Origin: Candidatus Dormiibacterota bacterium
GTDB taxonomy: Bacteria > Chloroflexota > Dormibacteria > Aeolococcales > Aeolococcaceae
Assembly: GCA_963718525.1 (NCBI GenBank)
Contig: OY970355.1
Span: 672,001 to 736,000 of the forward strand
Direction of reading: 5' to 3'
Length of the DNA: 64,000 bases
The notes beneath the pieces were generated by a model that saw nothing but the letters and a program-made list of their open reading frames with translations, made no database searches and was not told the origin of the DNA. Positions 1 through 64,000 of this stretch are shown piece after piece. Position numbers and translations under genes: made by a program. How positions within the stretch are numbered: position 1 is the stretch's first letter; each line of letters begins with the position of its first letter.

Positions 1-377
1 GGGTACCCGCGATAGTTGAAGTTGCAGGCGTGGACGAGCGAGGCTGCCTCAGCGCGTTGCAGCAATACCAAGGTCTCATCGGAGGTTGTGGCAAGTGGCT
101 TCTCCGCCACAACGTGCTTGGCGTGCTCCAACGCGGAGAGGCAGAGTTGGAAGTGTTCGCTGTTCTTCGTGCAGACGTGGACCACGTCGACGTCGGGACT
201 CTCGACCAGGGTTGCATGGTCGGCCGCAGTCCTGATGTTGTGTTGCGTGGCAAAACGCTGCGCCCGCTCAGGGATGCCACTTGAGACGGCGACAACTGCA
301 ACCCCCGGTATGGTGGACAGAGCAAGAGCATGCTCATGAGCCATCCACCCGGTACCGAGAATCGCTGCACGAATCAC
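1..377 (-). CDS. Gfo/Idh/MocA family oxidoreductase, N-terminal part (runs off the window)
   Basis: Manual translation from GTG at 377, overlapping the upstream TGA: MIRAAILGTGWMAHEH...DVDVVHVCTKNSEH...KHVVAEKPLA. Rossmann GxG and EKP motifs. Not in the ORF track. Confidence 0.9.
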   Translation of the reverse strand, partial: MIRAAILGTGWMAHEHALALSTIPGVAVVAVSSGIPERAQRFATQHNIRTAADHATLVESPDVDVVHVCTKNSEHFQLCLSALEHAKHVVAEKPLATTSDETLVLLQRAEAASLVHACNFNYRGY

Positions 378-1342
378 GACGTCCACCAGGGGTGAGGGCG
401 AGGCTCGGTAAACAAACAGTCTTTCAGAAACACCACGGCTTGCGACAACCCCTCATCTGGAGAGGCGAGGATGTCTTCGTGCTCGATGCTGATGACGTCG
501 TCATAGCCCACCTCGCGGAGGGCGCCGAAGAACCGCTTCCACAACAAGCTGTCGTGACCGTGACCAACGGTCCGAAAAGACCACGAACGCGCCTCGATCT
601 TCTCCAGAGGGGTCGTGTCGAGGACGCCATTGCGACGGACAGCCTCGGAATTGAAGTCGACGTCCTTGGCGTGAACGTGGTACGTGGCATCGCCAAGCGT
701 GCGCACGGCCACGACTGCGTCGATGCCCTGCCAGAAGAGATGACTCGGATCGAGGTTGGCGCCGATTTCGCCACCCACCGCTTCCCGAAGCCGGAGCAGG
801 GTCGCGGGGTTGTAGACGACAAAGCCGGGGTGCATTTCAAAGCAGAGCTTGCGAACCCCGTGGTTGCGAGCAAACGTCGCTTGCTCCTTCCAATAGGGGA
901 TGACCACGTCCTCCCACTGCCAGTTGAGGATGGTCAGATAGTCGGTGGGCCACGCACAGGTCACCCAGTTCGGTTGCTTTGACGCGGGCGAGTCTCCTGG
1001 GCACCCCGAAAAGAGCGTCAGCCTTTCCACATCAAGGCGCTCGGCGAGCAAGACTGCCTGCTCGAAAACGCGATGGTGTTCTCGGGCAACGTCGCGATTT
1101 GGATGCAGAGGGTTGCCATGACACGCGAGGGCGCTGATGGTCAGACCACGCCTGTCCAGCGCATGTCGATACTCCTTGAGCTTCGTCGCATCGGCCAGCA
1201 ATTCATCGGCAGGGCAATGTGTGTTCCCGGGATAGTTGCCGGCGCCGAGCTCGACGGCGGTCAACCCGAGGGCGGCGATCCGGTCGAGGGCATCCTCAAA
1301 GCGCAGATGCTGGAGTACGACGGTGAAGACTCCGAGCTGCAT
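374..1342 (-). CDS. Sugar phosphate isomerase/epimerase (xylose-isomerase-like TIM barrel)
   Basis: CHGNPLHP, FEMHPG, NLDPSHLFWQG, HVHAKD, SIEHED motifs; start placed at MQLG. Confidence 0.9.
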   Translation of the reverse strand: MQLGVFTVVLQHLRFEDALDRIAALGLTAVELGAGNYPGNTHCPADELLADATKLKEYRHALDRRGLTISALACHGNPLHPNRDVAREHHRVFEQAVLLAERLDVERLTLFSGCPGDSPASKQPNWVTCAWPTDYLTILNWQWEDVVIPYWKEQATFARNHGVRKLCFEMHPGFVVYNPATLLRLREAVGGEIGANLDPSHLFWQGIDAVVAVRTLGDATYHVHAKDVDFNSEAVRRNGVLDTTPLEKIEARSWSFRTVGHGHDSLLWKRFFGALREVGYDDVISIEHEDILASPDEGLSQAVVFLKDCLFTEPRPHPWWTS

Positions 1343-1347
1343 GATGT

Positions 1348-2556
1348 CTAGTTCTGAACGCCCAGCGGCCACAATTGGTAGAGCTCACCCATGACCAGGG
1401 CGGCCGAACCAATCACACCGGCGTCATCACCAAGTTGGGACCGACAGATGACGATGTCACGAGTTGCGAGCGGAAGCGAGCGTCGATAAATAGCTTCGCG
1501 GATTGCTGCAAGCAGAAGGTCCCCGATTTTCGCCACACCGCCTCCGATGACGATCAGTTCGGGGTTGTAAAAGTTCACCAGGCTGGCGAGCACGCGACCA
1601 ATCGCTCGTCCCGATTGGCGAACAATCTCGGCGACCACGGGATCGCCTTCGGCGAGTGCGACTCCGAGGTCGACCGCGGTCACCGCCAACTCCTTCGAGC
1701 GCCGCACCAAGATTTCGCTGAGCTGCTCGTTGGCCAGCCGCTCCGCTGTCTTCCCCAGCGCCCATCCGCCCGCGATCAACTCGAGGCAGCCGAGATTCCC
1801 GCACCGGCACACGGTGGGGTCGTCACCCACCGCGATGTGGCCGATGTCACCGGCTGAGCCTTGGGCGCCTCGATAGATCTTCCCGTGGCTGACGATGCCG
1901 CATCCAATCCCACTACCGAGCTTGACGAAGATGAAGTTCTGCGCATCGCGACCCGCGCCCGCCCAGCGCTCGCCCGTGATCATCATGTTCACGTCGTTAT
2001 CGACAAACACCGGACAGCCGAACTCCCCTTCGAGGTACTCGCGTATCGGGAAAAGATGCCAGCCGGGCATGATCGGAGGAGAGACCGGCCGACCGGTCGC
2101 GAACTCGACAGGGCCGGGGATGCCCATGCCAATGCCCTTCAGCGATTGGCGAGTGAGCCCTGACTCATCCAAGGCGCGTTCCACGTCAGCTCGTGCAGCG
2201 CTCATGACCGCAGCCGGTCCGTCGCGTACGTCGATCTCGCGCGACAGGTGGCAAATCGGCTCGGCGTTCAAATTGGTGACCGCCACGTCAAGGCTCGTCG
2301 CGCCGAGGTCGATGCCGATCAGGTAGCCGCTCTCTTTCGCGAAGCGGACGCGGCTCGGGGGCCTCCCGCCACTCGATGCGCCGGTGCCGACCTCTTCGAG
2401 GAAGTGCTGATCGAGGAGCGACTTCAGCGTGGCCGAGACTTTGTTGCGGCCTAACCCGGAACGCTGAGCAAGTTCCAGCCGAGAGATTTCTCCAGCCTCC
2501 CGCACGATCGCAACGAGGCGAGCCTCCTCTCCGGATTCGATCTGGGGCTCATACAT
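1348..2556 (-). CDS. ROK family transcriptional repressor
   Basis: N-terminal HTH (ISRLELAQRSGL), GIDLG, DNDVN, GDIGH, CRCGNLGCLE zinc motif. Confidence 0.95.
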   Translation of the reverse strand: MYEPQIESGEEARLVAIVREAGEISRLELAQRSGLGRNKVSATLKSLLDQHFLEEVGTGASSGGRPPSRVRFAKESGYLIGIDLGATSLDVAVTNLNAEPICHLSREIDVRDGPAAVMSAARADVERALDESGLTRQSLKGIGMGIPGPVEFATGRPVSPPIMPGWHLFPIREYLEGEFGCPVFVDNDVNMMITGERWAGAGRDAQNFIFVKLGSGIGCGIVSHGKIYRGAQGSAGDIGHIAVGDDPTVCRCGNLGCLELIAGGWALGKTAERLANEQLSEILVRRSKELAVTAVDLGVALAEGDPVVAEIVRQSGRAIGRVLASLVNFYNPELIVIGGGVAKIGDLLLAAIREAIYRRSLPLATRDIVICRSQLGDDAGVIGSAALVMGELYQLWPLGVQN

Positions 2557-2566
2557 TCGGGTCGGG

Positions 2567-2595
2567 ATTCTAAGGCGGAAGTTGCACGATGTCAA
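2567..2595 (-). promoter_or_regulatory. Sigma70-type promoter of the ROK operon (near-leaderless)
   Basis: Minus strand TTGACA-N17-TAGAAT ending 10 nt before the ATG at 2556. Confidence 0.75.
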
Positions 2596-3110
2596 TCAAA
2601 AGTCTGTCGCGACTGTGCAGAAGTCGGGAGTTCGTGGGCTGAAGGGTGGCGTCGCCGAATTGACCTCGGGCGTGAGGCTCCCCGTAGGTCGGCGCCGATC
2701 GGCCCGACCCGGCCCCCGAATGGCGTCCTGAGGCGGCGCCTCGTATGCGCACCTTCGGATGAAGGTGCGATCCGTCCCTGGCGCTGGGTAGGTGCCGCGC
2801 GGGCCACCCGCCAGGGCGCCGCCTCGATGGTGTCGAGGAGCGTCGTCTTGAGGGGAGGGGCCAGGCAAACCTCGCGGGCGACTAGGTGGCGGTCGTCGAC
2901 GCCGATTCAGGGGGTTATATCGGCCTTGCCCGGCCCCACTCTCGACGATACAGACCTCCGGCGATCCTGGCAGTGCGCCCGGTCACAAGCGGGCATTGAC
3001 TTCCAGCAGCGATCGGCCATCGACTAATCCAAAGCGCGGCAACCATTCACTGGGTGTTAACTGCAGCGGATCGCACCCGAGGGAGCATCGGTCGTATTGA
3101 CATTTGCACC

Positions 3111-5528
3111 TCAGTGATGGAGCGGTATCAGCGAGACCGTGTCGTCCAGGTTGACGACGTATGCAGTGCCGTCGCCCTCATCGACGGCGACGTTCCACGG
3201 CGAGCGTCCAACCGCAACCTGTGGCGGTGTTTGGTCACAGCCGCTGTGGTCCCCAGCGTTACAGGTCGACCCGTTGATCACCGTAACGCTCGTGTCCTGC
3301 ACATTGGTGACGTAGATCGTGTCTGTGGCGGCATCGAGCGCGATACCGATCGCGCCGTATCTGGCCGCGACGATTGGCGGCGTCTGGCCGCAGCCCGAGG
3401 TGTCGGATCCATTGCACGTGGCGCCGTTGATGATCGAGATCGTGCCCTGGAGGTCGCCCTGCTCGTGGTTCGCGACGTAGACGGTGTCGGTTTTCGGGTC
3501 AATCGCAAGCTCGCGGGGGTCCTCGCCAACGGTGATCGTCGCTGGTGTCTGGCTGCAGCCCGATGTGTCTGCTGCATCACAGGTCTTGCCGTTGATCACA
3601 TACACCGTGTCGGCGGTCTGGTTCCCGTAGTCGACGTTGGTGACGTAGAGAGTGTTGGTTCCCTGGCCGATGGCGACAGAGAGATCTGAGCCATTGACAG
3701 CGTCCGACTGTCCGACGTGCAGGGTCGCCGGCGTCTGGCCACAGCCAGTGGCATGTTCTGCGTCGCAGGTGGCTCCATTGAACACCGCAATGAGATTTGG
3801 CCCGCTGCTGGTGAGGACGGTGACGTACACGGTGTCAGTCGCAGGATCGACCGCGATACCATCGGGGTTTCCACCCGGGACGTTTAGCGTTTCGACCCGT
3901 GTGCAGCCCGCTTGGTTGGCGGCGTTGCACGAGTCAGCGTTGATCACCGAAACAGCGCCGCCCGAACCCGGGCCGGTGCCGTGGTCGGCGACAAAGACGG
4001 TGTGCGTTCGCTGATCGACAGCCACAGCGACCGGATTCGGGCCTACCGCTGCAGTCGACGGTGGCGTTGCGCACCCAGCGAGCCGATGGGCGTTGCAGGC
4101 GCGGGTGTCGATCAGCGCCACGGCGTTCGCACCGGAGGTCACGTAGGCGGTGTGGACCGTCGCGTCGACGGCGAGCCCGAAACCGTGCGGTATCAACACC
4201 GCGGGTGCCGGTCGGCGACATCCGCTCGTATTGTCGGCGTCGCACCGTGAGGCGTCGATGACCGAGACGTCGTTGCTCACCTGGTTCGCTGCGTACAGCG
4301 TCTGGGTCAGCATATTCACGGCTACGAACTCCGGATCCTCACCGGTGTGGATGGTCGGTGGGTTGAGGGTTGCACACGCTGCCAGCTGACGGCCGTTGCA
4401 CACCTGCGTGTCGATCACCGAGAGGTCATCGTCTCCCTGGTTGACCACGTAGACCGTGTGGAGCGGGACATCGACGGTCAGGAAGAAGGCGACTTCGAAA
4501 GGCTGAGGAGGGGCCACGACCACAATGCCGCGCTTTTGGAACGCACACTCCGCCAGGTCACTCGCGTTACACGAACGCCCGTCGAACGCGGACATGGTCC
4601 CGCCCCCCGATTGGGTCGAATAGTCGGCCGTGTAGATCGTGTCGTTCGCGGCATCCACGGTGACGCCACTGACCGCCGGAGCTCCGCTGAGCATTCCGAC
4701 CGTGCCGCAGCCCGTCTGCACGGTCGCATTGCACGTGTTCGTGTCGAACGCAGAGACTCCGCCGTTTTCAGCCACGTAGGCTGTGTGCGTTGACTGGTTA
4801 ACTGCGATGTCGCCTGGGCCGCCTCCGACCGTTACCGTCGGTGGAGTCTGGCGCGAACACCCCGTCAGGTCGGCCGCGTTACACGTCAACGAGTTGATCA
4901 TCGACACGATGTCGCCACCGAGGCTAGTGACGTACACGGTGTGATTCGAGGAATCGGCGAAGATCCCGAACGGGAATGACCCAACCCGCACCCTCGCCGG
5001 TGTCTGGTCACACCCCCATGTCACGCGTCCGTTGCAGATCGCGCCATTGAACACAGACACCGCGTTGGTGGTCCCGCTATTGCCATTGACGGTGACGTAC
5101 ACGGTGTCGGTGACTTGATCAACGGTGATCGTCGACGGCATGTTCCCAACCCTGATCGTGGGCCATGGCCCCTCGCACCGCGAGACGTTCTGCGCCTGGC
5201 AGTGGCGTCCGTCGATCACCGACACTGTGTCGCCGCCAGGGCTCGTGCCGTTTGCATTGCTGCCGTTCGCTGAATAGATCGTGTCAGTAGCGGGGTCGAT
5301 CGCCAGCGCGGATGGGCCTACCTTCACAGGCGCCGACCCCACCAAAGCGGACCCAAAGCTGCCACTTGGGTTCGTGGACGTCGCGCCCCGTACTGCCCCC
5401 GCCGCGCTGGATCGTTCGGCGTGGGTCACGGCGCGTGACGTCGCGCCTGCTTGAATCGACCCTCCGGCCGCCGTGAACAGGACCGCGATCACAGCGCCTA
5501 CCAGGGAACGGTGCCTCTCTAGACGCAT
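3111..5528 (-). CDS. Secreted YVTN/YncE-like beta-propeller repeat protein with 13 C-x7-C motifs
   Basis: RBS AAGGAGG, N-terminal hydrophobic signal, repeated P..IAVD..TDTVYV.N...VSVI blades. Confidence 0.85.
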   Translation of the reverse strand: MRLERHRSLVGAVIAVLFTAAGGSIQAGATSRAVTHAERSSAAGAVRGATSTNPSGSFGSALVGSAPVKVGPSALAIDPATDTIYSANGSNANGTSPGGDTVSVIDGRHCQAQNVSRCEGPWPTIRVGNMPSTITVDQVTDTVYVTVNGNSGTTNAVSVFNGAICNGRVTWGCDQTPARVRVGSFPFGIFADSSNHTVYVTSLGGDIVSMINSLTCNAADLTGCSRQTPPTVTVGGGPGDIAVNQSTHTAYVAENGGVSAFDTNTCNATVQTGCGTVGMLSGAPAVSGVTVDAANDTIYTADYSTQSGGGTMSAFDGRSCNASDLAECAFQKRGIVVVAPPQPFEVAFFLTVDVPLHTVYVVNQGDDDLSVIDTQVCNGRQLAACATLNPPTIHTGEDPEFVAVNMLTQTLYAANQVSNDVSVIDASRCDADNTSGCRRPAPAVLIPHGFGLAVDATVHTAYVTSGANAVALIDTRACNAHRLAGCATPPSTAAVGPNPVAVAVDQRTHTVFVADHGTGPGSGGAVSVINADSCNAANQAGCTRVETLNVPGGNPDGIAVDPATDTVYVTVLTSSGPNLIAVFNGATCDAEHATGCGQTPATLHVGQSDAVNGSDLSVAIGQGTNTLYVTNVDYGNQTADTVYVINGKTCDAADTSGCSQTPATITVGEDPRELAIDPKTDTVYVANHEQGDLQGTISIINGATCNGSDTSGCGQTPPIVAARYGAIGIALDAATDTIYVTNVQDTSVTVINGSTCNAGDHSGCDQTPPQVAVGRSPWNVAVDEGDGTAYVVNLDDTVSLIPLHH

Positions 5529-5590
5529 GATCCACCTCCTTGCTGCTCCCATACGACCCCGCAAATAAGGCGTTCACTCCGCGGGTACGA

Positions 5591-5611
5591 ATGTTCAGAG
5601 GCATTGAACAT
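5591..5611. promoter_or_regulatory. Perfect 7-7-7 inverted repeat, candidate operator
   Basis: ATGTTCA-gaggcat-TGAACAT in the 128-bp divergent intergenic region. Confidence 0.55.
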
Positions 5612-5656
5612 CTCCGACGGGGGGTCGATACTTGCCGCAGGAAGCGTGTTGCAGCA

Positions 5657-8252
5657 ATGAACCTGCCGACCCAGCAGACCCCGTTTATTGGGCGGGTGCT
5701 CGAACTCCGTTCAGCTGGCGCCCTGCTCCGCGCTCACCGGCTGCTGACGCTCGTTGGCGCCGGCGGCTCAGGAAAGACACGGCTCGCGGTGCAACTCGCC
5801 GCTGGGGCAGGCGAGCGGTTCCCTGACGGTATCTTCTGGGTACCGCTAGCATCCGTTCGCGACCCCGACCTGGTAGAGCAGACCATCGCCCGATCCGTCG
5901 GCGCCAACATTGAGCTCGTTGAGCACCTGACCGGTAAGCGCGTCCTCTTGGTCCTGGACAATATGGAGCAGGTCGTGGCGGCGGCGGACATGCTGGGGTT
6001 GCTCCTCGGGGCGTGTCCCAGCCTCCATGCGCTCGTGACGAGCCGAGAGCCGCTGCGCATCGCCCCCGAGCAGCGCTTCACCGTGGATACGCTCAGCACC
6101 CCTGACGCGGTTGCGCTCTTCAACGAGCGGGCCCGCGCAGTGGATTCGACGTTCGTGGAGGACGCGACGGTGGAGGCCATCTGCAGGCGGCTCGACTGCC
6201 TGCCACTTGCCGTCGAGCTCGCAGCCACTCGGGTCAACGTGCTGACACCCGACGTCCTCCTCGCGCAACTCGAGCGCCGCCTGCCGCTCCTCACCGGCGG
6301 ACGGCGTGACATGCCCGAGCGCCATCAGACGCTGAGAGCGACGATCGAATGGAGCGAGGATCTGCTGCAAGCAAGTGAACGGTCCATCTTCCATCGTCTC
6401 GCGATCTTCCCGGCGAGCTTCGATCTTTGGGCTGCGGAAGCGGTGTGTATGACAAACCTCGCGGCCCTCTCCTCGCTCGTCGACAAATGCCTGGTGACTC
6501 GCACAAGTGGCAATCGCTTCGCGCTGCTGGAGACAGTCCACGAGTTCGCAGACGAGCACTTGACCCCGAGCGAGCGAGACGAACTCGCCTGCCGGCATGC
6601 GGAGTACTTCGTTGTGGCCGCCGAGGTTGCGTCAGGTGCCCAGAGTTGGCCCACCAACCCTGAGACTTTTGGGAAGCTGGACGACGACATCGCGAATCTC
6701 CGCGCAGCGCTCGCGTGGACGCGGTCGAAAGGCCTGAACGAGCTGACGCTTCGGCTTGGGATCGCGCTCTCCAGGTACTGGATCGATCGGGGTCATCGCC
6801 ACGATGCCTGCACATGGCTTGAGAGCGCACCGCTCACTGACGCCGCAGTTCCTACACCGCTTCGCGCAGCATCCCTGGAGGCAGCTGGGCTGATCGACTA
6901 CTTCGTGGCCGCCGCTTACGACGAGGCGGAGCAGTACTACAGGCAGAGCCTGGCGCTCTATCGCCAGCTCGGAAACGAGCAACAGGTTGCGTTCCTGCTC
7001 AACCGTGTTGGTCGCATCGCGATGTTGCGTGCAGATCTCGTCAAAGCCAACAGCTTTCATCTCGACGCGCTGGCGTTGTACGACGAGATGGCCGATAACG
7101 CCGGGCGTGCAGCGACGCTGCACCTGCTCGCTGAAGCCGCGTCCAGGCAGCGCCGATTTGAAGATGCCGAGCGGCTCTTTACAGAGGCGATTCGCTTGGC
7201 GCGTACGGCGTTTCCGGGACAGGTTCGGCACTCGCTGCACAGCCTCGGTGATCTCGAACTCGACCGCGGCAACTATGGATGTGCGTTCGGGTACTACCAG
7301 GAGAGCCTGGAGCTGACCAGCAGGAGCGAGCGCCGCAGCCTCATCCTGCGCGTCGCGGGGTTCAGCAGCGCCCTCGCTGGTCTGGGTGCGTACCCTCTCG
7401 CAGCGCGGCTCTGGGGTGCCGTCGACGCCAATGAGCGCACGCTAGGTTTTCGCATGCTCTCCGACGAGCGAAAACGCTATGAACGATGGGCAGACACCAC
7501 ACGGAGTCGAACTCGGTGAACAGGCGTTCCGCGCCGCCTTTACGGAGGGCGCGGGCCTTCAGATTGAGGAGGCGCTCAGCGAGGCGGCGGGGTACACCGC
7601 CGCGGCGCTAATACAACCCGGTCGCCCTGCGCCACCCGTCGCCGGCGGTTTGGCCCTTTCAACTGAAGCCGGAAGGTTCGAGCAAGAGGGAGAATACTGG
7701 ACGATCGAGTACAACTCGAGGATCCTGCGGGTTCGGGATAGTAAGGGAGTTCGTGTGCTCGCCTATCTCCTCGCCGACCCGGAACGTCCGTATACCGCTC
7801 TGGACCTCGAGCGGCTGGGCGCACCCGGAGGCGAGGTAATCGCTCGAGCGGTTGCCTCGGGCGACGTGGGCGAGCTCCTCGATGACGAGGCGCGGAGAGC
7901 ATACCGGGCTAGAGTTGCGGAGCTGCATGAGGCGATCGAGGTAGCTGAAATCTGGGGTAAGCCAGAGGAGAGCGGCCTCCTGCGCGAAGAGATGGACTTC
8001 ATCACCCACGAGCTGAGCAGAGCACTCGGGCTGGGAGGGCGACCGCGCCACGCGGGATCGATTGCTGAGCGGGCTCGGTTGAATGTCACGCGGGCGGTGA
8101 GGTCGGCGATGCTGCGCATCTCCTCAGTCGACGCCGCCCTCGGGGGTCATCTCAACGCGACCGTCCACACGGGAACCGTTTGCGTATATCGCCCAGACCC
8201 CCGAGCAACCGTTGTTTGGCATGTTGCGATCGGCGTCGCTCAACGCCTCTAA
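5657..8252 (+). CDS. STAND/NB-ARC-like ATPase with TPR repeats and a C-terminal putative DNA-binding domain; frameshift near 7510
   Basis: Walker A GAGGSGKT, LLVLDN, ICRRLDCLPLAVELAA, TPR-like helices. The typical LGEQAFRAAFTEG tail continues in the frame of ORF 7479..8252. Confidence 0.8.
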
Positions 8253-8499
8253 AGATTCGCTCGTCCGACAGTGCCGGACCCGCAACCTAATGCCAAATTA
8301 GCTGTTCAAGCTCTCTCAGGTGGGCTCCAGGGTTGCGAATTCAACAGCGGTGTCTGATCGGGTCGACTCCGGGGCTGAGGACCGACTGATCTGAAACGCG
8401 CCACGTCGCATCTCGCGAGTTAGAGGTCAACCGCTCTCACAATTGATCAACGCACTGTCCGTCCCCGCAAGATGATGCGCGAGGGACGGGGGAGCAGTT

Positions 8500-9490
8500 C
8501 GGGATGCGCGCGGGGATGCTCGCCATATCCGACGATCTCACCAGAGGAGCCGTGTTCCAGGCCGCCAAAGCTTCGTCTGGACTGGCAATACGGCAAAACG
8601 ACGTCACACACGCGGGCTGGCGCCGAGATGCTGTTCGCGCGCTTGAACATCGCGGCACGGTCGCCGCAGCAAGCATTGCATAGCCGGAGTGGTCGGTAGT
8701 TCGACGTCAAGCGGGCCAATCAGCCTCGGCGTCAAGAAACGTCTTATCATTCGGGTTCCAGTGGGCGAGGCTATCGACGACGAGCTAGTCGAATTCTATT
8801 ACCAATGGAACCGCTTCGAGAAGACCAATGACGTCGAAATAATCGACTTCGACCTCTTGCAGCGCTCGGCCGATTTTCCCGGCGCGTTCAATACACGAGA
8901 GGATGCCGCAGCCCTTGGATCCGCGGCGACCCCGAGTGCACCATCCTCCACGAAGTTGGTGGGCACGTCCTGCAGGCAGCGGCCTGGAAGGAACGACTGA
9001 AGGCGGGTGCGATGCCGCCCGTATGTGGATTAACTACGCTGCATGGTCCCGAGAGCTACGTTCAGGAGGGGGTGGCCGAGACCTTGTCCTGGTTCTTCCG
9101 CGCCCACTCCTGTGTGAGGCAGGCGAACTCGCCGTGCGCCTCCACTGCATGTCGGAGTTGTATTGGAACGATGCCTTCATCATGGCGGGTCGAGGTCGAT
9201 CTGCTGACGAGGTCCTTAAGTTTCTCGACGACCACATGCTGACCTACCGGACCCCTGAGCAACGGCGCAAGCGCCTCGAGACCGCCACACAAGATCCCCT
9301 ATCGCGGGCGTACCTGTACTCGTATGGGATTTCGATATACCACCATCGTCTCTTTGCAGAGCACTCCAGCCCCGACCAGAACCGCAACTATCTAGCGCAT
9401 GTCTTCGGCAGGACATACTCCTATCGAGATCTTGCTCGCTCGTACGACGGTTGGCACGGTCAGTCGAACGATCGGGTACAAGGCTACTGA
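8500..9490 (+). pseudogene. DUF885-like zinc metallopeptidase remnant with several frameshifts
   Basis: ILHEVGGHVLQ (HEVGGH at 8949-8966) and VQEGVAE in one frame, DPLSRAYLYSY in another; boundaries approximate. Confidence 0.5.
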
Positions 9491-9519
9491 GGCTCCTCGC
9501 CAGCCTCGACATGTGCCGG

Positions 9520-9775
9520 TCTGCACATACGGGTACGGCTCGTCGAGCGGCCGCTCTCGGAACTCGGCAAGCTCCTCGTCGAGCAGCGCGCAGATCCGGC
9601 TCACCTCGCTGCGGCTGATGCTGCAGCCTCCCAGCGCGGCCATGAGGTCGTCGACCTTGCGGGTGCTGGTGCCGAGCACGTAGGCCTCCTGGACCACCGC
9701 GGTGAGTGCTCGGTCGATGCGTCGCCGTGGCTCGAGCAAGGTCGGGAAGAAGCTGCCCGTGCGCACGCCGCGCTC
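9520..9775 (-). mobile_element. IS256-family transposase internal fragment
   Basis: RTGSFFPTLLEPRRRIDRALTAVVQEAYVLGTSTRKVDDL...SEVSRICALLDEELAEFRERPL..PYPYV; no intact ends seen. Confidence 0.85.
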
Positions 9776-10029
9776 GTCGATGGATTTCCAGCTCGACGAC
9801 GGCGGCATCTGGGCCGTGGGCGAGTGCGCAGTGTGTGGGCGGGCGTTCTGCGCCATAACGAAGAATGGAAAGGTGCGGCCGTACAAGCGATCGGACGACT
9901 GCCTCCAGAGACAACATCATCGCCACCGTTCGCGCCGCACAAGAATTACTTACCGAAGCGTTGCGCGTGTTGGAGAAGTTGGAATGACCGAATCGGCATC
10001 ACCAGACGGCTACGGTCTTGGGGACAAAT

Positions 10030-10549
10030 TCACCACCTCGTCGAGTTATCTGTGATTGCGCTGCCCTTGCTCCGGCCGTTGCGCGCACTCCGCTTGTTGA
10101 GGGTGGTCAATATCTTCAGGGCCGGTCTGATTCTGACCAATGCCCTTCGACGCCTTCGCGGAGTACTAACCCATCACGGATTGCACTACGCACTATTCGT
10201 CGTCCTCGGGGTCGTCGTCGTGTGCGCCGCTCTTGAGTTCGAGTTCGAAGACGGGACCCACGGAGCGAACATCCAAAACTTCGGCGATGCCCTATGGTGG
10301 GCGATCGTCACGGTTACGACCGTTGGCTATGGCGACAAGTTTCCCGTGTCTGCGGGCGGCCGGGGGGTTGCTGTCGTGCTGATGCTTGTCGGGATCGGCC
10401 TGATTGGAATCCTAACCGCTACGGTCGCGAGCTTCTTCATCGGGCAAGGAGCTGATGAAGAGAAGGCGGCGCTGCAGCAGCGCCTCGACAGGATCGAGGG
10501 GATGCTGGGGCAAATCCTCGCTGGACGGACCGAATCGGACGATGGTTAA
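10030..10549 (+). pseudogene. Voltage-gated-type potassium channel, 5'-truncated
   Basis: S4-like LRPLRALRLLR, pore WWAIVTVTTVGYGD; upstream ORF sequence looks unrelated and the first helices are missing. Confidence 0.75.
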
Positions 10550-10624
10550 CCGACCAAGGAAATACCCAGCGCAGATCGGCTGCTGGAAAGATGCCGCCCT
10601 CTCTGGGCGCAGACGCAAGATCCG

Positions 10625-10812
10625 ATGCCATCCAGGAAGCGAACTCACCGCGCCGCGCCATACGTGCTCGCGCCAGGCGAGATCCGCCGGAGCCCGCTGT
10701 CCGTGCCGAGCGTCAAGGGCCGATTCGTCCGATACCGCTGGGCTGGTCACCGTGTGCGAGGGGACGCTGGCACCCTGGAAGCCGGGCCCACCACTGCACC
10801 TGCACACGTCAA
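10625..10812 (+). pseudogene. Cupin domain remnant
   Basis: PYVLAPGE...SVK, a frameshift near 10717, then DSSDTAGLVTVCEGTLAPWKPGPPLHLH (cupin motif 1); truncated after. Confidence 0.5.
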
Positions 10813-10885
10813 GTATCAACCGAAGCCGTGTCAAGGATCAGCCGCACCCCTCTTGTCAGGAATCAGCCGGATCTATACATCACAT

Positions 10886-10928
10886 TGGTTGGGGAGAGAG
10901 GATTCGAACCTCTGATGGCTGATCCAGA
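10886..10928 (-). tRNA. 3' half of tRNA-Gln(CUG), partial; probable att site
   Basis: Minus strand TCTGGATCAGCCATC-AGAGG-TTCGAAT-CCTCT-CTCCCCA-A-CCA: anticodon CTG, T-arm, acceptor 3' strand and CCA. The 5' half is absent. Confidence 0.8.
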
Positions 10929-11096
10929 TTACTCGTTCCTCGTTGCACCTCCTGAAATAGCCGGTGCCCCGCCTGGTCGCGAAGCTGCGCTCACATCCGG
11001 GAGACGGGGATTATCTCCACGCCCGCTAGGTCGATCTCACGTTCGGCTGCAAACTGCTACGACCGGTACGTAGCAGCAGGCAAGTCCGGCCGCGAT

Positions 11097-11552
11097 TCAT
11101 TTCGTGACTGCGAGCGCGTCGCGCATCCAGGGTGGCAGAGTGATGCGACCTTTGCCATTCGGATCGATCGCTACATAAACATTGCGACCGACAGCGATGA
11201 CTTTATCCTCATCGATCATGCGGAAGCCGAGCTCGAGAGACGAGGTTCCCAATCGTAGGCATCCGACCTCGAGCACAATCTCGTCGTCGAACTGCGCAGG
11301 CTTGAGGTACCGGCACGTTGCCTCGACTACAACCAAGTCGAGCCCACGCTGGTGTATCGCGCTCCAGTCACCTACGGCCGTCCGCAAGTACTCAACCATG
11401 CCCATATCAAAGTACTCGAAGTAGCGCGAGTGGAAGACATATCCTTGGGGATCGCACTCGCTATAACGCACCCGAAACGGCCAACGATGCCCTAGGGTTC
11501 TCGTGGTGAGCCGGTCAAGCACCTTTGACGGATCAGATTGGATAGAAGCCAC
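11097..11552 (-). CDS. Acyl-CoA thioesterase (4HBT/YbgC hotdog family)
   Basis: RVRYSECDPQGYVFHSRYFEYF, CRYLKPAQFDD. Confidence 0.9.
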   Translation of the reverse strand: MASIQSDPSKVLDRLTTRTLGHRWPFRVRYSECDPQGYVFHSRYFEYFDMGMVEYLRTAVGDWSAIHQRGLDLVVVEATCRYLKPAQFDDEIVLEVGCLRLGTSSLELGFRMIDEDKVIAVGRNVYVAIDPNGKGRITLPPWMRDALAVTK

Positions 11553-11656
11553 CCCTCTACGTCGTCCGCTCCGTCCTAACGAAAGTCAAGACGAGGCCCC
11601 GTCGGTATGGTCAAGGTCGACGGGTCTCATGGGGCAGGCGCGGCTCGGGCGCGACT

Positions 11657-12151
11657 TCACGCATGATCGAGCCCGCGATCTGCGCGGCGGAGCGCGACCC
11701 CCTCGACCGCGTTCACGATTGACGAGTACCCGGTGCACCGACACAAGTTGGAGCTGACGGACTCCCGAATGGCAGAGCGCGAAACACCTGCGGGCGATGA
11801 TGCCAGGCACGCGTAACTCACCACTAACATCCCTGACGTGCAGAAGCCACATTGAAAGGCGTTGTTGTGGAGGAAAGAGGCTCGAAGTTCCGTGGCCAGC
11901 TCGCGATCCAGGAAATCAAGTCCTTCTACCGTCACCACTCGGTGACCCCGTGCCTTCCACAACGGCACGAGACAACTCCTCACCGGCTGCTCATCGACGA
12001 GGACTGTGCAGGCACCGCATACGCCGTGTTCACAAATTGTGTGGCCACCTTGGAGACGGATCTTGTCTCGCAGGAAGTCACTCAGTGACCAGTAGAGCGG
12101 CACTTCTATCGCACATTCGACGCCGTTGATGGTGATAGTTTCGCTATCCAT
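11657..12151 (-). CDS. Molybdenum hydroxylase 2Fe-2S small subunit (CoxS/XdhC-like)
   Basis: CEHGVCGACTV, QCGFCTSG, NLCRCTGY. Confidence 0.93.
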   Translation of the reverse strand: MDSETITINGVECAIEVPLYWSLSDFLRDKIRLQGGHTICEHGVCGACTVLVDEQPVRSCLVPLWKARGHRVVTVEGLDFLDRELATELRASFLHNNAFQCGFCTSGMLVVSYACLASSPAGVSRSAIRESVSSNLCRCTGYSSIVNAVEGVALRRADRGLDHA

Positions 12152-12989
12152 TGGTTCCACTCCTCGCGAGCGTGTTCCGAGTGGTCCAGGCTCGCTCGAC
12201 CAGAATCTCCGCGACCCACTCCGCAGAGAAGCCTGACTGGACCATCGCTTCTTCAACTCCGGCTCTGACCTCGTCGCGCAGCTGCGCACGGTTCGCCAAC
12301 CGGCCGACCTGGATCAAGCCCGCGCTGCCATCTCGTACCGCAAATGCGATCCGGCCGCTCTGAGCTTCGCCTCCAGCTGTTGGAATTGCCAACGCCGCGG
12401 CCAGAACGGGCACCCACGTCCCCTGCTCCCCAACCTCAAAGAAGTCCCACCCGTCGAGCCCGTCCTGCAGAGGCACCTCAAGGTGCGTGAGCAGCAGGAC
12501 TGATGTGTCGCGCTCTGGTCGCATCGAGCGGAGCTCGAGCCCGGTCAGCCTCCGGGTCTCCCCCCATGAATCGAGGACGACGGCCGCGCCACCACATGCC
12601 ATGATCGCGAGCGGGATCTCCGCGGTTGGCGACCCATGGAAGAAGTTGCCGCCCGCAGTCGCGAGGGTCCGTATCGGACCGACAGCGACCTGCGATGCCG
12701 CTTTTGAGACGAGTCCCCCATTGCCTTCGAGTGAAGTTGCGGCTAGCTCGGCCAGGGTCATGCAGCTGCCGACTGCCAGCATCGCACCGTCATCCACTGA
12801 GTGGGCACGATGAAGCTCGCTCACACCCGAGAGGTCAATAAGGCATGTGGGGCGCCGGTAACCCAAGCGCAGCTCGTAGAGCAGCCCCTGGCCGCCGGCG
12901 ACGAACATTGCCTCCGGGTGTTCCCGCCACATCGCTACGGTTTCGGCGACCGTTGTCGGACACAGGTACTCAAGCGGATAGAACTTCAT
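12144..12989 (-). CDS. Molybdenum hydroxylase FAD-binding medium subunit (CoxM-like)
   Basis: AGGQGL, IRTLATAGGN; operon context. Confidence 0.88.
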   Translation of the reverse strand: MKFYPLEYLCPTTVAETVAMWREHPEAMFVAGGQGLLYELRLGYRRPTCLIDLSGVSELHRAHSVDDGAMLAVGSCMTLAELAATSLEGNGGLVSKAASQVAVGPIRTLATAGGNFFHGSPTAEIPLAIMACGGAAVVLDSWGETRRLTGLELRSMRPERDTSVLLLTHLEVPLQDGLDGWDFFEVGEQGTWVPVLAAALAIPTAGGEAQSGRIAFAVRDGSAGLIQVGRLANRAQLRDEVRAGVEEAMVQSGFSAEWVAEILVERAWTTRNTLARSGTNG

Positions 12990-15487
12990 GCGTCGCCTGC
13001 CCCCAGCCCCACCGGTTGGGTTTGGTTGCAGAGGTGCTGCCAGTCGAGACAGGCGTGAACAAAGTCTCGATGGTGGAGCGGCAGTTCGTTGACCACGAAT
13101 CCAACGGGTCGCAGGGCATCGCTGAGTGCTGTCGCGATTGCGGCAGGTGCACCGATCGGCCCATCTTCGCCCCCCCCGCGCACCCCAAAGACATTCCCAG
13201 GCGAGAGGGTCTCGACGTGCAAGACCTCAATCTCAGGGACGTCGGTAGCGCGTGGGGTTCGGTAGCGGAAGAGATCAGTTGCGCCGGACTGCCCTGCGTC
13301 GTTGAACTCGATGAACTCGAGGAGCGCCTGGCCCAGTCCTTGCGCCACGCCTCCACGAACCTGCTCGTCGAGCAGGGCTGGATTTATGACGCGGCCGGAG
13401 TCACCGACAACGACGTACTTACGGAAGCGGATCTCACTCGTGAGCGTGTCCACAGCGCACACAACCCCGTGCCAGGCGTAGGGCGACGTGAATGGCTTCG
13501 CCGGTCGAAAACTGCTAACGGCCGACAACCCCGGTGTGATTCGGCGGGGGAGACGGCTCATCTGGAAGTACGCGACGCGGCACACATCTTCAAGCGACAC
13601 CACGCGGCCATCGAGTGCTCGAACGCCTTCCGCAGTCAGGCTGACTTCTCCGTCGGTGCCAAGGAGCGACGCCCCAATGTCCTTGATTTTCCCGGCTAGT
13701 TCCTCTGCTGCCGTGACAACAGCGCCGCCACTGATCACCGAGACGCGACTGCCCCATGATCCGGAGCCGTAGTGGGCGCTTCCCGAGCTGTTGCCGGCGA
13801 CCCGCACACATCGTGGGTCGATGCACAGCACCTCACTGACCATCTGCGCGAACGTCGTCTCATGAGCCTGTCCGGAGGACGCGGCGGCGATACGGACATC
13901 GACTGAGCAGTCCGGGTTGACCCGGACATACGCTTCCTCCCAATCCGTTACGGCTCTCACGCCCAGGCCGTCCATCGAGACGGCCGATGGCTCCGCTACT
14001 GCCGATAGCCCAATGCCGATCAGGACGCGGTCGTGCCGGCGCCGGCGCTCCTCCCGCTCCTCGCAGACCGCGCGATAGTTGAGATGCTCAAGCGTCATGG
14101 CAAGTGCCGTGCGGTACTGCCCGGCGTCATAGTGAACGCCTGCGGAATTTGGACCTGTCTGCATCTCCGGCAAGAGATTGAGCTCCTGCACCGCTGCAAA
14201 GTCCTGTCCCACTGCCCATGCCACATCCTGAAGTACCCGCTCCACCACGAAGACGCCAACTGGTGCAGCCACGCCGCGGTAAGTGCCGCCCGTTGGCTTG
14301 TTGGTCATGACGGCGCGGGTGTGATAGGAGTATTCCCCGAGGTCATAGATTGAGGGAAGACGGAAGGGCAGGGCGGCCGCCTCAACCGCCGACGAGAGCG
14401 GCGAGTACGAGTACGCTCCAGCGTCACTCGTGGAGTCCACATGGAAGGCGACGATGCGACCGGTGGAGTCATACGCGGCCACCACATCATTGACTTCCCG
14501 TCGAGCCTGAATACCATTTTGGAGATGTTCAACAGATGTCTCGAGCCATCTGACTGGGCGTCCCGTATGCATGGCAAGGAGGCAAACCGCAATTTCCTCC
14601 CTCTGCGCACCGATCTTCGCCCCGAAGCCGCCTCCTACATCGGGTGCAACGACCTCGATGTTCAACTCTGGCAAATGGAGCACGTCGGCTAGCACGCGGC
14701 GAAGCATGAGCGGGGTCTGTGTGCTCGCGGTGACCTTCAGCGTGCCATGAGTCCAGACGGCTAGGCACCCTCGTGGTTCCATGGGCATCGCGGAGATGCC
14801 GGCGGTCATGAAGCGCGTCTGAAGATTCTGATCTGCGGACATCTCACGGACCCGCTGCGCGAGGCTCTCAGACGTGATGCCAGTTGCCTCGGTCGGATAC
14901 GACCCCTCGGCGCCATCCGCGCGCGTCCCTACGGCTTCGTAGAGAATGTTCGAGCCCAGATCGTTGTACAAGATGGGCACCCGATCAGACGCGCTCCCGG
15001 CGACGAGTGCATCGACCACCACCGGAAGCGGATCGATCTTCACGACCACGTGCTGGGCCGCTGCCTCTGCCTCAGAGCGATCCGGTGCCGCGACGATTGC
15101 TACCGGGTCCCCGATGTATCGGACCTTCTCCACGGCCAAGCACCAGAACTTCGGGTTTGCGTGGGTTGGGATTTCCCAGTGCGCGGGCATCGGGGCGCTC
15201 AGTGAGGCGACATCGAGGCCTGTCATACCCACGACGTCAGGCCGATGCGGCGTCGTCGCGCGTGTCAGGTCAACCTCTCGGAGCAGGCCGTGCGCGATCG
15301 TACTCCGCACGAATATCGCCTCCAGTGCTCCCTCCGCGTCAACATCCGCAAGGTATGCTGCCGCGCCGCGTACGAATCTGGCGGCGTCGATGCGAGGAAC
15401 GCTGCTCCCCACGACTGATTCGGAGCCCGACGCCTCAGCGAGACCCCACCGCTCCGCTGACTGGTTTCCTGATCTCAACTCCTTCAC
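12986..15487 (-). CDS. Xanthine dehydrogenase family molybdopterin-binding large subunit
   Basis: PMEPRG, VGGGFGAK, active-site loop TYRGVA, GSWGSR, QVRGGVAQGLG, GGGE. Confidence 0.93.
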   Translation of the reverse strand: MKELRSGNQSAERWGLAEASGSESVVGSSVPRIDAARFVRGAAAYLADVDAEGALEAIFVRSTIAHGLLREVDLTRATTPHRPDVVGMTGLDVASLSAPMPAHWEIPTHANPKFWCLAVEKVRYIGDPVAIVAAPDRSEAEAAAQHVVVKIDPLPVVVDALVAGSASDRVPILYNDLGSNILYEAVGTRADGAEGSYPTEATGITSESLAQRVREMSADQNLQTRFMTAGISAMPMEPRGCLAVWTHGTLKVTASTQTPLMLRRVLADVLHLPELNIEVVAPDVGGGFGAKIGAQREEIAVCLLAMHTGRPVRWLETSVEHLQNGIQARREVNDVVAAYDSTGRIVAFHVDSTSDAGAYSYSPLSSAVEAAALPFRLPSIYDLGEYSYHTRAVMTNKPTGGTYRGVAAPVGVFVVERVLQDVAWAVGQDFAAVQELNLLPEMQTGPNSAGVHYDAGQYRTALAMTLEHLNYRAVCEEREERRRRHDRVLIGIGLSAVAEPSAVSMDGLGVRAVTDWEEAYVRVNPDCSVDVRIAAASSGQAHETTFAQMVSEVLCIDPRCVRVAGNSSGSAHYGSGSWGSRVSVISGGAVVTAAEELAGKIKDIGASLLGTDGEVSLTAEGVRALDGRVVSLEDVCRVAYFQMSRLPRRITPGLSAVSSFRPAKPFTSPYAWHGVVCAVDTLTSEIRFRKYVVVGDSGRVINPALLDEQVRGGVAQGLGQALLEFIEFNDAGQSGATDLFRYRTPRATDVPEIEVLHVETLSPGNVFGVRGGGEDGPIGAPAAIATALSDALRPVGFVVNELPLHHRDFVHACLDWQHLCNQTQPVGLGAGDA

Positions 15488-15948
15488 TGCCTTCCTCTTC
15501 CACCGCTTCCAGAAGCCTGAACTTGTGGAACGTCTACAACCGCCGTCGCCTCGATTTCGATCAAAAACTCAGGACGCACAAGACGCTGCACCACGAGAAG
15601 AGTATTGGCCGGGTACACATGCTCCGGGAAGTAGGTGTCAAACAGCCGCGCCCGAGTTTCGTAGAACAGCGGAATGTCTTCCGCCCGAGTCAAGAAGGTC
15701 GTGAACTTGACGACGTCTCCGAGACTGCTCCCTGCGGCTGAAAGTACGCGTCCAAGATTCTCGAAGACGACCTCGGTTTGGCGCCCGAGATCGCCTTCTC
15801 CCTGCAGGTTTCCATCGATATCGACAGCCACCTGTCCCGCTACGAAGGTCGCGGCCCCACCCCGCATCGTCACGGCATGTGAGTACGCGCCGAGAGGAGC
15901 CCCAACCCCCTCCGGATTCACAAAGTATTCCAAATGTTTAGTGGCCAC
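15484..15948 (-). CDS. RidA/YjgF family protein
   Basis: YSHAV, FVAGQV, LIEIEATAV; the usual catalytic Arg position reads PANT. Confidence 0.9.
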   Translation of the reverse strand: MATKHLEYFVNPEGVGAPLGAYSHAVTMRGGAATFVAGQVAVDIDGNLQGEGDLGRQTEVVFENLGRVLSAAGSSLGDVVKFTTFLTRAEDIPLFYETRARLFDTYFPEHVYPANTLLVVQRLVRPEFLIEIEATAVVDVPQVQASGSGGRGRQ

Positions 15949-15976
15949 TCGCGTTCAACTGCCTCCCGTCAACGTG

Positions 15977-16864
15977 CTAAGCATGAGTCAGATACGGCGA
16001 AACGGACGGGTCGCCAAAGAGGGGATTATGAGCACCTTCGATGAAGTCGCATACCAAAGAGTTGAACAAGTTCGGATACTCCAAGAACGGCAGGTGCCCG
16101 CACCGCGGGAGGATGGTGAGGTGTGACTGCGGGATGCGTGCTGCCCCCCACGCGGCTGTCTCCGGGGAGCATCTGGGGTCCTCGCGCCCCGAAATGACGA
16201 GCGTCGGCACGCGTATCTCGCCGAGCCGATCGACTACTCGCTGCTCGGGCGGCGCGGGCCGACTACGCAGATCATCCAGAAGCGCCTCGTAGAAGGCTTG
16301 TACCTCTGGGAGCGCGTAGGAAGTCAGTTGCGGCAGCAACACCTCCTCTGGCACCGAGCGTGCATCCCAACAAATGCGAGCCAGCCGGGCTCGACAGCTC
16401 TCGAGTGACGCATGTTTGATGGCTGTCATGGCGTTCTGGTAGGTGTCCGAGTACATCTTCCGCGCAGCCTCGTCCGCTGTGAAACAGCTGCCGCTTCCAA
16501 CAATGACGAGACCCTTAACGCGGTCGGGCATGCGGAAGTACACAAGAGCAGCGATCAGAGCACCCACGGAGCTGCCTACGATCGTGACGCTCCCGAGAGC
16601 AAGTGCATCCATGACTGCGCAGATGTGCGTGGTGAGGGCTCCGCGAAAATCTCTATCCAGCACCTCACTTACACTGGTAAAGCCATGCCCAAGAAGATCC
16701 GGCGCGACCACCGTGTGCCTCTGCCCTAGGTCTGCTACGTTGCGGAGCCACAAATCTGCCGAAAGGCCCACTCCGTGAAGGAGCAGGACGGCATCGCCGT
16801 CACCATCGACGAGATATCGCGTGCGGACATCGCCGGCCCGCAAGTACATGGCCCGCATCGCCAC
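15977..16864 (-). CDS. Alpha/beta hydrolase (meta-cleavage hydrolase/amidase-like)
   Basis: LLHGVG, PDLLGHG, GSSVG nucleophile elbow, GREDP, CGHLP. Confidence 0.88.
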   Translation of the reverse strand: MAMRAMYLRAGDVRTRYLVDGDGDAVLLLHGVGLSADLWLRNVADLGQRHTVVAPDLLGHGFTSVSEVLDRDFRGALTTHICAVMDALALGSVTIVGSSVGALIAALVYFRMPDRVKGLVIVGSGSCFTADEAARKMYSDTYQNAMTAIKHASLESCRARLARICWDARSVPEEVLLPQLTSYALPEVQAFYEALLDDLRSRPAPPEQRVVDRLGEIRVPTLVISGREDPRCSPETAAWGAARIPQSHLTILPRCGHLPFLEYPNLFNSLVCDFIEGAHNPLFGDPSVSPYLTHA

Positions 16865-16915
16865 TAAGCTCCAGCTTCGGCAAACCGGTAACGGACGGCC
16901 GTCAAGAGAGCCTCG

Positions 16916-18391
16916 TCAGGGCGCACTTGGGCGCACCGCTGGTTGTCCACTGTCCGCCACGCTTCCGTCTCGGGGGAGACCGGCACGGAGGTTCCCCAAG
17001 CGGCGACGGGCCAGGACCAGATACAATCCGCCGCCGACCACTGGAGCGACGAACCAGGAGAGGTCTCCGCCATTGACAGCATTCGCAATGGGTCCGACCC
17101 AGAACGTCAGATTGGCGAAGGGGACTGCCACGGCGGCGCCCACCAGCCAGCTCACCAGGCCGGGCCAATTCCACGAGCCGTACATGCCGTTAGGTTTGAA
17201 TATCTCGGCCGTCACGTAATGGCGACGGCGGACGAAGTAGAAGTCGACCAGGTTCACGGCCGACCACGGCAGGAGGAAGAGCACTGCGACTGACAAGAAG
17301 TCACCAAAGACGCCGAAGAAGCTGTTCGCGTAGGCTATCGATGCAGCTAGTGCGAGCGCGAAGACCGGTACCATCGCAACGATCCGCGCCGTGCAACTCT
17401 TGGTCACCGCGAACCGCGGGTTAAGCGATTGGACAAGGCTCAAGGCCGTGTTCACGCCTGCGTAAAGTGAGAATGAACCTTGAAGGACCGTGACAATGCA
17501 TGTCACTGTCACAAACAACCAGGCAAACCAGAGTCCCAGTCCGCTCACCACCGTGAAGAGCGCACCGAAAACGTCCGGGGTGTAGCGGAACTCGACACCG
17601 AGGAGGGCTCCAAATACGAGAAGCCACAGTTCGCCCACCCAGATACCGAGATACGTCCATCCCGAGACGGCCCCAACACTCACGTCCGGCCTGAGGTACC
17701 TTGAATAGTCGGCTACATAAGGCGCGTATCCGGCGGCAAAAATGAAACTGAAGGATATGGTCCCCAGAAAGAGCCCCAAAGAGAAGGAACCACCGAGAGG
17801 AACTGACCCCCCGTTCGGAAGAGTGTTGTGAAAGATCAGCGTAAGAAACGCCACGAGGTACACAACGATCGCAACAACCGTCAGGACCTTACCAAGGGCG
17901 TGTGAGAAGTTGTAGCCGAACAGGGCCACCAGCGCGCAAAGCACCGCTATCACAACGGTGAGGAAAATCACACTGAGGCTAGGGGCTCCGCCAACGACGA
18001 GCAGGGCCGAGGCCGATGGGTTAGATGCAAAGAATCCAATATAGATGAATTCCGCCATAATCATCGCGAAAATAGATCCGCGGAATCCAAACTGCGCCCG
18101 CGATTGAATCATTTGGGGAATGCCTAAGGTCGGGCCTTGGGCGGCGTGAAAGGCCGCGAGCGCACAGCCTCCCGAGAGACCGATCACCATCGCGACCACG
18201 GTCCAGATGAAACTGGCGCCCGGCGATACAAACAGGGCGCCGGCACCAATACTGGCTACCACGACGCCTCCACCAAAGAAGAGCGTGAACATGTCCCGAG
18301 GCCGTCCGTGGCGCTCATTCAACGGGATGAAATCGATCGAGTGTTCCTCGATGGCGAGCATGTTGGTAGCCCCAGTCGTGGTCTCCGGCAT
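16916..18391 (-). CDS. NCS1 purine-cytosine permease family transporter
   Basis: IEEHSIDFIP..ERHG, GIPQMIQSRAQFG, ADYSRY, PWSAVNLVDFY; RBS GGAGG. Confidence 0.92.
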   Translation of the reverse strand: MPETTTGATNMLAIEEHSIDFIPLNERHGRPRDMFTLFFGGGVVVASIGAGALFVSPGASFIWTVVAMVIGLSGGCALAAFHAAQGPTLGIPQMIQSRAQFGFRGSIFAMIMAEFIYIGFFASNPSASALLVVGGAPSLSVIFLTVVIAVLCALVALFGYNFSHALGKVLTVVAIVVYLVAFLTLIFHNTLPNGGSVPLGGSFSLGLFLGTISFSFIFAAGYAPYVADYSRYLRPDVSVGAVSGWTYLGIWVGELWLLVFGALLGVEFRYTPDVFGALFTVVSGLGLWFAWLFVTVTCIVTVLQGSFSLYAGVNTALSLVQSLNPRFAVTKSCTARIVAMVPVFALALAASIAYANSFFGVFGDFLSVAVLFLLPWSAVNLVDFYFVRRRHYVTAEIFKPNGMYGSWNWPGLVSWLVGAAVAVPFANLTFWVGPIANAVNGGDLSWFVAPVVGGGLYLVLARRRLGNLRAGLPRDGSVADSGQPAVRPSAP

Positions 18392-18534
18392 GGCTAAACC
18401 TCCGCCTCTCGACCAGATGGATGGGTTGCAGCGATTCGCTTGTGCACGCGTTTCTCCTGATAAAAGGGGGCAGCCGGCCGATGATCGGGCGGAGTGTAGC
18501 GACCACAGGATTGCTCCGTCAAGGGAAACGGGCA

Positions 18535-18565
18535 GTTCTGATCCAAAATCAGCATCCAAAATCAG
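18535..18565. promoter_or_regulatory. Candidate GntR operator (TGAT-N5-ATCA with tandem ATCCAAAATCAG)
   Basis: GTTCTGATCCAAAATCAGCATCCAAAATCAG between the divergent permease and GntR; near-identical 17-mer at 21984. Confidence 0.65.
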
Positions 18566-18745
18566 GAGGGCTCAGGCCGGAGCTTGTCCATCCCCCGGGC
18601 TGCCAGTTCAGGGCATCAGCTGTTCGAATGTGCCGCGACGGGCGCTCTCGTCGCGGTAGGCTTGCTCGTCATGGGTACGCGGGCGGCGCCTCGAAGCCTG
18701 GGAACTCCTCCAGCGAACATTGGGTCATGGGTGAGCGGGCTGGCC

Positions 18746-19462
18746 ATGTCATCCGCGGCGCCGAGCGTCGGCATCCCTGGGACGCGCCACAAGCTTGGCC
18801 ACGAGGTCAGTAGGTACATCCGCGACGCCATCTTGAGTGGAGCGTTTGTTCCAGGTCAGCGAATGGGTGTCCATGATCTCGCCGAGTCTCTGGGAGTAAG
18901 CACGATGCCGGTGCGAGAGGCCCTCGTCACGCTCGCCAACGAGGGCTTACTTGACGTGTTGCCACGTCGCGGGTTTCGCGTTGCCTGGCTGCGCCAGACA
19001 GACCTCCGCGACGTTTACCAGATTCACGCGTTCGTTTCGGGGCTACTCGCCGGATATGCAGCGACGGTAATCAGCTCAAGCCAGATCGCCGAGCTGCGAG
19101 AAATCGACGAGCGCATCGGCCGGCTCGAACGGCGGCGGCTGAGTTCCGTCGAGCGCTCGGAGCGCATCGAGGAGCTGAATTTCAAGTTCCACCGCACGAT
19201 TAACTTGGCGACCGACCACGGGCGGTTGCACTGGTACCTTCGCACCGCCGATCGATATATCCCACGACGATTCCACACGAGGATCGTTGGGTGGGACGAG
19301 ACCACCGTTCACGGTCACGCCGAGATCATCAGCGCACTCGAAAGGCACAACTCTCGTCGAGCAAGGCGCCTGGTGGAGACGCACATTTCAACTGCGGGCG
19401 ACCTGATCATCGCGAATCTCGACAAGCTCGGCCTGTGGTCGGCCGACGGTCCCGGCTCGTGA
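18746..19462 (+). CDS. GntR family regulator with FCD domain
   Basis: LAESLGVSTMPVREAL, NFKFH, HAEIISAL. Confidence 0.92.
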   Translation: MSSAAPSVGIPGTRHKLGHEVSRYIRDAILSGAFVPGQRMGVHDLAESLGVSTMPVREALVTLANEGLLDVLPRRGFRVAWLRQTDLRDVYQIHAFVSGLLAGYAATVISSSQIAELREIDERIGRLERRRLSSVERSERIEELNFKFHRTINLATDHGRLHWYLRTADRYIPRRFHTRIVGWDETTVHGHAEIISALERHNSRRARRLVETHISTAGDLIIANLDKLGLWSADGPGS

Positions 19463-19517
19463 CGGCTAACTGCGCCACCGTGAACGATCGGCTGAAGAGG
19501 ACGATGCCAATACCACT

Positions 19518-21905
19518 TCAGTATGACCGCGGCATGTCGAGCACATTGTGCCCGAGATACGCGAGCACGAGGTTGTTCGGCACCGGCGCGTTCAGGTACA
19601 GCCGCGTCTCACGGAACTTCCGCTCGATATCAAAATCGGCTGCGAATCCCCATCCTCCATGAGCGTCGAGGCAGGCATTAGCTGCTTGCCATGAGGCCTC
19701 GGATGACAGCAGCTTTGCCATGTTCGCTTCTGGCCCGCAGGGGCGTCGCGCGTCGAAGAGCGACGCGGCCTTCCAGCGCATGAGGGACGCCGCCTCAATG
19801 GCCGCGTGGGCGCGCGACAACGGGAACTGGACGCCTTGATTGGCTCCGATGGGGCGGCCGAACACCTCACGCTGCCTAGAGTAGGCACTTCCGGTTCGAA
19901 CAAACCACCGCCCATCTCCGATGCATTCGGATGCGATGAGAATCCGCTCCGCATTCATCGACTCTATTAGATAGCGGAATCCGAGGCCCTCGTCACCGAC
20001 GAGAGCGTCCTCCCCAACTTCAAGGCCGTCGAAGAAAACCTCGGTGGTCAGGTGGTTGCTCATCGTCTTCAACGGCCGGACAGTCAGCTGTTCGCCGGCG
20101 AGGCGCATGTCAATCAGAAAAACAGATAGACCCTCCTGACTGCGGGTTCCACTCGTGTTTTGGGATGTTCGGGCGATCAGCATCATCAGGTCGGAATGCT
20201 GCGCCCTCGAGATGAAAACCTTCTGTCCATTGATCCGCCAACCTCCATCGATCCGCTCGGCGGTTGTTGTGATGGCTGTCGTGTCAGAACCAGATGTGGG
20301 CTCTGTGACACCGAAAGCCTGCAGCCGCAGAGCTCCGGCAGCGATTTGCGGTAGCCAGCGCGACTTCTGCGCCTCGCTGCCAAATCGCAGGAGTGTTCCC
20401 ATCGTGTACATCTGCGCATGACAAGCGGCAGCGTTGCCCCCTGACGAATTGATCTCTTCGAGGATGACGCCTGCCGCTGAAAGCCCGAGTCCGCCTCCGC
20501 CGAATTCACTCGGAATCAGAACTGCCAGCCAGCCCTGCTTGGTCACCTCCGCGACGAACGTCTCCGGGTACTGGTCGGGTTCTAGTCCACGCCAATACGA
20601 CGCAGGGAAGCCCGCGCACAGCTGTGCAACCGCCGAGCGTATGTCGCGGAATTGCTCCGCCTCGTCGAACCACATCCCTCGACTTCCAATGGATGATGAC
20701 ACTGGATCAACGCTTCGTCCGAATGTCGCGCGGGCTATGCGATTGCCGCCCAGTTCGGCCAGCACTTCGTTGGTATGCTCGCCAAGCGCCGGAACGTTTC
20801 CGGTAGGCGCGTCAACTCCCGCGAGGTTGAATGGCGGTCGCAGCGCGGGCACCGGCCCAGTGGGCGTAGACACTTCAAACCAGCGGTCCCGAGAGGCCAG
20901 TTGCACATGCGCCGCTAGGCCCGCGACATCGTTGACGACGCCATATGGAATATCGCCAGCATCAAGAGCGCGTAGGACCGTCGGAAGATCTCTCGTAGCG
21001 AGGCGCTCCTCGACCAATCGCTCTAGGCTCACGCGATTCGTCACGCGCAATTCGTTGGTGCGATATCGGGGATCCTGCACCAATCCTGGATCCTCAAGCA
21101 ACCCGGTGCAGAACGCTTGCCACTGAGCTGCGGTATGCACAGCCAAGTTCACCATCCGGCCGCCCGCGACCGGATATGGGCCGTAGGGGCAGATGCTGTT
21201 GTGCCGCATGCCTGTGCGGACCGGCTCTTGTCCCGTATACATGCGATGGTAGAGCGGAGTCATCATCCACTCAGCAAGACAGTCAAGCATTGCAATATCA
21301 ATCCGGATCCCTTCGCCCGTCCGGTGTCGCTGGAGGAGGGCGGCGAGTACCGCGCTCAGCGCATACATCCCTGAGGAGATGTCCGCGATCGAGATGCCAA
21401 CCTTGGCAGGCTCGCTCGGACTGCCGGTGACCGAAACGACCCCGGCCTCCCCTTGGATCAACAAGTCGAAGCCCTTACGCTGCGCCTCCGGGCCAGACGT
21501 CCCGTAGGCAGTGATCCCGCAGACTATGAGCCCCGGCCAACGAGCGTGCAGGTGATCCCAGCCTAATCCCAGCCGCTCGATGCCTCCTGGTCCGAGGTTG
21601 TGGACCAAGACATCGGCGCCGGCGAGCAGGCTCTCCAGAGCCGCCAGGCCGGCGGCGGAAGCCAAGTCAAGGACGACGCTGCGTTTACCTCGGTTCAGCC
21701 AGACGAAGTAGGCGGAGTCGCCATGCACGACGGAGTCGTAGCCGCGCGCGAAGTCGCCTCCGCCTGGCCGTTCGATTTTGACGACGTCGGCTCCCAGGTC
21801 AACAAGATGGCGGGTACACAGGGGTGCTGCCACGGCCTGCTCCAGCGCCACTACTCGGAGGCCGCGAAGAGGTGGCGTGCTGATGAGAGGATGGCTACCG
21901 CTCAT
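19518..21905 (-). CDS. Fusion of a CaiB/BaiF family III CoA-transferase and an acyl-CoA dehydrogenase
   Basis: N-half LEQAVAAP, LGADVVKIERPGGGD, NRGKRS; C-half VTEPTSGSD, INGQK, FGRPIGANQGVQF, HGGWGFA; single 795-aa ORF. Confidence 0.9.
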   Translation of the reverse strand: MSGSHPLISTPPLRGLRVVALEQAVAAPLCTRHLVDLGADVVKIERPGGGDFARGYDSVVHGDSAYFVWLNRGKRSVVLDLASAAGLAALESLLAGADVLVHNLGPGGIERLGLGWDHLHARWPGLIVCGITAYGTSGPEAQRKGFDLLIQGEAGVVSVTGSPSEPAKVGISIADISSGMYALSAVLAALLQRHRTGEGIRIDIAMLDCLAEWMMTPLYHRMYTGQEPVRTGMRHNSICPYGPYPVAGGRMVNLAVHTAAQWQAFCTGLLEDPGLVQDPRYRTNELRVTNRVSLERLVEERLATRDLPTVLRALDAGDIPYGVVNDVAGLAAHVQLASRDRWFEVSTPTGPVPALRPPFNLAGVDAPTGNVPALGEHTNEVLAELGGNRIARATFGRSVDPVSSSIGSRGMWFDEAEQFRDIRSAVAQLCAGFPASYWRGLEPDQYPETFVAEVTKQGWLAVLIPSEFGGGGLGLSAAGVILEEINSSGGNAAACHAQMYTMGTLLRFGSEAQKSRWLPQIAAGALRLQAFGVTEPTSGSDTTAITTTAERIDGGWRINGQKVFISRAQHSDLMMLIARTSQNTSGTRSQEGLSVFLIDMRLAGEQLTVRPLKTMSNHLTTEVFFDGLEVGEDALVGDEGLGFRYLIESMNAERILIASECIGDGRWFVRTGSAYSRQREVFGRPIGANQGVQFPLSRAHAAIEAASLMRWKAASLFDARRPCGPEANMAKLLSSEASWQAANACLDAHGGWGFAADFDIERKFRETRLYLNAPVPNNLVLAYLGHNVLDMPRSY

Positions 21906-21983
21906 TCGTGCCCCCGGACAGCCCTGAATTCGACACTAATGACTCACCATCACATCGTCGTTCGGCAGACCGCGGCCACTCAT

Positions 21984-22000
21984 GTTCTGATCTAATATCA
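21984..22000. promoter_or_regulatory. Second copy of the candidate GntR operator
   Basis: GTTCTGATCTAATATCA, 15/17 identical to 18535-18551, in a divergent intergenic region. Confidence 0.65.
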
Positions 22001-22100
22001 TACTTACCCAACCCGATGAGCACCGAGGGGAACTCGGATCGATATAGTCTGACGAGCTAAGCCGGCTCGGCGGCGGGGAGAATAGTCAGGAGGTTCTGGC

Positions 22101-23105
22101 GTGATGACTTCGGCCACGATGGAGCTACGAGAGATGGTCCGCTTCAGACCGCGCCGGTTGGCGCATGGCAACTTCTTCGTGAGCGACCTTGAGAGATCCA
22201 CCTCCTTCTATGTCGACGTCTGCGGACTCAACCTCGTCTATCGAGAGCCTGGAATCCACGCTAACTTCCTCAGCAACGGTAGCAGTCATCACGACGCCGC
22301 TCTGATGGAGATATCGCGGGAAGCCAGGGTCGGACGGGGTGGCCATGTTCAGGTGCCGGCCGGGCGGGGGCGCACCCCGGGACTGAACCACGTCGCCTTC
22401 GAGATGGAGAACGAGGCGCTCCTGGTTGCTGCCTATCGGCGAGCGGTAGCGGCGCATGTTCCCATTCACCGCACCGCCGATCATCAGATCTCTCATAGCG
22501 TCTATCTCTTCGATCCCGATGGCAACTACCTCGAGATCTACTGGGACGCGACCAAGGACTGGCGCGGTGTCTACAAGGCAAATGAGAATGAACTCCTGAC
22601 GGCAACGTGGGATCCTAACGCCGCGGCTCCCTCAGATGACCGCAATTACAATCCAGATCCCCAGTACTCGACGGTGCCAGCAGCTCTTCTGCATCCAAAA
22701 CGGACGTCCCGCGCCGCTCTGCTCACCCCTGATGTCCAAAGGCTTCAAGACTTCTACGTCCAGATCGTCGGGCTCGACGTTGTAGCCGAAGATCCGGAGA
22801 GTAGATATGTAACGCTTGCCGGTACTGTTGACGGTCAGGACATTTCGCTTTTGGTGACGCACGATGGGCGGAAAGGCTTGCACCACTTCAGCTTCGAGCT
22901 CGAGGAGGAGGCGGAACTAGCGGATGCGATCGGAAGATTGAAGGCAGGCAGGATTCCTATCCTCGCGGAGATCGACAACCCGACCAAGCACAGCGTGGCG
23001 ATTGCTGATCCGGACGGCATTGTCCTCGAGTTCTTTGTGAAGCGCCGGGTTCCGCTCTCGGCTTATGCCCCTGCTGAAAATGAGCCGATTGAGTTTGTGG
23101 TTTAG
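22101..23105 (+). CDS. Two-domain VOC family protein (extradiol dioxygenase-like)
   Basis: LAHGNFFV, GLNHVAF, DHQISHSVYLFDPDGNYLEIY; second domain GLHHFSF...DPDGIVLEFF. Confidence 0.85.
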   Translation: MMTSATMELREMVRFRPRRLAHGNFFVSDLERSTSFYVDVCGLNLVYREPGIHANFLSNGSSHHDAALMEISREARVGRGGHVQVPAGRGRTPGLNHVAFEMENEALLVAAYRRAVAAHVPIHRTADHQISHSVYLFDPDGNYLEIYWDATKDWRGVYKANENELLTATWDPNAAAPSDDRNYNPDPQYSTVPAALLHPKRTSRAALLTPDVQRLQDFYVQIVGLDVVAEDPESRYVTLAGTVDGQDISLLVTHDGRKGLHHFSFELEEEAELADAIGRLKAGRIPILAEIDNPTKHSVAIADPDGIVLEFFVKRRVPLSAYAPAENEPIEFVV

Positions 23106-23187
23106 GTGCCGGCGGAGTGCCTAAGGTCGATCACCAAATTCCGCCGGATTTGCAACGACCTCTAGCGATCTCGGCTGAAGCCGCGAA

Positions 23188-24366
23188 GTGAGACCTGGAC
23201 ACGCGGAGATCGTCGGCGGTGGGCTGGCTGGGTTGACCGCAGGCTTGGCGCTGGCAAAGAGCGGCTGGCGCGTGCGAGTCCATGAACGCTCCCCCGAGTT
23301 GCGGGAGATCGGCGCTGGTCTGTACCTCAAAGAGAACAGCCTGCGAGTCCTTGAGCGGCTGGGTGTCTTTGACGAGGTTGCAGCTCACGGTGTCCGTCTA
23401 GAGAGAATGGATATCCATGACGTGGATCGAGATCGCTGGTTGATCCGCGAGGTCAGTCAGCTTCGCGTGTATAACGTCGTCCGTACGGCGTTGCACCGCA
23501 CGCTTGCGCAGGCGGCGGTTGCGCGCGGAGCCGAAGTCCTGACTAGCTCCACGGGAGTCCACGCAGAGCCTTCGGGTCGGCTCCGTCTGGCCTCGGGAGA
23601 GACGGTAACCGCTGACTTGGTGGTCGGGGCGGACGGGATTTACTCGAAGATCCGCGAATCGGTCCGCCTCGGTCGCGCACTGCGGATCCTTCCCGAAGGC
23701 GGCACCCAACTCTTAGTGAAGCGAACCGAAGCTGAGTCAAAGGCTTGGAGCGTCGAACACTGGTCGGGCAAGCTCCGGATGCTAACCACCCCATGCAGTG
23801 CTACCGACACGTATGTCGCGCTTATGGGTCCCGAATCGGACAAGCGCGCGTCAGCGGTGCCGATCGACAAGCGACGTTGGTCGAACGCTTTTCCCAATCT
23901 CATCGACATAGTCGGGAGGATGGGCGACAAGGATGGAGTCCACCACACAAACGTGAAGGTCGAGACGCGAGGCTGGGCATCAGGCAAAGTAGCAATCGTA
24001 GGCGACGCGGCGCACGGGCAACCGCCAAACCTTGGCCAGGGCGCCGGGCTCGCCATCGCGAACGGGTTGGCGCTTGCCGACATGCTCCAGCGGTACGACA
24101 CGGTCGAGGAAGGTCTCCTCGCATGGGAGGCAACCTTTCGTCCGGTGGCCATGGCAACGCAGCGTTGGTCCTGCTGGTATGGCAACCTCGCCTACCGGTG
24201 GCCGACCAGGCTGGGCAACTACCGCATGCCGGCACTTGAGGGGATCAATGCCTTTCCGCCGCTCGGCAATCGCTATTTCTGGCTCTGGCAAGGCGGCCTT
24301 TCCGACTACAAACAGCCGCGCTCGCTCACCAAAGCGCTCCGTGTGCACCGGCGCGACAAGGCCTAA
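23188..24366 (+). CDS. FAD-dependent monooxygenase resembling 2-methyl-3-hydroxypyridine-5-carboxylate oxygenase (MHPCO)
   Basis: AEIVGGGLAG, HERSPELREIGAGLYL, VGADG, SAVPID, GDAAH..PPNLGQGA; MHPCO resemblance is from recall. Confidence 0.8.
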   Translation: MRPGHAEIVGGGLAGLTAGLALAKSGWRVRVHERSPELREIGAGLYLKENSLRVLERLGVFDEVAAHGVRLERMDIHDVDRDRWLIREVSQLRVYNVVRTALHRTLAQAAVARGAEVLTSSTGVHAEPSGRLRLASGETVTADLVVGADGIYSKIRESVRLGRALRILPEGGTQLLVKRTEAESKAWSVEHWSGKLRMLTTPCSATDTYVALMGPESDKRASAVPIDKRRWSNAFPNLIDIVGRMGDKDGVHHTNVKVETRGWASGKVAIVGDAAHGQPPNLGQGAGLAIANGLALADMLQRYDTVEEGLLAWEATFRPVAMATQRWSCWYGNLAYRWPTRLGNYRMPALEGINAFPPLGNRYFWLWQGGLSDYKQPRSLTKALRVHRRDKA

Positions 24367-24442
24367 TTCCGCGCCTTCGTGTCGAGAGGTCGCGATGGGG
24401 TGTCGTGATGATCCATCGACGCGTTCCTACTCGATTTCGCCG

Positions 24443-25288
24443 TCAATGTGCGCCGGTTAGAGGCGTCACCAACCTGCCGAGGCCCTGCACCTCGACCTCG
24501 ACGACATCCCCGGGCTTCATCCACACTTTGGGATCACGACCCTGAATAACGCCTTCTGGCGTGCCCGTGGCAATGAAGTCACCGGGCTCCAGGGTCACAT
24601 ACTGACTGATGTAGCTGACGAGAGCGCGAACGCTGAACAACATATCTGATGTCGTGGAATCCTGCCGCAGCTCGCCGTTGAGCCAGCTCCGGATCGTGAG
24701 GTTCTGCGGATCGTCTACCTCGTCGGCTGAGACCAACTCGGGGCCTACGGGAAGAAAGCCGTCGAGCATCTTCCCGAGCAGGTACTGGCTGGTGCGGAAC
24801 TGGAGGTCCCGCGCTGACAGGTCATTGCAGTTGCAGTAGCCCCAGACATGGTCAAGAGCCTCCGCCTCTGACACCCGACGAGCGCGTCGACCGATGACCA
24901 CCCCGAGCTCCGCCTCATAGTCGTACTCGCGAACATCAGCAGGCAGCGTCACCGGTGATCCCGACGCGACGAGGGCATTGTTGAACTTAGAGAACAGCGT
25001 GGGAGTCGAAGTCGGCGTGAGGCCGATTTCGGCGGCGTGACGCCGATAATTCATACCGACGCAGAGGAGTTTGCCTGGCAACGGCACGCATAGGCCGTTG
25101 GTGCCAAGGTGGGTCGCCAAACGACCTACAGTCGCTGCGCGCTCAGCACGTATTCGAGCCCTTTCGCCGCCTGTAACAAGCTCACTCACAGAACGCGGCG
25201 CATCCCCGTCGGTTAATATGGCCCAACCCTCCGGCCGTCGGATCGCGAGCCGTGGGCCATGCTCGGTAATGAGTCCTGTGACGCGCAT
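24443..25288 (-). CDS. Fumarylacetoacetate hydrolase family protein
   Basis: CVGMNY, DYEAELGVVIG, NDLSARD, ATGTPEG. Confidence 0.93.
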   Translation of the reverse strand: MRVTGLITEHGPRLAIRRPEGWAILTDGDAPRSVSELVTGGERARIRAERAATVGRLATHLGTNGLCVPLPGKLLCVGMNYRRHAAEIGLTPTSTPTLFSKFNNALVASGSPVTLPADVREYDYEAELGVVIGRRARRVSEAEALDHVWGYCNCNDLSARDLQFRTSQYLLGKMLDGFLPVGPELVSADEVDDPQNLTIRSWLNGELRQDSTTSDMLFSVRALVSYISQYVTLEPGDFIATGTPEGVIQGRDPKVWMKPGDVVEVEVQGLGRLVTPLTGAH

Positions 25289-25497
25289 AGGTACGCTTCT
25301 CCGGGGTCTTCTTCACGTTGTCGATGGGGTCGCGCGATGGTGGATAATGAGTTTCGCATAACCACGTGGCAGTGGCGTCTTTAGGAGCGCCGAGCTCCAT
25401 GGCGCGGCTCAGCGCGCTGGATTTCCGCACACCGCCGCGCTAGAATCCTGTAGGCCTGCGCTTGAGGCGCGTCGAACCGGGCTCGGAGGGTTGGAGA

Positions 25498-26100
25498 GTG
25501 TCCTGGAACATCAGTGGGTCGTACTTCGAGACCTGCTCGTGCAACGTGGTCTGCCCATGCACCGCGTAGCTCGCGCTTGGCGCCACACTCGATCGCTGCA
25601 AGGTCACACTCGTCTTCAATGTCCACAATGGAGACGTCGAAGGCACCCACGTCGGCGGCCTGACGGTGGCGGCGATCGTCGATACACCGAAGGTCATGAC
25701 CGACGGAAACTGGCGCGTCGGCGTGTTCATCGATGCTGCCGCTTCTGATGAGCAAGCGGAGAAGCTCGGTGGCGTCTTCTCCGGTGCGCTGGGCGGACCG
25801 ATGGCTGCCCTCGGGCCGCTGATCTCGGAGAATCTCGGCGTGCAGCGGGCTCCGATCGAGGTGCGTGAAGACGGGCTGCGCCACTCGATTCGGATCGGTG
25901 ACGCTGTGGACTTCGAGATCGAAGATGTCGTGCCATTCGGGGTGGAGAACGGCCAGCCCGCAAAGCTCACCGGTATCTTTCATCCGGCCGGTTCGGAGTT
26001 GACAGTGGCTCGGGCGACGCGGTCGAAGATCGATGGGTTCGGGATCGCGTACGAGGCCAAGGCTGCCTTCTCGACATCGAACTTCTCGTGGTCGGCCTAG
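25498..26100 (+). pseudogene. DUF1326 domain protein with an in-frame TAG at codon 24
   Basis: GTG start gives MSWNISGSYFETCSCNVVCPCTA*LALGATLDRC..., in frame with ORF 25666..26100; TAG at 25567-25569. Confidence 0.8.
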
Positions 26101-26936
26101 ATACCGTCGAGTCCACGTCCCTCGCGCAGAAGCAGCGCAACTCAGAGGGTCTGGCTCAACTCTTCGCCGCCGTGCGAACGCGCCTCGGCCTGGTCGCACT
26201 GCTGTTCGTGCTCGCGGGTCTCGCCTGGTGGGCCACCGTCAATCAGATGGCTGGCATGGACGCAGGTCCAGGCACAGACCTTGGGGCGCTCGGATGGTTT
26301 CTCGGCGTATGGGTGGTGATGATGGCCGCAATGATGTTTCCATCGGTTGCACCGACGGTGGCGCTATATGCACGGCTGACGCGCCAGCGCAGCCCGGTGC
26401 GGCCGCTCCTCTTCGCCTTCGCGTACCTGGCCGTGTGGGCCACCGTTGGACTGCTCTCGTACGGCCTCTTCGAGGTGGGCAAGACGTGGTTCGGGTCCCA
26501 GCTGGCCTGGAATGCCGGCGGGCGATGGGTCGCGGCGTCGATCCTTGCAGCGGCGGCGGTCTACGAACTGACACCGCTGAAGAACGTGTGCCTGGGGAAG
26601 TGCCGGAGCCCTCTCGGCTTCCTACTCGGCAACTGGCGTGACGGGGGGACTGGCGCGATCGAGATGGGAGCGAGGCACGCTGCCTGGTGCGTCGGGTGCT
26701 GCTGGGCGCTGATGGCGGCGCTGTTCGCTCTGGGCGTGATGAGCCTTGTCTGGATGGCGGTGGTTGCCGCACTCATTACGGTGGAAAAGACCATTCCGTG
26801 GCGTCGGCCGGTCGTGTGGGGGACGACCGCCATCCTGTTGGCGCTGGCCGTCATGGTAGCTGTCGCGCCGCACTCGGTGCCTGGGCTGGTCGTGCCTGGA
26901 AGCGCGGGGATGAGCACCATGGGGACGATGCATTAG
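26088..26936 (+). CDS. DUF2182 predicted metal-binding integral membrane protein
   Basis: WVVMMAAMMFPS, YELTPLKNVCLGKCRSP, CVGCCWALM, EK motif. Confidence 0.9.
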   Translation: MVGLDTVESTSLAQKQRNSEGLAQLFAAVRTRLGLVALLFVLAGLAWWATVNQMAGMDAGPGTDLGALGWFLGVWVVMMAAMMFPSVAPTVALYARLTRQRSPVRPLLFAFAYLAVWATVGLLSYGLFEVGKTWFGSQLAWNAGGRWVAASILAAAAVYELTPLKNVCLGKCRSPLGFLLGNWRDGGTGAIEMGARHAAWCVGCCWALMAALFALGVMSLVWMAVVAALITVEKTIPWRRPVVWGTTAILLALAVMVAVAPHSVPGLVVPGSAGMSTMGTMH

Positions 26937-27024
26937 GGGCTGGCATCGATTCGTTTGCCCGACGAGCGCCGCCGCCGTCCGATCGGCGTATCGTCGATCG
27001 ACTTCTGGCTAAGAGGCGTTTGAA

Positions 27025-27681
27025 ATGCACTTCACCCGATTGAGCGAATCCGACGAATACCAGCGTCAGCGCGAGGAGCTACGGGTCGCCGAATTGGATC
27101 TCATTGATCAGGCCGAACGCGTGGCTGCATTGCGGCGCACGCTGCCGGCAGACACTGTTGTCGACGACTACCAGTTGATCGACGTCGCGAGCGGCGATCA
27201 CGTGCAGCTCTCGGAACTGTTCAGTGCTCCGGGCCGGCCACTGATCCTGTATCACTTCATGTACGGCAAAGCCCAGACGGACCCATGCCCGCTGTGCACG
27301 ATGTGGATCGACGGGTACAACGCAGCGGTGCCACATCTCACGCAGAACGCGGACTTCGTCGTGGTCGCTGCGGCTGATCCCGCCGCCATCGCAGCCCACG
27401 CGGCGTCTCGCGGCTGGAACAACCTGCGCCTGCTGAGCGCCGGCGGCACCACCTACAAGTACGACCTCGGCAGCGAGGACGCCGATGGCACCCAGATCGA
27501 GTCAATCTCGGTGTTCACTCACGCCGACGACGGTACCGTGCGTCACGTCTACTCCAAGGGGGCGCAGATGGCTGACGATCGACGCGAGCGGGGCATCGAT
27601 CTGCTGACGCCGGTCTGGAATCTCCTTGATCTCACACCGAATGGCCGCCCGCTCGACTGGTACCCCTCGTTGCACTACTAG
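27025..27681 (+). CDS. DUF899 family thioredoxin-like protein
   Basis: VAALRRTLP, LILYHFM, CPLCTMWID, WNLLDLTPNGR. Confidence 0.9.
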   Translation: MHFTRLSESDEYQRQREELRVAELDLIDQAERVAALRRTLPADTVVDDYQLIDVASGDHVQLSELFSAPGRPLILYHFMYGKAQTDPCPLCTMWIDGYNAAVPHLTQNADFVVVAAADPAAIAAHAASRGWNNLRLLSAGGTTYKYDLGSEDADGTQIESISVFTHADDGTVRHVYSKGAQMADDRRERGIDLLTPVWNLLDLTPNGRPLDWYPSLHY

Positions 27682-28064
27682 TCGTTTCTATCTTTCGCAA
27701 AGACTGATGCCACAGTATCCCCTCCACCTCCAGGCCCTGCGCCACGAGCGTGCTGAACTCCGGAGGGTGGGCTAACCCGCCGAACCCGCTCTAGGTCATC
27801 GACTGATCCAGGCGACGCCGCCGCGAGAGGCTCCGGGATGGCACCTCGGTGGTTCCGTGGGCGCTTCCGGCGGGCAGCGGCCGCCGGTTCCTCGCCCTAG
27901 CCGCCAGCCGAAGCCCAGCCAGGCTGGTCCCCCGTCGTGTCGCCGCTGACGATCGCGCCGAATGGCGCAAGCGGTCCAATCGGCTGAGGGCAAGGTCAGC
28001 GTGGTACCGTCCCCGGTCACAGACGCGCGGCGTCCGGTAAGAAGCGCAACAGGGGGTGACGGCC

Positions 28065-31000
28065 ATGTTCAGAGGTACTGCGGGACATCGTGACCGACAC
28101 TATCCGGGATTCCTGAGCTATCGCCGGCGTGCAGCCCTCCTGGCCGCTGCGACCGGGGTGCCGCTCGTGATGATTGGGCAGGCGAGCGGCGTCGGCGCGG
28201 CCTCGTCAGCTACGCCGACGCCGGCCGCGGCGAATCAGCCGATGACCGCCGCACTTGCCGCGCAGCTGTCGACGAATGTGAACCAGCGCGTGATCGTCAT
28301 CCTCAAGGGTCAGTTCGCGGCAGCCCCCGTGGGCAGCGCTCAGGCTGGAGCGCGGGCTTCGGCGATCGCGGCTGTCCAGGCGCCTCTGATGAGTGAGCTC
28401 CAGCAGGTGCATGCGACCCACATCAAGAACTACCAGCTCGTCGATTCGCTGGCCGCAACCGTGTCGAGCGGAGAGAAGACACGCCTTGAGGCGAATCCCG
28501 CGGTTGCGGAGGTGATCCCCGACGTGACCATTCATGGGGCACAGCCTGAAGCGGCTCCCGCAGCAGCGTCTCCAACGACCGCTGCGCCCGCCTCGCTGAC
28601 GCCGAACGTGCTCCCGGGCGCGTGCTCGGCCACTACACCACAGCTCGCTCCGGAAGGGCTCAGCCTGACCAACACGGACAGCGACACCTCCGGGCAGCCG
28701 ACGGCGCGATCCCTCGGCATCACCGGCGCGGGCGTCAAGGTCGCCTGGATAGCCGATGGCATCGACCCCAACAACATCAACTTCATCAGGGCGAACAACA
28801 CGTCCGCGTTTGTTGACTACCAGGACTTCACAGGGGACGGTCCCGGGCAGCCCACCAACGGTGACGAGGCCTTTCTCGACGCCAACACCATCGCCGGGCA
28901 GGGACTGCACACCTACGACGTGAGTCAGTTCTCGGCTCAGCCGGACCCGACCGCGTGCAACATCCGCATCGAGGGGGTCGCCCCGGGTGCGAGTTTGGTC
29001 GGGCTCGACGTCTTCGGCACCTTCGAGGACACCACCGAGTCCAACTTCCTGCAGGCGATCAACTACGCGGTCGAGACCGACCACGTCAACGTCATCAATG
29101 AGTCGTTCGGGAGCAACCCGTTCCCCGACATCACGTCGCTCGACGTGACCAAGCAGTTCGATGACGCAGCGGTTGCCGCGGGTGTCACCGTCGCCGTGTC
29201 GTCGGGCGACGCCGGTTCGACCAACACGATTGGCTCGCCGGCTACGGATCCGAACGTCATCGATGTGGGCGGCTCGACGCAATTCCAGTTCTATGCCCAG
29301 ACCAATTACGCCGCCGCCGACTACTTCGCGACCAACGGCTGGCTCAACAACAACATCAGCTCGCTGAGCTCGGGTGGCTACAACCAGGCCGGCGCGACGG
29401 TCAACCTTGTGGCGCCAGGTGACCTCAGTTGGGCCTCGTGCGACGCGAGCCCGGTGTTTTCGGGTTGCGTGAACTTCAAAGGCCAGTCGTCGCCGGTCGA
29501 GGAGGCTGGCGGGACCAGCGAGTCCTCGCCGTTCGTGGCCGGCGCCGCCGCCTTGGTCATCCAGGCGTACCGCAACACCCATGGCGGTGCGACCCCCACG
29601 CCTGCCCTCGTCAAGCAGATCCTCGACAGCACGGCGACCAACCTCGGTGCTCCCGCAACCGAGCAGGGCGCGGGTCTCCTCAACAGCTACAAGGCCGTCC
29701 AGCTGGCGGAGTTTGTTAGCACTGCCGATGGGTCGCCGTCGCCGACCGGCGAGACCTTGCTGACGTCGACAGCCCAGCTCAACGCAGTTGCGGCGCCCGG
29801 CACCAAGGAGACGTTCCCGGTGATGATCACGAACACCGGGCAGTTCACCCAGACGGTGCATCTCAAGGGCCGGGCGTTGGGCAAGGATGCCAACGTCCAG
29901 ACGGGCAGCGTCACGCTTAATGACGCCACGAGTCCGCAGTTTGTGAACTATCAGGGAATCACGAATAACTACGGCACCTTCACCTTCACCGTGCCCACGG
30001 ATCAGGACCGGCTCGACGCGTCGATCGCCTACCCGGGGAATCCCGCAAAGGGGAACAACCAACGAGTGCGATTGATCCTCATCGATCCCAATGCCAACTT
30101 CGCCGCACACTCGCTCCCGCAGGGCGTCGGCAACTTCGGCAGCGTCGATGTCATCGCGCCGGCTGCGGGCACGTGGACGGGCGTGATCTTCAGCGACGAC
30201 GCGTCGCACAACGGAACCAACGGTGCGGTCCCGTGGCGGGTCGCCACGCAGGACTACGTCACGTTCGGCTCGATCAACCCGGCGACGATCGTGATTCCCA
30301 AGGGAGCCACCAAGAAGGTGGTGGTGACCGAGAAGACGCCGGGATCCGCAGGCGACGCGAGCGGCTCGATCGTCCTGACGTCCGACTACGGACTTGGAGG
30401 CACCACCTCGATTCCGGTCACGCTGCGGAGCCTGATCAAGTTCTCGAAGAACACCGGCTCGTTCAAGGGTGTGCTGACCGGAGGCAACGGACGCCCAAAC
30501 GGTGAGGGCCAGATCGACTACTACTCGTTCATCGTCGGCGCCGGGACGAACAACATCACCGCCGACGTCAGCTTGACCAATGACGCCGGAGATCCGGTCG
30601 GCGCATACCTGGTCAGCCCGGATGGCACCGTGCTTGGCTACGGACAGAACAGCATTAACGGCAGCCAAGGGCTGTCGCTCACGGCGTACACGGCGAATCC
30701 CGCAGCGGGCACATGGACGCTCGTCGTCGACTTCGCCGAACCGGTTGCGGGTGACGAGGTCTCGCAACCCTTCACCGGGACCGTCAAGTTCAACAACGTG
30801 AGCGTCAGCGCGTCGGCACTACCCGACTCGACAAGCACGACCCTTCCCGCGGGGACGCCGGTCACCGTACCTGTCACGATCATCAACAACGGCACCCAGG
30901 CGGAGGACTTCTTCGTCGATCCACGGCTGAGCACCAGCGAAACGGTCTCGCTGGCTCCCTTCAGCCAGGCTTCGGGCCTCGCCCTTCCGTTGGTCGTCGG

Positions 31001-31523
31001 GTCCCCCGTATGGTTCATGCCGACGGAGTCGTCGTCCGTCTCCGTGACCGCGACCGCGTCCCTGCCCATCGAGTTCGACTTCGGCCCGAATCAAGGAGAT
31101 CCGGATCTCGTGAGCTCCATCGGAACGTCGCCGTCCGGCTCGTACACCCCGTCAGGAGGTGAGCTCAACAACGGTTTCTGGTTCGCAACACCGAGCGAAA
31201 TCGGGCCGTATCCCTCCGGGGCTCCGGCGGGGACTGTGAGTATGGCGATGTCGGCCACCATCAGATCCTTCGACTCGACGATGACCTCGACGACTGGTGA
31301 CCTCGAACCGGCGTCACTCAACCCGGCGACGACGTTCTCGCCGATCGTCATCAACCCGGGCCAGTCGGCGATCGTCAACGTGACCATCACGCCGTCGGGG
31401 ACGTCGGGCACGCAGGTCGAAGGCAACCTCTTCATCGACGATTTCCTGGCGAACGTCCCCCCGTACGGCCAGCAGGGGGCCAACGAGCTCACCGGTCTGC
31501 CGTACGCCTACACGATCGGCTGA
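28065..31523 (+). CDS. Large secreted subtilase (S8/S53 clan) with prodomain and C-terminal beta domains
   Basis: Signal peptide, [48 protein letters not shown]. Confidence 0.88.
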
Positions 31524-31553
31524 GGCGATCAACTGACCAGCTGAGTCATTGGC

Positions 31554-31583
31554 AAGGCCCGGACCGCGGGAGGTCCGGGCCTT
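31554..31583 (+). terminator. 12-bp perfect hairpin downstream of the subtilase
   Basis: AAGGCCCGGACC-gcggga-GGTCCGGGCCTT. Confidence 0.65.
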
Positions 31584-32149
31584 CGCCTGTCGAGCACATT
31601 CGGAGGCCTCAGCTGTTGCGAGCATGGGAGGTGTGAGTAACAGCGCGGCCCTTTTCCGTTGCGGTAGAACGGATTTCGGCACTGCGCGTGCGCCGACCGG
31701 CAAGCTATTTCGCGGTCGCCGCTCTCGGTGCAGGGTCGGCGCGCAGCCCGCAACTCGCGCACTTCCAAAGGGCGCGGAATCGCACGTCGGCGGCGTGGAG
31801 GTGAGGGCGCTCGCCCTGCATATCGGTGTATGTCAGCGGAATGACACGACGCGCGCCACACCGGCTGCACTGAAGGTCAGCCATGGACCCGAGTCTCCAA
31901 AGGCCAGGTGACGGGCCGATCGCCGATGTTGTAACGGGTGCGAACCGGAACTCCCGAGGCCGGGGTTGCGTCCCGGATGCGTTAACCCCGCCTTCATCAA
32001 CGGCTCACTAGGATGAGACGAGACCTAACCCATTCCCCGACCAGAGACCCCTTGCCGCTGGTGCTTGGGGTCTCGCTTTGTTTGCGGTGCGGTGCCTTCA
32101 GTCCCCTCAGGCACCTGGGTGCTCGAGAGACTCGCCTCAGCGCAGAGGT

Positions 32150-32360
32150 GCAAGCCGAAGTCGACGACACCATCACCAGGATTTGGACCGAGTGGGGGCT
32201 GGAAGCGCTCAGCCCGAAGCAGCGCCTGGCGGTGATCCTCCACCACATGCTTGGACTTCCCGTCGCCGATGTCGCGAGAGCTTCGGGGTCGTCAACAGAG
32301 ACCGTGCGCACGCACCTCAAACGTGCTCGCGTGCGCCTTCGTACCCCGACTCTCGGGTGA
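32150..32360 (+). pseudogene. ECF sigma factor region 4 remnant
   Basis: ALSPKQRLAVILHHMLGLPVADVARASGSSTETVRTHLKRARVRL; region 2 not found upstream. Confidence 0.7.
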
Positions 32361-32368
32361 GGAACGTG

Positions 32369-32602
32369 ATGACTGAATTGAAGCGTGATTTGGAAGAGGT
32401 CGGAAAGACCATTTGGCCTGATGCCGAGCAGGTTCGCCGTCGTGTATTTGGTAGCGTCCGAGGCAAGCGTTGGCCCTCGCCTCGGACCCTGGTGGCAATC
32501 TTGGCCACAGCCGCGATTGCGGCTTTGATTGGGGCTGTGTCCGCTCCAGCGATCATCGGGGATGCGTGTGGCTTCCTGATGATGTTGTCGCCTCCGCTCT
32601 AG
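32369..32602 (+). CDS. Short membrane protein, possibly a truncated anti-sigma factor
   Basis: Follows the sigma remnant; MTELKRDLEEVG...RRR then a hydrophobic helix. Confidence 0.45.
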   Translation: MTELKRDLEEVGKTIWPDAEQVRRRVFGSVRGKRWPSPRTLVAILATAAIAALIGAVSAPAIIGDACGFLMMLSPPL

Positions 32603-32895
32603 ATCGTCACCAGTGATATTGGGGACGACCTTTCAGGCGCTCATTGGCTTCGTTGCAGACGACCGTCCGGGCAGGCTTGTGGGGCCCGCGGGCGATGTGC
32701 TATACCGGCCGCCCCCACCCACCTGGCCGCTTGCGGCCGTTGCCACGATTGGAGGTGATCACGGAGGCGGCCAAGAGTCTCCGGCACCGCGGAAGCCAGG
32801 CTTCGGAATGAGGAGCCAAATGTCAGTCGGGTGACCCAGCGCGTCCTGCGAAGGGGGCGAGGGGTCGCCGCCGTGTTCCAGAGAAGGGCGAACAA

Positions 32896-34296
32896 ATGAC
32901 TTATCCCGTGCATCGGTCGGTCAGAGCGTCGATTGTCTTGGCGGGACTGGTGGCCGCAACCGTCCCAGCGGCCACTGCGGCCGCAGCACCAGGAAACCCT
33001 TTGCCGCAATCCAGCCCGACGGCTCAAGCCGACCTATCCCCGCTAAGCCAGCTTGCGGCGGGAATCAACACGGTCGGCGTGATGGACTTCCCGGCCTCCT
33101 ACGGAGGCATGCTCGTCACCGACGACCAGGACATCAAGGTTTACGTTGCTGGTAACGCCGCCGCCCTGATCGAGCGCGTGGGAAGTCTGGCAGCAAACCG
33201 CATACATGTCACCTATCTTCGAGTGAAGCATAGCCTGGGGTACCTTAATCGGATTGCCGAGGAGGTGGCGACCGACAATCCCGTTCTCGAAGCGGATGGA
33301 TTCCATCTTGACAATCTGTCGCCAGATGTGGTGCACGGGACACTTAGCGTAGTCATGGAGACGCCTCCAGGGACGGCGCGGCCAGCGACGTTGAGCAGCG
33401 CCGCCGTAAGCCAAGCGGAAGCTTTTCTCGGTGCGCACTATGGAACGATTTTCACCGTGCAGCCCACGACAGCAACAGCCCCATCCATTCAGGACTTCCC
33501 GGTTCCATGCACGGAGAACAATCGCAACTGCGACTTCACCCCCTTCTGGGGCGGTGACAGCATCGCGGTGCGCAACAAGTCTAACAACAGCCCATTCAGC
33601 CTTTGCTCGACCGCCTTCGCCGCCTACTCACCAAATTATGGAAATGGCGTCTTTACCGCAGGGCACTGCGTGGGAGACTCCCCAGCCAATCAAGCCAATC
33701 TATATACCAACTGCGCACCCCCTTACGAGGCTAAGGACTGTGCTGAGAAGTATCTTGGCGAAACCAAATATGACGAGAACGGCAACACGGCAGCGCGTGA
33801 CTGGCAGTTCGCTTGGTCGAATGGTGCATCGGATTATGAAACCGTATACGGCGGCAACGCCCTTGAGTACCCGACAAACCATTACCAGGTCGTCGGGTGG
33901 GAAGCGCCATTCACGCGCTGCTGCCTGACCGAGGATCCGGCCGGCTCTGGCGAAGTCGCAGGACTGCAACCTGTGACATTTTCGGGTGGGTCTGCGACCT
34001 CATGCCAGGAGTTTTCGGACAACGGTGTGAATAACAAGTTCATGACCTGTGGAGTCGGAGAGCTCAGACCTGGCAGCAACAGCTATCGTGTGGGCGGGGG
34101 CTCCGTCGGCACCGTCTGCCAGGGAGGAGACAGTGGTGGACCGGTGTACGAGCGTCAATCGACTTACGATGTGAAGGCTGTAGGCATCCACATCGCCGGC
34201 GGCAACAACGACTGCTACTACGAGTTGCTCAGCTACATCTTCTCGTATTGGGCCGGGGCCGTATACATTCTTACAACGAATGGACCGGAAGACTGA
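32896..34296 (+). CDS. Secreted S1 chymotrypsin-like serine protease (alpha-lytic/streptogrisin type) with prodomain
   Basis: Signal peptide, CSTAF, TAGHC, GDSGGP; cysteine-rich. Confidence 0.88.
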   Translation: MTYPVHRSVRASIVLAGLVAATVPAATAAAAPGNPLPQSSPTAQADLSPLSQLAAGINTVGVMDFPASYGGMLVTDDQDIKVYVAGNAAALIERVGSLAANRIHVTYLRVKHSLGYLNRIAEEVATDNPVLEADGFHLDNLSPDVVHGTLSVVMETPPGTARPATLSSAAVSQAEAFLGAHYGTIFTVQPTTATAPSIQDFPVPCTENNRNCDFTPFWGGDSIAVRNKSNNSPFSLCSTAFAAYSPNYGNGVFTAGHCVGDSPANQANLYTNCAPPYEAKDCAEKYLGETKYDENGNTAARDWQFAWSNGASDYETVYGGNALEYPTNHYQVVGWEAPFTRCCLTEDPAGSGEVAGLQPVTFSGGSATSCQEFSDNGVNNKFMTCGVGELRPGSNSYRVGGGSVGTVCQGGDSGGPVYERQSTYDVKAVGIHIAGGNNDCYYELLSYIFSYWAGAVYILTTNGPED

Positions 34297-34338
34297 GTCC
34301 CCCTTCGGGACTAGAAGGCTTTAGAGGACTTAGGGGGT

Positions 34339-34378
34339 AATTGCAAGTGGTCAATGGTGACGTTGGCCACTTGCAGTT
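34339..34378. terminator. Imperfect long hairpin after the S1 protease
   Basis: AATTGCAAGTGGTCAA-tggtgacg-TTGGCCACTTGCAGTT. Confidence 0.5.
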
Positions 34379-34803
34379 GACTACGCGCCGGCGGAGCCGG
34401 TAGCGATGCCTGACGCGACATCACAGGACATCTTCGACTCGAGGCGACTGCCGCGGATCCGGCCCTCGGCCACGGGCCTCCCGCTCATCTAATGCCACAT
34501 TAGTTGCTATGACGACTTATGCCGAGCTCGCGTCGCCCGAACTCGACGGCATCGGCTGGTCCGATAACTCTGATGCTCATGATCGAGTACGACCCGAGCG
34601 CCTCCCTAGGTCGAGCGAGAGGGTATGCCCACGTGCATCAACTCGTGGAGCGTGCCTTCGAATAACCACGGTGCGAAGATCGCATGCCGAGAGGCACCAT
34701 GTGCGGAGCGCGTAGCGAGGTAACGTGAGAGCCGTGGGCCTCTCTGAATGCGGCAATTCAGGCGCGCATGGAGGTTGGCATGACGAGTGTTGCAGTCCTC
34801 GGC

Positions 34804-36219
34804 TCAGGGAAGATCGACGGAGGATTGGCTAAGGCTAGCACCATCACGGCGGAGAAATATGCCCCGTCCTGGAGCCGCTGGAAAGCGTCCGGCGTCGAAG
34901 ATGATCTCGCCGCGAGATACCGTGGTCGTCGGCCAGCCGCGCAGTGTCATTCCTTCATAAACGCTGAAGTCGCTCGATCCCTGCAGTTCTTTCGCGACCA
35001 CTTCGTGCTCATGATCTACATCAATGATGGTGAAGTCTGCATCCGACCCTTCGGCAAGAGTCCCCTTGCGCGGGTGTAGCCCGAAACACTTCGCAACGTT
35101 GCTGCTCGTGACCCGGGCAATGCTCGTGATCGACAGCCCACTGGTCACGGCGATCGGTAGCAGGAGACCAGATCCGCTGAACGCCGAGTTCTGCTCCCAA
35201 AAGTCACTCATCGCCTTCTCGTCGGCGCGGTAGGGAATTTCATCCGACCCGAGAGTGTCCAGTCGCCCGTCCTCGATGGCATCGCGAATTGCTTCCTGGT
35301 CTGCACTCGAGCGGATGGGCGGTGACACCTTCGCCGCTTCTCCCGCTTGGTCGGTGAGCACTAGATAGTGAGGGCATGACTCAGCCCGCACATCCGTCTG
35401 AAGGATTCGAGCTTCGTCCACGGCCTGAAGAGCAGTCCGGTTCCCGATGTGGGGAATATACAGAGGAACGGCATAAGCCCGCGAGAGCGCGGCCGCCTGG
35501 TGGATGGCGAGTGATTCTGAAATTGGTGGTCGGGCCTCGTTCCAGGCCGCAAGACCGCGACGTCCGGTACCTGAAATTCTGCTGGTGGCAGCGGCAATCA
35601 CTTCGGAGTCTTCACAGTGGACGTTGAGCCGGATTCCATGCCGTACGGGGTGGAGTGCCTCGAAAACCCTGACCAGGAAGTCCAGGTCAAAGTCAACTGC
35701 AGCCGTCTCGACGGTGGCCTGGTGGTCGAGTGCGTCCATTCGCATCCGCTTCGCGAGCGGCATGCGCGAGTTCATGTAAATCTTGAACGACGTCACTCCC
35801 AACTTCCTGATGTACTCAGGGATTTCAGCGAGATGGCGATCGTTGAACAGAGTGAGATGAAATGTGTAATCCTGCAGGAGCGCCGCCTGTGCAACCGATA
35901 TCCGATCGGGAACCACGGTGTGATAGCTCTCAAGGCGCCGTAGGTATGAGATCAGGGTGGTGACGCCACCGGCTGCCGCGGACCGAGACTCGAGTGGCCA
36001 TCGTGACCGTAGCGGCGCGACGAGGCCGGGATGGGTGTGTGGATCGATGACTCCTGGAAGCAGGTACTTGCCTTCGGCGTGGAGGATACGTGCCGCTTGA
36101 ACGCGTGATCCGTCCACCACGCCAACGATCAGTCCATTGCTGACTCCGAGGTCGCCGTCCACGACGCCTTGATCCGGATGCACGATTCGGGCATTGCGGA
36201 CGAGAAGGTCGAGCTCCAC
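34804..36219 (-). CDS. Cyclic amidohydrolase (dihydropyrimidinase/allantoinase/dihydroorotase family), paralog B
   Basis: PGVIDPHTH, TSFKIY, VHCED, IPHIG, GSDE, GSDAD. Confidence 0.9.
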   Translation of the reverse strand: MELDLLVRNARIVHPDQGVVDGDLGVSNGLIVGVVDGSRVQAARILHAEGKYLLPGVIDPHTHPGLVAPLRSRWPLESRSAAAGGVTTLISYLRRLESYHTVVPDRISVAQAALLQDYTFHLTLFNDRHLAEIPEYIRKLGVTSFKIYMNSRMPLAKRMRMDALDHQATVETAAVDFDLDFLVRVFEALHPVRHGIRLNVHCEDSEVIAAATSRISGTGRRGLAAWNEARPPISESLAIHQAAALSRAYAVPLYIPHIGNRTALQAVDEARILQTDVRAESCPHYLVLTDQAGEAAKVSPPIRSSADQEAIRDAIEDGRLDTLGSDEIPYRADEKAMSDFWEQNSAFSGSGLLLPIAVTSGLSITSIARVTSSNVAKCFGLHPRKGTLAEGSDADFTIIDVDHEHEVVAKELQGSSDFSVYEGMTLRGWPTTTVSRGEIIFDAGRFPAAPGRGIFLRRDGASLSQSSVDLP

Positions 36220-36240
36220 TGTGCTATCGAAGGCGACAAC

Positions 36241-37674
36241 TCATGCGGACAGGCGCTGCAGTTGGGGATATCTCGTGATGAACTGGCCGCGGCCTGGATC
36301 CACCGCCATGTGACCATCCTCACAGATCACCTCGCCTCTCGATACGGTCACGTCAACACCCCCACGCAGACGCATCCCTTCATACACAGAGAATGACTGC
36401 AAGGATGCGAGATCCGCAGCATGAACCGTCCATTCACGGTCAAGGTTGACGATGATGAGATCGGCGTCGCTGCCCGGAAGCAAGCTCCCTTTCATGGGAT
36501 ACAGCCCAAACGCCTTGGCGACATTCGCCGAGGTCATCTGCGCAACCTGCCGGATCGTGAGTTCGCCTGTGTTGACGCCTGCGCTCAGCATCACCGGCAT
36601 CATCAAACCAAAGCTCCCGAAACCGGGGCGGGTCTTCCAGATGTCTGCGCCTCGCTTGACAGCCTCAGGATACGGGATGTGGTCGGTACCGATGGTCGAG
36701 AGCACGCCCGCACGCAGCGCGTCCCAGGTTGCTCGATTGTCCTCCTTCGTCCGCACAGGGGGCATGACCTTCAGCAGTTCGGCCGCGGGGCTCTCGAGGT
36801 TGTGGACAAGATAGTGAGGGCAGGTCTCAGCGACGAGGTTTGTTCCCGCCGCGAGCTCCTCCACAACCGCGTCGATCGCGAGGCGGCTCCCAATGTGCGG
36901 AAAGTACACGGGTACATTGAGGCGGCGTGAAAGGTATGAAACCTTTCGCACTCCCAGCGCCTCTGCCTCTTCAGGCCGAGCGTAGTGCCACGCCAGTAGA
37001 CCTCCCAGCCCCAGTGCGCGGACGCGTTCGGTCTGCCTGATGACGATATCGGCCTCCTCGACGTGCACGCTCAGTCGGGATCGCACACGAAGCGCTGCCA
37101 AGGCCTCCATCACGCTGATGAGCACGCCGTCGTCGTAGTCCAGGTCGGCGGTCTGGATCTCCTCGTCCTCGACAAGCGGGTCAATCAGGAAAGCCTTTGC
37201 CACCGCTGCCTTCAGGTTGGTATAGATCTTGAAGGAGGTGACGCCGAGCTCCTCGACATATCGGGGAATCTCTGCGGCCTGCGCCTCGTTGAAAATGGCC
37301 AGATGAACGGAGAAGTCCTGGTAGTGGTAGGCAGGATCGGCCGCGATGTGAGGTGGGAGCGATTGCAGGTACAAGTCCGGCCGCCGATAATATCTGACCA
37401 GAGTGGTGATCCCACCAAGAGCGGCGAACGCGGACTCTGGGGCGACGCGCTCGCTGAGTGGTGGAATGAGCCCGTAATGGCAATGCGGGTCAATAGCACC
37501 CGGCAATACGAAGCGCCCAGCCGCGTCGATGGTGCGCTCGGCGTCGGGTGCATCTTCGGAAAAGGGGAGTAGCGCGGATACTTTGCCGTCCTCGACGACA
37601 ACGTGGCCGTGGAGTAGTCCTGCCTCTGGGAGGACTACGACCGCGTCGCGCACCACCAACTGTGGGCGAGGCAA
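36241..37674 (-). CDS. Cyclic amidohydrolase, paralog A
   Basis: PGAIDPHCH, TSFKIY, VHVEE, FPHIG, ETCPHYL, GTDH. Confidence 0.9.
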   Translation of the reverse strand: MPRPQLVVRDAVVVLPEAGLLHGHVVVEDGKVSALLPFSEDAPDAERTIDAAGRFVLPGAIDPHCHYGLIPPLSERVAPESAFAALGGITTLVRYYRRPDLYLQSLPPHIAADPAYHYQDFSVHLAIFNEAQAAEIPRYVEELGVTSFKIYTNLKAAVAKAFLIDPLVEDEEIQTADLDYDDGVLISVMEALAALRVRSRLSVHVEEADIVIRQTERVRALGLGGLLAWHYARPEEAEALGVRKVSYLSRRLNVPVYFPHIGSRLAIDAVVEELAAGTNLVAETCPHYLVHNLESPAAELLKVMPPVRTKEDNRATWDALRAGVLSTIGTDHIPYPEAVKRGADIWKTRPGFGSFGLMMPVMLSAGVNTGELTIRQVAQMTSANVAKAFGLYPMKGSLLPGSDADLIIVNLDREWTVHAADLASLQSFSVYEGMRLRGGVDVTVSRGEVICEDGHMAVDPGRGQFITRYPQLQRLSA

Positions 37675-38163
37675 CTACGCGTCCTCGAGGGGAGTGACCA
37701 GCATCTCCACTGTATTCGTCGATGCCTCCCAGCGCCGCGTCAGTCGCGCGCCAAGCAATTCGGTGATCACGAAGTCAAGATTGTTATAGATCGGGTTGAC
37801 CGATGGCTCGAAGTGACCCCCGAGAACGCGGCCGGTCGCGTCCGAGATCGCCCCGTGCAGGTGAGTCACTCGCCCGGAGCCGCCGTCATCGCAAACCAGC
37901 CCTTGCCCCGCAAGGAATTCAACGCGGTCGTCGATCGTCTGCGGCATCAGGGCCGCAGCCGCTTCAGGATCATCGGGCTGGTGCAGGCACTTGAAGGTGG
38001 CTGTACTCAGGCTGCCGTATGCCGCATTGATCGCGGCATAGCGTATTCCGTGTTCGTCGCAAACAGCCTCGAGGCCGCCGATAAGATCACTGCCGGGTAA
38101 GAGGCGGCCGACGATGGTGCGTCCCGTCCGCACAGCGATGCTGAGAAATGCGTCAGTTGACAC
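37675..38163 (-). CDS. PPC/DUF296 domain protein
   Basis: GRLLPGSDL, GSLS, HLHGAISDATGRVLGGH. Confidence 0.88.
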   Translation of the reverse strand: MSTDAFLSIAVRTGRTIVGRLLPGSDLIGGLEAVCDEHGIRYAAINAAYGSLSTATFKCLHQPDDPEAAAALMPQTIDDRVEFLAGQGLVCDDGGSGRVTHLHGAISDATGRVLGGHFEPSVNPIYNNLDFVITELLGARLTRRWEASTNTVEMLVTPLEDA

Positions 38164-38190
38164 GCCGGCCTCCCTGGAAAACTCGCGACA

Positions 38191-39618
38191 TCATTCCGGA
38201 CTGGTTAGGGTCTGCAGCAATTGGCGAACGGACGGTTCCCTGTCGATGTTGAGCAGCCTCTCGGCGAGGCGACCGGCAGACTGCAGAGGACCACCACCCC
38301 ATGCCAGGCAGTCGGAGAACTTCTCAATGAGCTCTGCATCAGTCATGGGGTTGTCCGGGCTGCCCTTGCCGAAGGCTGCGCGCGTCTCGAATGTCCGACC
38401 ATCACGCAGCCAGATTCGAATGATCGTCGTCATGTTGTTGTATCCAGCGGATTCGGCTTCAGGGTCGACATCGAAGTGCACACGTCCGATCATCTCCTGA
38501 ACGCGCGGCTGAATGACGACATCATCGGTGAACTGCTCAAGGCCAGCGCGGCGCTCCAGGAGAAGGATGGCAATGCAGAATTCCATACTGAACTTAGCTT
38601 CGAGGTGGTTCGTCGGCCGATGATGAATCAGTGCATTTGGCATGTGTCGGTTCGTCCCAACAGTGACCCTGTCAACGTCGGCAGGCTCCAGGTTCTCTCG
38701 GCGGATCAGGTCGATGAACGCACTCATTCCCGGGTGCGTGAGCGATCCGGAGGGATATGGCTTAATTGAAACGCCGGGGTCAGCGAACGTCCACGGGCGC
38801 CCTAGGCGAGAGTGGATTGCGTCCGCATCGTACCCTCCCCCTGCGGCTTGAAAAAACCCGCGCCTCGCTTCGAGAATGTCAGTCGCAGCTGTGAAGCCGT
38901 CGCGAGCGAGTTGCGCGCCGAGGATCCCGCTCTCTGCCGCCCGGCCGGCATGGAAGGGCTTGGTCATGGTTCCGAAGTTCTCGCGCAGGCCCGCCGCCTG
39001 GCTGGCAGCAATTCCAAGGGCAACCGCCGTTGTCTTCGCGTCGAGGTGCAGCATGCGAGCGGCGGCCGCCGCTGCTCCGATCGTCCCGAGGGTGCCTGTC
39101 GAGTGGAACCCCGCATCGTAGTGACGAGGATAGATCGCTTCGGCGACCTTCGTAGCCACTTCGACGCCGATCAGGTATCCGAGGAGCAAGTCAGCTCCAG
39201 AACGGTCGCACTCCTCCGCAATGGCGAGCGCTGCGGGCAAGACGGGCGCGGTGGGATGAGTGAGCAAACCATAAACCCGGTCAGGGAGTGTGGCGAGTTG
39301 CGTGTCGTCGTAGTCCTCGGCGTGGATGGCAAGACCGTTGAGGAATCCAGCAAAGCGGGCCGGGACCTTCACGGCTGTTCCGAGCACTGACGCGTCGCGA
39401 TTGGCACATCCGTACGAGGCGACTTCTCTCCTTGCGATGCCCGCTGCCGCACTCCTCGAGCCGGCCACTGCGAGTCCGAAGCCATCCAGCAGCGAACGTT
39501 TGGCCTTGTCCAGCGTCGAGGGTGAAATGGATGCGAGTTCAGCGTGGCCGATGAACTCCGCGACTTCGGCGGTCAGCCCTTCAACGAGAGCGGTTTCCGG
39601 ATCCTTGAGCACGTGCAC
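38191..39618 (-). CDS. MmgE/PrpD family protein
   Basis: NGLAIHAEDYDD, THPTAPV, GFHSTG, TKPFHAG, IKPYPSG, AKFSM; start uncertain (39612-39648). Confidence 0.92.
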   Translation of the reverse strand: MHVLKDPETALVEGLTAEVAEFIGHAELASISPSTLDKAKRSLLDGFGLAVAGSRSAAAGIARREVASYGCANRDASVLGTAVKVPARFAGFLNGLAIHAEDYDDTQLATLPDRVYGLLTHPTAPVLPAALAIAEECDRSGADLLLGYLIGVEVATKVAEAIYPRHYDAGFHSTGTLGTIGAAAAAARMLHLDAKTTAVALGIAASQAAGLRENFGTMTKPFHAGRAAESGILGAQLARDGFTAATDILEARRGFFQAAGGGYDADAIHSRLGRPWTFADPGVSIKPYPSGSLTHPGMSAFIDLIRRENLEPADVDRVTVGTNRHMPNALIHHRPTNHLEAKFSMEFCIAILLLERRAGLEQFTDDVVIQPRVQEMIGRVHFDVDPEAESAGYNNMTTIIRIWLRDGRTFETRAAFGKGSPDNPMTDAELIEKFSDCLAWGGGPLQSAGRLAERLLNIDREPSVRQLLQTLTSPE

Positions 39619-39633
39619 GAATAGCCAACCTTC

Positions 39634-39648
39634 GTATTTTGTATACAA
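39634..39648. promoter_or_regulatory. Candidate GntR/FadR operator TTGTATACAA
   Basis: Perfect palindrome at 39639-39648 upstream of the MmgE/PrpD gene; related copies at 46954 and 48262. Confidence 0.65.
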
Positions 39649-39698
39649 GCCGGCGGACAGAATACTCGGCGGCTCCTGCTGGCGTCAACCGGCGAGCC

Positions 39699-40112
39699 CT
39701 ACAGAGTCCATCCCAGGAGCCCGTCAGCTCCGTAGCGCCCGCCGCCGCTGATGAGGAGCGCAACCACGCTCCCAAGTACCGCCAATGGCCAGTCCCAGCC
39801 GCCGATGAATCCCGCGCGCCATTTGAACCGCGCGATCGCGACGACAAGAATTCCAACGAGAGGAATCGCGACCAATCGCACCAGGAGCCCTATCCCCATA
39901 AGGGAGCCCGCCACCAGCTCGCTTACACCGACCGCACGCGCCAGCGCGCTTGGCCATGGGAGTCCACCATATGCGATCAACTGCGCGAGGGCATTCCGGC
40001 CGTGCGGTGCGTTCGCGGGTCTCAGAACTTTCACCCATCCCTGTGCGACGAAGATCGAAGCCACCACGAGACGGAGCACAAGGAGCGAGACATCGAAACC
40101 CGAGGCAATCAC
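39699..40112 (-). CDS. DoxX family membrane protein
   Basis: LLVLRLVV..FVAQGWVK, ELVAG, GGGRYGAD. Confidence 0.88.
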   Translation of the reverse strand: MIASGFDVSLLVLRLVVASIFVAQGWVKVLRPANAPHGRNALAQLIAYGGLPWPSALARAVGVSELVAGSLMGIGLLVRLVAIPLVGILVVAIARFKWRAGFIGGWDWPLAVLGSVVALLISGGGRYGADGLLGWTL

Positions 40113-40972
40113 CCTGTTGTCTTGAGTGCGGATTTCTTCCGAGTTTCCCGGCGCCTACCCTCGGCCCCCCCTTGATCCAGCCGAGCCTCGGCAACGATGA
40201 TCTCACTCACCCCGAGCGGATGTCCGAGAGTGGCGTCGCCGCGTGGCGATTCGGATCCCGGCACGGAAAGCGCGCCCACATTTTCTCGACTGAAGTGCTC
40301 CATGAGTGACCGACGAGCACCCTCAACATGCTCGCGCATGAGTGCCTCAGCTTTGTTGCCGTCGCGCCGAGCAATGGCACCGAAAAGCTCGCGATGCGAC
40401 TGCATCACGACCTCGGGCCTCCCCGGAAACTGCAATGTCACGCTGCGATAGCGGAAAACGCGAGCGTAAATCACCGCGAGCATCTCAGAAAGAGATGTGC
40501 TGTGAGCACACTCGTAGATAGCGCGATGAAAGCTGTCCGCGTCGATGACGACGGCATCCTTGCCCGTCGAGCGTCGCACGGCACGATGCGGATGGCTGAG
40601 CAATCGGTCCATCTCCGCAATCTCGGACTCCGTGGCTCGCTCCGCCGCGAGGCGTGCTGCGATCCCTTCCAAAGCCCCGCGGATGCGATAGATATCGTCG
40701 GCATCATCAAGTGAGATCGAGGCAACGAAGATGCCGCTGCGCGGCCTGACCTCAACGAGGCCGTCCTGCTGCAGACGCCGAATTGCCTCGCGTACCGGAT
40801 TGCGGCTGACACCGAGCGTCGCCGCGAGGTCCGTCTCGTACAGTCGCTCCCCGAGCTGGAATTGGCCGGTCACGAGCGCGTTCCGAAGCGCACGATAAGT
40901 CCGTTCCTGTAACGACACGTGGTCTCCCAAAGCGGGGAGGCGGGGCGAGGAACCACCATCACGATTGCTCAT
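40109..40972 (-). CDS. GntR family regulator with FCD domain
   Basis: LAATLGVSRNPVREAI, IRGALEG, FHRAI, MREHV. Confidence 0.93.
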   Translation of the reverse strand: MSNRDGGSSPRLPALGDHVSLQERTYRALRNALVTGQFQLGERLYETDLAATLGVSRNPVREAIRRLQQDGLVEVRPRSGIFVASISLDDADDIYRIRGALEGIAARLAAERATESEIAEMDRLLSHPHRAVRRSTGKDAVVIDADSFHRAIYECAHSTSLSEMLAVIYARVFRYRSVTLQFPGRPEVVMQSHRELFGAIARRDGNKAEALMREHVEGARRSLMEHFSRENVGALSVPGSESPRGDATLGHPLGVSEIIVAEARLDQGGAEGRRRETRKKSALKTTG

Positions 40973-41016
40973 GCACAGCCCCCGAATGCCCGCGGACCCG
41001 GGTATTATCTAACAAC

Positions 41017-42084
41017 CTAGCGTTCCTCGTGATCCAACGCGGCAATCAATGCGTCAGACACTTCACTCGTTGACGCAACTCCGCCGAGGTCGCTGGTCCG
41101 TGGGCCACTTCTTGCCACGTGCTTCACTGCGCGCATCACCATCTCTGAGGATTCGCGCTCGCCGAGGTGGCTGAGCATCAGGGCGGCGCTCCAGACGGCA
41201 CCAATAGGATTGGCGATTCCCTGCCCGGCGATCGTCGGTGCGGATCCGTGCACGGGCTCGAACATGCTGGGGTAGCGGCGCTCGGGGTTGAGATTTGCGG
41301 ATGCCGCGAGTTCCATGCCCCCCTGCAATGCGGCGCCCAGATCGGTGAGGATATCGCCGAAGAGGTTGCTGGCGACAACCACGTCAAGAGTCTCTGGCGC
41401 ACTGACAAAGCGCGCGGCGAGCGCGTCAACATGAAACGCCGTGAGGTTGACGCCTGGATAGTCAGCGGCAACGTGGGCGGCAACCTTTTCCCAGAGCACC
41501 CCTGTGTACTGCAGGGCGTTCGCCTTCGAGGCACTGGCCACGGAATGCCTGCGCTCCGCGGCACGATCACAGGCGTACCTTACGATCCGTTCCACCGCAG
41601 TTTCAGTGAATACGGCTGTCTGGATCGCCACCTGTTCGGCCTGATGCGAGAATGCGCCGCCCAACCCTACGTACTCCCCTTCAGAGTTCTCCCGAATACA
41701 AAGAATGTCGAGATCCGCCGGGCCAACACCACGAAGTGGCGAACGCACGCCCTCCAACAGCTGGATGGGCCGTAGGTTGACATATTGGTCGAAGGACTGA
41801 CGGATGGGCAGAAGGAGTTCGCGAAGCGATACGTGGTCGGGAACCAGAGGCGATCCGATTGCCCCGAGGAGGATTGCGTCAGAGTCGCGGAGGCGCTCCA
41901 TACCATCCACGGGCATCATCCGCCCATGCTCCTGATACCACACACAAGACCACGGATACTCGATCAAGTCCAAGCCGAACGAATTTGTGAGCGCGGCGAC
42001 GCGCGCAAGGACGCGGCTCGCCACGGGGACGACCTCAGTTCCAACCCCATCTCCAGCGATCACCGCGATGCGATGTCGTCTCAA
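41017..42084 (-). CDS. Tartrate/D-malate dehydrogenase-like beta-decarboxylating dehydrogenase
   Basis: GDGVGTEV, FDQYVNLRP, RENSEGEY, SNLFGDILTDL, EPVHGSAP. Confidence 0.92.
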   Translation of the reverse strand: MRRHRIAVIAGDGVGTEVVPVASRVLARVAALTNSFGLDLIEYPWSCVWYQEHGRMMPVDGMERLRDSDAILLGAIGSPLVPDHVSLRELLLPIRQSFDQYVNLRPIQLLEGVRSPLRGVGPADLDILCIRENSEGEYVGLGGAFSHQAEQVAIQTAVFTETAVERIVRYACDRAAERRHSVASASKANALQYTGVLWEKVAAHVAADYPGVNLTAFHVDALAARFVSAPETLDVVVASNLFGDILTDLGAALQGGMELAASANLNPERRYPSMFEPVHGSAPTIAGQGIANPIGAVWSAALMLSHLGERESSEMVMRAVKHVARSGPRTSDLGGVASTSEVSDALIAALDHEER

Positions 42085-42085
42085 T

Positions 42086-43108
42086 CTAGCCCGCTGCCTG
42101 GGCGACCATGTTGAAAAGTCGCGATGCGTCAGCTGGATCTCTTCCCTCTCCCAACGCCACCATGAGCAGGATCCAAGCCTTTTCGGCGGTCAGGTCATTG
42201 GCGGACAAGAGCGGGAGCGCTCGCAGGGGTGAGCCGGTCCCACCGGTGGGCGGGGTCGGAACTCGGCCTTGAGGCGCTCTCGAGGCGATGACGACGGGAA
42301 CGTTCGCAGCTACCGCGCGCGCCACGCCTTCGAGCATCGGCAAGGGCACGGCCCCGGCGCCCGGAAGACCCTCAACAACAAGCCCGTGTGTGCCTCGATC
42401 CAAGGCAGCGTCAACCGCTGAAGCATCGGCGCCCGGGACAACTTTGAGGAGCGCAACCGCAGGATCGATGACGCCAGAGAAGCGCGGGCCCTCAACTGGC
42501 GTGCGCTCGTAGGTGACGTCGCCCTGTACCACCTTGCCCACCGGTCCGTTGACATCGATGAAAGCGTCGATGTCGTGCCTATGGCGCTTCCAGACCCCCC
42601 GGGCGGAAAGGATGCGCCCGTGAAAAGCGACTAAGACACCTTTGCCGCGAGATTCGTCTGCGCGCGCAACATCGAGCGCGTCCCGCAGGTTCGAGGGGCC
42701 ATCTGGTGAAGGATCGTCCGCACGGTGCATCGCGCCGGTGAAGACGATGGCGGCGTCGGCGTCGAAGAACAACTCGGTCATGTAGGCGAGATACTCAAGT
42801 GCAGACGTGCCAACAGTGACGACGAGGCCGCGCTCGGGATGCGTTCGAGCCTCATCACGGATCCTGAGGGCAATCACGCGCATCTGATCAGGGGTCAGCT
42901 GCCAACTCGGAACCCGCGAAATCTCCTCCGCGTCCACAGGCCCAGCCTGGCCGGCCAGACGCGTGACGGCATCACCGCCAAACAGCGGTGCGGTCTCGCC
43001 ACTGGATGGATCCAGCCCGGTGGCAATGGTTCCCCCGGTGGTCAAGACTTTGATCAGCCGGAGCCGATCGGATCCCGAGGTCTCGTCGCTCGCCAAGGGT
43101 TGGTGCAT
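42086..43108 (-). CDS. Asparaginase-family amidase with a divergent active site
   Basis: TTGGTIA retained; HGTDT replaced by VGTSA; FTGAM..DGPSNL. Confidence 0.85.
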   Translation of the reverse strand: MHQPLASDETSGSDRLRLIKVLTTGGTIATGLDPSSGETAPLFGGDAVTRLAGQAGPVDAEEISRVPSWQLTPDQMRVIALRIRDEARTHPERGLVVTVGTSALEYLAYMTELFFDADAAIVFTGAMHRADDPSPDGPSNLRDALDVARADESRGKGVLVAFHGRILSARGVWKRHRHDIDAFIDVNGPVGKVVQGDVTYERTPVEGPRFSGVIDPAVALLKVVPGADASAVDAALDRGTHGLVVEGLPGAGAVPLPMLEGVARAVAANVPVVIASRAPQGRVPTPPTGGTGSPLRALPLLSANDLTAEKAWILLMVALGEGRDPADASRLFNMVAQAAG

Positions 43109-43123
43109 GACGTTCGAGGCGGA

Positions 43124-45572
43124 CTACGCAGGCGGGGTATCGAGCGTCTGAGCGTCGCGCGTCGACTTCGCCTCGGCAGTATTTGCAGCTCGGCCTGCGT
43201 CGGCGACGAGTTCGGAGGATCTCATACGGCATGAGAGGCATCCGATCAACGCGAACACCCAGTGGGGACAGCGCATCTTCAATCGCTTCTGCAATGACAG
43301 CGGACACTGGAATGACGCCTGCTTCGCCCGTACCCTTGACACCCAACGGATTCAGCGGTGACGGCGTTTCAACATGATCGAGAATCACCTCTGGCACGAC
43401 ATCGGCCGTGGGGAGGCGGAAATCCATGAAGTTCGCTGAGAGCGGCTGTCCGTTGGGATCGAAGGCGAGCCTCTCGAGCAGCGCCCCGCCTATCCCCTGA
43501 ACCAAGCCGCCGAGCACCTGGCCCTCGACGATCATTGGATTCACCATGACGCCACAGTCATGCACGAGGACGTATTTGATGAGACGAACATCCCCGGTGC
43601 TAAGGTCGACCTCGATCGTGGCCGCATGGACGCCACTGCCATACAGCTGCTGTCCGGCGCCGAAGAATCCGCGCGCCTGAAACAGAGGAGGCACGCCGAT
43701 GACTTGTCCGGCTCGCAGGCTCAGCCGGTCCATGACGCTCGCGTCGTCAGCAGCAACGCGATCGACGGGGTAGCCGTATGGGTTCGTCAACGCGGCCAGC
43801 CCCGCGAACGATATCCGATTCTCCGGTGATCCGATCACCTGGACACCGCCATTGAGAAACTGCAGGTCAGCGGCCGAACATTCGAAAAGATCAGCGGCGT
43901 AGTCGGCAAGCTGGCGGCGGAGTTCCAGTGCCGCCTGCGCAACCGCGTTGCCCGCAAGAAGCAGCGACCGACTCCCAAAGGTCCCAAGACCAAACTCCAC
44001 TCGGCTGCTGTCACCTCCGCGTACGACCACCTGGTCAAAGGTCGCCCCGAGCGCGTCAGCAGCTATCTGCGCGAGCGATGTGCTGTGACCCTGCCCTTGG
44101 GAGGCTGTGGCCACGTCAAAGACAAACGTCCCTGAATCGGTGAGGCGCGCGGCGCATCCTTCGTATGGTCCGGGCCCAGTGGACTCGACGTACGTTCCCA
44201 TGCCCATGCCGATGAAGCGACCTTGGTTTCGCGCCTCACGCTGTTCAATACGGAAGCTGGTGGGGTCCAGGTGATCGAGTGCCTTTCCGAATGCTGCTGG
44301 GTAGTTGCCGCTGTCATAGCGAACCGGCGCATCAATGTGCAGGCCAACGTCATATGGGAACTCATCGGCCGGGATCAAATTGCGTGCGCGGATGACGTGA
44401 GGTTCAACGCCCAGACGCCGACCAACCGCACAGATGAGCCGCTCCATCACGAAAACCGCGTGCGGGCGGCCAGCGCCTCGATATGGGCTCACCGGCGGTT
44501 TGTTGGTGTAAAGAATGTCACCGTGGACTGAGTAATTGGCGACCTTGTACTGCCCGAGCACATGGGTCGCTGTATTTGCCGGGACTGCTATGCCATAGGG
44601 GATGTATGCGCCGGTGTCATGAATAAAGGAGGTGCGTACCGCAAGAATGGTTCCGTCAGCGTCAAACGCGATCTCCGCGTCATGTATCTGACCGCGCTCC
44701 TGGTTGGCGGCGACGAAGTGCTCCCATCGATCCTCTGCCCACTTCACAGGCAGGCCAAGCTGGCGCGCGGCGAAAGGGACGAGGACTTCCTCTGGGTAGA
44801 ACAGCATGATCTTGGCGCCAAACCCTCCGCCTACATCCGGTGCCACGACCTCCACCTGGTCTTGCGGCAGGCCGAGCAGCCTGCAGAGGCCGTGCTTGAT
44901 GGCGACTGGAGCTTGGGTCGAGTCCCAAACGCGCAGCAACTCGGCCTTCGGATCCCATTCCGCGAGGACACCTCGTGTCTCGATCGGACTCGCACAGGTT
45001 CTCTCGAGCGATAGGTGCAGGCGCTCTACAAAGGGTGCGTTCGCAAATGCTGCTTCCACATCGCCGATTCCATCGTCGATTGCCCCAGCGAGGTTGCCGG
45101 GCACCTCGTCGTGCACGCGGTCGGCGCTCCCTGCGGCAGATACCAGGTCGACGACTGCGCCAAGCGGCTCGTAGTCGACGCGGACCAGCGCCGCCGCATC
45201 TTCGGCGAGATACCGATCATCGGCGACGATCATCGCCACCGCTTCGCCGACGTAACGCACCCGGGAGACCGCGAGCGGCAATTGCGTACGCGGCGAGCTG
45301 AGTGCGGAATTCGGCGAGAGGAGCGGCAGTGGCGAATTGAGCGCTCCGATGTCATGACCGGTCAGGACGAGGTGCACGCCGGGTGCAGCAGTCGCGGCCG
45401 CGACATCGATAGACACTATCCGCGCATTCGCATGTGCGCTCCGGAGGAATGCAGCGTGGAGCGCTCCGTGCAGCTCAATGTCGTCCAAATATCGACCCCG
45501 TCCTCGGAGCAGACGATCATCTTCGCGCCGACGAACGGGTGCGCCGACGTAGCTCGGCGAATCGCTAACCAT
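43124..45572 (-). CDS. Xanthine dehydrogenase/form II CoxL-like molybdopterin subunit; probable frameshift near 43214
   Basis: RREDDRLL, VGGGFGAK, PYRGAGRP, GTFGSRS, KGTGE; a natural-looking C-terminus ends at the TAG at 43124 in a shifted frame. Confidence 0.88.
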
Positions 45573-46053
45573 CCTTGCCCATCTCCGCCGGCGCCAACAC
45601 GCTATCGATAGCGCGCACGATGTTCCGGTAGCCTGTGCAGCGGCAGAGGTGACCACCGAGAGAACTCAGCAACTCTTCTCTACCCGTCGCACCCTCGTTG
45701 AGGCTTGCTGTCAATGACATAACAATGCCGGAAGTGCAGAATCCACACTGGAGACCATGCTCAGCCCGGAACGCCTCCTGTACCCGGGTCAATGGGCCAT
45801 CGCCTGCGAGTCCCTCGATTGTTGTGATATTCGCTCCGTCCGCCTGGACCGCGAGCATGAGGCACGAGCGGACTGCGCCGCCATCGACGATGACGGTGCA
45901 AGCGCCACAGACGCCATGTTCACAACCGACATGCGTCCCTGTCAGGCCGAGCGTGTGACGAAGCCAATCCGAGAGCAACAGACGGGATGGGACCTCCATC
46001 TCGTGCCGGATCCCATTCACCTCGCACGTGATCGATCGCATATCCTGATTCAT
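45565..46053 (-). CDS. 2Fe-2S small subunit (CoxS-like)
   Basis: GCEHGVCGACT, QCGFCTSG, LCRCTGY. Confidence 0.94.
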   Translation of the reverse strand: MNQDMRSITCEVNGIRHEMEVPSRLLLSDWLRHTLGLTGTHVGCEHGVCGACTVIVDGGAVRSCLMLAVQADGANITTIEGLAGDGPLTRVQEAFRAEHGLQCGFCTSGIVMSLTASLNEGATGREELLSSLGGHLCRCTGYRNIVRAIDSVLAPAEMGKDG

Positions 46054-46919
46054 AAGGAGACCTGGGAAGTACTGAGGGCCTGTTGCAGGGATCGTACGAC
46101 CATTGGTCCAACGAGCTCATAGCGATACGCGGTTTCAGGGTCGTTCGTCGGCTCTTCGCGCACCTCGTCAACGGCCATCGCGGCCGCGGTGCGAATGCTG
46201 TCCTCAGCTATGTCGCGTTCCTTGAAGACGCTCTCGGCCGTATGGCACCGGACTGCTCGACGCCCGGGTCCGAAGGCGACGATCTGAACCGCAGCACCCT
46301 CCAGGCCGTTTCTAACCAGACAGGCAGCGCCTGCAAGAGCAAAGTCGCCCCGCCGTTGCGCATATTCTGTGAAGCCCCAACCAGTCCCCATCGGTGGCAG
46401 CGGCATGACAATCTCCACGAGCATCTCATCCGGATGAAGCGCGGTGGTGAGGAAGCCGCGGAAGAAGTCGTCCGCCGGGATCGTTCGAGTTCCCCCGGAA
46501 CTCGCGACACGCATCACAGCATCGGTAAGCATGCAGATCGCCGGAATCTCAGCGGCCGGGTCCGCGTGCGCGATCGTTCCTCCCACTGTACCCCGATTGC
46601 GGATTTGGACATGCCCCACCCATCGCGAGGCTGCGACCAGTAACGGGAATCGTTGCGCGAGCTCGGACGACTGTTCCAATGCCCGCACCCGCGTCAGCGC
46701 CCCAAGCGAGAGTTGCTCCTGGTCAAGGCGAATTCCTGCCAAGCCGGAGATGTAGTTGACATCAACAATCACCCGAGGTTGGACCAGGCGAAAGTTCATC
46801 AATGGGATGAGGCTCTGTCCGCCTGCCAGCACCTTGGAGTCGTCTGGAGCCGCAGCAAGGATTGTCACCGCTTCAGCAACGCTGCTGGGACGACTGTACT
46901 GAAACGGGGCGGGCTTCAT
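46050..46919 (-). CDS. FAD-binding medium subunit (CoxM-like)
   Basis: MKPAPFQY, AGGQSLIP, QIRNRGTVGG, HADPAAE, RRGDFAL. Confidence 0.93.
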   Translation of the reverse strand: MKPAPFQYSRPSSVAEAVTILAAAPDDSKVLAGGQSLIPLMNFRLVQPRVIVDVNYISGLAGIRLDQEQLSLGALTRVRALEQSSELAQRFPLLVAASRWVGHVQIRNRGTVGGTIAHADPAAEIPAICMLTDAVMRVASSGGTRTIPADDFFRGFLTTALHPDEMLVEIVMPLPPMGTGWGFTEYAQRRGDFALAGAACLVRNGLEGAAVQIVAFGPGRRAVRCHTAESVFKERDIAEDSIRTAAAMAVDEVREEPTNDPETAYRYELVGPMVVRSLQQALSTSQVSL

Positions 46920-46953
46920 CGATGGGTGCTCCTCAGCAGTAGAGATCGCAGCG

Positions 46954-46968
46954 TTATATTGTATACAT
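46954..46968. promoter_or_regulatory. Candidate GntR operator TTATATTGTATACAT
   Basis: In the short divergent gap between the CoxM-like and MFS genes. Confidence 0.65.
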
Positions 46969-48172
46969 GAAGGCAACAGTGTCAAGCGCGGCTCAGCGAA
47001 GCAGTGTGCGTGTCGCTTGTGCCTTCGTGCTCGCCGCGGCCACGCTCAGGCCGCAGCTGGTTGCGGTCGCTCCCTTGCTTCCGAACATGACAAGGGATCT
47101 CCACCTCTCGTACGTCACCGCCGGGTTGCTGGGCGCGCTTCCCGTTCTTTGCATGGGCCTCGCGGCTCCGCTGCCATTCTGGTTGCGTGAGTGGGTCACA
47201 TCGAGAGCCCTGCTCACTGCGGGTATGGGCGCGATCGCTCTCTTCGGGACCCTGCGCGCGCTCAGCCCTGATTCCCTGACCGTGTTGTTGACCACGCTCG
47301 GCGTCGGCGTGGGAATCGCCATCGCCGGCGCATCGCTGCCCATCATGGTTAAGGAGGAGTTTCCTGGGCAACCACTCCGAGCTACGGCAACCTACACGAC
47401 GGGCCTTCAAGTTGGTGCTGTCGCGTCCGCGGCATTGGCAATTCCACTTGCGGCCGCCTTCGGTGGCTGGCGCCTGGCATTGCTGGCGTTCTCAATAGCG
47501 ACAGCGGGACTTCTCATCCTCGTGATTGGTCTGACCCGACACTTGCGTGCTGGGGGCCGCGCGGGGAAGTCGATGATCCGTGTGCGGATCGACAGGCGAA
47601 CGCTGGCCAGCGCAGGCGCGTTCGCGCTCTTCTGCTTCGCGTATTACGGCCTCACCTCCTGGCTCCCCAGTGCGTATGTCGCGTTCGGCTGGACCGCCGC
47701 GGCGAGCGGCATCCTCATCGCATTGCTCAACGTGGGGTCGCTGCTCGGAAGCTTCGGGACGGTGTTCTGGGCCCGGCGCTGGTTATCGGGCGGAGACGGG
47801 CTGGCTCTCATCGCCGGCGCCTTCGCCATCAGCGTCGCCGGCCTGGTCTTCGTGCCCCTTCTCGGTTACCCCCTGGCCTTCATTTCAGGAGTCGCCAATG
47901 GAGCATTGCTGGCGCTTATGCTGGCACTCCCTGTTCAGATTAGCACTGACCCACGCGACGCTGCGGTGCGCTCGGCGGTCACCATTGGGGTTGGCTATGC
48001 CGTGGCGTCCGCAGGTCCAGTGACCGTGGGCGCGCTTCGCGACGTGACCACGTCGTTCACCATCGCGCTCTCGGCGGTCGTTGCAAGCGCGCTTGCGCTA
48101 TGGATCGTCTGCATCGGGATCGCAGCACACACCCGCCAGAGCAGACCGACACACGCCGTGCCTGGGGCCTAA
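46967..48172 (+). CDS. MFS transporter (CynX/YeaN-like)
   Basis: LRPQLVAVAPLL, LPVLCMGL, WLPSAY, VGYAVASAGP..VGALRD; about 12 TM segments. Confidence 0.85.
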   Translation: MKATVSSAAQRSSVRVACAFVLAAATLRPQLVAVAPLLPNMTRDLHLSYVTAGLLGALPVLCMGLAAPLPFWLREWVTSRALLTAGMGAIALFGTLRALSPDSLTVLLTTLGVGVGIAIAGASLPIMVKEEFPGQPLRATATYTTGLQVGAVASAALAIPLAAAFGGWRLALLAFSIATAGLLILVIGLTRHLRAGGRAGKSMIRVRIDRRTLASAGAFALFCFAYYGLTSWLPSAYVAFGWTAAASGILIALLNVGSLLGSFGTVFWARRWLSGGDGLALIAGAFAISVAGLVFVPLLGYPLAFISGVANGALLALMLALPVQISTDPRDAAVRSAVTIGVGYAVASAGPVTVGALRDVTTSFTIALSAVVASALALWIVCIGIAAHTRQSRPTHAVPGA

Positions 48173-48246
48173 CAGCAGCAGAAGGACACCACTTCTGCCG
48201 GCCCGGCGTCGTTTACGAGGACCGATTCGTCCCCTCGTAAAATCGC

Positions 48247-48276
48247 TTGACTTCTCAAATCTTATACTGTATACAT
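48247..48276 (+). promoter_or_regulatory. Sigma70-like promoter overlapped by a candidate GntR operator
   Basis: TTGACT-N17-TATACA, with TTATACTGTATACAT at 48262-48276. Confidence 0.65.
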
Positions 48277-48384
48277 GTCCGCCACGGGGGTACAGCACGG
48301 TCATATCGAACCGGTACGTCCGAGGGTGTATTCCCACAGCTGCATGGATGGTTTTGGTCCAAGTTGAACTGGAGGCGAGTGGTC

Positions 48385-49542
48385 ATGAGCGGCGATTCGG
48401 CGACACCCGAGGTAACACCAGAACTCAGGTTTCTGACTCGTGAGTTTCTCACTGGCCACATGACGCGCCGCGAGTGGATGGGCAAGATGCTCATGGCAGG
48501 GGTTTCCCTCGCCGGCCTGAGCTACGTGCTCGCGGCATGCGGAGGAGCAGCCACCAGCACCTCATCGTCCGGGACGGGCGGCAAAGGGCCAACAATCGGA
48601 TTCGTTATTCCACTGATTTCGAACCCGTATTGGGAGCTCATGCAGAACTTCGCACTGGAGTGCGCCAAGCAATTCGACATCACCCTCGTGACTGGTCAAG
48701 CCAACAGCGACGACAACACGCAGTTGAGCATTGTTCAGGACTTCATTTCGAAGAAGGTCGACGGAATGGTCATTGGGGCGGTTGACAATACCGTTGGCCA
48801 GCCCATCTTGTCGGCCGTGACACAGGCGAACATCCCGCTCACCTTCATGCAGAGACTCCCCGGCGTGGACCCCACGAACTTCTCGAAGAAAGTATTCGTC
48901 GGGTACGTCGGGACCGATGACGCGGATGCCGGATTCGCTTCAGCCCAAGCGCTGTACAACGCTGGTTCGCGGAAGTGGGTGGGGCTGACGGGTGCGGCCG
49001 GAAACTCCGTCGCCGTCGTGCGGCTGCAAGGCATGCAGAAGTTTGTCCAGCAGCATTCAGACGTGACCCTGCTCCATGTGCAGTATGGGAATGAGGCGAG
49101 GTCAAGCGGGCAGACAACAATGGAGGACTACTTGTCCGCCTATCCTGGGCCCAGCTTCGACGGCGTGTGGTCGTTCAACGACGAAGGTGCACTTGGAGCC
49201 ATCGCGGCGCTCGCCAATGCGAACGTCAGCAAAGAGAAGGTCGTGATGATCGACGGCACTGTCGATGGCTGCGATGCTGTGCAGGGCGGGAGTGCCCTCG
49301 CCACCTTTGGTGGTGGGTACGCGTGCGGCACTTTCGCGCTGATTGAACTGTATGATTCGCTCCACGGCAAGTACCCGGACAACCGCAACGTGAACATGCC
49401 TTTGATCCCTGTCACCCAACAGACTGTGACTGCTTACCAGGAGCAGGTCGTCAACGGTGCGTCCAGTTACAACTTCAAGGCAGCATCGGCAGTGTTCACT
49501 CCGGGGGCAGGAACCAAAGACTACAAGATCGTCCTGCACTAA
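48385..49542 (+). CDS. Sugar-type ABC substrate-binding lipoprotein (RbsB-like) with twin-arginine signal
   Basis: MTRREWM, lipobox LAAC, SNPYW, FNDEGALG, IDG. Confidence 0.88.
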   Translation: MSGDSATPEVTPELRFLTREFLTGHMTRREWMGKMLMAGVSLAGLSYVLAACGGAATSTSSSGTGGKGPTIGFVIPLISNPYWELMQNFALECAKQFDITLVTGQANSDDNTQLSIVQDFISKKVDGMVIGAVDNTVGQPILSAVTQANIPLTFMQRLPGVDPTNFSKKVFVGYVGTDDADAGFASAQALYNAGSRKWVGLTGAAGNSVAVVRLQGMQKFVQQHSDVTLLHVQYGNEARSSGQTTMEDYLSAYPGPSFDGVWSFNDEGALGAIAALANANVSKEKVVMIDGTVDGCDAVQGGSALATFGGGYACGTFALIELYDSLHGKYPDNRNVNMPLIPVTQQTVTAYQEQVVNGASSYNFKAASAVFTPGAGTKDYKIVLH

Positions 49543-49563
49543 CCAAGGAGGGCAGGGCGCTAA

Positions 49564-51130
49564 GGTGACTGTTGATCCCGAGGCTCAGATAGCCCCCTCC
49601 GACAGCAAACCCTCCGCCGGCGGGGCGGAGGGTTTGCCCATGCACGGGCTCAGCATTGTCGGTGTTACCAAGCATTACCCGGGAACACAGGCCCTACGGC
49701 TCGCTCCCGCAGAGACGCTGACCTTCGCCCACGGCTCGATACATGGGCTGGCCGGACTCAACGGCGCCGGAAAGTCGACCCTCGTGGCAATCATCGCCGG
49801 AATCCAGCGTCCTACGTCGGGACGCATGTGGCTCGACGGGGTTCCATATGCTCCACGCAATACGGAACACGCACGAGACCGCGGCATCGATATCGTGCTG
49901 CAGGAACCGGCTCTGATCGACAGCATGACCGTCGAGGAAAATCTTGTACTGGGCAGGGAAAGGAGCTTCGCGCCTTTCGGCGTGTTCAATCCCCAGAAGC
50001 GTCGACGTTTGGCGCAGGCGGCGCTGGATCGACTACCCGTCAAGCCTCCGCTGACAACCCTGGCCGGCAAATTGACGCTGGAAGAACAAAAACTTGTTGA
50101 GCTTGCTCGTGCGCTGAGCCTCAACCCCAAGATCTTGATCATGGATGAGGTCACGGCAAGCATGTCCGCGCGCGGGGCAGAGAACATCAGGCAAGTCCTA
50201 CGCCAATTCGCCGCCGAAGGGAAACTCATCATCTACATCTCGCATCATCTTGATGAGATCTTCCAGTCGTGCGACCTGGTCACTGTGATCAAGGATGGGC
50301 GGCCGGTGGGCACGATTCGGCCTGCCGATACTGACCGACCCCGCCTCGAGATGATGATGGTCGGAAGCGCAGTGGCAAATGCTCGAGATCGGCCACCGGT
50401 CGCTGACGGCGAACCCGTGCTCGAGCTAAACGATGTCGAGGTGCGAGGTCAGTTCCAACATGTTTCCCTCGCCGTACGACGAGGGCAGGTCCTTGGCATC
50501 GCCGGCCTGATGGATTCGGGGGCGGGCGCGCTTGCGATGACTCTCTTTGGTGCCCAACGCCCGAGAGCAGGAACCATGCGTCTGGAAGGGTCACCGATCC
50601 GCTTTCGAGGACCACACCACGCCGTTTCGTCGGGTGTCGGTTTCATCCCATCAGATCGTGACCGAGACGGAGTCATCCTCGGCATCAGTATCCAGAAGAA
50701 CATCGCCCTGGCGGCCCTTCCGTGGATCGCAACACGGGGCTTCCTGAATCCTCGTCGGGAGCGCCGTCTATCTGACGGACTCGTTGATCGTTTGAAGATC
50801 AAGTGCCATGACTCTGGTGATCTGCCCATGCGCCTGAGCGGCGGGAATCGCCAGAAGGTAGCCTTCGCAAAGTGGCTTGCTCGACAACCCAAGGTGCTTG
50901 TCCTGCACAATCCCACCCGAGGTGTCGACGTCGAGGGGTATGCCGACATTCACCGCCACATCATGGAATGCGCTGAGCAGGGGGTTGGCATCGTTCTCGT
51001 CAGCGACAACCTGTCGGAGCTGCTTGAGCTAAGTGATCAGATGATCACCATGCGACGGGGACAAATCTCTGGAACGTTTGCTCGGAGCCAGCGACCGAGC
51101 GAACGGCAACTTGTGGATCTAATGCTATGA
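49564..51130 (+). CDS. Sugar ABC transporter ATP-binding protein (RbsA-like, two NBDs)
   Basis: GLNGAGKST, IMDEVT, LSGGNRQK, NPTRGVDV; start uncertain. Confidence 0.92.
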
Positions 51131-52122
51131 GCCAAGCGCCCGATGTTCCCGCGGCCGAGGTCGTGACGGTTGATGGCGGCAGCGCGCCCATAAGACGTGC
51201 GCGGTGGATCGGCGTGGTCCGGCGAATCGTCCCATTCGCAGCGCTGATCGTGCTCATCATTTTCTTCTCTATCACGGGAGGGACGGCCTTCCTGAGCTAC
51301 AACAACGCGTTGTTCCTGATTCAGCAGAGCGCAATCATCGCCATACCCGCGTACGGGACGACCATGGTCATTCTCGCCGGCAGCATCGATTTGTCGGTGG
51401 GGTCGAATATTGGCCTCTCAGGGATGGTGGCCGCGCTCGTCGCCACAAGCCATGGAGTCGTTGCAGGCATGGTGGCCGGTGTGCTGGCCGGAGTCGCGCT
51501 GGGGCTCCTCAACGGCATCGGATTTGCAGTGCTTCGGGTGCCGTCATTCATCGTAACACTGGCCACTCTGTCGATCGCTGAGGGAGTGACCCTCGTCCTG
51601 TCGCAATCGCAACCGGTGTCTGTTCCGCTCGGGTTTCAGGGCATCGGGCAGCTGCCCGGCATCATCGTGCTGTTTGCGGCCTGCACCATCGGCTGCGTGA
51701 TCGTCCTCCACCTGACCTCTTTTGGACGACGCGCAGTGGCCATCGGGGGCCAGGAGCGCGTGGCGTGGCTGTCGGGCGTCCGCGTCGCGCGAATGAAGAT
51801 CTACATCTTCATGTTCGCGGGTTTGATGGCAGGGCTCGGCGGCATCGCTCTCACAGCTCGCGTTGGTTCGGCCACACCGGATGCTGCACAGGGATTCGAA
51901 CTAACAGCGATCACTGCGGTGGTCTTGGGTGGCACTCCGCTCACCGGGGGCGTGGGCAACATGTTCAATACGCTGGTCGGCGCCTTCATCCTGTCGATTC
52001 TCTTGAACGGGATGATCATCCTTGGACTCTCGGATGATGCCCAGCTGATCGCGCAAGGCTGTGTGCTCGTGGCTGCAGTGCTCCTGTCCTTGGATCGCTC
52101 AAAGCTGTCGATGATCAAGTGA
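51127..52122 (+). CDS. Sugar ABC transporter permease (RbsC-like)
   Basis: IDLSVG, PSFIVTL, ELTAITAVVLGG. Confidence 0.93.
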   Translation: MSQAPDVPAAEVVTVDGGSAPIRRARWIGVVRRIVPFAALIVLIIFFSITGGTAFLSYNNALFLIQQSAIIAIPAYGTTMVILAGSIDLSVGSNIGLSGMVAALVATSHGVVAGMVAGVLAGVALGLLNGIGFAVLRVPSFIVTLATLSIAEGVTLVLSQSQPVSVPLGFQGIGQLPGIIVLFAACTIGCVIVLHLTSFGRRAVAIGGQERVAWLSGVRVARMKIYIFMFAGLMAGLGGIALTARVGSATPDAAQGFELTAITAVVLGGTPLTGGVGNMFNTLVGAFILSILLNGMIILGLSDDAQLIAQGCVLVAAVLLSLDRSKLSMIK

Positions 52123-52152
52123 TTGCGCCGCGGCCGGTGCCTGGAGGATGAC

Positions 52153-52395
52153 ATGGGACTTGTAGGCGGACATCTTCCTGAGATCATCATCCTTTTGGTG
52201 GTGATCCTGATTGTCTGGGGACCGGGGAAACTCCCCGATATCGGCGCCGCAGTGGGTAAGGGTATCCGCGAGTTTCGTACGGCATCGTCCGAAGCTGACG
52301 ATTCGGTCACCGAGGCGACGAGGGTGGCGACTTCGCAATCGGCTGAGGGCATGCCCACCGAGGCGGTGAATTCCGAGCCGTCGGTTCCCGGGTGA
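52153..52395 (+). CDS. tatA: Twin-arginine translocase TatA/TatE subunit
   Basis: EIIILLVVILIVWGPGKLPDIGAAVGKGIREFR; RBS GGAGG. Confidence 0.9.
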   Translation: MGLVGGHLPEIIILLVVILIVWGPGKLPDIGAAVGKGIREFRTASSEADDSVTEATRVATSQSAEGMPTEAVNSEPSVPG

Positions 52396-52435
52396 CGCTA
52401 ATGGCCGTACGTATTAGCCTGATCCCGTAAATATT

Positions 52436-53266
52436 CTACGTGCCCATCAACTCCGCTACGTGGTCGGGTACGTAGGTGTAGGTGTCGAGCGACGGTCGCA
52501 CGTACCCCTCGTCGGACTGGCGCGGCGGCAGCGTCAGTGGGGTCTGGATGACGTCCTTGTATGGCACCTTCGACAGCAGGTGTGCGAAGCAGTTCAGGCG
52601 AGCGCGTTGCTTGTCATCGGCCTCGACCACGTACCACGGCGATTCGGGCGTATCCGTGTGGACGAACATGATGTCCTTGGCACGCGAGTACTCCACCCAA
52701 CGGAGGCGCAACTCGAGGTCGATCTGACTCAGCTTCCACTGTTTGAGCGGATCGGTAAGACGGATGTGGAAGCGCCGCTCCTGCTCCTGATCGCTGACCG
52801 AGAACCAGTACTTGATGAGGACAAGCCCTGATTCGATGAGCAGGTTCTCGAAAATCGGGCACTGGCGGAGGAACAGACGGTGCTCTTCGTGAGTGCAGTA
52901 GCCCATCACGTACTCGACGCCGGCGCGGTTGTACCAGGACCGGTCGAACAGGACGATCTCGCCTGCCGCGGGCAGACGATCGACGTACCGCTGGAAGTAC
53001 CACTGTGCACGTTCACGATCCGACGGCGCGGGCAAAGCCGCCACCTTGACGACCCGGGGATTGAGGTACTGCGTGATGCGGCTGATGGTGCCACCCTTGC
53101 CGGCACCATCGCGGCCCTCGAAGATCACGGCGACGCGGGCGCCACTCGAGCGGACCCATTCCTGCAGCTTGACCAACTCCACCTGGAGCCGCCGCAACTC
53201 CTTCTGGTACCGCTTGTCGGTCAGATATGTCGCGCGTTCGCGCTTGGACGCTGTCTTCTTTGCCAC
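52436..53266 (-). CDS. ppk2: Polyphosphate kinase 2
   Basis: FEGRDGAGKGG, WYFQRY, FDRSWYNRAGVE. Confidence 0.95.
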   Translation of the reverse strand: MAKKTASKRERATYLTDKRYQKELRRLQVELVKLQEWVRSSGARVAVIFEGRDGAGKGGTISRITQYLNPRVVKVAALPAPSDRERAQWYFQRYVDRLPAAGEIVLFDRSWYNRAGVEYVMGYCTHEEHRLFLRQCPIFENLLIESGLVLIKYWFSVSDQEQERRFHIRLTDPLKQWKLSQIDLELRLRWVEYSRAKDIMFVHTDTPESPWYVVEADDKQRARLNCFAHLLSKVPYKDVIQTPLTLPPRQSDEGYVRPSLDTYTYVPDHVAELMGT

Positions 53267-53576
53267 GACTCTCTATTGTGAGGGTCAGGAACACGCGATC
53301 CGGGCACTGTCGGTCGTTTGCCAGATTGGTGCGGGAGCGTCGACGCACCTCGGTATTGGCACGCCAGCTTCGCGGGACGGGACTGCTTCGCGCATCCACC
53401 CGTCCGAGCCCTCAATGAGCGTGATCTACGTCCGCTCCGCGGATGATCCGGAGCGACCATAGTATCAACGTGCCACGCGAGCGGCGCCGGTCGCATTCGC
53501 GCTGGCGGCGTCGAGCGCGACGTGACGTTCGGCGACGCGACGGCCAGGTGCAGCGCTGACCGCCGCGTCACCAGAT

Positions 53577-54926
53577 TCATGGTCGATCTCCTTCGCAGTG
53601 CGAGGACGTCCGGATATGCTCGGCTCGCTCTGGCCGTCCTCGCGCTGGGAAGACGACGCGAAAGGTGCTTCCAACTCCAGGCTCGCTCCGTACTTCGATG
53701 TGCCCTCGAAGCTCCCTGGCTGCGCGATGTGCGATGGAAAGGCCTAGACCGCTGCCTCCCGTTGCGCGCTGCCGCGCCTGGTCGATCCGGTAAAACCGGT
53801 CGAAGATCCGCTCCTGGTACTCGGGCGCGATTCCTATGCCGGTATCACGCACCTCAATGACCACGTCGTTTCGGTGTCGATGATGTTCGACGAGAACCTT
53901 GCCGCCCGCCGGAGTGTAACGGAGTGCGTTGGAGATGAAGTTGCCGATGACCATCTCAAGAAGCCGGCGGTCGGCGAGCGCGGTGACCCGTCGCCCGCCA
54001 ACGCCGAGCTGCACTCCCGCTGTAGAAGCGAGGGGAATATAGCGGGTCACGATGTCTCGACAGATCTCGTCCACCGACACGTCTTCGTTGCGAACGGTCT
54101 GAGTAATATCGAGCCGGGTCAGCTGCCGCAGGTCTGAGAGCAGCGCCTGCAGCCTTCGTGTTTCGTTGATCACATGCTCAGCAGCGCGTCGCCGATCACT
54201 CTCAGCTGCGGCCACCCCGTCGGCGAGCGCGAGGGCGCTGGCTGAGATCGCTGTGACTGGGGTTGCGATCTCGTGAGCCAAATCACCGAGGAACTGGCGC
54301 TGATTCTGATCAGCGCTTTCCAAGCGCGCAGCCATACCGTTGAAGGCTCGCGCAAGGGGACCGAATTCACCTTGCCCGTCCAAACCCATCCGTGTACTGA
54401 AATCTCCTTCGGCCATGCGATCGGCCGCATGAGTTGCGTGGCCGATCCGCCTGCGAAGCGCCCGCGATAGGTAACTCATGCCTGATGCTGCGCTGATCAC
54501 CAACAGAAGGATCGGGATGGCTGCGATGAAGAGCAGCTCATATGGTGGCGGCTCGATTACTGAACTGTAGTCGCTGACCGTCACTGAGCCAGGCGGCACG
54601 TTGCCGACGGCTGTGAGTTCGAGCGTCCGTTTCATCAAATCTGTTGGAAGCGGCGTAGAAAAGATGAGACGGCCATCCAGCTTCACGGTGATTTGGTCAT
54701 TGGGCAGAGCCGCCTCCAGGGTCCTAGCGTCGGGCAGGCGCTGCCCTGAGGCGACGAGAGAGGCGATATCGTGGGCCACCTCAGTCGCGTCTTGTCGATC
54801 CGCTGCTAGTTCGGTGCTCTGATGGACGAATGACAATAGGACTGCTGCGAGGACGATCGCCGGAAAGGCGGGCAGAATCATGGCTACCAGAAATCGGGCA
54901 CGAAGGGAAGTTCGAATGCGTTTCAT
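53577..54926 (-). CDS. HAMP-domain sensor histidine kinase
   Basis: Two TM helices, LAHEIATP, NFISNALRY, DTGIGI, GSGLGL. Confidence 0.93.
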   Translation of the reverse strand: MKRIRTSLRARFLVAMILPAFPAIVLAAVLLSFVHQSTELAADRQDATEVAHDIASLVASGQRLPDARTLEAALPNDQITVKLDGRLIFSTPLPTDLMKRTLELTAVGNVPPGSVTVSDYSSVIEPPPYELLFIAAIPILLLVISAASGMSYLSRALRRRIGHATHAADRMAEGDFSTRMGLDGQGEFGPLARAFNGMAARLESADQNQRQFLGDLAHEIATPVTAISASALALADGVAAAESDRRRAAEHVINETRRLQALLSDLRQLTRLDITQTVRNEDVSVDEICRDIVTRYIPLASTAGVQLGVGGRRVTALADRRLLEMVIGNFISNALRYTPAGGKVLVEHHRHRNDVVIEVRDTGIGIAPEYQERIFDRFYRIDQARQRATGGSGLGLSIAHRAARELRGHIEVRSEPGVGSTFRVVFPARGRPERAEHIRTSSHCEGDRP

Positions 54927-55597
54927 TGCGGCTCGAGGCGATAACCGATTCCGCGAAGAGTCGTGATTGTGAGCGCTCCGAGAAGTTTGCGACGGAGCGT
55001 CGAAACGTGGACATCGACGGTTTTCGCGGTGAAGAATGGGGAACCCCAGACGTGCTCCAGTAATTGCTCGCGGCTGAACACCTGGCCGGGGTGCTTGAGA
55101 AACAGGGCGAGGAGATCGAATTCGCGCCGGGTCAACTCGACTTCATCCGAACCGTACAGACAGCGCCGCTGCTCGAGATCGACATCCAATGAGCCGAGGT
55201 GCAGTGTGCTTGATACTTCCGCGAATCCCGTTGCCCGGCGGAGGTGCGCCCGCACGCGAGCGACGAGCTCGTGCGCGAAGAAGGGTTTGACGATGTAGTC
55301 GTCCGCGCCCAATTCCAGGCCTGCAACACGGCTCACCTCATCGGCCCTCGCAGTCACGAACAATATGGGGATTGATGAGAGAGCGCGCGCCTGTCGCACC
55401 ACCTCGAATCCGTCCAAACCAGGGAGCATGACATCAATGAGCGCTAACTCAAGCTGCGCCTCGCGAAGCATGGCGAGGGCCCTTGGTCCATCTGCGGCCT
55501 CGACGACGTTGAATCCTGACTCTCTCAGGTAGAGGGCGACAACATCGCGGAGTGCCGCATCGTCCTCGGCCACGAGGATACGTGCGCCGCTCATCAT
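54923..55597 (-). CDS. OmpR/PhoB family response regulator
   Basis: AEDD, DVMLPG, GADDYIVKPF, LTRREFDLL, GIGYR. Confidence 0.95.
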   Translation of the reverse strand: MMSGARILVAEDDAALRDVVALYLRESGFNVVEAADGPRALAMLREAQLELALIDVMLPGLDGFEVVRQARALSSIPILFVTARADEVSRVAGLELGADDYIVKPFFAHELVARVRAHLRRATGFAEVSSTLHLGSLDVDLEQRRCLYGSDEVELTRREFDLLALFLKHPGQVFSREQLLEHVWGSPFFTAKTVDVHVSTLRRKLLGALTITTLRGIGYRLEPQ

Positions 55598-55639
55598 TCA
55601 ATTGAGTCTGTCATACGGTACGGACTGCGACTGGAAGCG

Positions 55640-55675
55640 GGGATGCCGACCCTGGTAAAGGAGGGTCGGCATCCC
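55640..55675. terminator. 14-bp perfect hairpin
   Basis: GGGATGCCGACCCT-ggtaaagg-AGGGTCGGCATCCC between the small membrane ORF and the response regulator. Confidence 0.65.
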
Positions 55676-55698
55676 TGAGTGGAGCCTGCGATGGACTG

Positions 55699-55938
55699 CT
55701 AACTGCGCTGATTGGCATCCGCCGTGCGACCGTGAACCTCAGAAGGAGCGGGTCGCCAATCGGAGAGGCGGGTCCGCTCCGTCATGGGTGTTCTGGCCGA
55801 CCGGGATGCACGATCGCCGACTGGCTCTCCGGCGGGAAGGTCACGATCGAGGAAGAGCGGCAGACACATCCCCGCAGCAACGACGACGGACACCAGAGCC
55901 ATCAGGGCAAGGTTCAGGACGAGAGCGAAAGTGTTCAT
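55699..55938 (-). CDS. Small membrane protein, hypothetical
   Basis: MNTFALVLNLALMALVSVVVAAGMCLPLFL helix; hairpin just downstream. Confidence 0.5.
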   Translation of the reverse strand: MNTFALVLNLALMALVSVVVAAGMCLPLFLDRDLPAGEPVGDRASRSARTPMTERTRLSDWRPAPSEVHGRTADANQRS

Positions 55939-56476
55939 GCCCAAACCGTACGCGTCGAAGGTTAGGGGATGGCAATGCTACCGTCATTTCTTGGCAAGTC
56001 GTATGGCCATTCCCCGCTCGGCAGCAAGTCATGGACTTCGGTGGAACCGGGGGCCGTATGCGCTGATCGGTGGCGGCGAGCGAATCCCGTGTACCGGGCG
56101 TTCCGGCATACCTTCAGGTCGGCTGATGCCAAATTATTCGTTCCGCAAACCGTCTGCCATTTCGGTGCCGGGGAACCCACACGTATCGGCTGATCCGCCA
56201 ATGCCGATCCTGGCCATCGACTGATCTCACGCCGCCGCTGTTGGCTCAGCCGGTCGACGTCGAGACGGCCACGACAATGGCAAATAGCACGAGCGTGACT
56301 AGGATGGATATCGTCCCGAAGACGGCGCACGATCTCCGCGCGTCGCTGCTCGGGCCCTAAGACGGCAGCGAAGATTGATCGTCGTTGTTTGTCCATGGTT
56401 CAACAACGGGTCGATCCTTCGACAGGTGCTGCAAATGCCAGCTCGTGCGACCACAAGATCTGCGAACGGGAGGCGG

Positions 56477-57286
56477 CTAGGCGACGACGCGTTTGCCCGC
56501 GATGCGCGGGCGCGGACCGAGACCCTCGCGGGCAGCTTGATCGAGCAGCGCGCTTACCTTGGCAACATCGAACCGCGTTCTCGGAGGACTCGGCCTGCAC
56601 AACCAGTCGACTAGCTCACTACCGCGTACGAAGGTGACCTTGTCCACCTCAGTCGGACCCTGCTCGAACTGCCCCCACAGCACGACCACGGGATCCACCC
56701 ATATCCTGATTCCGGTCGCGTGCTGGATGCGCTCCTTCAGAGCGGCGCTCGCACTCCCTTCTTTGGCAAAGATTCCGCGGTATTCCGAGACCATGTCGGG
56801 GTCCTCCAGCCATTGGAAGTGAAGACCACTCTTGTCGACGGTAATCTGCCCGAAGCAGTCCTTGGTGTCCAGCAGGAAGACACCTGTGCTACCAACGACA
56901 ACATGGTCGATGTTTGTCTTGTCCTCCCATTGAAGATCGTGCCATACCCTCCAGTCTGCGGGGGGCAGACGGCGTAGAGCCTTCGCAGTTTTCCGCTCGC
57001 CTTCACTGCCCCATTGCCAATTCTGGATCCGTGCCGGAGGGGACTCCCTCTGCCATGCGAGCGATCCGAGGAGCAACCCTGCTGCGATTCCGAAGGTGAC
57101 CTTCCACTGCCCGCCTACTACGAAACCGATGACACCGAAGATGACAGCGAGCCCCAGCCACAACGCAAAGAAGACACGGAACCGCCGCCGCCAGGCGCGT
57201 GCGAGCTCCGTGTATTTCTGCCCAGCTGATCGACCGCCACGCTGCGGGGTATTCACGACTTGTATCCTCGTTGGTCGATGTCCCAC
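56477..57286 (-). CDS. Membrane-anchored NERD nuclease-related domain protein
   Basis: Two TM helices, WGSEGE, WHDL..NIDHVVVGSTGVFLLDTK. Confidence 0.88.
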   Translation of the reverse strand: MGHRPTRIQVVNTPQRGGRSAGQKYTELARAWRRRFRVFFALWLGLAVIFGVIGFVVGGQWKVTFGIAAGLLLGSLAWQRESPPARIQNWQWGSEGERKTAKALRRLPPADWRVWHDLQWEDKTNIDHVVVGSTGVFLLDTKDCFGQITVDKSGLHFQWLEDPDMVSEYRGIFAKEGSASAALKERIQHATGIRIWVDPVVVLWGQFEQGPTEVDKVTFVRGSELVDWLCRPSPPRTRFDVAKVSALLDQAAREGLGPRPRIAGKRVVA

Positions 57287-57350
57287 GTGCCGCTAAGTCG
57301 GGTGGTACACGCCTCCGTCAACCCGACCTATGAGCAGAACCTGGTCGGCA

Positions 57351-57692
57351 TCACAGAAGCCCCGCTCGCTCCGCTTCTGCCCATTCAACCAGCATCCCTG
57401 GCCCGCCCCACTCGTCCCAGACTGAGAGGTTCCGCTGGATGTACCCGGTCACGGTTGCGAGGCGAACGCGGGCGCCGATCATAGAGCAAACCCGGACTGT
57501 CTCTTCTGACCATCCCTCTGTCGAGGTCACGCAAGAATCGCTCCCAATCACCCAGCAGTTACCGACTTCGCGGGATGGCCGCTCGCCGGGTTCGACGCCG
57601 AGCGCCTCGAGGTAGGCATGGTAGGTATCACGAGTGAGTTCATCGGCGCTGCCAGCGCGGAAGAAAATTGCGTCCAGAGTGAGAAAGGTCAT
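57351..57692 (-). CDS. Hypothetical protein
   Basis: 113-aa ORF just downstream of a co-oriented small ORF. Confidence 0.5.
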   Translation of the reverse strand: MTFLTLDAIFFRAGSADELTRDTYHAYLEALGVEPGERPSREVGNCWVIGSDSCVTSTEGWSEETVRVCSMIGARVRLATVTGYIQRNLSVWDEWGGPGMLVEWAEAERAGLL

Positions 57693-57707
57693 CGGTCGGT
57701 ACGGCGG

Positions 57708-57878
57708 TCAGCGCGTCGTCATGTGACGCCTGTCTGCCGGTCGGTTGTACTTTTCGATCAAGGCGACCGCTTCCGGCAGCGGCAGGACGGCGAGTTGCCT
57801 CGCTAACCAGCGAGCGCCGTTCTTGCGTCCCTTGAGTCCCACAGGTGTCGAGTGCGGTTTGGTCGTAGTCGTGGTCAT
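57708..57878 (-). CDS. Small hypothetical protein
   Basis: RBS AAGGAG before MTTTTTKPHS... Confidence 0.45.
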   Translation of the reverse strand: MTTTTTKPHSTPVGLKGRKNGARWLARQLAVLPLPEAVALIEKYNRPADRRHMTTR

Positions 57879-58320
57879 CGCGTCTCCTTCTTGGCCGAGT
57901 GGGCCTCGGTTGAATGGTTGCTCCGTAAGCGCCGATGCAGTGTCACGAATCAGCGACAGCTGGGCGATCTCGTTCATCCAGTGCACACTGGCCGCGTCGT
58001 CTCTGACAGGGAAATGTTCCGAGAATGACGAGCAAGTCACGACAATCGCTGTCAACTATCGCCGGAAAGCCCCGGAGCTGAGTAGGGCAGGCAATAGGGA
58101 GACGCTCTGATCTGACAGATCGGAGTGCCATCCGATTACCTAACCCGCGATTACATCACTCCGCAGGTGCCCTGAGTGCGAATGCGGCGAATGCGTTCGC
58201 ATCGACTAACCCGATATTCCAGATTGCTTATAGTCGACTAATCCGCCTCACCGAGATCGTGACACCGCAACGCCTCATCGTCCGGGCCGACTGTTCAGCA
58301 CGCACCGACTGAGGGCCCGT

Positions 58321-59412
58321 CTATCCGTCCTCGACCCCGAAGATGGCCGCGAGCCGGGTCAACGTGAATCGCTGCCGGAGTGGACACGCACTGTTCTGGT
58401 TGGCGAACATGCCCTGTTCCCATATGGCCTCAGCCTGCGGGCGTGTGCGCTCCCAACGCACCGGAACGACGTACTCCGTCTTGTCTTTCGCCGCGTCTGT
58501 CCCCCAGAAGTACGTTCCCTTCAATGGCACGTCCGCGAGCCTTCGTTCTTGTCCGCCCACCTCGGCAGTAGCGTCGGCGAAAGGGCGTGCCTCACCAGTC
58601 ACATGCCCAACCCCCACGTAGCCGCTCTTTGGGATGCAGCAGAAGATTCGCGCATCGACGGGTAACTTGCGGAGGGTGTGGGAGAACCATTCCCCGCCGC
58701 CGGCCGCGACAAAGCCATAGTTCCGGGCGTCTTCCCAGACCCGACCGTCGGGATCCACACCAAAGTTGACGTACCAGTCCTTACCGTTCCACGGCTCCTT
58801 GTTCCGCACACCAAGGTGTCTCGGCGCTGTGGCGCCCGCATCACTCGCGGCATCCAGCAACCATGTCCGGGCAAGATAGGCCCGATCGCCGTCTTGGTAG
58901 TAGCGGAAGAAGGCGACATTGATGGGGACGCCGTAGCCGCTATTCAGGTAGGTGATGATCCGCTCGCTCGCAGGGTCCACCTCCGCGGCGATGATGGTCA
59001 GTTGGTGCTCAGTGTTAAGGGCGTCGGGCGGAGCGTCGCCAAACACCTCGCTGAAGGCCTGCTCAAACACCACGCCAGGACGGTATCCCGCGAAGGTGTC
59101 GAGCACCTGTTGATGGCTCAGCGTGCTGACCCAGGACCCGTAGTCCAGCGCTTGGGCGACCACCTCGCGAGGAGTCCGGTGACGCTTCAACTCCAAAACG
59201 TGCAGAACACCGTCGCCGTCTACGGCGAGCAGATCAATGACGCCCCCGTATGCTGTTGAGACCTGGCGGCCAATGAGGAGGAGGCGCTCTCCAAGCATGC
59301 TTGGGTCCTTCTCGAGCATGTCTTCGAGCTGCTGCTCGCGCGGTACGCCCAGGGGATCCAGCCGGTGAGGCTCGCCACCGTCGACCCTCCACAAGCCTAT
59401 CTCAAGTGACAT
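58321..59412 (-). CDS. NucS/DUF91-type PD-(D/E)xK endonuclease with an aromatic-rich C-terminal domain
   Basis: EQQLE..IGRQV..IDLLAVD..LELKR..VVAQALDY; C-terminal WYVNFG..WEDARNYGF..YVGVG. Confidence 0.85.
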   Translation of the reverse strand: MSLEIGLWRVDGGEPHRLDPLGVPREQQLEDMLEKDPSMLGERLLLIGRQVSTAYGGVIDLLAVDGDGVLHVLELKRHRTPREVVAQALDYGSWVSTLSHQQVLDTFAGYRPGVVFEQAFSEVFGDAPPDALNTEHQLTIIAAEVDPASERIITYLNSGYGVPINVAFFRYYQDGDRAYLARTWLLDAASDAGATAPRHLGVRNKEPWNGKDWYVNFGVDPDGRVWEDARNYGFVAAGGGEWFSHTLRKLPVDARIFCCIPKSGYVGVGHVTGEARPFADATAEVGGQERRLADVPLKGTYFWGTDAAKDKTEYVVPVRWERTRPQAEAIWEQGMFANQNSACPLRQRFTLTRLAAIFGVEDG

Positions 59413-59973
59413 GCGAGTATTCTCGCCCGTGGCGCGATTAAGGGGTGAGATGGAATTACTTGTCTCCGCTGCCAACGACATTCAAATAGTTCAGCGAGCG
59501 CAATGGGCCTAGCCCGGCTCCGAGTTCGTGAGCTGCAGGAACTTGAGCCCTTTGATCTCGCTCGCGTACACAGCTAGCATTTGTTCTCAGCGCGCACCAC
59601 ACGCCGCCTCGTAGCAGCGCATCGCGAGCTCGCGGATGCGTCTTGTGCGCTAAATCGGGAAGCATCACTAGGGAAGTAGCTCCGATTCTAGGGCTCGGCC
59701 TCCTGGTGCATGCGGCCGTCCCAGTCGCTCGTGGTACGTCGGCGGGAAAGGGCGAGTTGGATATACCTTACCGGTCCGGGCATAGTGTGCCGATCGCATT
59801 GCCCATCCACAAGCCGCACGCGCGCCGGCGCGCTCGGAGATGAGCCGGAGGTGCGTACTCTGCGTCTTTCCGGTTGGCCCGACCGTCGAGCCGAACGTTG
59901 AGCTCTCAATCTTCCTAGTAGCCGGCACGCAGTCGCAGGTACGCTCCGCCCGCGATCCGTCTACGCTTCTGGC

Positions 59974-60753
59974 GTGATATACGACCGCCCGGTCAGCGAT
60001 CTCATGCGAGATGCCGCTGCCGCCATGACACCCCCCTTCTCTGTAGGCGACGTGGTCGCCTGGTTCAACCAGCATTACCCGAAGATCAAGAACAACACGA
60101 TCGGTGCTCACGTCCGGGGATTGACTTGGAACGACCCCAATCGGAAGCACTACGCGTGGCTTGCAACGAAAGATCCCCTCTTTACCCGGACCGTATTTGG
60201 AAAGCTTCGGCTCTTCGACCCGGACGATGTTGGGATTGAGATCGGTGGCGACAACTCGGCAGATCTTGAGGAGGGCGATGGAGACGAGGTGCCGTCCACG
60301 GCGCAGGACGTTGAGTTCGTTCTGGAGAATCAGCTCGAGGAATTCCTCGTGGGTAACTGGCACCGCATCAATTGGGCGCGGGACCTTCAGATATGGAAGT
60401 CACCCACCGGAGTCTCGGGGCATCAGTTCAACACGGCGGTGGGACGTCTAGATTTCCTTTGCATCGACGCCAAAACTAAGGCTCTCGTGGTGGTGGAGCT
60501 GAAGCGGGGACGACCCTCTGACAAGGTGGTCGGACAGATTGCCCGGTATATGGGGTGGGTTCGTCGGAACATCGGCTCGAAAGGGCAGGCTGTGGAGGGC
60601 CTGATCGTTGCGCACGAGAGCGACACGGCTCTGAGTTATGCGGTAAGCGAGATTCCGGGACTTCGTCTTATGACCTATGAAGTCAAGTTCGAGCTCTCAG
60701 CGGCGGGATTGCCAGACCCGCGGGAGGCGGCCGATTCGGCGATGTCAGGGTAA
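59974..60753 (+). CDS. NucS/DUF91-type endonuclease with an N-terminal winged-helix-like domain
   Basis: LENQLEEFL, GRLDFLC, VELKRGRPSDKVVGQIARYMGWV. Confidence 0.85.
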   Translation: MIYDRPVSDLMRDAAAAMTPPFSVGDVVAWFNQHYPKIKNNTIGAHVRGLTWNDPNRKHYAWLATKDPLFTRTVFGKLRLFDPDDVGIEIGGDNSADLEEGDGDEVPSTAQDVEFVLENQLEEFLVGNWHRINWARDLQIWKSPTGVSGHQFNTAVGRLDFLCIDAKTKALVVVELKRGRPSDKVVGQIARYMGWVRRNIGSKGQAVEGLIVAHESDTALSYAVSEIPGLRLMTYEVKFELSAAGLPDPREAADSAMSG

Positions 60754-61124
60754 GCATCGCCTCCAAGGTTGTCGCCGGCGTGGTGAAAAGCCCTCCATTA
60801 GGTCCCGCAGTTGTAAGGGACCACGGAGCTCCTGGCCGGGCCCGGGTGCGCATATGCACCGAACGGGGACTCGCATATTGGTCTGCAGATCGGGCCGGTC
60901 GACACATGAGGGATATGCTGAGTGATGTAGGGGAGGTCACGCCCACCCCCACATTGACATCGTACGTGACTCGACCTGTCCCATCAAGCCCTTGTTGGCG
61001 CCGGCTTTGGGTTCGGTGATCAATCCAAGTGCAGTGATGTGCCCTCGTTCTTGCCGTGAGACGCTGCGAGGACCGCCCACGCCGTTGTCGACACGAGGCT
61101 CCCCCGCGAGCACAAGGAGAACCA

Positions 61125-61595
61125 ATGCGCCCAACTGCTTCAGCTCCGTCCCGCATGAGGATCCACTTTCCCGGTGGCGAGCCGCTTATCACGGTACGAC
61201 GTCCACCCAAACAGTTCGGCGAGGTCGTGTACGTCCTGACCGCAAACCGGTTGATCAAGTACGCGCAGGAGCGATCGCACGTCGTCTATGTGGGACGCAG
61301 CGATTTCGGACTGCCCCGCCTTTGCGCTTCAGCTGCCATCCGAGGAAGGAGAGCCTTTCAGGACGAGCGTGGGATCCGGTCGATCCACGTCTGGCCATTG
61401 ACTTGGGCTACTGGGCGGGATGTGGGCACTGCGAAGGTCCTAGAACGTGCCTTCCTGCTCCGCTTTAGGGAATTCCACGGCGAGATACCCATTTTGAACA
61501 AGCAAGGGACTGGGATGCGCGAGCGCGACGAATTCGACTTCTTTCGGCGGATAGCGGTCGACCGGGTGATTCGGCAATTCGGCACCACTTGGTAG
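61125..61595 (+). CDS. GIY-YIG-like nuclease
   Basis: VYVL...VYVGRS..R...LERAFL...PILN; RBS AAGGAG. Confidence 0.65.
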   Translation: MRPTASAPSRMRIHFPGGEPLITVRRPPKQFGEVVYVLTANRLIKYAQERSHVVYVGRSDFGLPRLCASAAIRGRRAFQDERGIRSIHVWPLTWATGRDVGTAKVLERAFLLRFREFHGEIPILNKQGTGMRERDEFDFFRRIAVDRVIRQFGTTW

Positions 61596-62753
61596 GTGTC
61601 GACGAGTGCGCGACAAGTCTTCCGACAGGGCCTCCGTTTCGCGTTCGTGCGCAGACCACCACTTCTCAGCGAGCGGGTTCGGTTTCATAAAGTGCCAGTC
61701 GGGGTCTGCTCAGATGCCATCTTGGATCCCGAAGGTATCAACAGGTCGGAACGACGCAGGCTGATCCAGGATTACACGTTCCACTGTGCGGCCTTCCCAT
61801 CATGCGGCCACAGTTCGACGACATCACCTGACTCTCCTTCTACCGTGTTGTGCATCGACTGAGTCGGACCGTCTGAGTGAATGGCAGATCGTATGGGACC
61901 AGGGGCCGAGTTGTGTGATGCAAACGAGCTACCTCGGCAGCGCGAGGAGTGCAGCATGCTGTTCGGATGTCGCAACACGCTAAGCGTCGCCAGGCTCGTG
62001 TCTCGCAATCGCGAGTGGAGCGGCGTCCCACCCGATGTGACCATGAGCTGGCGCCGGTGGTTTCGAATCCTGCATGTAGCCCAGACCCTGCCAACTCGGC
62101 CGATGGGGGCGTCAGCGCCGGTGGCACTAGAGCGGCGATACAATAGTGACATGCGAACATCCGTACGGGTGCGCTGCCGAGCATGCGTGCCCACATCGCG
62201 TATGTGCCGGTACCGGCCTTTCAGGGAAATGAACGCTGCAGTTGTTGCAGAGCTGAATATGGATGGACGCTCGACCAATCCAGTGGTTCTCGTGGCGTGG
62301 GCTCATGGACTCTCCTGGGGGCTCAACTCTCTCGATCTCGGCACCCTCTACACCCTGTGACGTAATGACCGAGGGTGGGCTTCTAATCGACCCTCAGGCG
62401 TCATCCGCGAGGCGACCAAGCGTGTGCTGGGCGCGGGTTCGATGCACTCGATCAACGTTGATCTCCATCGACGCAAGCTCCGCACCAGCACCGGCAAGCA
62501 GTGGACGACGTCGAGGCTGACGATCGACACGAGAGCAGGCCCGCAAAACGAAACGTGGTGTCGTTGCCCTCTCCCGGAAGCCGCCGCGTCGATCGCGGCT
62601 GGTGCCCAGTGGTGGATGGCGGCCGTGCGGCCAATGCCGCCACCCGTGCTCAATCGTGAGGTCACAGCGACAATTCCCTGCTCTCGCGTTTCCGGATGCA
62701 CGGGCTGGAGGAAATTAGATCACTCGCTCAGTTGGCGCCTGCTGAAGGGCTGA

Positions 62754-64000
62754 CTACGCGCGTTCGACGAAGACCTCGATGGCTGGCCCGATCTGCGCGA
62801 GTAATTCCGCTGCCAACTCTTGCACCAAGCGTTCCAGCTCGACGCTGCCAACGGCGGCACGCCGTTCTGGAGGTTGCCACATGTACGGAACATCAAGGAC
62901 ATCCACACGGCCAACTGTCACGAGGGTTCGGACGATGGCTTCGCCGGCCTCCGTCATCTCGACGGCGCGGCTGGCACGAAGTTGAAGGTTGCGTCTTTGC
63001 GGGCTCGGCATGAGTTGAGTACACCTCTGCCAACGAAAGGGAATCACAGGAGCACCGATGTAATCTCGCGTGCGCAAAGTGTTGTTGGTTAGCTTGTCGT
63101 CGACCGCGTCGATCTCGAGGTAGCCTCCGATGACACCCAGGGCATCATTGATAGGGCTACAAAGCCGTCGGAACCTCTCGACGGTCTCCTCAATCTGGCT
63201 CATGCGCCGGCCCAAGAGGTCACTCGCTGCGAGCTCTGCCTCGTTCTTTGCGCGAAACCGCGCCGCCAGCTCACTGACATCGGGGACCGAGCTTTCATTG
63301 GAGAGGAGCTGCCAGGCTGCGAGATCGCGCGAAACCTGTTCCATTGATGGGCGAGCCACTGGGTCGGTCCTCGTCATTCCATCGATGAGCCGATCCAGAG
63401 CATCGGCATTCGGATGCGGACGGAGTTCCTCGATAGTGAATCTCCGATCGCTAGCGGCCTGATGTCCATCGGGCGGGAATCGCTGTTCTGTGGCCAGCAC
63501 CCACAGTGTCTTGCTTAGCGAGTACACATCCGCCGGATGAGGGTCCGCGTTGGCTGGATCCCTCACGAGCTCGTAGGCGGTGAAATGCGCCGGCCCCAAC
63601 GGACGGTCGTGCCGCGTGAGCTCCGCCATGTCTGGAAGATGAATGATGCCGAAGTCACCGACCAACGGTCTGCTGTCGACCACGTATACGTTTTCAGGTT
63701 TGATATCTCTATGGGCTACGCCATAAGACGCCTTCAGGCGTGTGAGGGTCAGGGCGATCTCCTCGATCGCAGCGACGACGGCGTTGAGAGGCTGGCCAGC
63801 TAGAGCCTGATTTATTGGGGTAGCGATAGGCATCGCAAGCCACGCCCGATCCTCCGCCGTCGGATTCTCGGGTAGATACGCATCCAGTAGAGGCAAGATG
63901 CCTGTCGTGTCCCCGAGCTTTTGGAGGAACGCCACTTCTCGAATGAATCGACGGTACGGCTCCTTGTCGACATGAGTCGCATGCAGCACCTTGAGCGCGA
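62754..64000 (-). CDS. Hanks-type Ser/Thr protein kinase with an unrecognised C-terminal domain (start outside the window)
   Basis: ALK, HRDIKPEN, DFG, GPAHFTAYE, DVYSL, RPSM. Confidence 0.88.
   Translation of the reverse strand, partial: ALKVLHATHVDKEPYRRFIREVAFLQKLGDTTGILPLLDAYLPENPTAEDRAWLAMPIATPINQALAGQPLNAVVAAIEEIALTLTRLKASYGVAHRDIKPENVYVVDSRPLVGDFGIIHLPDMAELTRHDRPLGPAHFTAYELVRDPANADPHPADVYSLSKTLWVLATEQRFPPDGHQAASDRRFTIEELRPHPNADALDRLIDGMTRTDPVARPSMEQVSRDLAAWQLLSNESSVPDVSELAARFRAKNEAELAASDLLGRRMSQIEETVERFRRLCSPINDALGVIGGYLEIDAVDDKLTNNTLRTRDYIGAPVIPFRWQRCTQLMPSPQRRNLQLRASRAVEMTEAGEAIVRTLVTVGRVDVLDVPYMWQPPERRAAVGSVELERLVQELAAELLAQIGPAIEVFVERA

Follow-up and report, generated by a model that had tools for sequence, protein, structure and literature searches.

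The genes and features of the locus

The window, that is, the whole stretch of 64,000 nucleotides analysed here, belongs to a soil Dormibacterota genome. Its positions 11097-25288 are filled by 12 open reading frames, each assigned to a Pfam family; the ORFs and Pfam matches confirm the coordinates and families given in the original prediction. The features are as follows.

10885-10928, minus strand: left border of the island, marked by the 3' part of a tRNA-Gln gene
11097-11552, minus strand: YbgC/FadM-type (4HBT) acyl-CoA thioesterase, with which the minus-strand block ends (Pfam 4HBT, E 2e-15)
11657-12289, minus strand: Mo-hydroxylase small subunit, two [2Fe-2S] clusters (Fer2_2, E 3.5e-22, and Fer2); true start probably near 12151
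12144-12989, minus strand: Mo-hydroxylase FAD-binding medium subunit (FAD_binding_5, E 5e-27)
12986-15487, minus strand: Mo-hydroxylase large (molybdopterin) subunit (Ald_Xan_dh_C, MoCoBD_1, MoCoBD_2)
15484-15948, minus strand: Rid-family protein (Ribonuc_L-PSP, E 5e-24)
15977-16864, minus strand: alpha/beta hydrolase (Abhydrolase_1, E 1.4e-23)
16916-18559, minus strand: NCS1-family permease, uptake (Transp_cyt_pur, E 4e-35); start possibly near 18391
18536-18551, no strand assigned: candidate operator TTCTGATCCAAAATCA; it separates the NCS1 operon from gntR
18584-19462, plus strand: GntR/FCD regulator (GntR, E 3e-17; FCD, E 1.8e-11); start possibly near 18746
19518-21905, minus strand: family III CoA-transferase/acyl-CoA dehydrogenase fusion (CoA_transf_3, E 1e-105, residues 13-378; ACAD N, M and C domains, residues 419-770)
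21985-22000, no strand assigned: candidate operator TTCTGATCTAATATCA; it separates the fusion gene from the VOC operon
22101-23105, plus strand: two-domain Glyoxalase/VOC protein (Pfam Glyoxalase/VOC)
23188-24366, plus strand: class A FAD monooxygenase, MHPCO/Moq family, hereafter the flavoprotein (FAD_binding_3, E 3e-31)
24443-25288, minus strand: FAH-family enzyme (FAA_hydrolase, E 1.5e-71)

The region is best explained as a catabolic island, some 14.4 kb long (roughly 10.93-25.38 kb) and gained by horizontal transfer, a view that we hold, together with the whole model presented below, with slightly better than even confidence. Over 45 nt the tRNA-Gln fragment shares 91% identity with the 3' terminus of an intact tRNA-Gln(CTG) (G000, 743711-743785), and ARAGORN finds no whole tRNA between 8000 and 28000; the same 45-nt fragment is matched at up to 96% in many genomes of the genus. 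The right end lies at about 25364-25391, just past the FAH gene, and IS256 remnants accompany the tRNA-Gln fragment at the borders. The thioesterase gene falls within these limits. Two of 42 genus genomes carry the island: among the 41 others, a DNA match to window positions 16483-25363 is listed for G052 only, the genome of sister locus L001, and the DNA matches listed otherwise include none to 11100-24450. An orthologue of the flavoprotein is absent from all 24 genus genomes examined, the best relative being 31% identical.

Regulation and the CoA genes

Positions 18536-18551 and 21985-22000 share a 16-bp word with 2 degenerate positions. Within the 3.34-Mb genome, both strands considered, the word occurs at 0 or 1 mismatch in these two divergent-promoter copies only, and up to 2 mismatches reveal no other copy in the window. 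Both sites are retained in L001, and the FAH gene has no copy upstream. GntR/FCD genes are also present in L002, L011, L016, L023, L030 and L035. The regulator probably controls the cluster via this candidate site in both divergent promoter regions, and the common site suggests that the fusion gene is co-regulated.

The fusion gene is the sole fused copy in the genome. Among the best 120 database hits to its product, 16 have both kinds of domain, four of these being at least 760 aa long. Related loci contain partial-length matches only (5 of 78), and the fusion is absent from L002-L005; it is an accessory, lineage-specific gene that does not belong to the conserved pathway. The thioesterase, which exceeds the TIGR00051 cutoff (73.3 bits against 68.7), was found at none of the 78 related metagenome loci; its role in the pathway is uncertain, and it too is a lineage-specific addition. 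The CoA-dependent handling of a dicarboxylate, part of the original prediction, is therefore not conserved.

Conservation of the cluster

The survey covered 78 metagenome loci encoding a relative of the flavoprotein, 42 of them flanked by 6 kb or more. The VOC gene is the most constant neighbour (29 of 78 loci), and Rid co-occurs at 13 of 78; in the 42 loci with the longer flanks the VOC gene is present at 22, the Rid and hydrolase genes at 12 each, that of the Mo large subunit at 8 and the FAH gene at 7. The genes are associated beyond chance. The conservation search finds them together elsewhere, in line with the original prediction; in contig L002, 9 of the 12 families form a single co-directional operon: VOC, Mo large subunit, FAD subunit, (Fer2S), NCS1, hydrolase, Rid, flavoprotein, FAH and GntR.

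In both L002 and L003 the genes of an orthologous Mo enzyme, the NCS1 permease (48% identity in each), VOC, the hydrolase and the flavoprotein run in the same direction as one block. The large subunit is 54-56% identical to those of L002, L003 and L005; the medium subunit is 34-44% identical in L002-L005, where relatives of the small subunit (41-48%) adjoin the Mo subunit. The flavoproteins of L002-L005 form with that of the window a five-row clade (SH-aLRT 100). A Mo-less form, made of GntR, ABC transporter, flavoprotein, VOC, FAH, hydrolase and Rid, is found at L011, L030 and L035, and the same set at L016, where FAH is a tblastn match alone (43% over 234 aa; no L016 FAH ORF was Pfam-scanned). 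The place of the NCS1 permease is taken in these four loci by an ABC transporter whose binding protein is of the NMT1/THI5 type. Pfam-confirmed FAH ORFs adjoin the core in L002, L011, L030 and L035. At L039 and L046 an Amidohydro_1 protein, together with hydrolase and Rid, takes the place of VOC, and at many loci (L054, L072, L074, L079) VOC and flavoprotein stand alone with MFS or branched-chain-type ABC transporters.

The enzymes

The best solved relative of the Mo-hydroxylase large subunit is quinoline 2-oxidoreductase (1t3q, E 1.9e-94), while identity to proteins of the plasmid records is at most 36% (27.7% to the pAL1 large subunit). None of the NCBIfam models reaches its cutoff against this subunit, the best score being that of glyceraldehyde dehydrogenase, an aldehyde-type enzyme (420.7 bits, cutoff 790), and a late, aldehyde-oxidising role for the Mo hydroxylase would also be conceivable. 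The loop GGTYRGVAAP is found in the translated protein and presumably differs from the form-I CO-dehydrogenase motif. Since no characterised protein is closely related to the large subunit, we infer both what it acts on and where in the pathway it stands.

The VOC protein had been left without a role by the original prediction, yet it looks like the ring-cleaving enzyme. Its AlphaFold model (pLDDT 94.9) superposes on the type I extradiol dioxygenases LapB and XylE (VIA Z 26.5, rmsd 2.7-2.9 A over 263-267 residues), with a Foldseek match at E 1.6e-18. Residues H22, H63, H64, H97, H128, Y135 and E145 are invariant in 41 sequences, and the His/His/Glu/Tyr pattern, whose equivalences to BphC/XylE residues we assume, sits in the N-terminal domain. 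Comparison with the catechol 2,3-dioxygenase model gives a weak HMM match (E 5e-8) in which residues 17-149 pair with its catalytic part, at positions 143-264; the C-terminal domain is aligned with positions 5-126. Because of this conservation and this weak match, the active site is placed in the N-terminal domain; the structural alignment to catechol dioxygenases, being colinear, N-domain on N-domain, counts against this placement. We propose that the protein may be an extradiol dioxygenase cleaving the ring of a pyridinediol with an N-terminal-domain active site.

The best solved relatives of the alpha/beta hydrolase are meta-cleavage-product hydrolases (CumD, 2d0d, E 1.5e-21), and its triad Ser99, Asp229 and His257 is conserved in 15 of 15 sequences; it is a putative N-formyl (N-acyl) amide hydrolase of the ring-fission product. 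The Rid protein is a putative enamine/imine deaminase; of 15 Rid proteins aligned from related loci, 9 share its Arg122. The FAH enzyme, related among solved structures to HpcE/HpaG (E 1.3e-70), 2,4-diketo-3-deoxyrhamnonate hydrolase (E 2e-48) and FAHD1 (E 8e-40), could act as an acylpyruvate (2,4-diketo acid) hydrolase.

Each of the flavoprotein's five best solved relatives is an MHPCO (E 7e-64 to 1e-63, some 219 bits), and the next hit follows at E 2e-19; its best 120 database relatives listed all score at least 273 bits. It is not an MHPCO orthologue: MHPCO lies as far from it as from an enzyme of the pAL1 quinaldine plasmid that is a plain 3-hydroxylase. Two of five MHPCO active-site positions are kept: Y209 and R197, the equivalents of Tyr223 and Arg211, are invariant in 37 of 37 relatives, whereas Tyr82, Tyr270 and Arg181 are not kept (at the Arg181 position the window protein has Gln, and 35 of the 37 relatives Arg). 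We propose that the flavoprotein may be a hydroxylase making a vicinal diol.

The proposed pathway and its alternatives

Most probably the island specifies an as yet undescribed version of an established route, in which a pyridine-like ring is imported and broken down to central metabolites with an unusual ring-cleaving enzyme. More specifically, the cluster may be an aza-analogue of catechol meta-cleavage for a small N-heteroaromatic of the pyridine/pyridone type, a model, all of whose steps we infer, that we put a little above an even chance. The substrate would be imported by the NCS1 permease; the Mo hydroxylase would add a first oxygen, adjacent to the ring nitrogen or para to it, and so form a pyridone; the flavoprotein would hydroxylate the adjacent carbon to give a vicinal pyridinediol, whose ring the VOC dioxygenase would open at its N-terminal-domain catalytic site. 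The alpha/beta hydrolase would then cut off an N-formyl (or N-acyl) group, Rid would hydrolyse the resulting enamine/imine with release of ammonia, and the FAH enzyme would cleave a 2,4-diketo acid, yielding pyruvate together with a small acid. One series would use every conserved enzyme: 4-pyridone, 3-hydroxy-4-pyridone (3,4-dihydroxypyridine), N-formyl-formiminopyruvate, formiminopyruvate, formylpyruvate and finally formate and pyruvate. Within the general model we regard this series as a tentative choice, well short of probable. The original interpretation is supported as to N-heterocycle catabolism, with uptake and then the Mo-hydroxylase step first, but not as to ring opening deduced from the likeness to MHPCO, nor as to the CoA-dependent part.

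The same aza-meta-cleavage could act on another ring, namely 2-pyridone or 3-hydroxypyridine via 2,3-dihydroxypyridine, a methyl or carboxy pyridone, or a diazine (hydroxypyrimidine, hydroxypyrazine). Mo hydroxylases usually attack the carbon adjoining the ring nitrogen, NCS1 carriers and NMT1/THI5-type binding proteins typically handle pyrimidine-like and vitamin-like solutes, the MHPCO-like residues of the flavoprotein suit 3-hydroxypyridine, and the accessory CoA genes would be sensible if a side chain became a carboxylic acid. On paper, however, cleavage of 2,3-dihydroxypyridine would yield oxalate and aminoacrolein and give the conserved FAH enzyme nothing to act on, and the data favour no single ring among these candidates; we consider this alternative possible but unlikely.

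It is more doubtful still that the flavoprotein opens a 3-hydroxypyridine ring like MHPCO, as originally predicted, with the hydrolase cutting an acyclic amide and VOC in a side role (isomerase, detoxification). MHPCO is its only solved close relative, in the B6 pathway MHPCO is paired with an alpha/beta-fold amidohydrolase, and since Y209 and R197 are kept, a 3-hydroxypyridine substrate or an MHPCO-like reaction has some likelihood. But the argument from likeness to ring opening fails because MHPCO, at 219 bits to the flavoprotein, scores alike (217.6) against the pAL1 monooxygenase, which simply hydroxylates a 4-pyridone ring at position 3, and reaches 219.1 and 177.7 bits against the L054 and L011 branches. 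Moreover, the other three active-site residues are lost, and both FAH and VOC, the latter the most frequent neighbour and endowed with a complete extradiol-type residue pattern, would have no proper function.

A mosaic of unrelated units (a Mo-enzyme operon, e.g. an aldehyde/purine-type oxidoreductase with a permease; a CoA-transferase/ACAD unit; a separate flavoprotein/VOC unit acting on a phenolic compound) would fit the loci with VOC and flavoprotein alone, the unconserved fusion and thioesterase, the rearrangement indicated by the IS256 remnants and the aldehyde-dehydrogenase-type match of the large subunit, but is very improbable given the co-directional blocks of L002 and L003, the single flavoprotein clade and the 16-bp site tying both halves of the window cluster.

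Comparison with known systems

As originally predicted, the cluster matches neither the B6, the nicotinate nor the picolinate cluster: NicX, NicF, NicE, PicB/C and B6-type genes are all absent from the Pfam table. The literature search likewise found no published pathway matching it, in agreement with the same prediction.

The aza-meta-cleavage model has parallels in two described systems. According to the paper on strain Rue61a, the pAL1 gene block encodes quinaldine 4-oxidase, 1H-4-oxoquinaldine 3-monooxygenase, a 2,4-dioxygenase and an alpha/beta-fold amidase. The monooxygenase gene lies there between those of the Mo hydroxylase and the dioxygenase, and the window flavoprotein (38.6% identity) is as close to its product as to MHPCO. 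The kpi pathway for 4-hydroxypyridine of Arthrobacter IN13, compared here by its published description, follows a logic parallel to that of the window cluster, with a monooxygenase (KpiA), a dioxygenase (KpiC), an alpha/beta hydrolase of 295 aa (KpiB), an FAH protein of 288 aa (KpiD) and a permease (PMC7356986). KpiA is described there as belonging to another flavoprotein branch, PqsH/AqdB-like (PMC7356986), and KpiC is of the Amidohydro_1 family, as at L039 and L046, whereas the window cluster has a VOC protein instead.

Organization of the catabolic cluster

The interval 11097-25288 is filled by twelve ORFs (Pfam scan), and all the families named for them in the original prediction were borne out, ORF by ORF. 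Seven genes form a minus-strand run, with 4-bp stop/start overlaps in several gene pairs (15484-15487, 12986-12989), and the regulatory gene is divergent from this block.

Gene layout of the cluster
Minus strand, seven genes in this order: NCS1 permease, alpha/beta hydrolase, Rid protein, Mo hydroxylase large subunit, FAD subunit, 2x[2Fe-2S] subunit, 4HBT thioesterase
Divergent from the seven-gene block: GntR/FCD regulator
19518-21905, minus strand: fusion of a CoA-transferase (III) with an acyl-CoA dehydrogenase
22101-23105, plus strand: VOC protein
23188-24366, plus strand: flavoprotein
24443-25288, minus strand, convergent with the two preceding genes: FAH-family protein

None of the twelve proteins reached an NCBIfam equivalog cutoff, and the sole model passed was the subfamily model TIGR00051, by the thioesterase. 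A scan for promoters and terminators did not rise above chance (3 found versus 3.0 expected; 15 versus 9.8), and no RNA run was among the six listed as containing the DNA, four of which are labelled soil metagenome.

The window (G000:C1:672001-736000) belongs to a genome made of a single contig of 3.34 Mb. Elsewhere in the window, a second CoxL-type Mo hydroxylase lies at 43233-46113 (large subunit 33.8% and Fe-S subunit 39.7% identical to those of the island), with a GntR-like gene, 29% identical to the island's, nearby at 40253-40987; this region is probably a separate catabolic cluster. Outside the window, at about 1,235,000-1,249,000 of the genome, are found a FAH gene (49% identical), three Rid paralogues (37-40%) and a [2Fe-2S] subunit, which may be a further cluster for the catabolism of nitrogen compounds.

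Borders of the island

The closest public relative of this genome is a 'Candidatus Dormibacteraeota' MAG of the same genus (the sister genome, G052), and it is the only one of the 41 other genus genomes with a listed DNA match to the cluster, at 94% identity over window positions 16483-25363, the match ending at the end of its contig. For the other 40, no match within 11100-24450 is listed, and the right flank (25391 onward) is shared, at 71-92% identity, by at least 16 of them. In 24 of 24 genus genomes the flavoprotein had no orthologue, and a scan of genome contigs with a single protein returned one locus only, that of the sister genome. The genes at 25381-27681, directly to the right of the island, are kept across the genus: a 272-aa ORF without a Pfam family, a PpoB2-type copper chaperone and a DUF899 protein.

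In the sister genome, the FAH gene is followed by an IS256-family element (Transposase_mut, E 7.5e-129) that abuts the right end of the island (about 9130-10340 of its locus), and then by sequence found at 2.82 Mb in our genome. The latter carries a repeat family of about 1.4 kb that encodes an IS256-type (Mutator family) transposase, with one copy at 741795-743191 and about four more, and a 241-bp remnant of this IS lies at window 9525-9765, 1.3 kb from the island on its left side. Of tRNA-Gln, a 45-nt 3' fragment is present at 10885-10928, and between 8000 and 28000 there is no intact tRNA integration site.

Genes that travel together

A search for conservation of the cluster, proposed with the original prediction, showed that its genes do co-occur in metagenome loci. 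A profile built from 37 relatives of the flavoprotein led to 78 such loci, 42 of which have at least 6 kb of flank, and the twelve island proteins were compared with them by tblastn.

Occurrence of island genes at the metagenome loci (all 78 loci; the 42 loci with at least 6 kb of flank)
VOC: 29/78; 22/42
Rid: 13/78; 12/42
Hydrolase: 14/78; 12/42
FAH: 8/78; 7/42
GntR: 12/78; 7/42
NCS1: 7/78; 4/42
Mo large subunit: 11/78; 8/42
CoA-transferase/ACAD: 5/78 (all partial, 232-379 aa); 5/42
Thioesterase: 0/78; 0/42

Pfam analysis of the ORFs called on 18 long loci distinguished four kinds of neighbourhood. The first is represented by locus L002, where genes for the VOC protein, Mo large subunit, FAD subunit (and Fe-S subunit), NCS1 permease, hydrolase, Rid, flavoprotein, FAH and GntR all point in a single direction; L003 and L005 resemble it, and the Mo subunits of these loci share 54-56% identity with that of the window. 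In L005, a 704-aa BAAT-type/acyl-CoA thioesterase protein (5910-8024), of a family unrelated to the island's thioesterase, is encoded directly after the flavoprotein. The second kind (L011, L030, L035) lacks the Mo enzyme and combines GntR, an ABC transporter with an NMT1/THI5-type binding protein, flavoprotein, VOC, FAH, hydrolase and Rid; L016 carries the same set, its FAH being a tblastn match without a FAH ORF among the ORFs scanned. In the third kind (L039, L046), flavoprotein, Amidohydro_2, hydrolase and Rid genes are accompanied by an Amidohydro_1 gene, a family also found in L047 and L050, where a VOC gene would otherwise stand, and this exchange looks like a reciprocal replacement. 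The fourth kind (L054, L072, L074, L079) has the VOC-flavoprotein pair only, with other transporters.

A quick flavoprotein tree of 80 sequences (IQ-TREE, LG+G4; MHPCO not in the tree; the sister-genome sequence, matches shorter than 310 residues and stop-containing matches dropped) places the window protein with L002-L005 in a five-row clade (SH-aLRT 100). This clade lies inside a 41-row half that holds all loci with the VOC, Rid and hydrolase (and FAH) context; the enzyme of plasmid pAL1 and the loci with a VOC gene alone are in the other half. On plasmids, tblastn with the flavoprotein found 13 records at 33-43% identity, and the core gene set is absent from all six neighbourhoods inspected: H1 has a VOC gene of 138 aa only, H4 and H10 an amidohydrolase and an ABC transporter, H2 a different Mo enzyme, H7 a different dioxygenase, and H8 is pAL1.

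The flavoprotein and its relation to MHPCO

The flavoprotein was originally described as similar to MHPCO, the 2-methyl-3-hydroxypyridine-5-carboxylate oxygenase of vitamin B6 degradation (PDB 3gmb/3alj). As to fold and subfamily this stands: the protein has the class A FAD monooxygenase fold (FAD_binding_3, E 3e-31), and its five best PDB relatives are MHPCO entries without exception (about 219 bits, E 7e-64; the alignment covers residues 5-365). A reading as a urate hydroxylase of purine metabolism is rejected, HpxO scoring 115 bits versus 219 for MHPCO. Orthology to MHPCO does not hold, since MHPCO is hardly closer to the window protein (219 bits) than to the pAL1 enzyme (217.6) and no closer than to that of L054 (219.1); with that of L011 it scores 177.7. 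Because these scores with the window, pAL1 and L054 proteins are nearly equal, and the 120 listed database relatives of the flavoprotein all score at least 273 bits, MHPCO is a roughly equidistant cousin of the whole group, which includes a plain hydroxylase.

The MHPCO-type active site has not been conserved either. Among five active-site residues of MHPCO, two have invariant counterparts (Tyr223 in Y209 and Arg211 in R197, 37/37), and the other three are not kept: Tyr82 and Tyr270 are replaced by E72 and N255, and Arg181 by Q174. The last position is Arg in 35 of 37 relatives and Lys in a 97%-identical metagenome protein (P0001); Gln at codon 174 (window 23707-23709) is a lineage-specific change at a probable active-site residue. 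Nor is the context that of B6 degradation: no GMC oxidase, lactonase, class II aldolase-type decarboxylase or pyridoxal dehydrogenase was found by Pfam among 19 proteins scanned. MHPCO shares with the flavoprotein the class A subfamily and two catalytic-site equivalents, but the constant VOC partner of the latter suggests that it acts as a hydroxylase instead of a ring opener.

The VOC protein as candidate ring-cleaving enzyme

The VOC protein itself looks like a ring-opening dioxygenase. Its AlphaFold model (41 sequences, pLDDT 94.9) has the two-domain fold of four beta-alpha-beta-beta-beta modules, and the top Foldseek ranks are catechol 2,3-dioxygenases, LapB, AphC and homoprotocatechuate dioxygenase (E 1.6e-18 and weaker). 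VIA-align superposes 263-267 residues on LapB/XylE (Z 26.5, rmsd 2.7-2.9 A), with 15-21% identity in the rows listed. Sequence comparison gave a single PDB match (E 7e-7), Protein Atlas gave generic 'dioxygenase family' clusters only, and the relatives named by source are from Mycolicibacterium murale and Cryptosporangium phraense.

Eleven residues are invariant in the 41 sequences (H22, H63, H64, D65, H97, E101, H128, S133, Y135, E145 and Y147), and all lie in the N-terminal domain (residues 22-147). Their spacing is like that of the metal-binding residues and the second-sphere His/His/Tyr in BphC and XylE, save for an insert that adds about 18 residues between H64 and H97 and, judged by spacing, is absent from classical extradiol dioxygenases. 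The protein resembles the type I extradiol dioxygenases (XylE, LapB, BphC, homoprotocatechuate 2,3-dioxygenase) in fold and, as far as sequence spacing suggests, in a putative His/His/Glu plus His/His/Tyr pattern, but differs from them in the insert and in the position of the conserved residues, which in those enzymes form a catalytic site in the C-terminal domain. When residues 17-149 are scanned alone, they fall on the catalytic half (positions 143-264) of TIGR03211, the model for catechol 2,3-dioxygenase; the C-terminal domain falls on positions 5-126, with E about 5e-8 in both cases. The structural alignments are colinear, so that the reversal of the two domain roles is something we infer from the conservation pattern rather than demonstrate. 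The conserved insert, at residues 66-94 or so and with invariant G78, G81 and Q84, follows the presumed catalytic His and precedes the second metal His; it may shape the substrate pocket.

The other enzymes of the island

The closest solved relative of the Mo large subunit is quinoline 2-oxidoreductase (1t3q, E 1.9e-94), followed by CO dehydrogenases and 6-hydroxypseudooxynicotine dehydrogenase; a plasmid search with the subunit found nothing above 36% identity. Readings as CO dehydrogenase or 4-hydroxybenzoyl-CoA reductase are rejected, both falling far below the NCBIfam cutoffs (for the CO dehydrogenase model TIGR02416, 357 bits versus a cutoff of 991). As had been noticed from the sequence, its loop, GGTYRGVAAP, is not the Cys loop AYXCSFR of form-I CO dehydrogenase. 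The alpha/beta hydrolase is nearest to C-C hydrolases of meta-cleavage products, with its triad S99, D229, H257 kept in 15/15 sequences, and the FAH protein to HpcE/HpaG, a 2,4-diketo-acid hydrolase and FAHD1. Rid proteins hydrolyse enamines and imines; the Rid Arg is present in 9/15 sequences.

The CoA genes and a shared 16-bp site

The part of the original prediction that brought in CoA-dependent handling has found little echo in the related loci, where the CoA-transferase/ACAD matches are all partial, the fusion is absent from L002-L005 and the thioesterase never occurs. The fusion is the only fused copy in its own genome (tblastn) and is rare elsewhere: among the best 120 matches in a collection of 5.8 billion proteins, 16 have both domain kinds and four of these are at least 760 aa long, one of the four being a 97% twin. 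A 16-bp word, TTCTGATCYAAWATCA, is common to the region that separates the NCS1 operon from gntR (18536-18551) and the region that separates the fusion gene from the VOC operon (21985-22000); with up to one mismatch, the 3.34 Mb of the genome have no further copy on either strand. The sister genome retains the two sites. They are also the sites from which the word was defined, the rough chance of a 17-of-20 match between both regions being about 0.005. The shared word suggests one regulon, which may include the fusion gene.

A possible aza-meta-cleavage route

A VOC dioxygenase, a meta-cleavage-type hydrolase and a FAH-fold enzyme (hydratase) make up the classical catechol meta-cleavage trio. 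The island has partner enzymes of the same folds and adds Rid, which is what a ring nitrogen would require. In the scheme that we favour by a small measure, the Mo hydroxylase would act in front, the flavoprotein would hydroxylate the ring, the VOC protein would open it, and deformylation by the hydrolase, imine/enamine hydrolysis by Rid and splitting by the FAH protein would follow. On paper, only the 3,4-dihydroxypyridine series would supply all the conserved enzymes with substrates: with 2,3-dihydroxypyridine the FAH protein would have nothing to do, and 2,5-dihydroxypyridine would need enzymes of the NicX, NicF and NicE types. These are absent, in agreement with the original view that the gene set does not match the nicotinate and picolinate clusters: no NicX-type dioxygenase, maleamate amidase or maleate isomerase was found by Pfam among the twelve island proteins. 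The 3,4-series taken specifically is nonetheless a tentative choice, well short of the general scheme in likelihood, since the argument for it is chemical reasoning and not evidence.

Plant alkaloids, cofactors, agrochemicals and allelochemicals (mimosine, for instance) often contain a pyridine or pyridone ring, and to our knowledge few enzymes that open such rings have been described. Those known include the LigB-type PydA and the amidohydrolase-type KpiC for 3,4-dihydroxypyridine, and NicX for 2,5-dihydroxypyridine. If the model holds, the VOC protein would be a fourth, unrelated family cleaving rings of the 3,4-dihydroxypyridine type, a module found in dozens of unannotated soil metagenome contigs would receive a function, the uncultured phylum Dormibacterota would gain a first concrete catabolic trait, by gene transfer, and 'MHPCO-like' annotations should not be taken as ring-opening enzymes. 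A bolder extension, which we think doubtful, is that the five enzymes (hydroxylase, domain-reversed VOC protein, hydrolase, Rid and FAH) are a widespread soil route for pyridinediols, with the VOC protein as the first extradiol dioxygenase of its superfamily shown to open a pyridine ring; the new Mo hydroxylase would extend the route to a non-hydroxylated heterocycle, and the rare, apparently co-regulated fusion, with the thioesterase, would feed or drain it via a CoA thioester, the dehydrogenation of a saturated ring carboxylate being one example. In the literature covered, from which most subscription journals are missing, neither this gene set nor a dihydroxypyridine dioxygenase of the VOC type is described.

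Comparison with known systems

The nearest counterpart in chemistry is the proven 4-hydroxypyridine pathway (kpi) of Arthrobacter sp. IN13, with the classical Agrobacterium pathway for the same compound that its authors cite (PMC7356986). In kpi, the monooxygenase KpiA converts 4-hydroxypyridine to 3,4-dihydroxypyridine, KpiC performs extradiol cleavage to 3-(N-formyl)-formiminopyruvate, and KpiB, an alpha/beta hydrolase of 295 aa, deformylates the product; imine hydrolysis is assumed to be spontaneous, and KpiD, a FAH-family protein of 288 aa, is proposed to split 3-formylpyruvate (PMC7356986). A permease of 533 aa is placed under the SLC5-6-like solute-binding superfamily (PMC7356986). The order of the chemistry is the same, and four part families are common to both: the monooxygenase and, next to this ring hydroxylase, the deformylase (295 aa in the island too), the FAH protein (281 aa in the island) and the permease, a likeness that holds at family level only, kpi being compared through the description in its gene table. 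The kpi permease corresponds, we presume, to NCS1. The systems differ in the ring cleaver, which is an Amidohydro_1 protein in kpi and a VOC protein in the island, where Pfam finds no KpiC-type Amidohydro_1 gene; in the monooxygenase, PqsH/AqdB-like versus MHPCO-like; and in the Mo hydroxylase and Rid, which kpi lacks.

The second counterpart is plasmid pAL1 (pARUE113) of Arthrobacter sp. Rue61a, which encodes a FAD monooxygenase 38.6% identical to the flavoprotein. Its gene lies between those of a three-subunit Mo hydroxylase, a 3-hydroxy-2-methylquinolin-4-one 2,4-dioxygenase and an alpha/beta hydrolase. This block is described as encoding quinaldine 4-oxidase, 1H-4-oxoquinaldine 3-monooxygenase, the 2,4-dioxygenase and N-acetylanthranilate amidase (PMC3534580), and we infer, because of its position in the block, that the related gene is that of the 3-monooxygenase. 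The upper quinaldine pathway resembles the island in its Mo hydroxylase, in a flavoprotein for the 3-hydroxylation of a 4-pyridone ring, in its dioxygenase and in its alpha/beta-fold amidase. It differs in its bicyclic substrate, in a cofactor-free alpha/beta-fold dioxygenase that releases CO and in a Mo large subunit of only 27.7% identity; because its product is anthranilate, Rid and FAH have no place in it. The logic of the pathway is that of kpi and pAL1, and what is new is the family of the ring-cleaving enzyme, the Mo enzyme and the host phylum.
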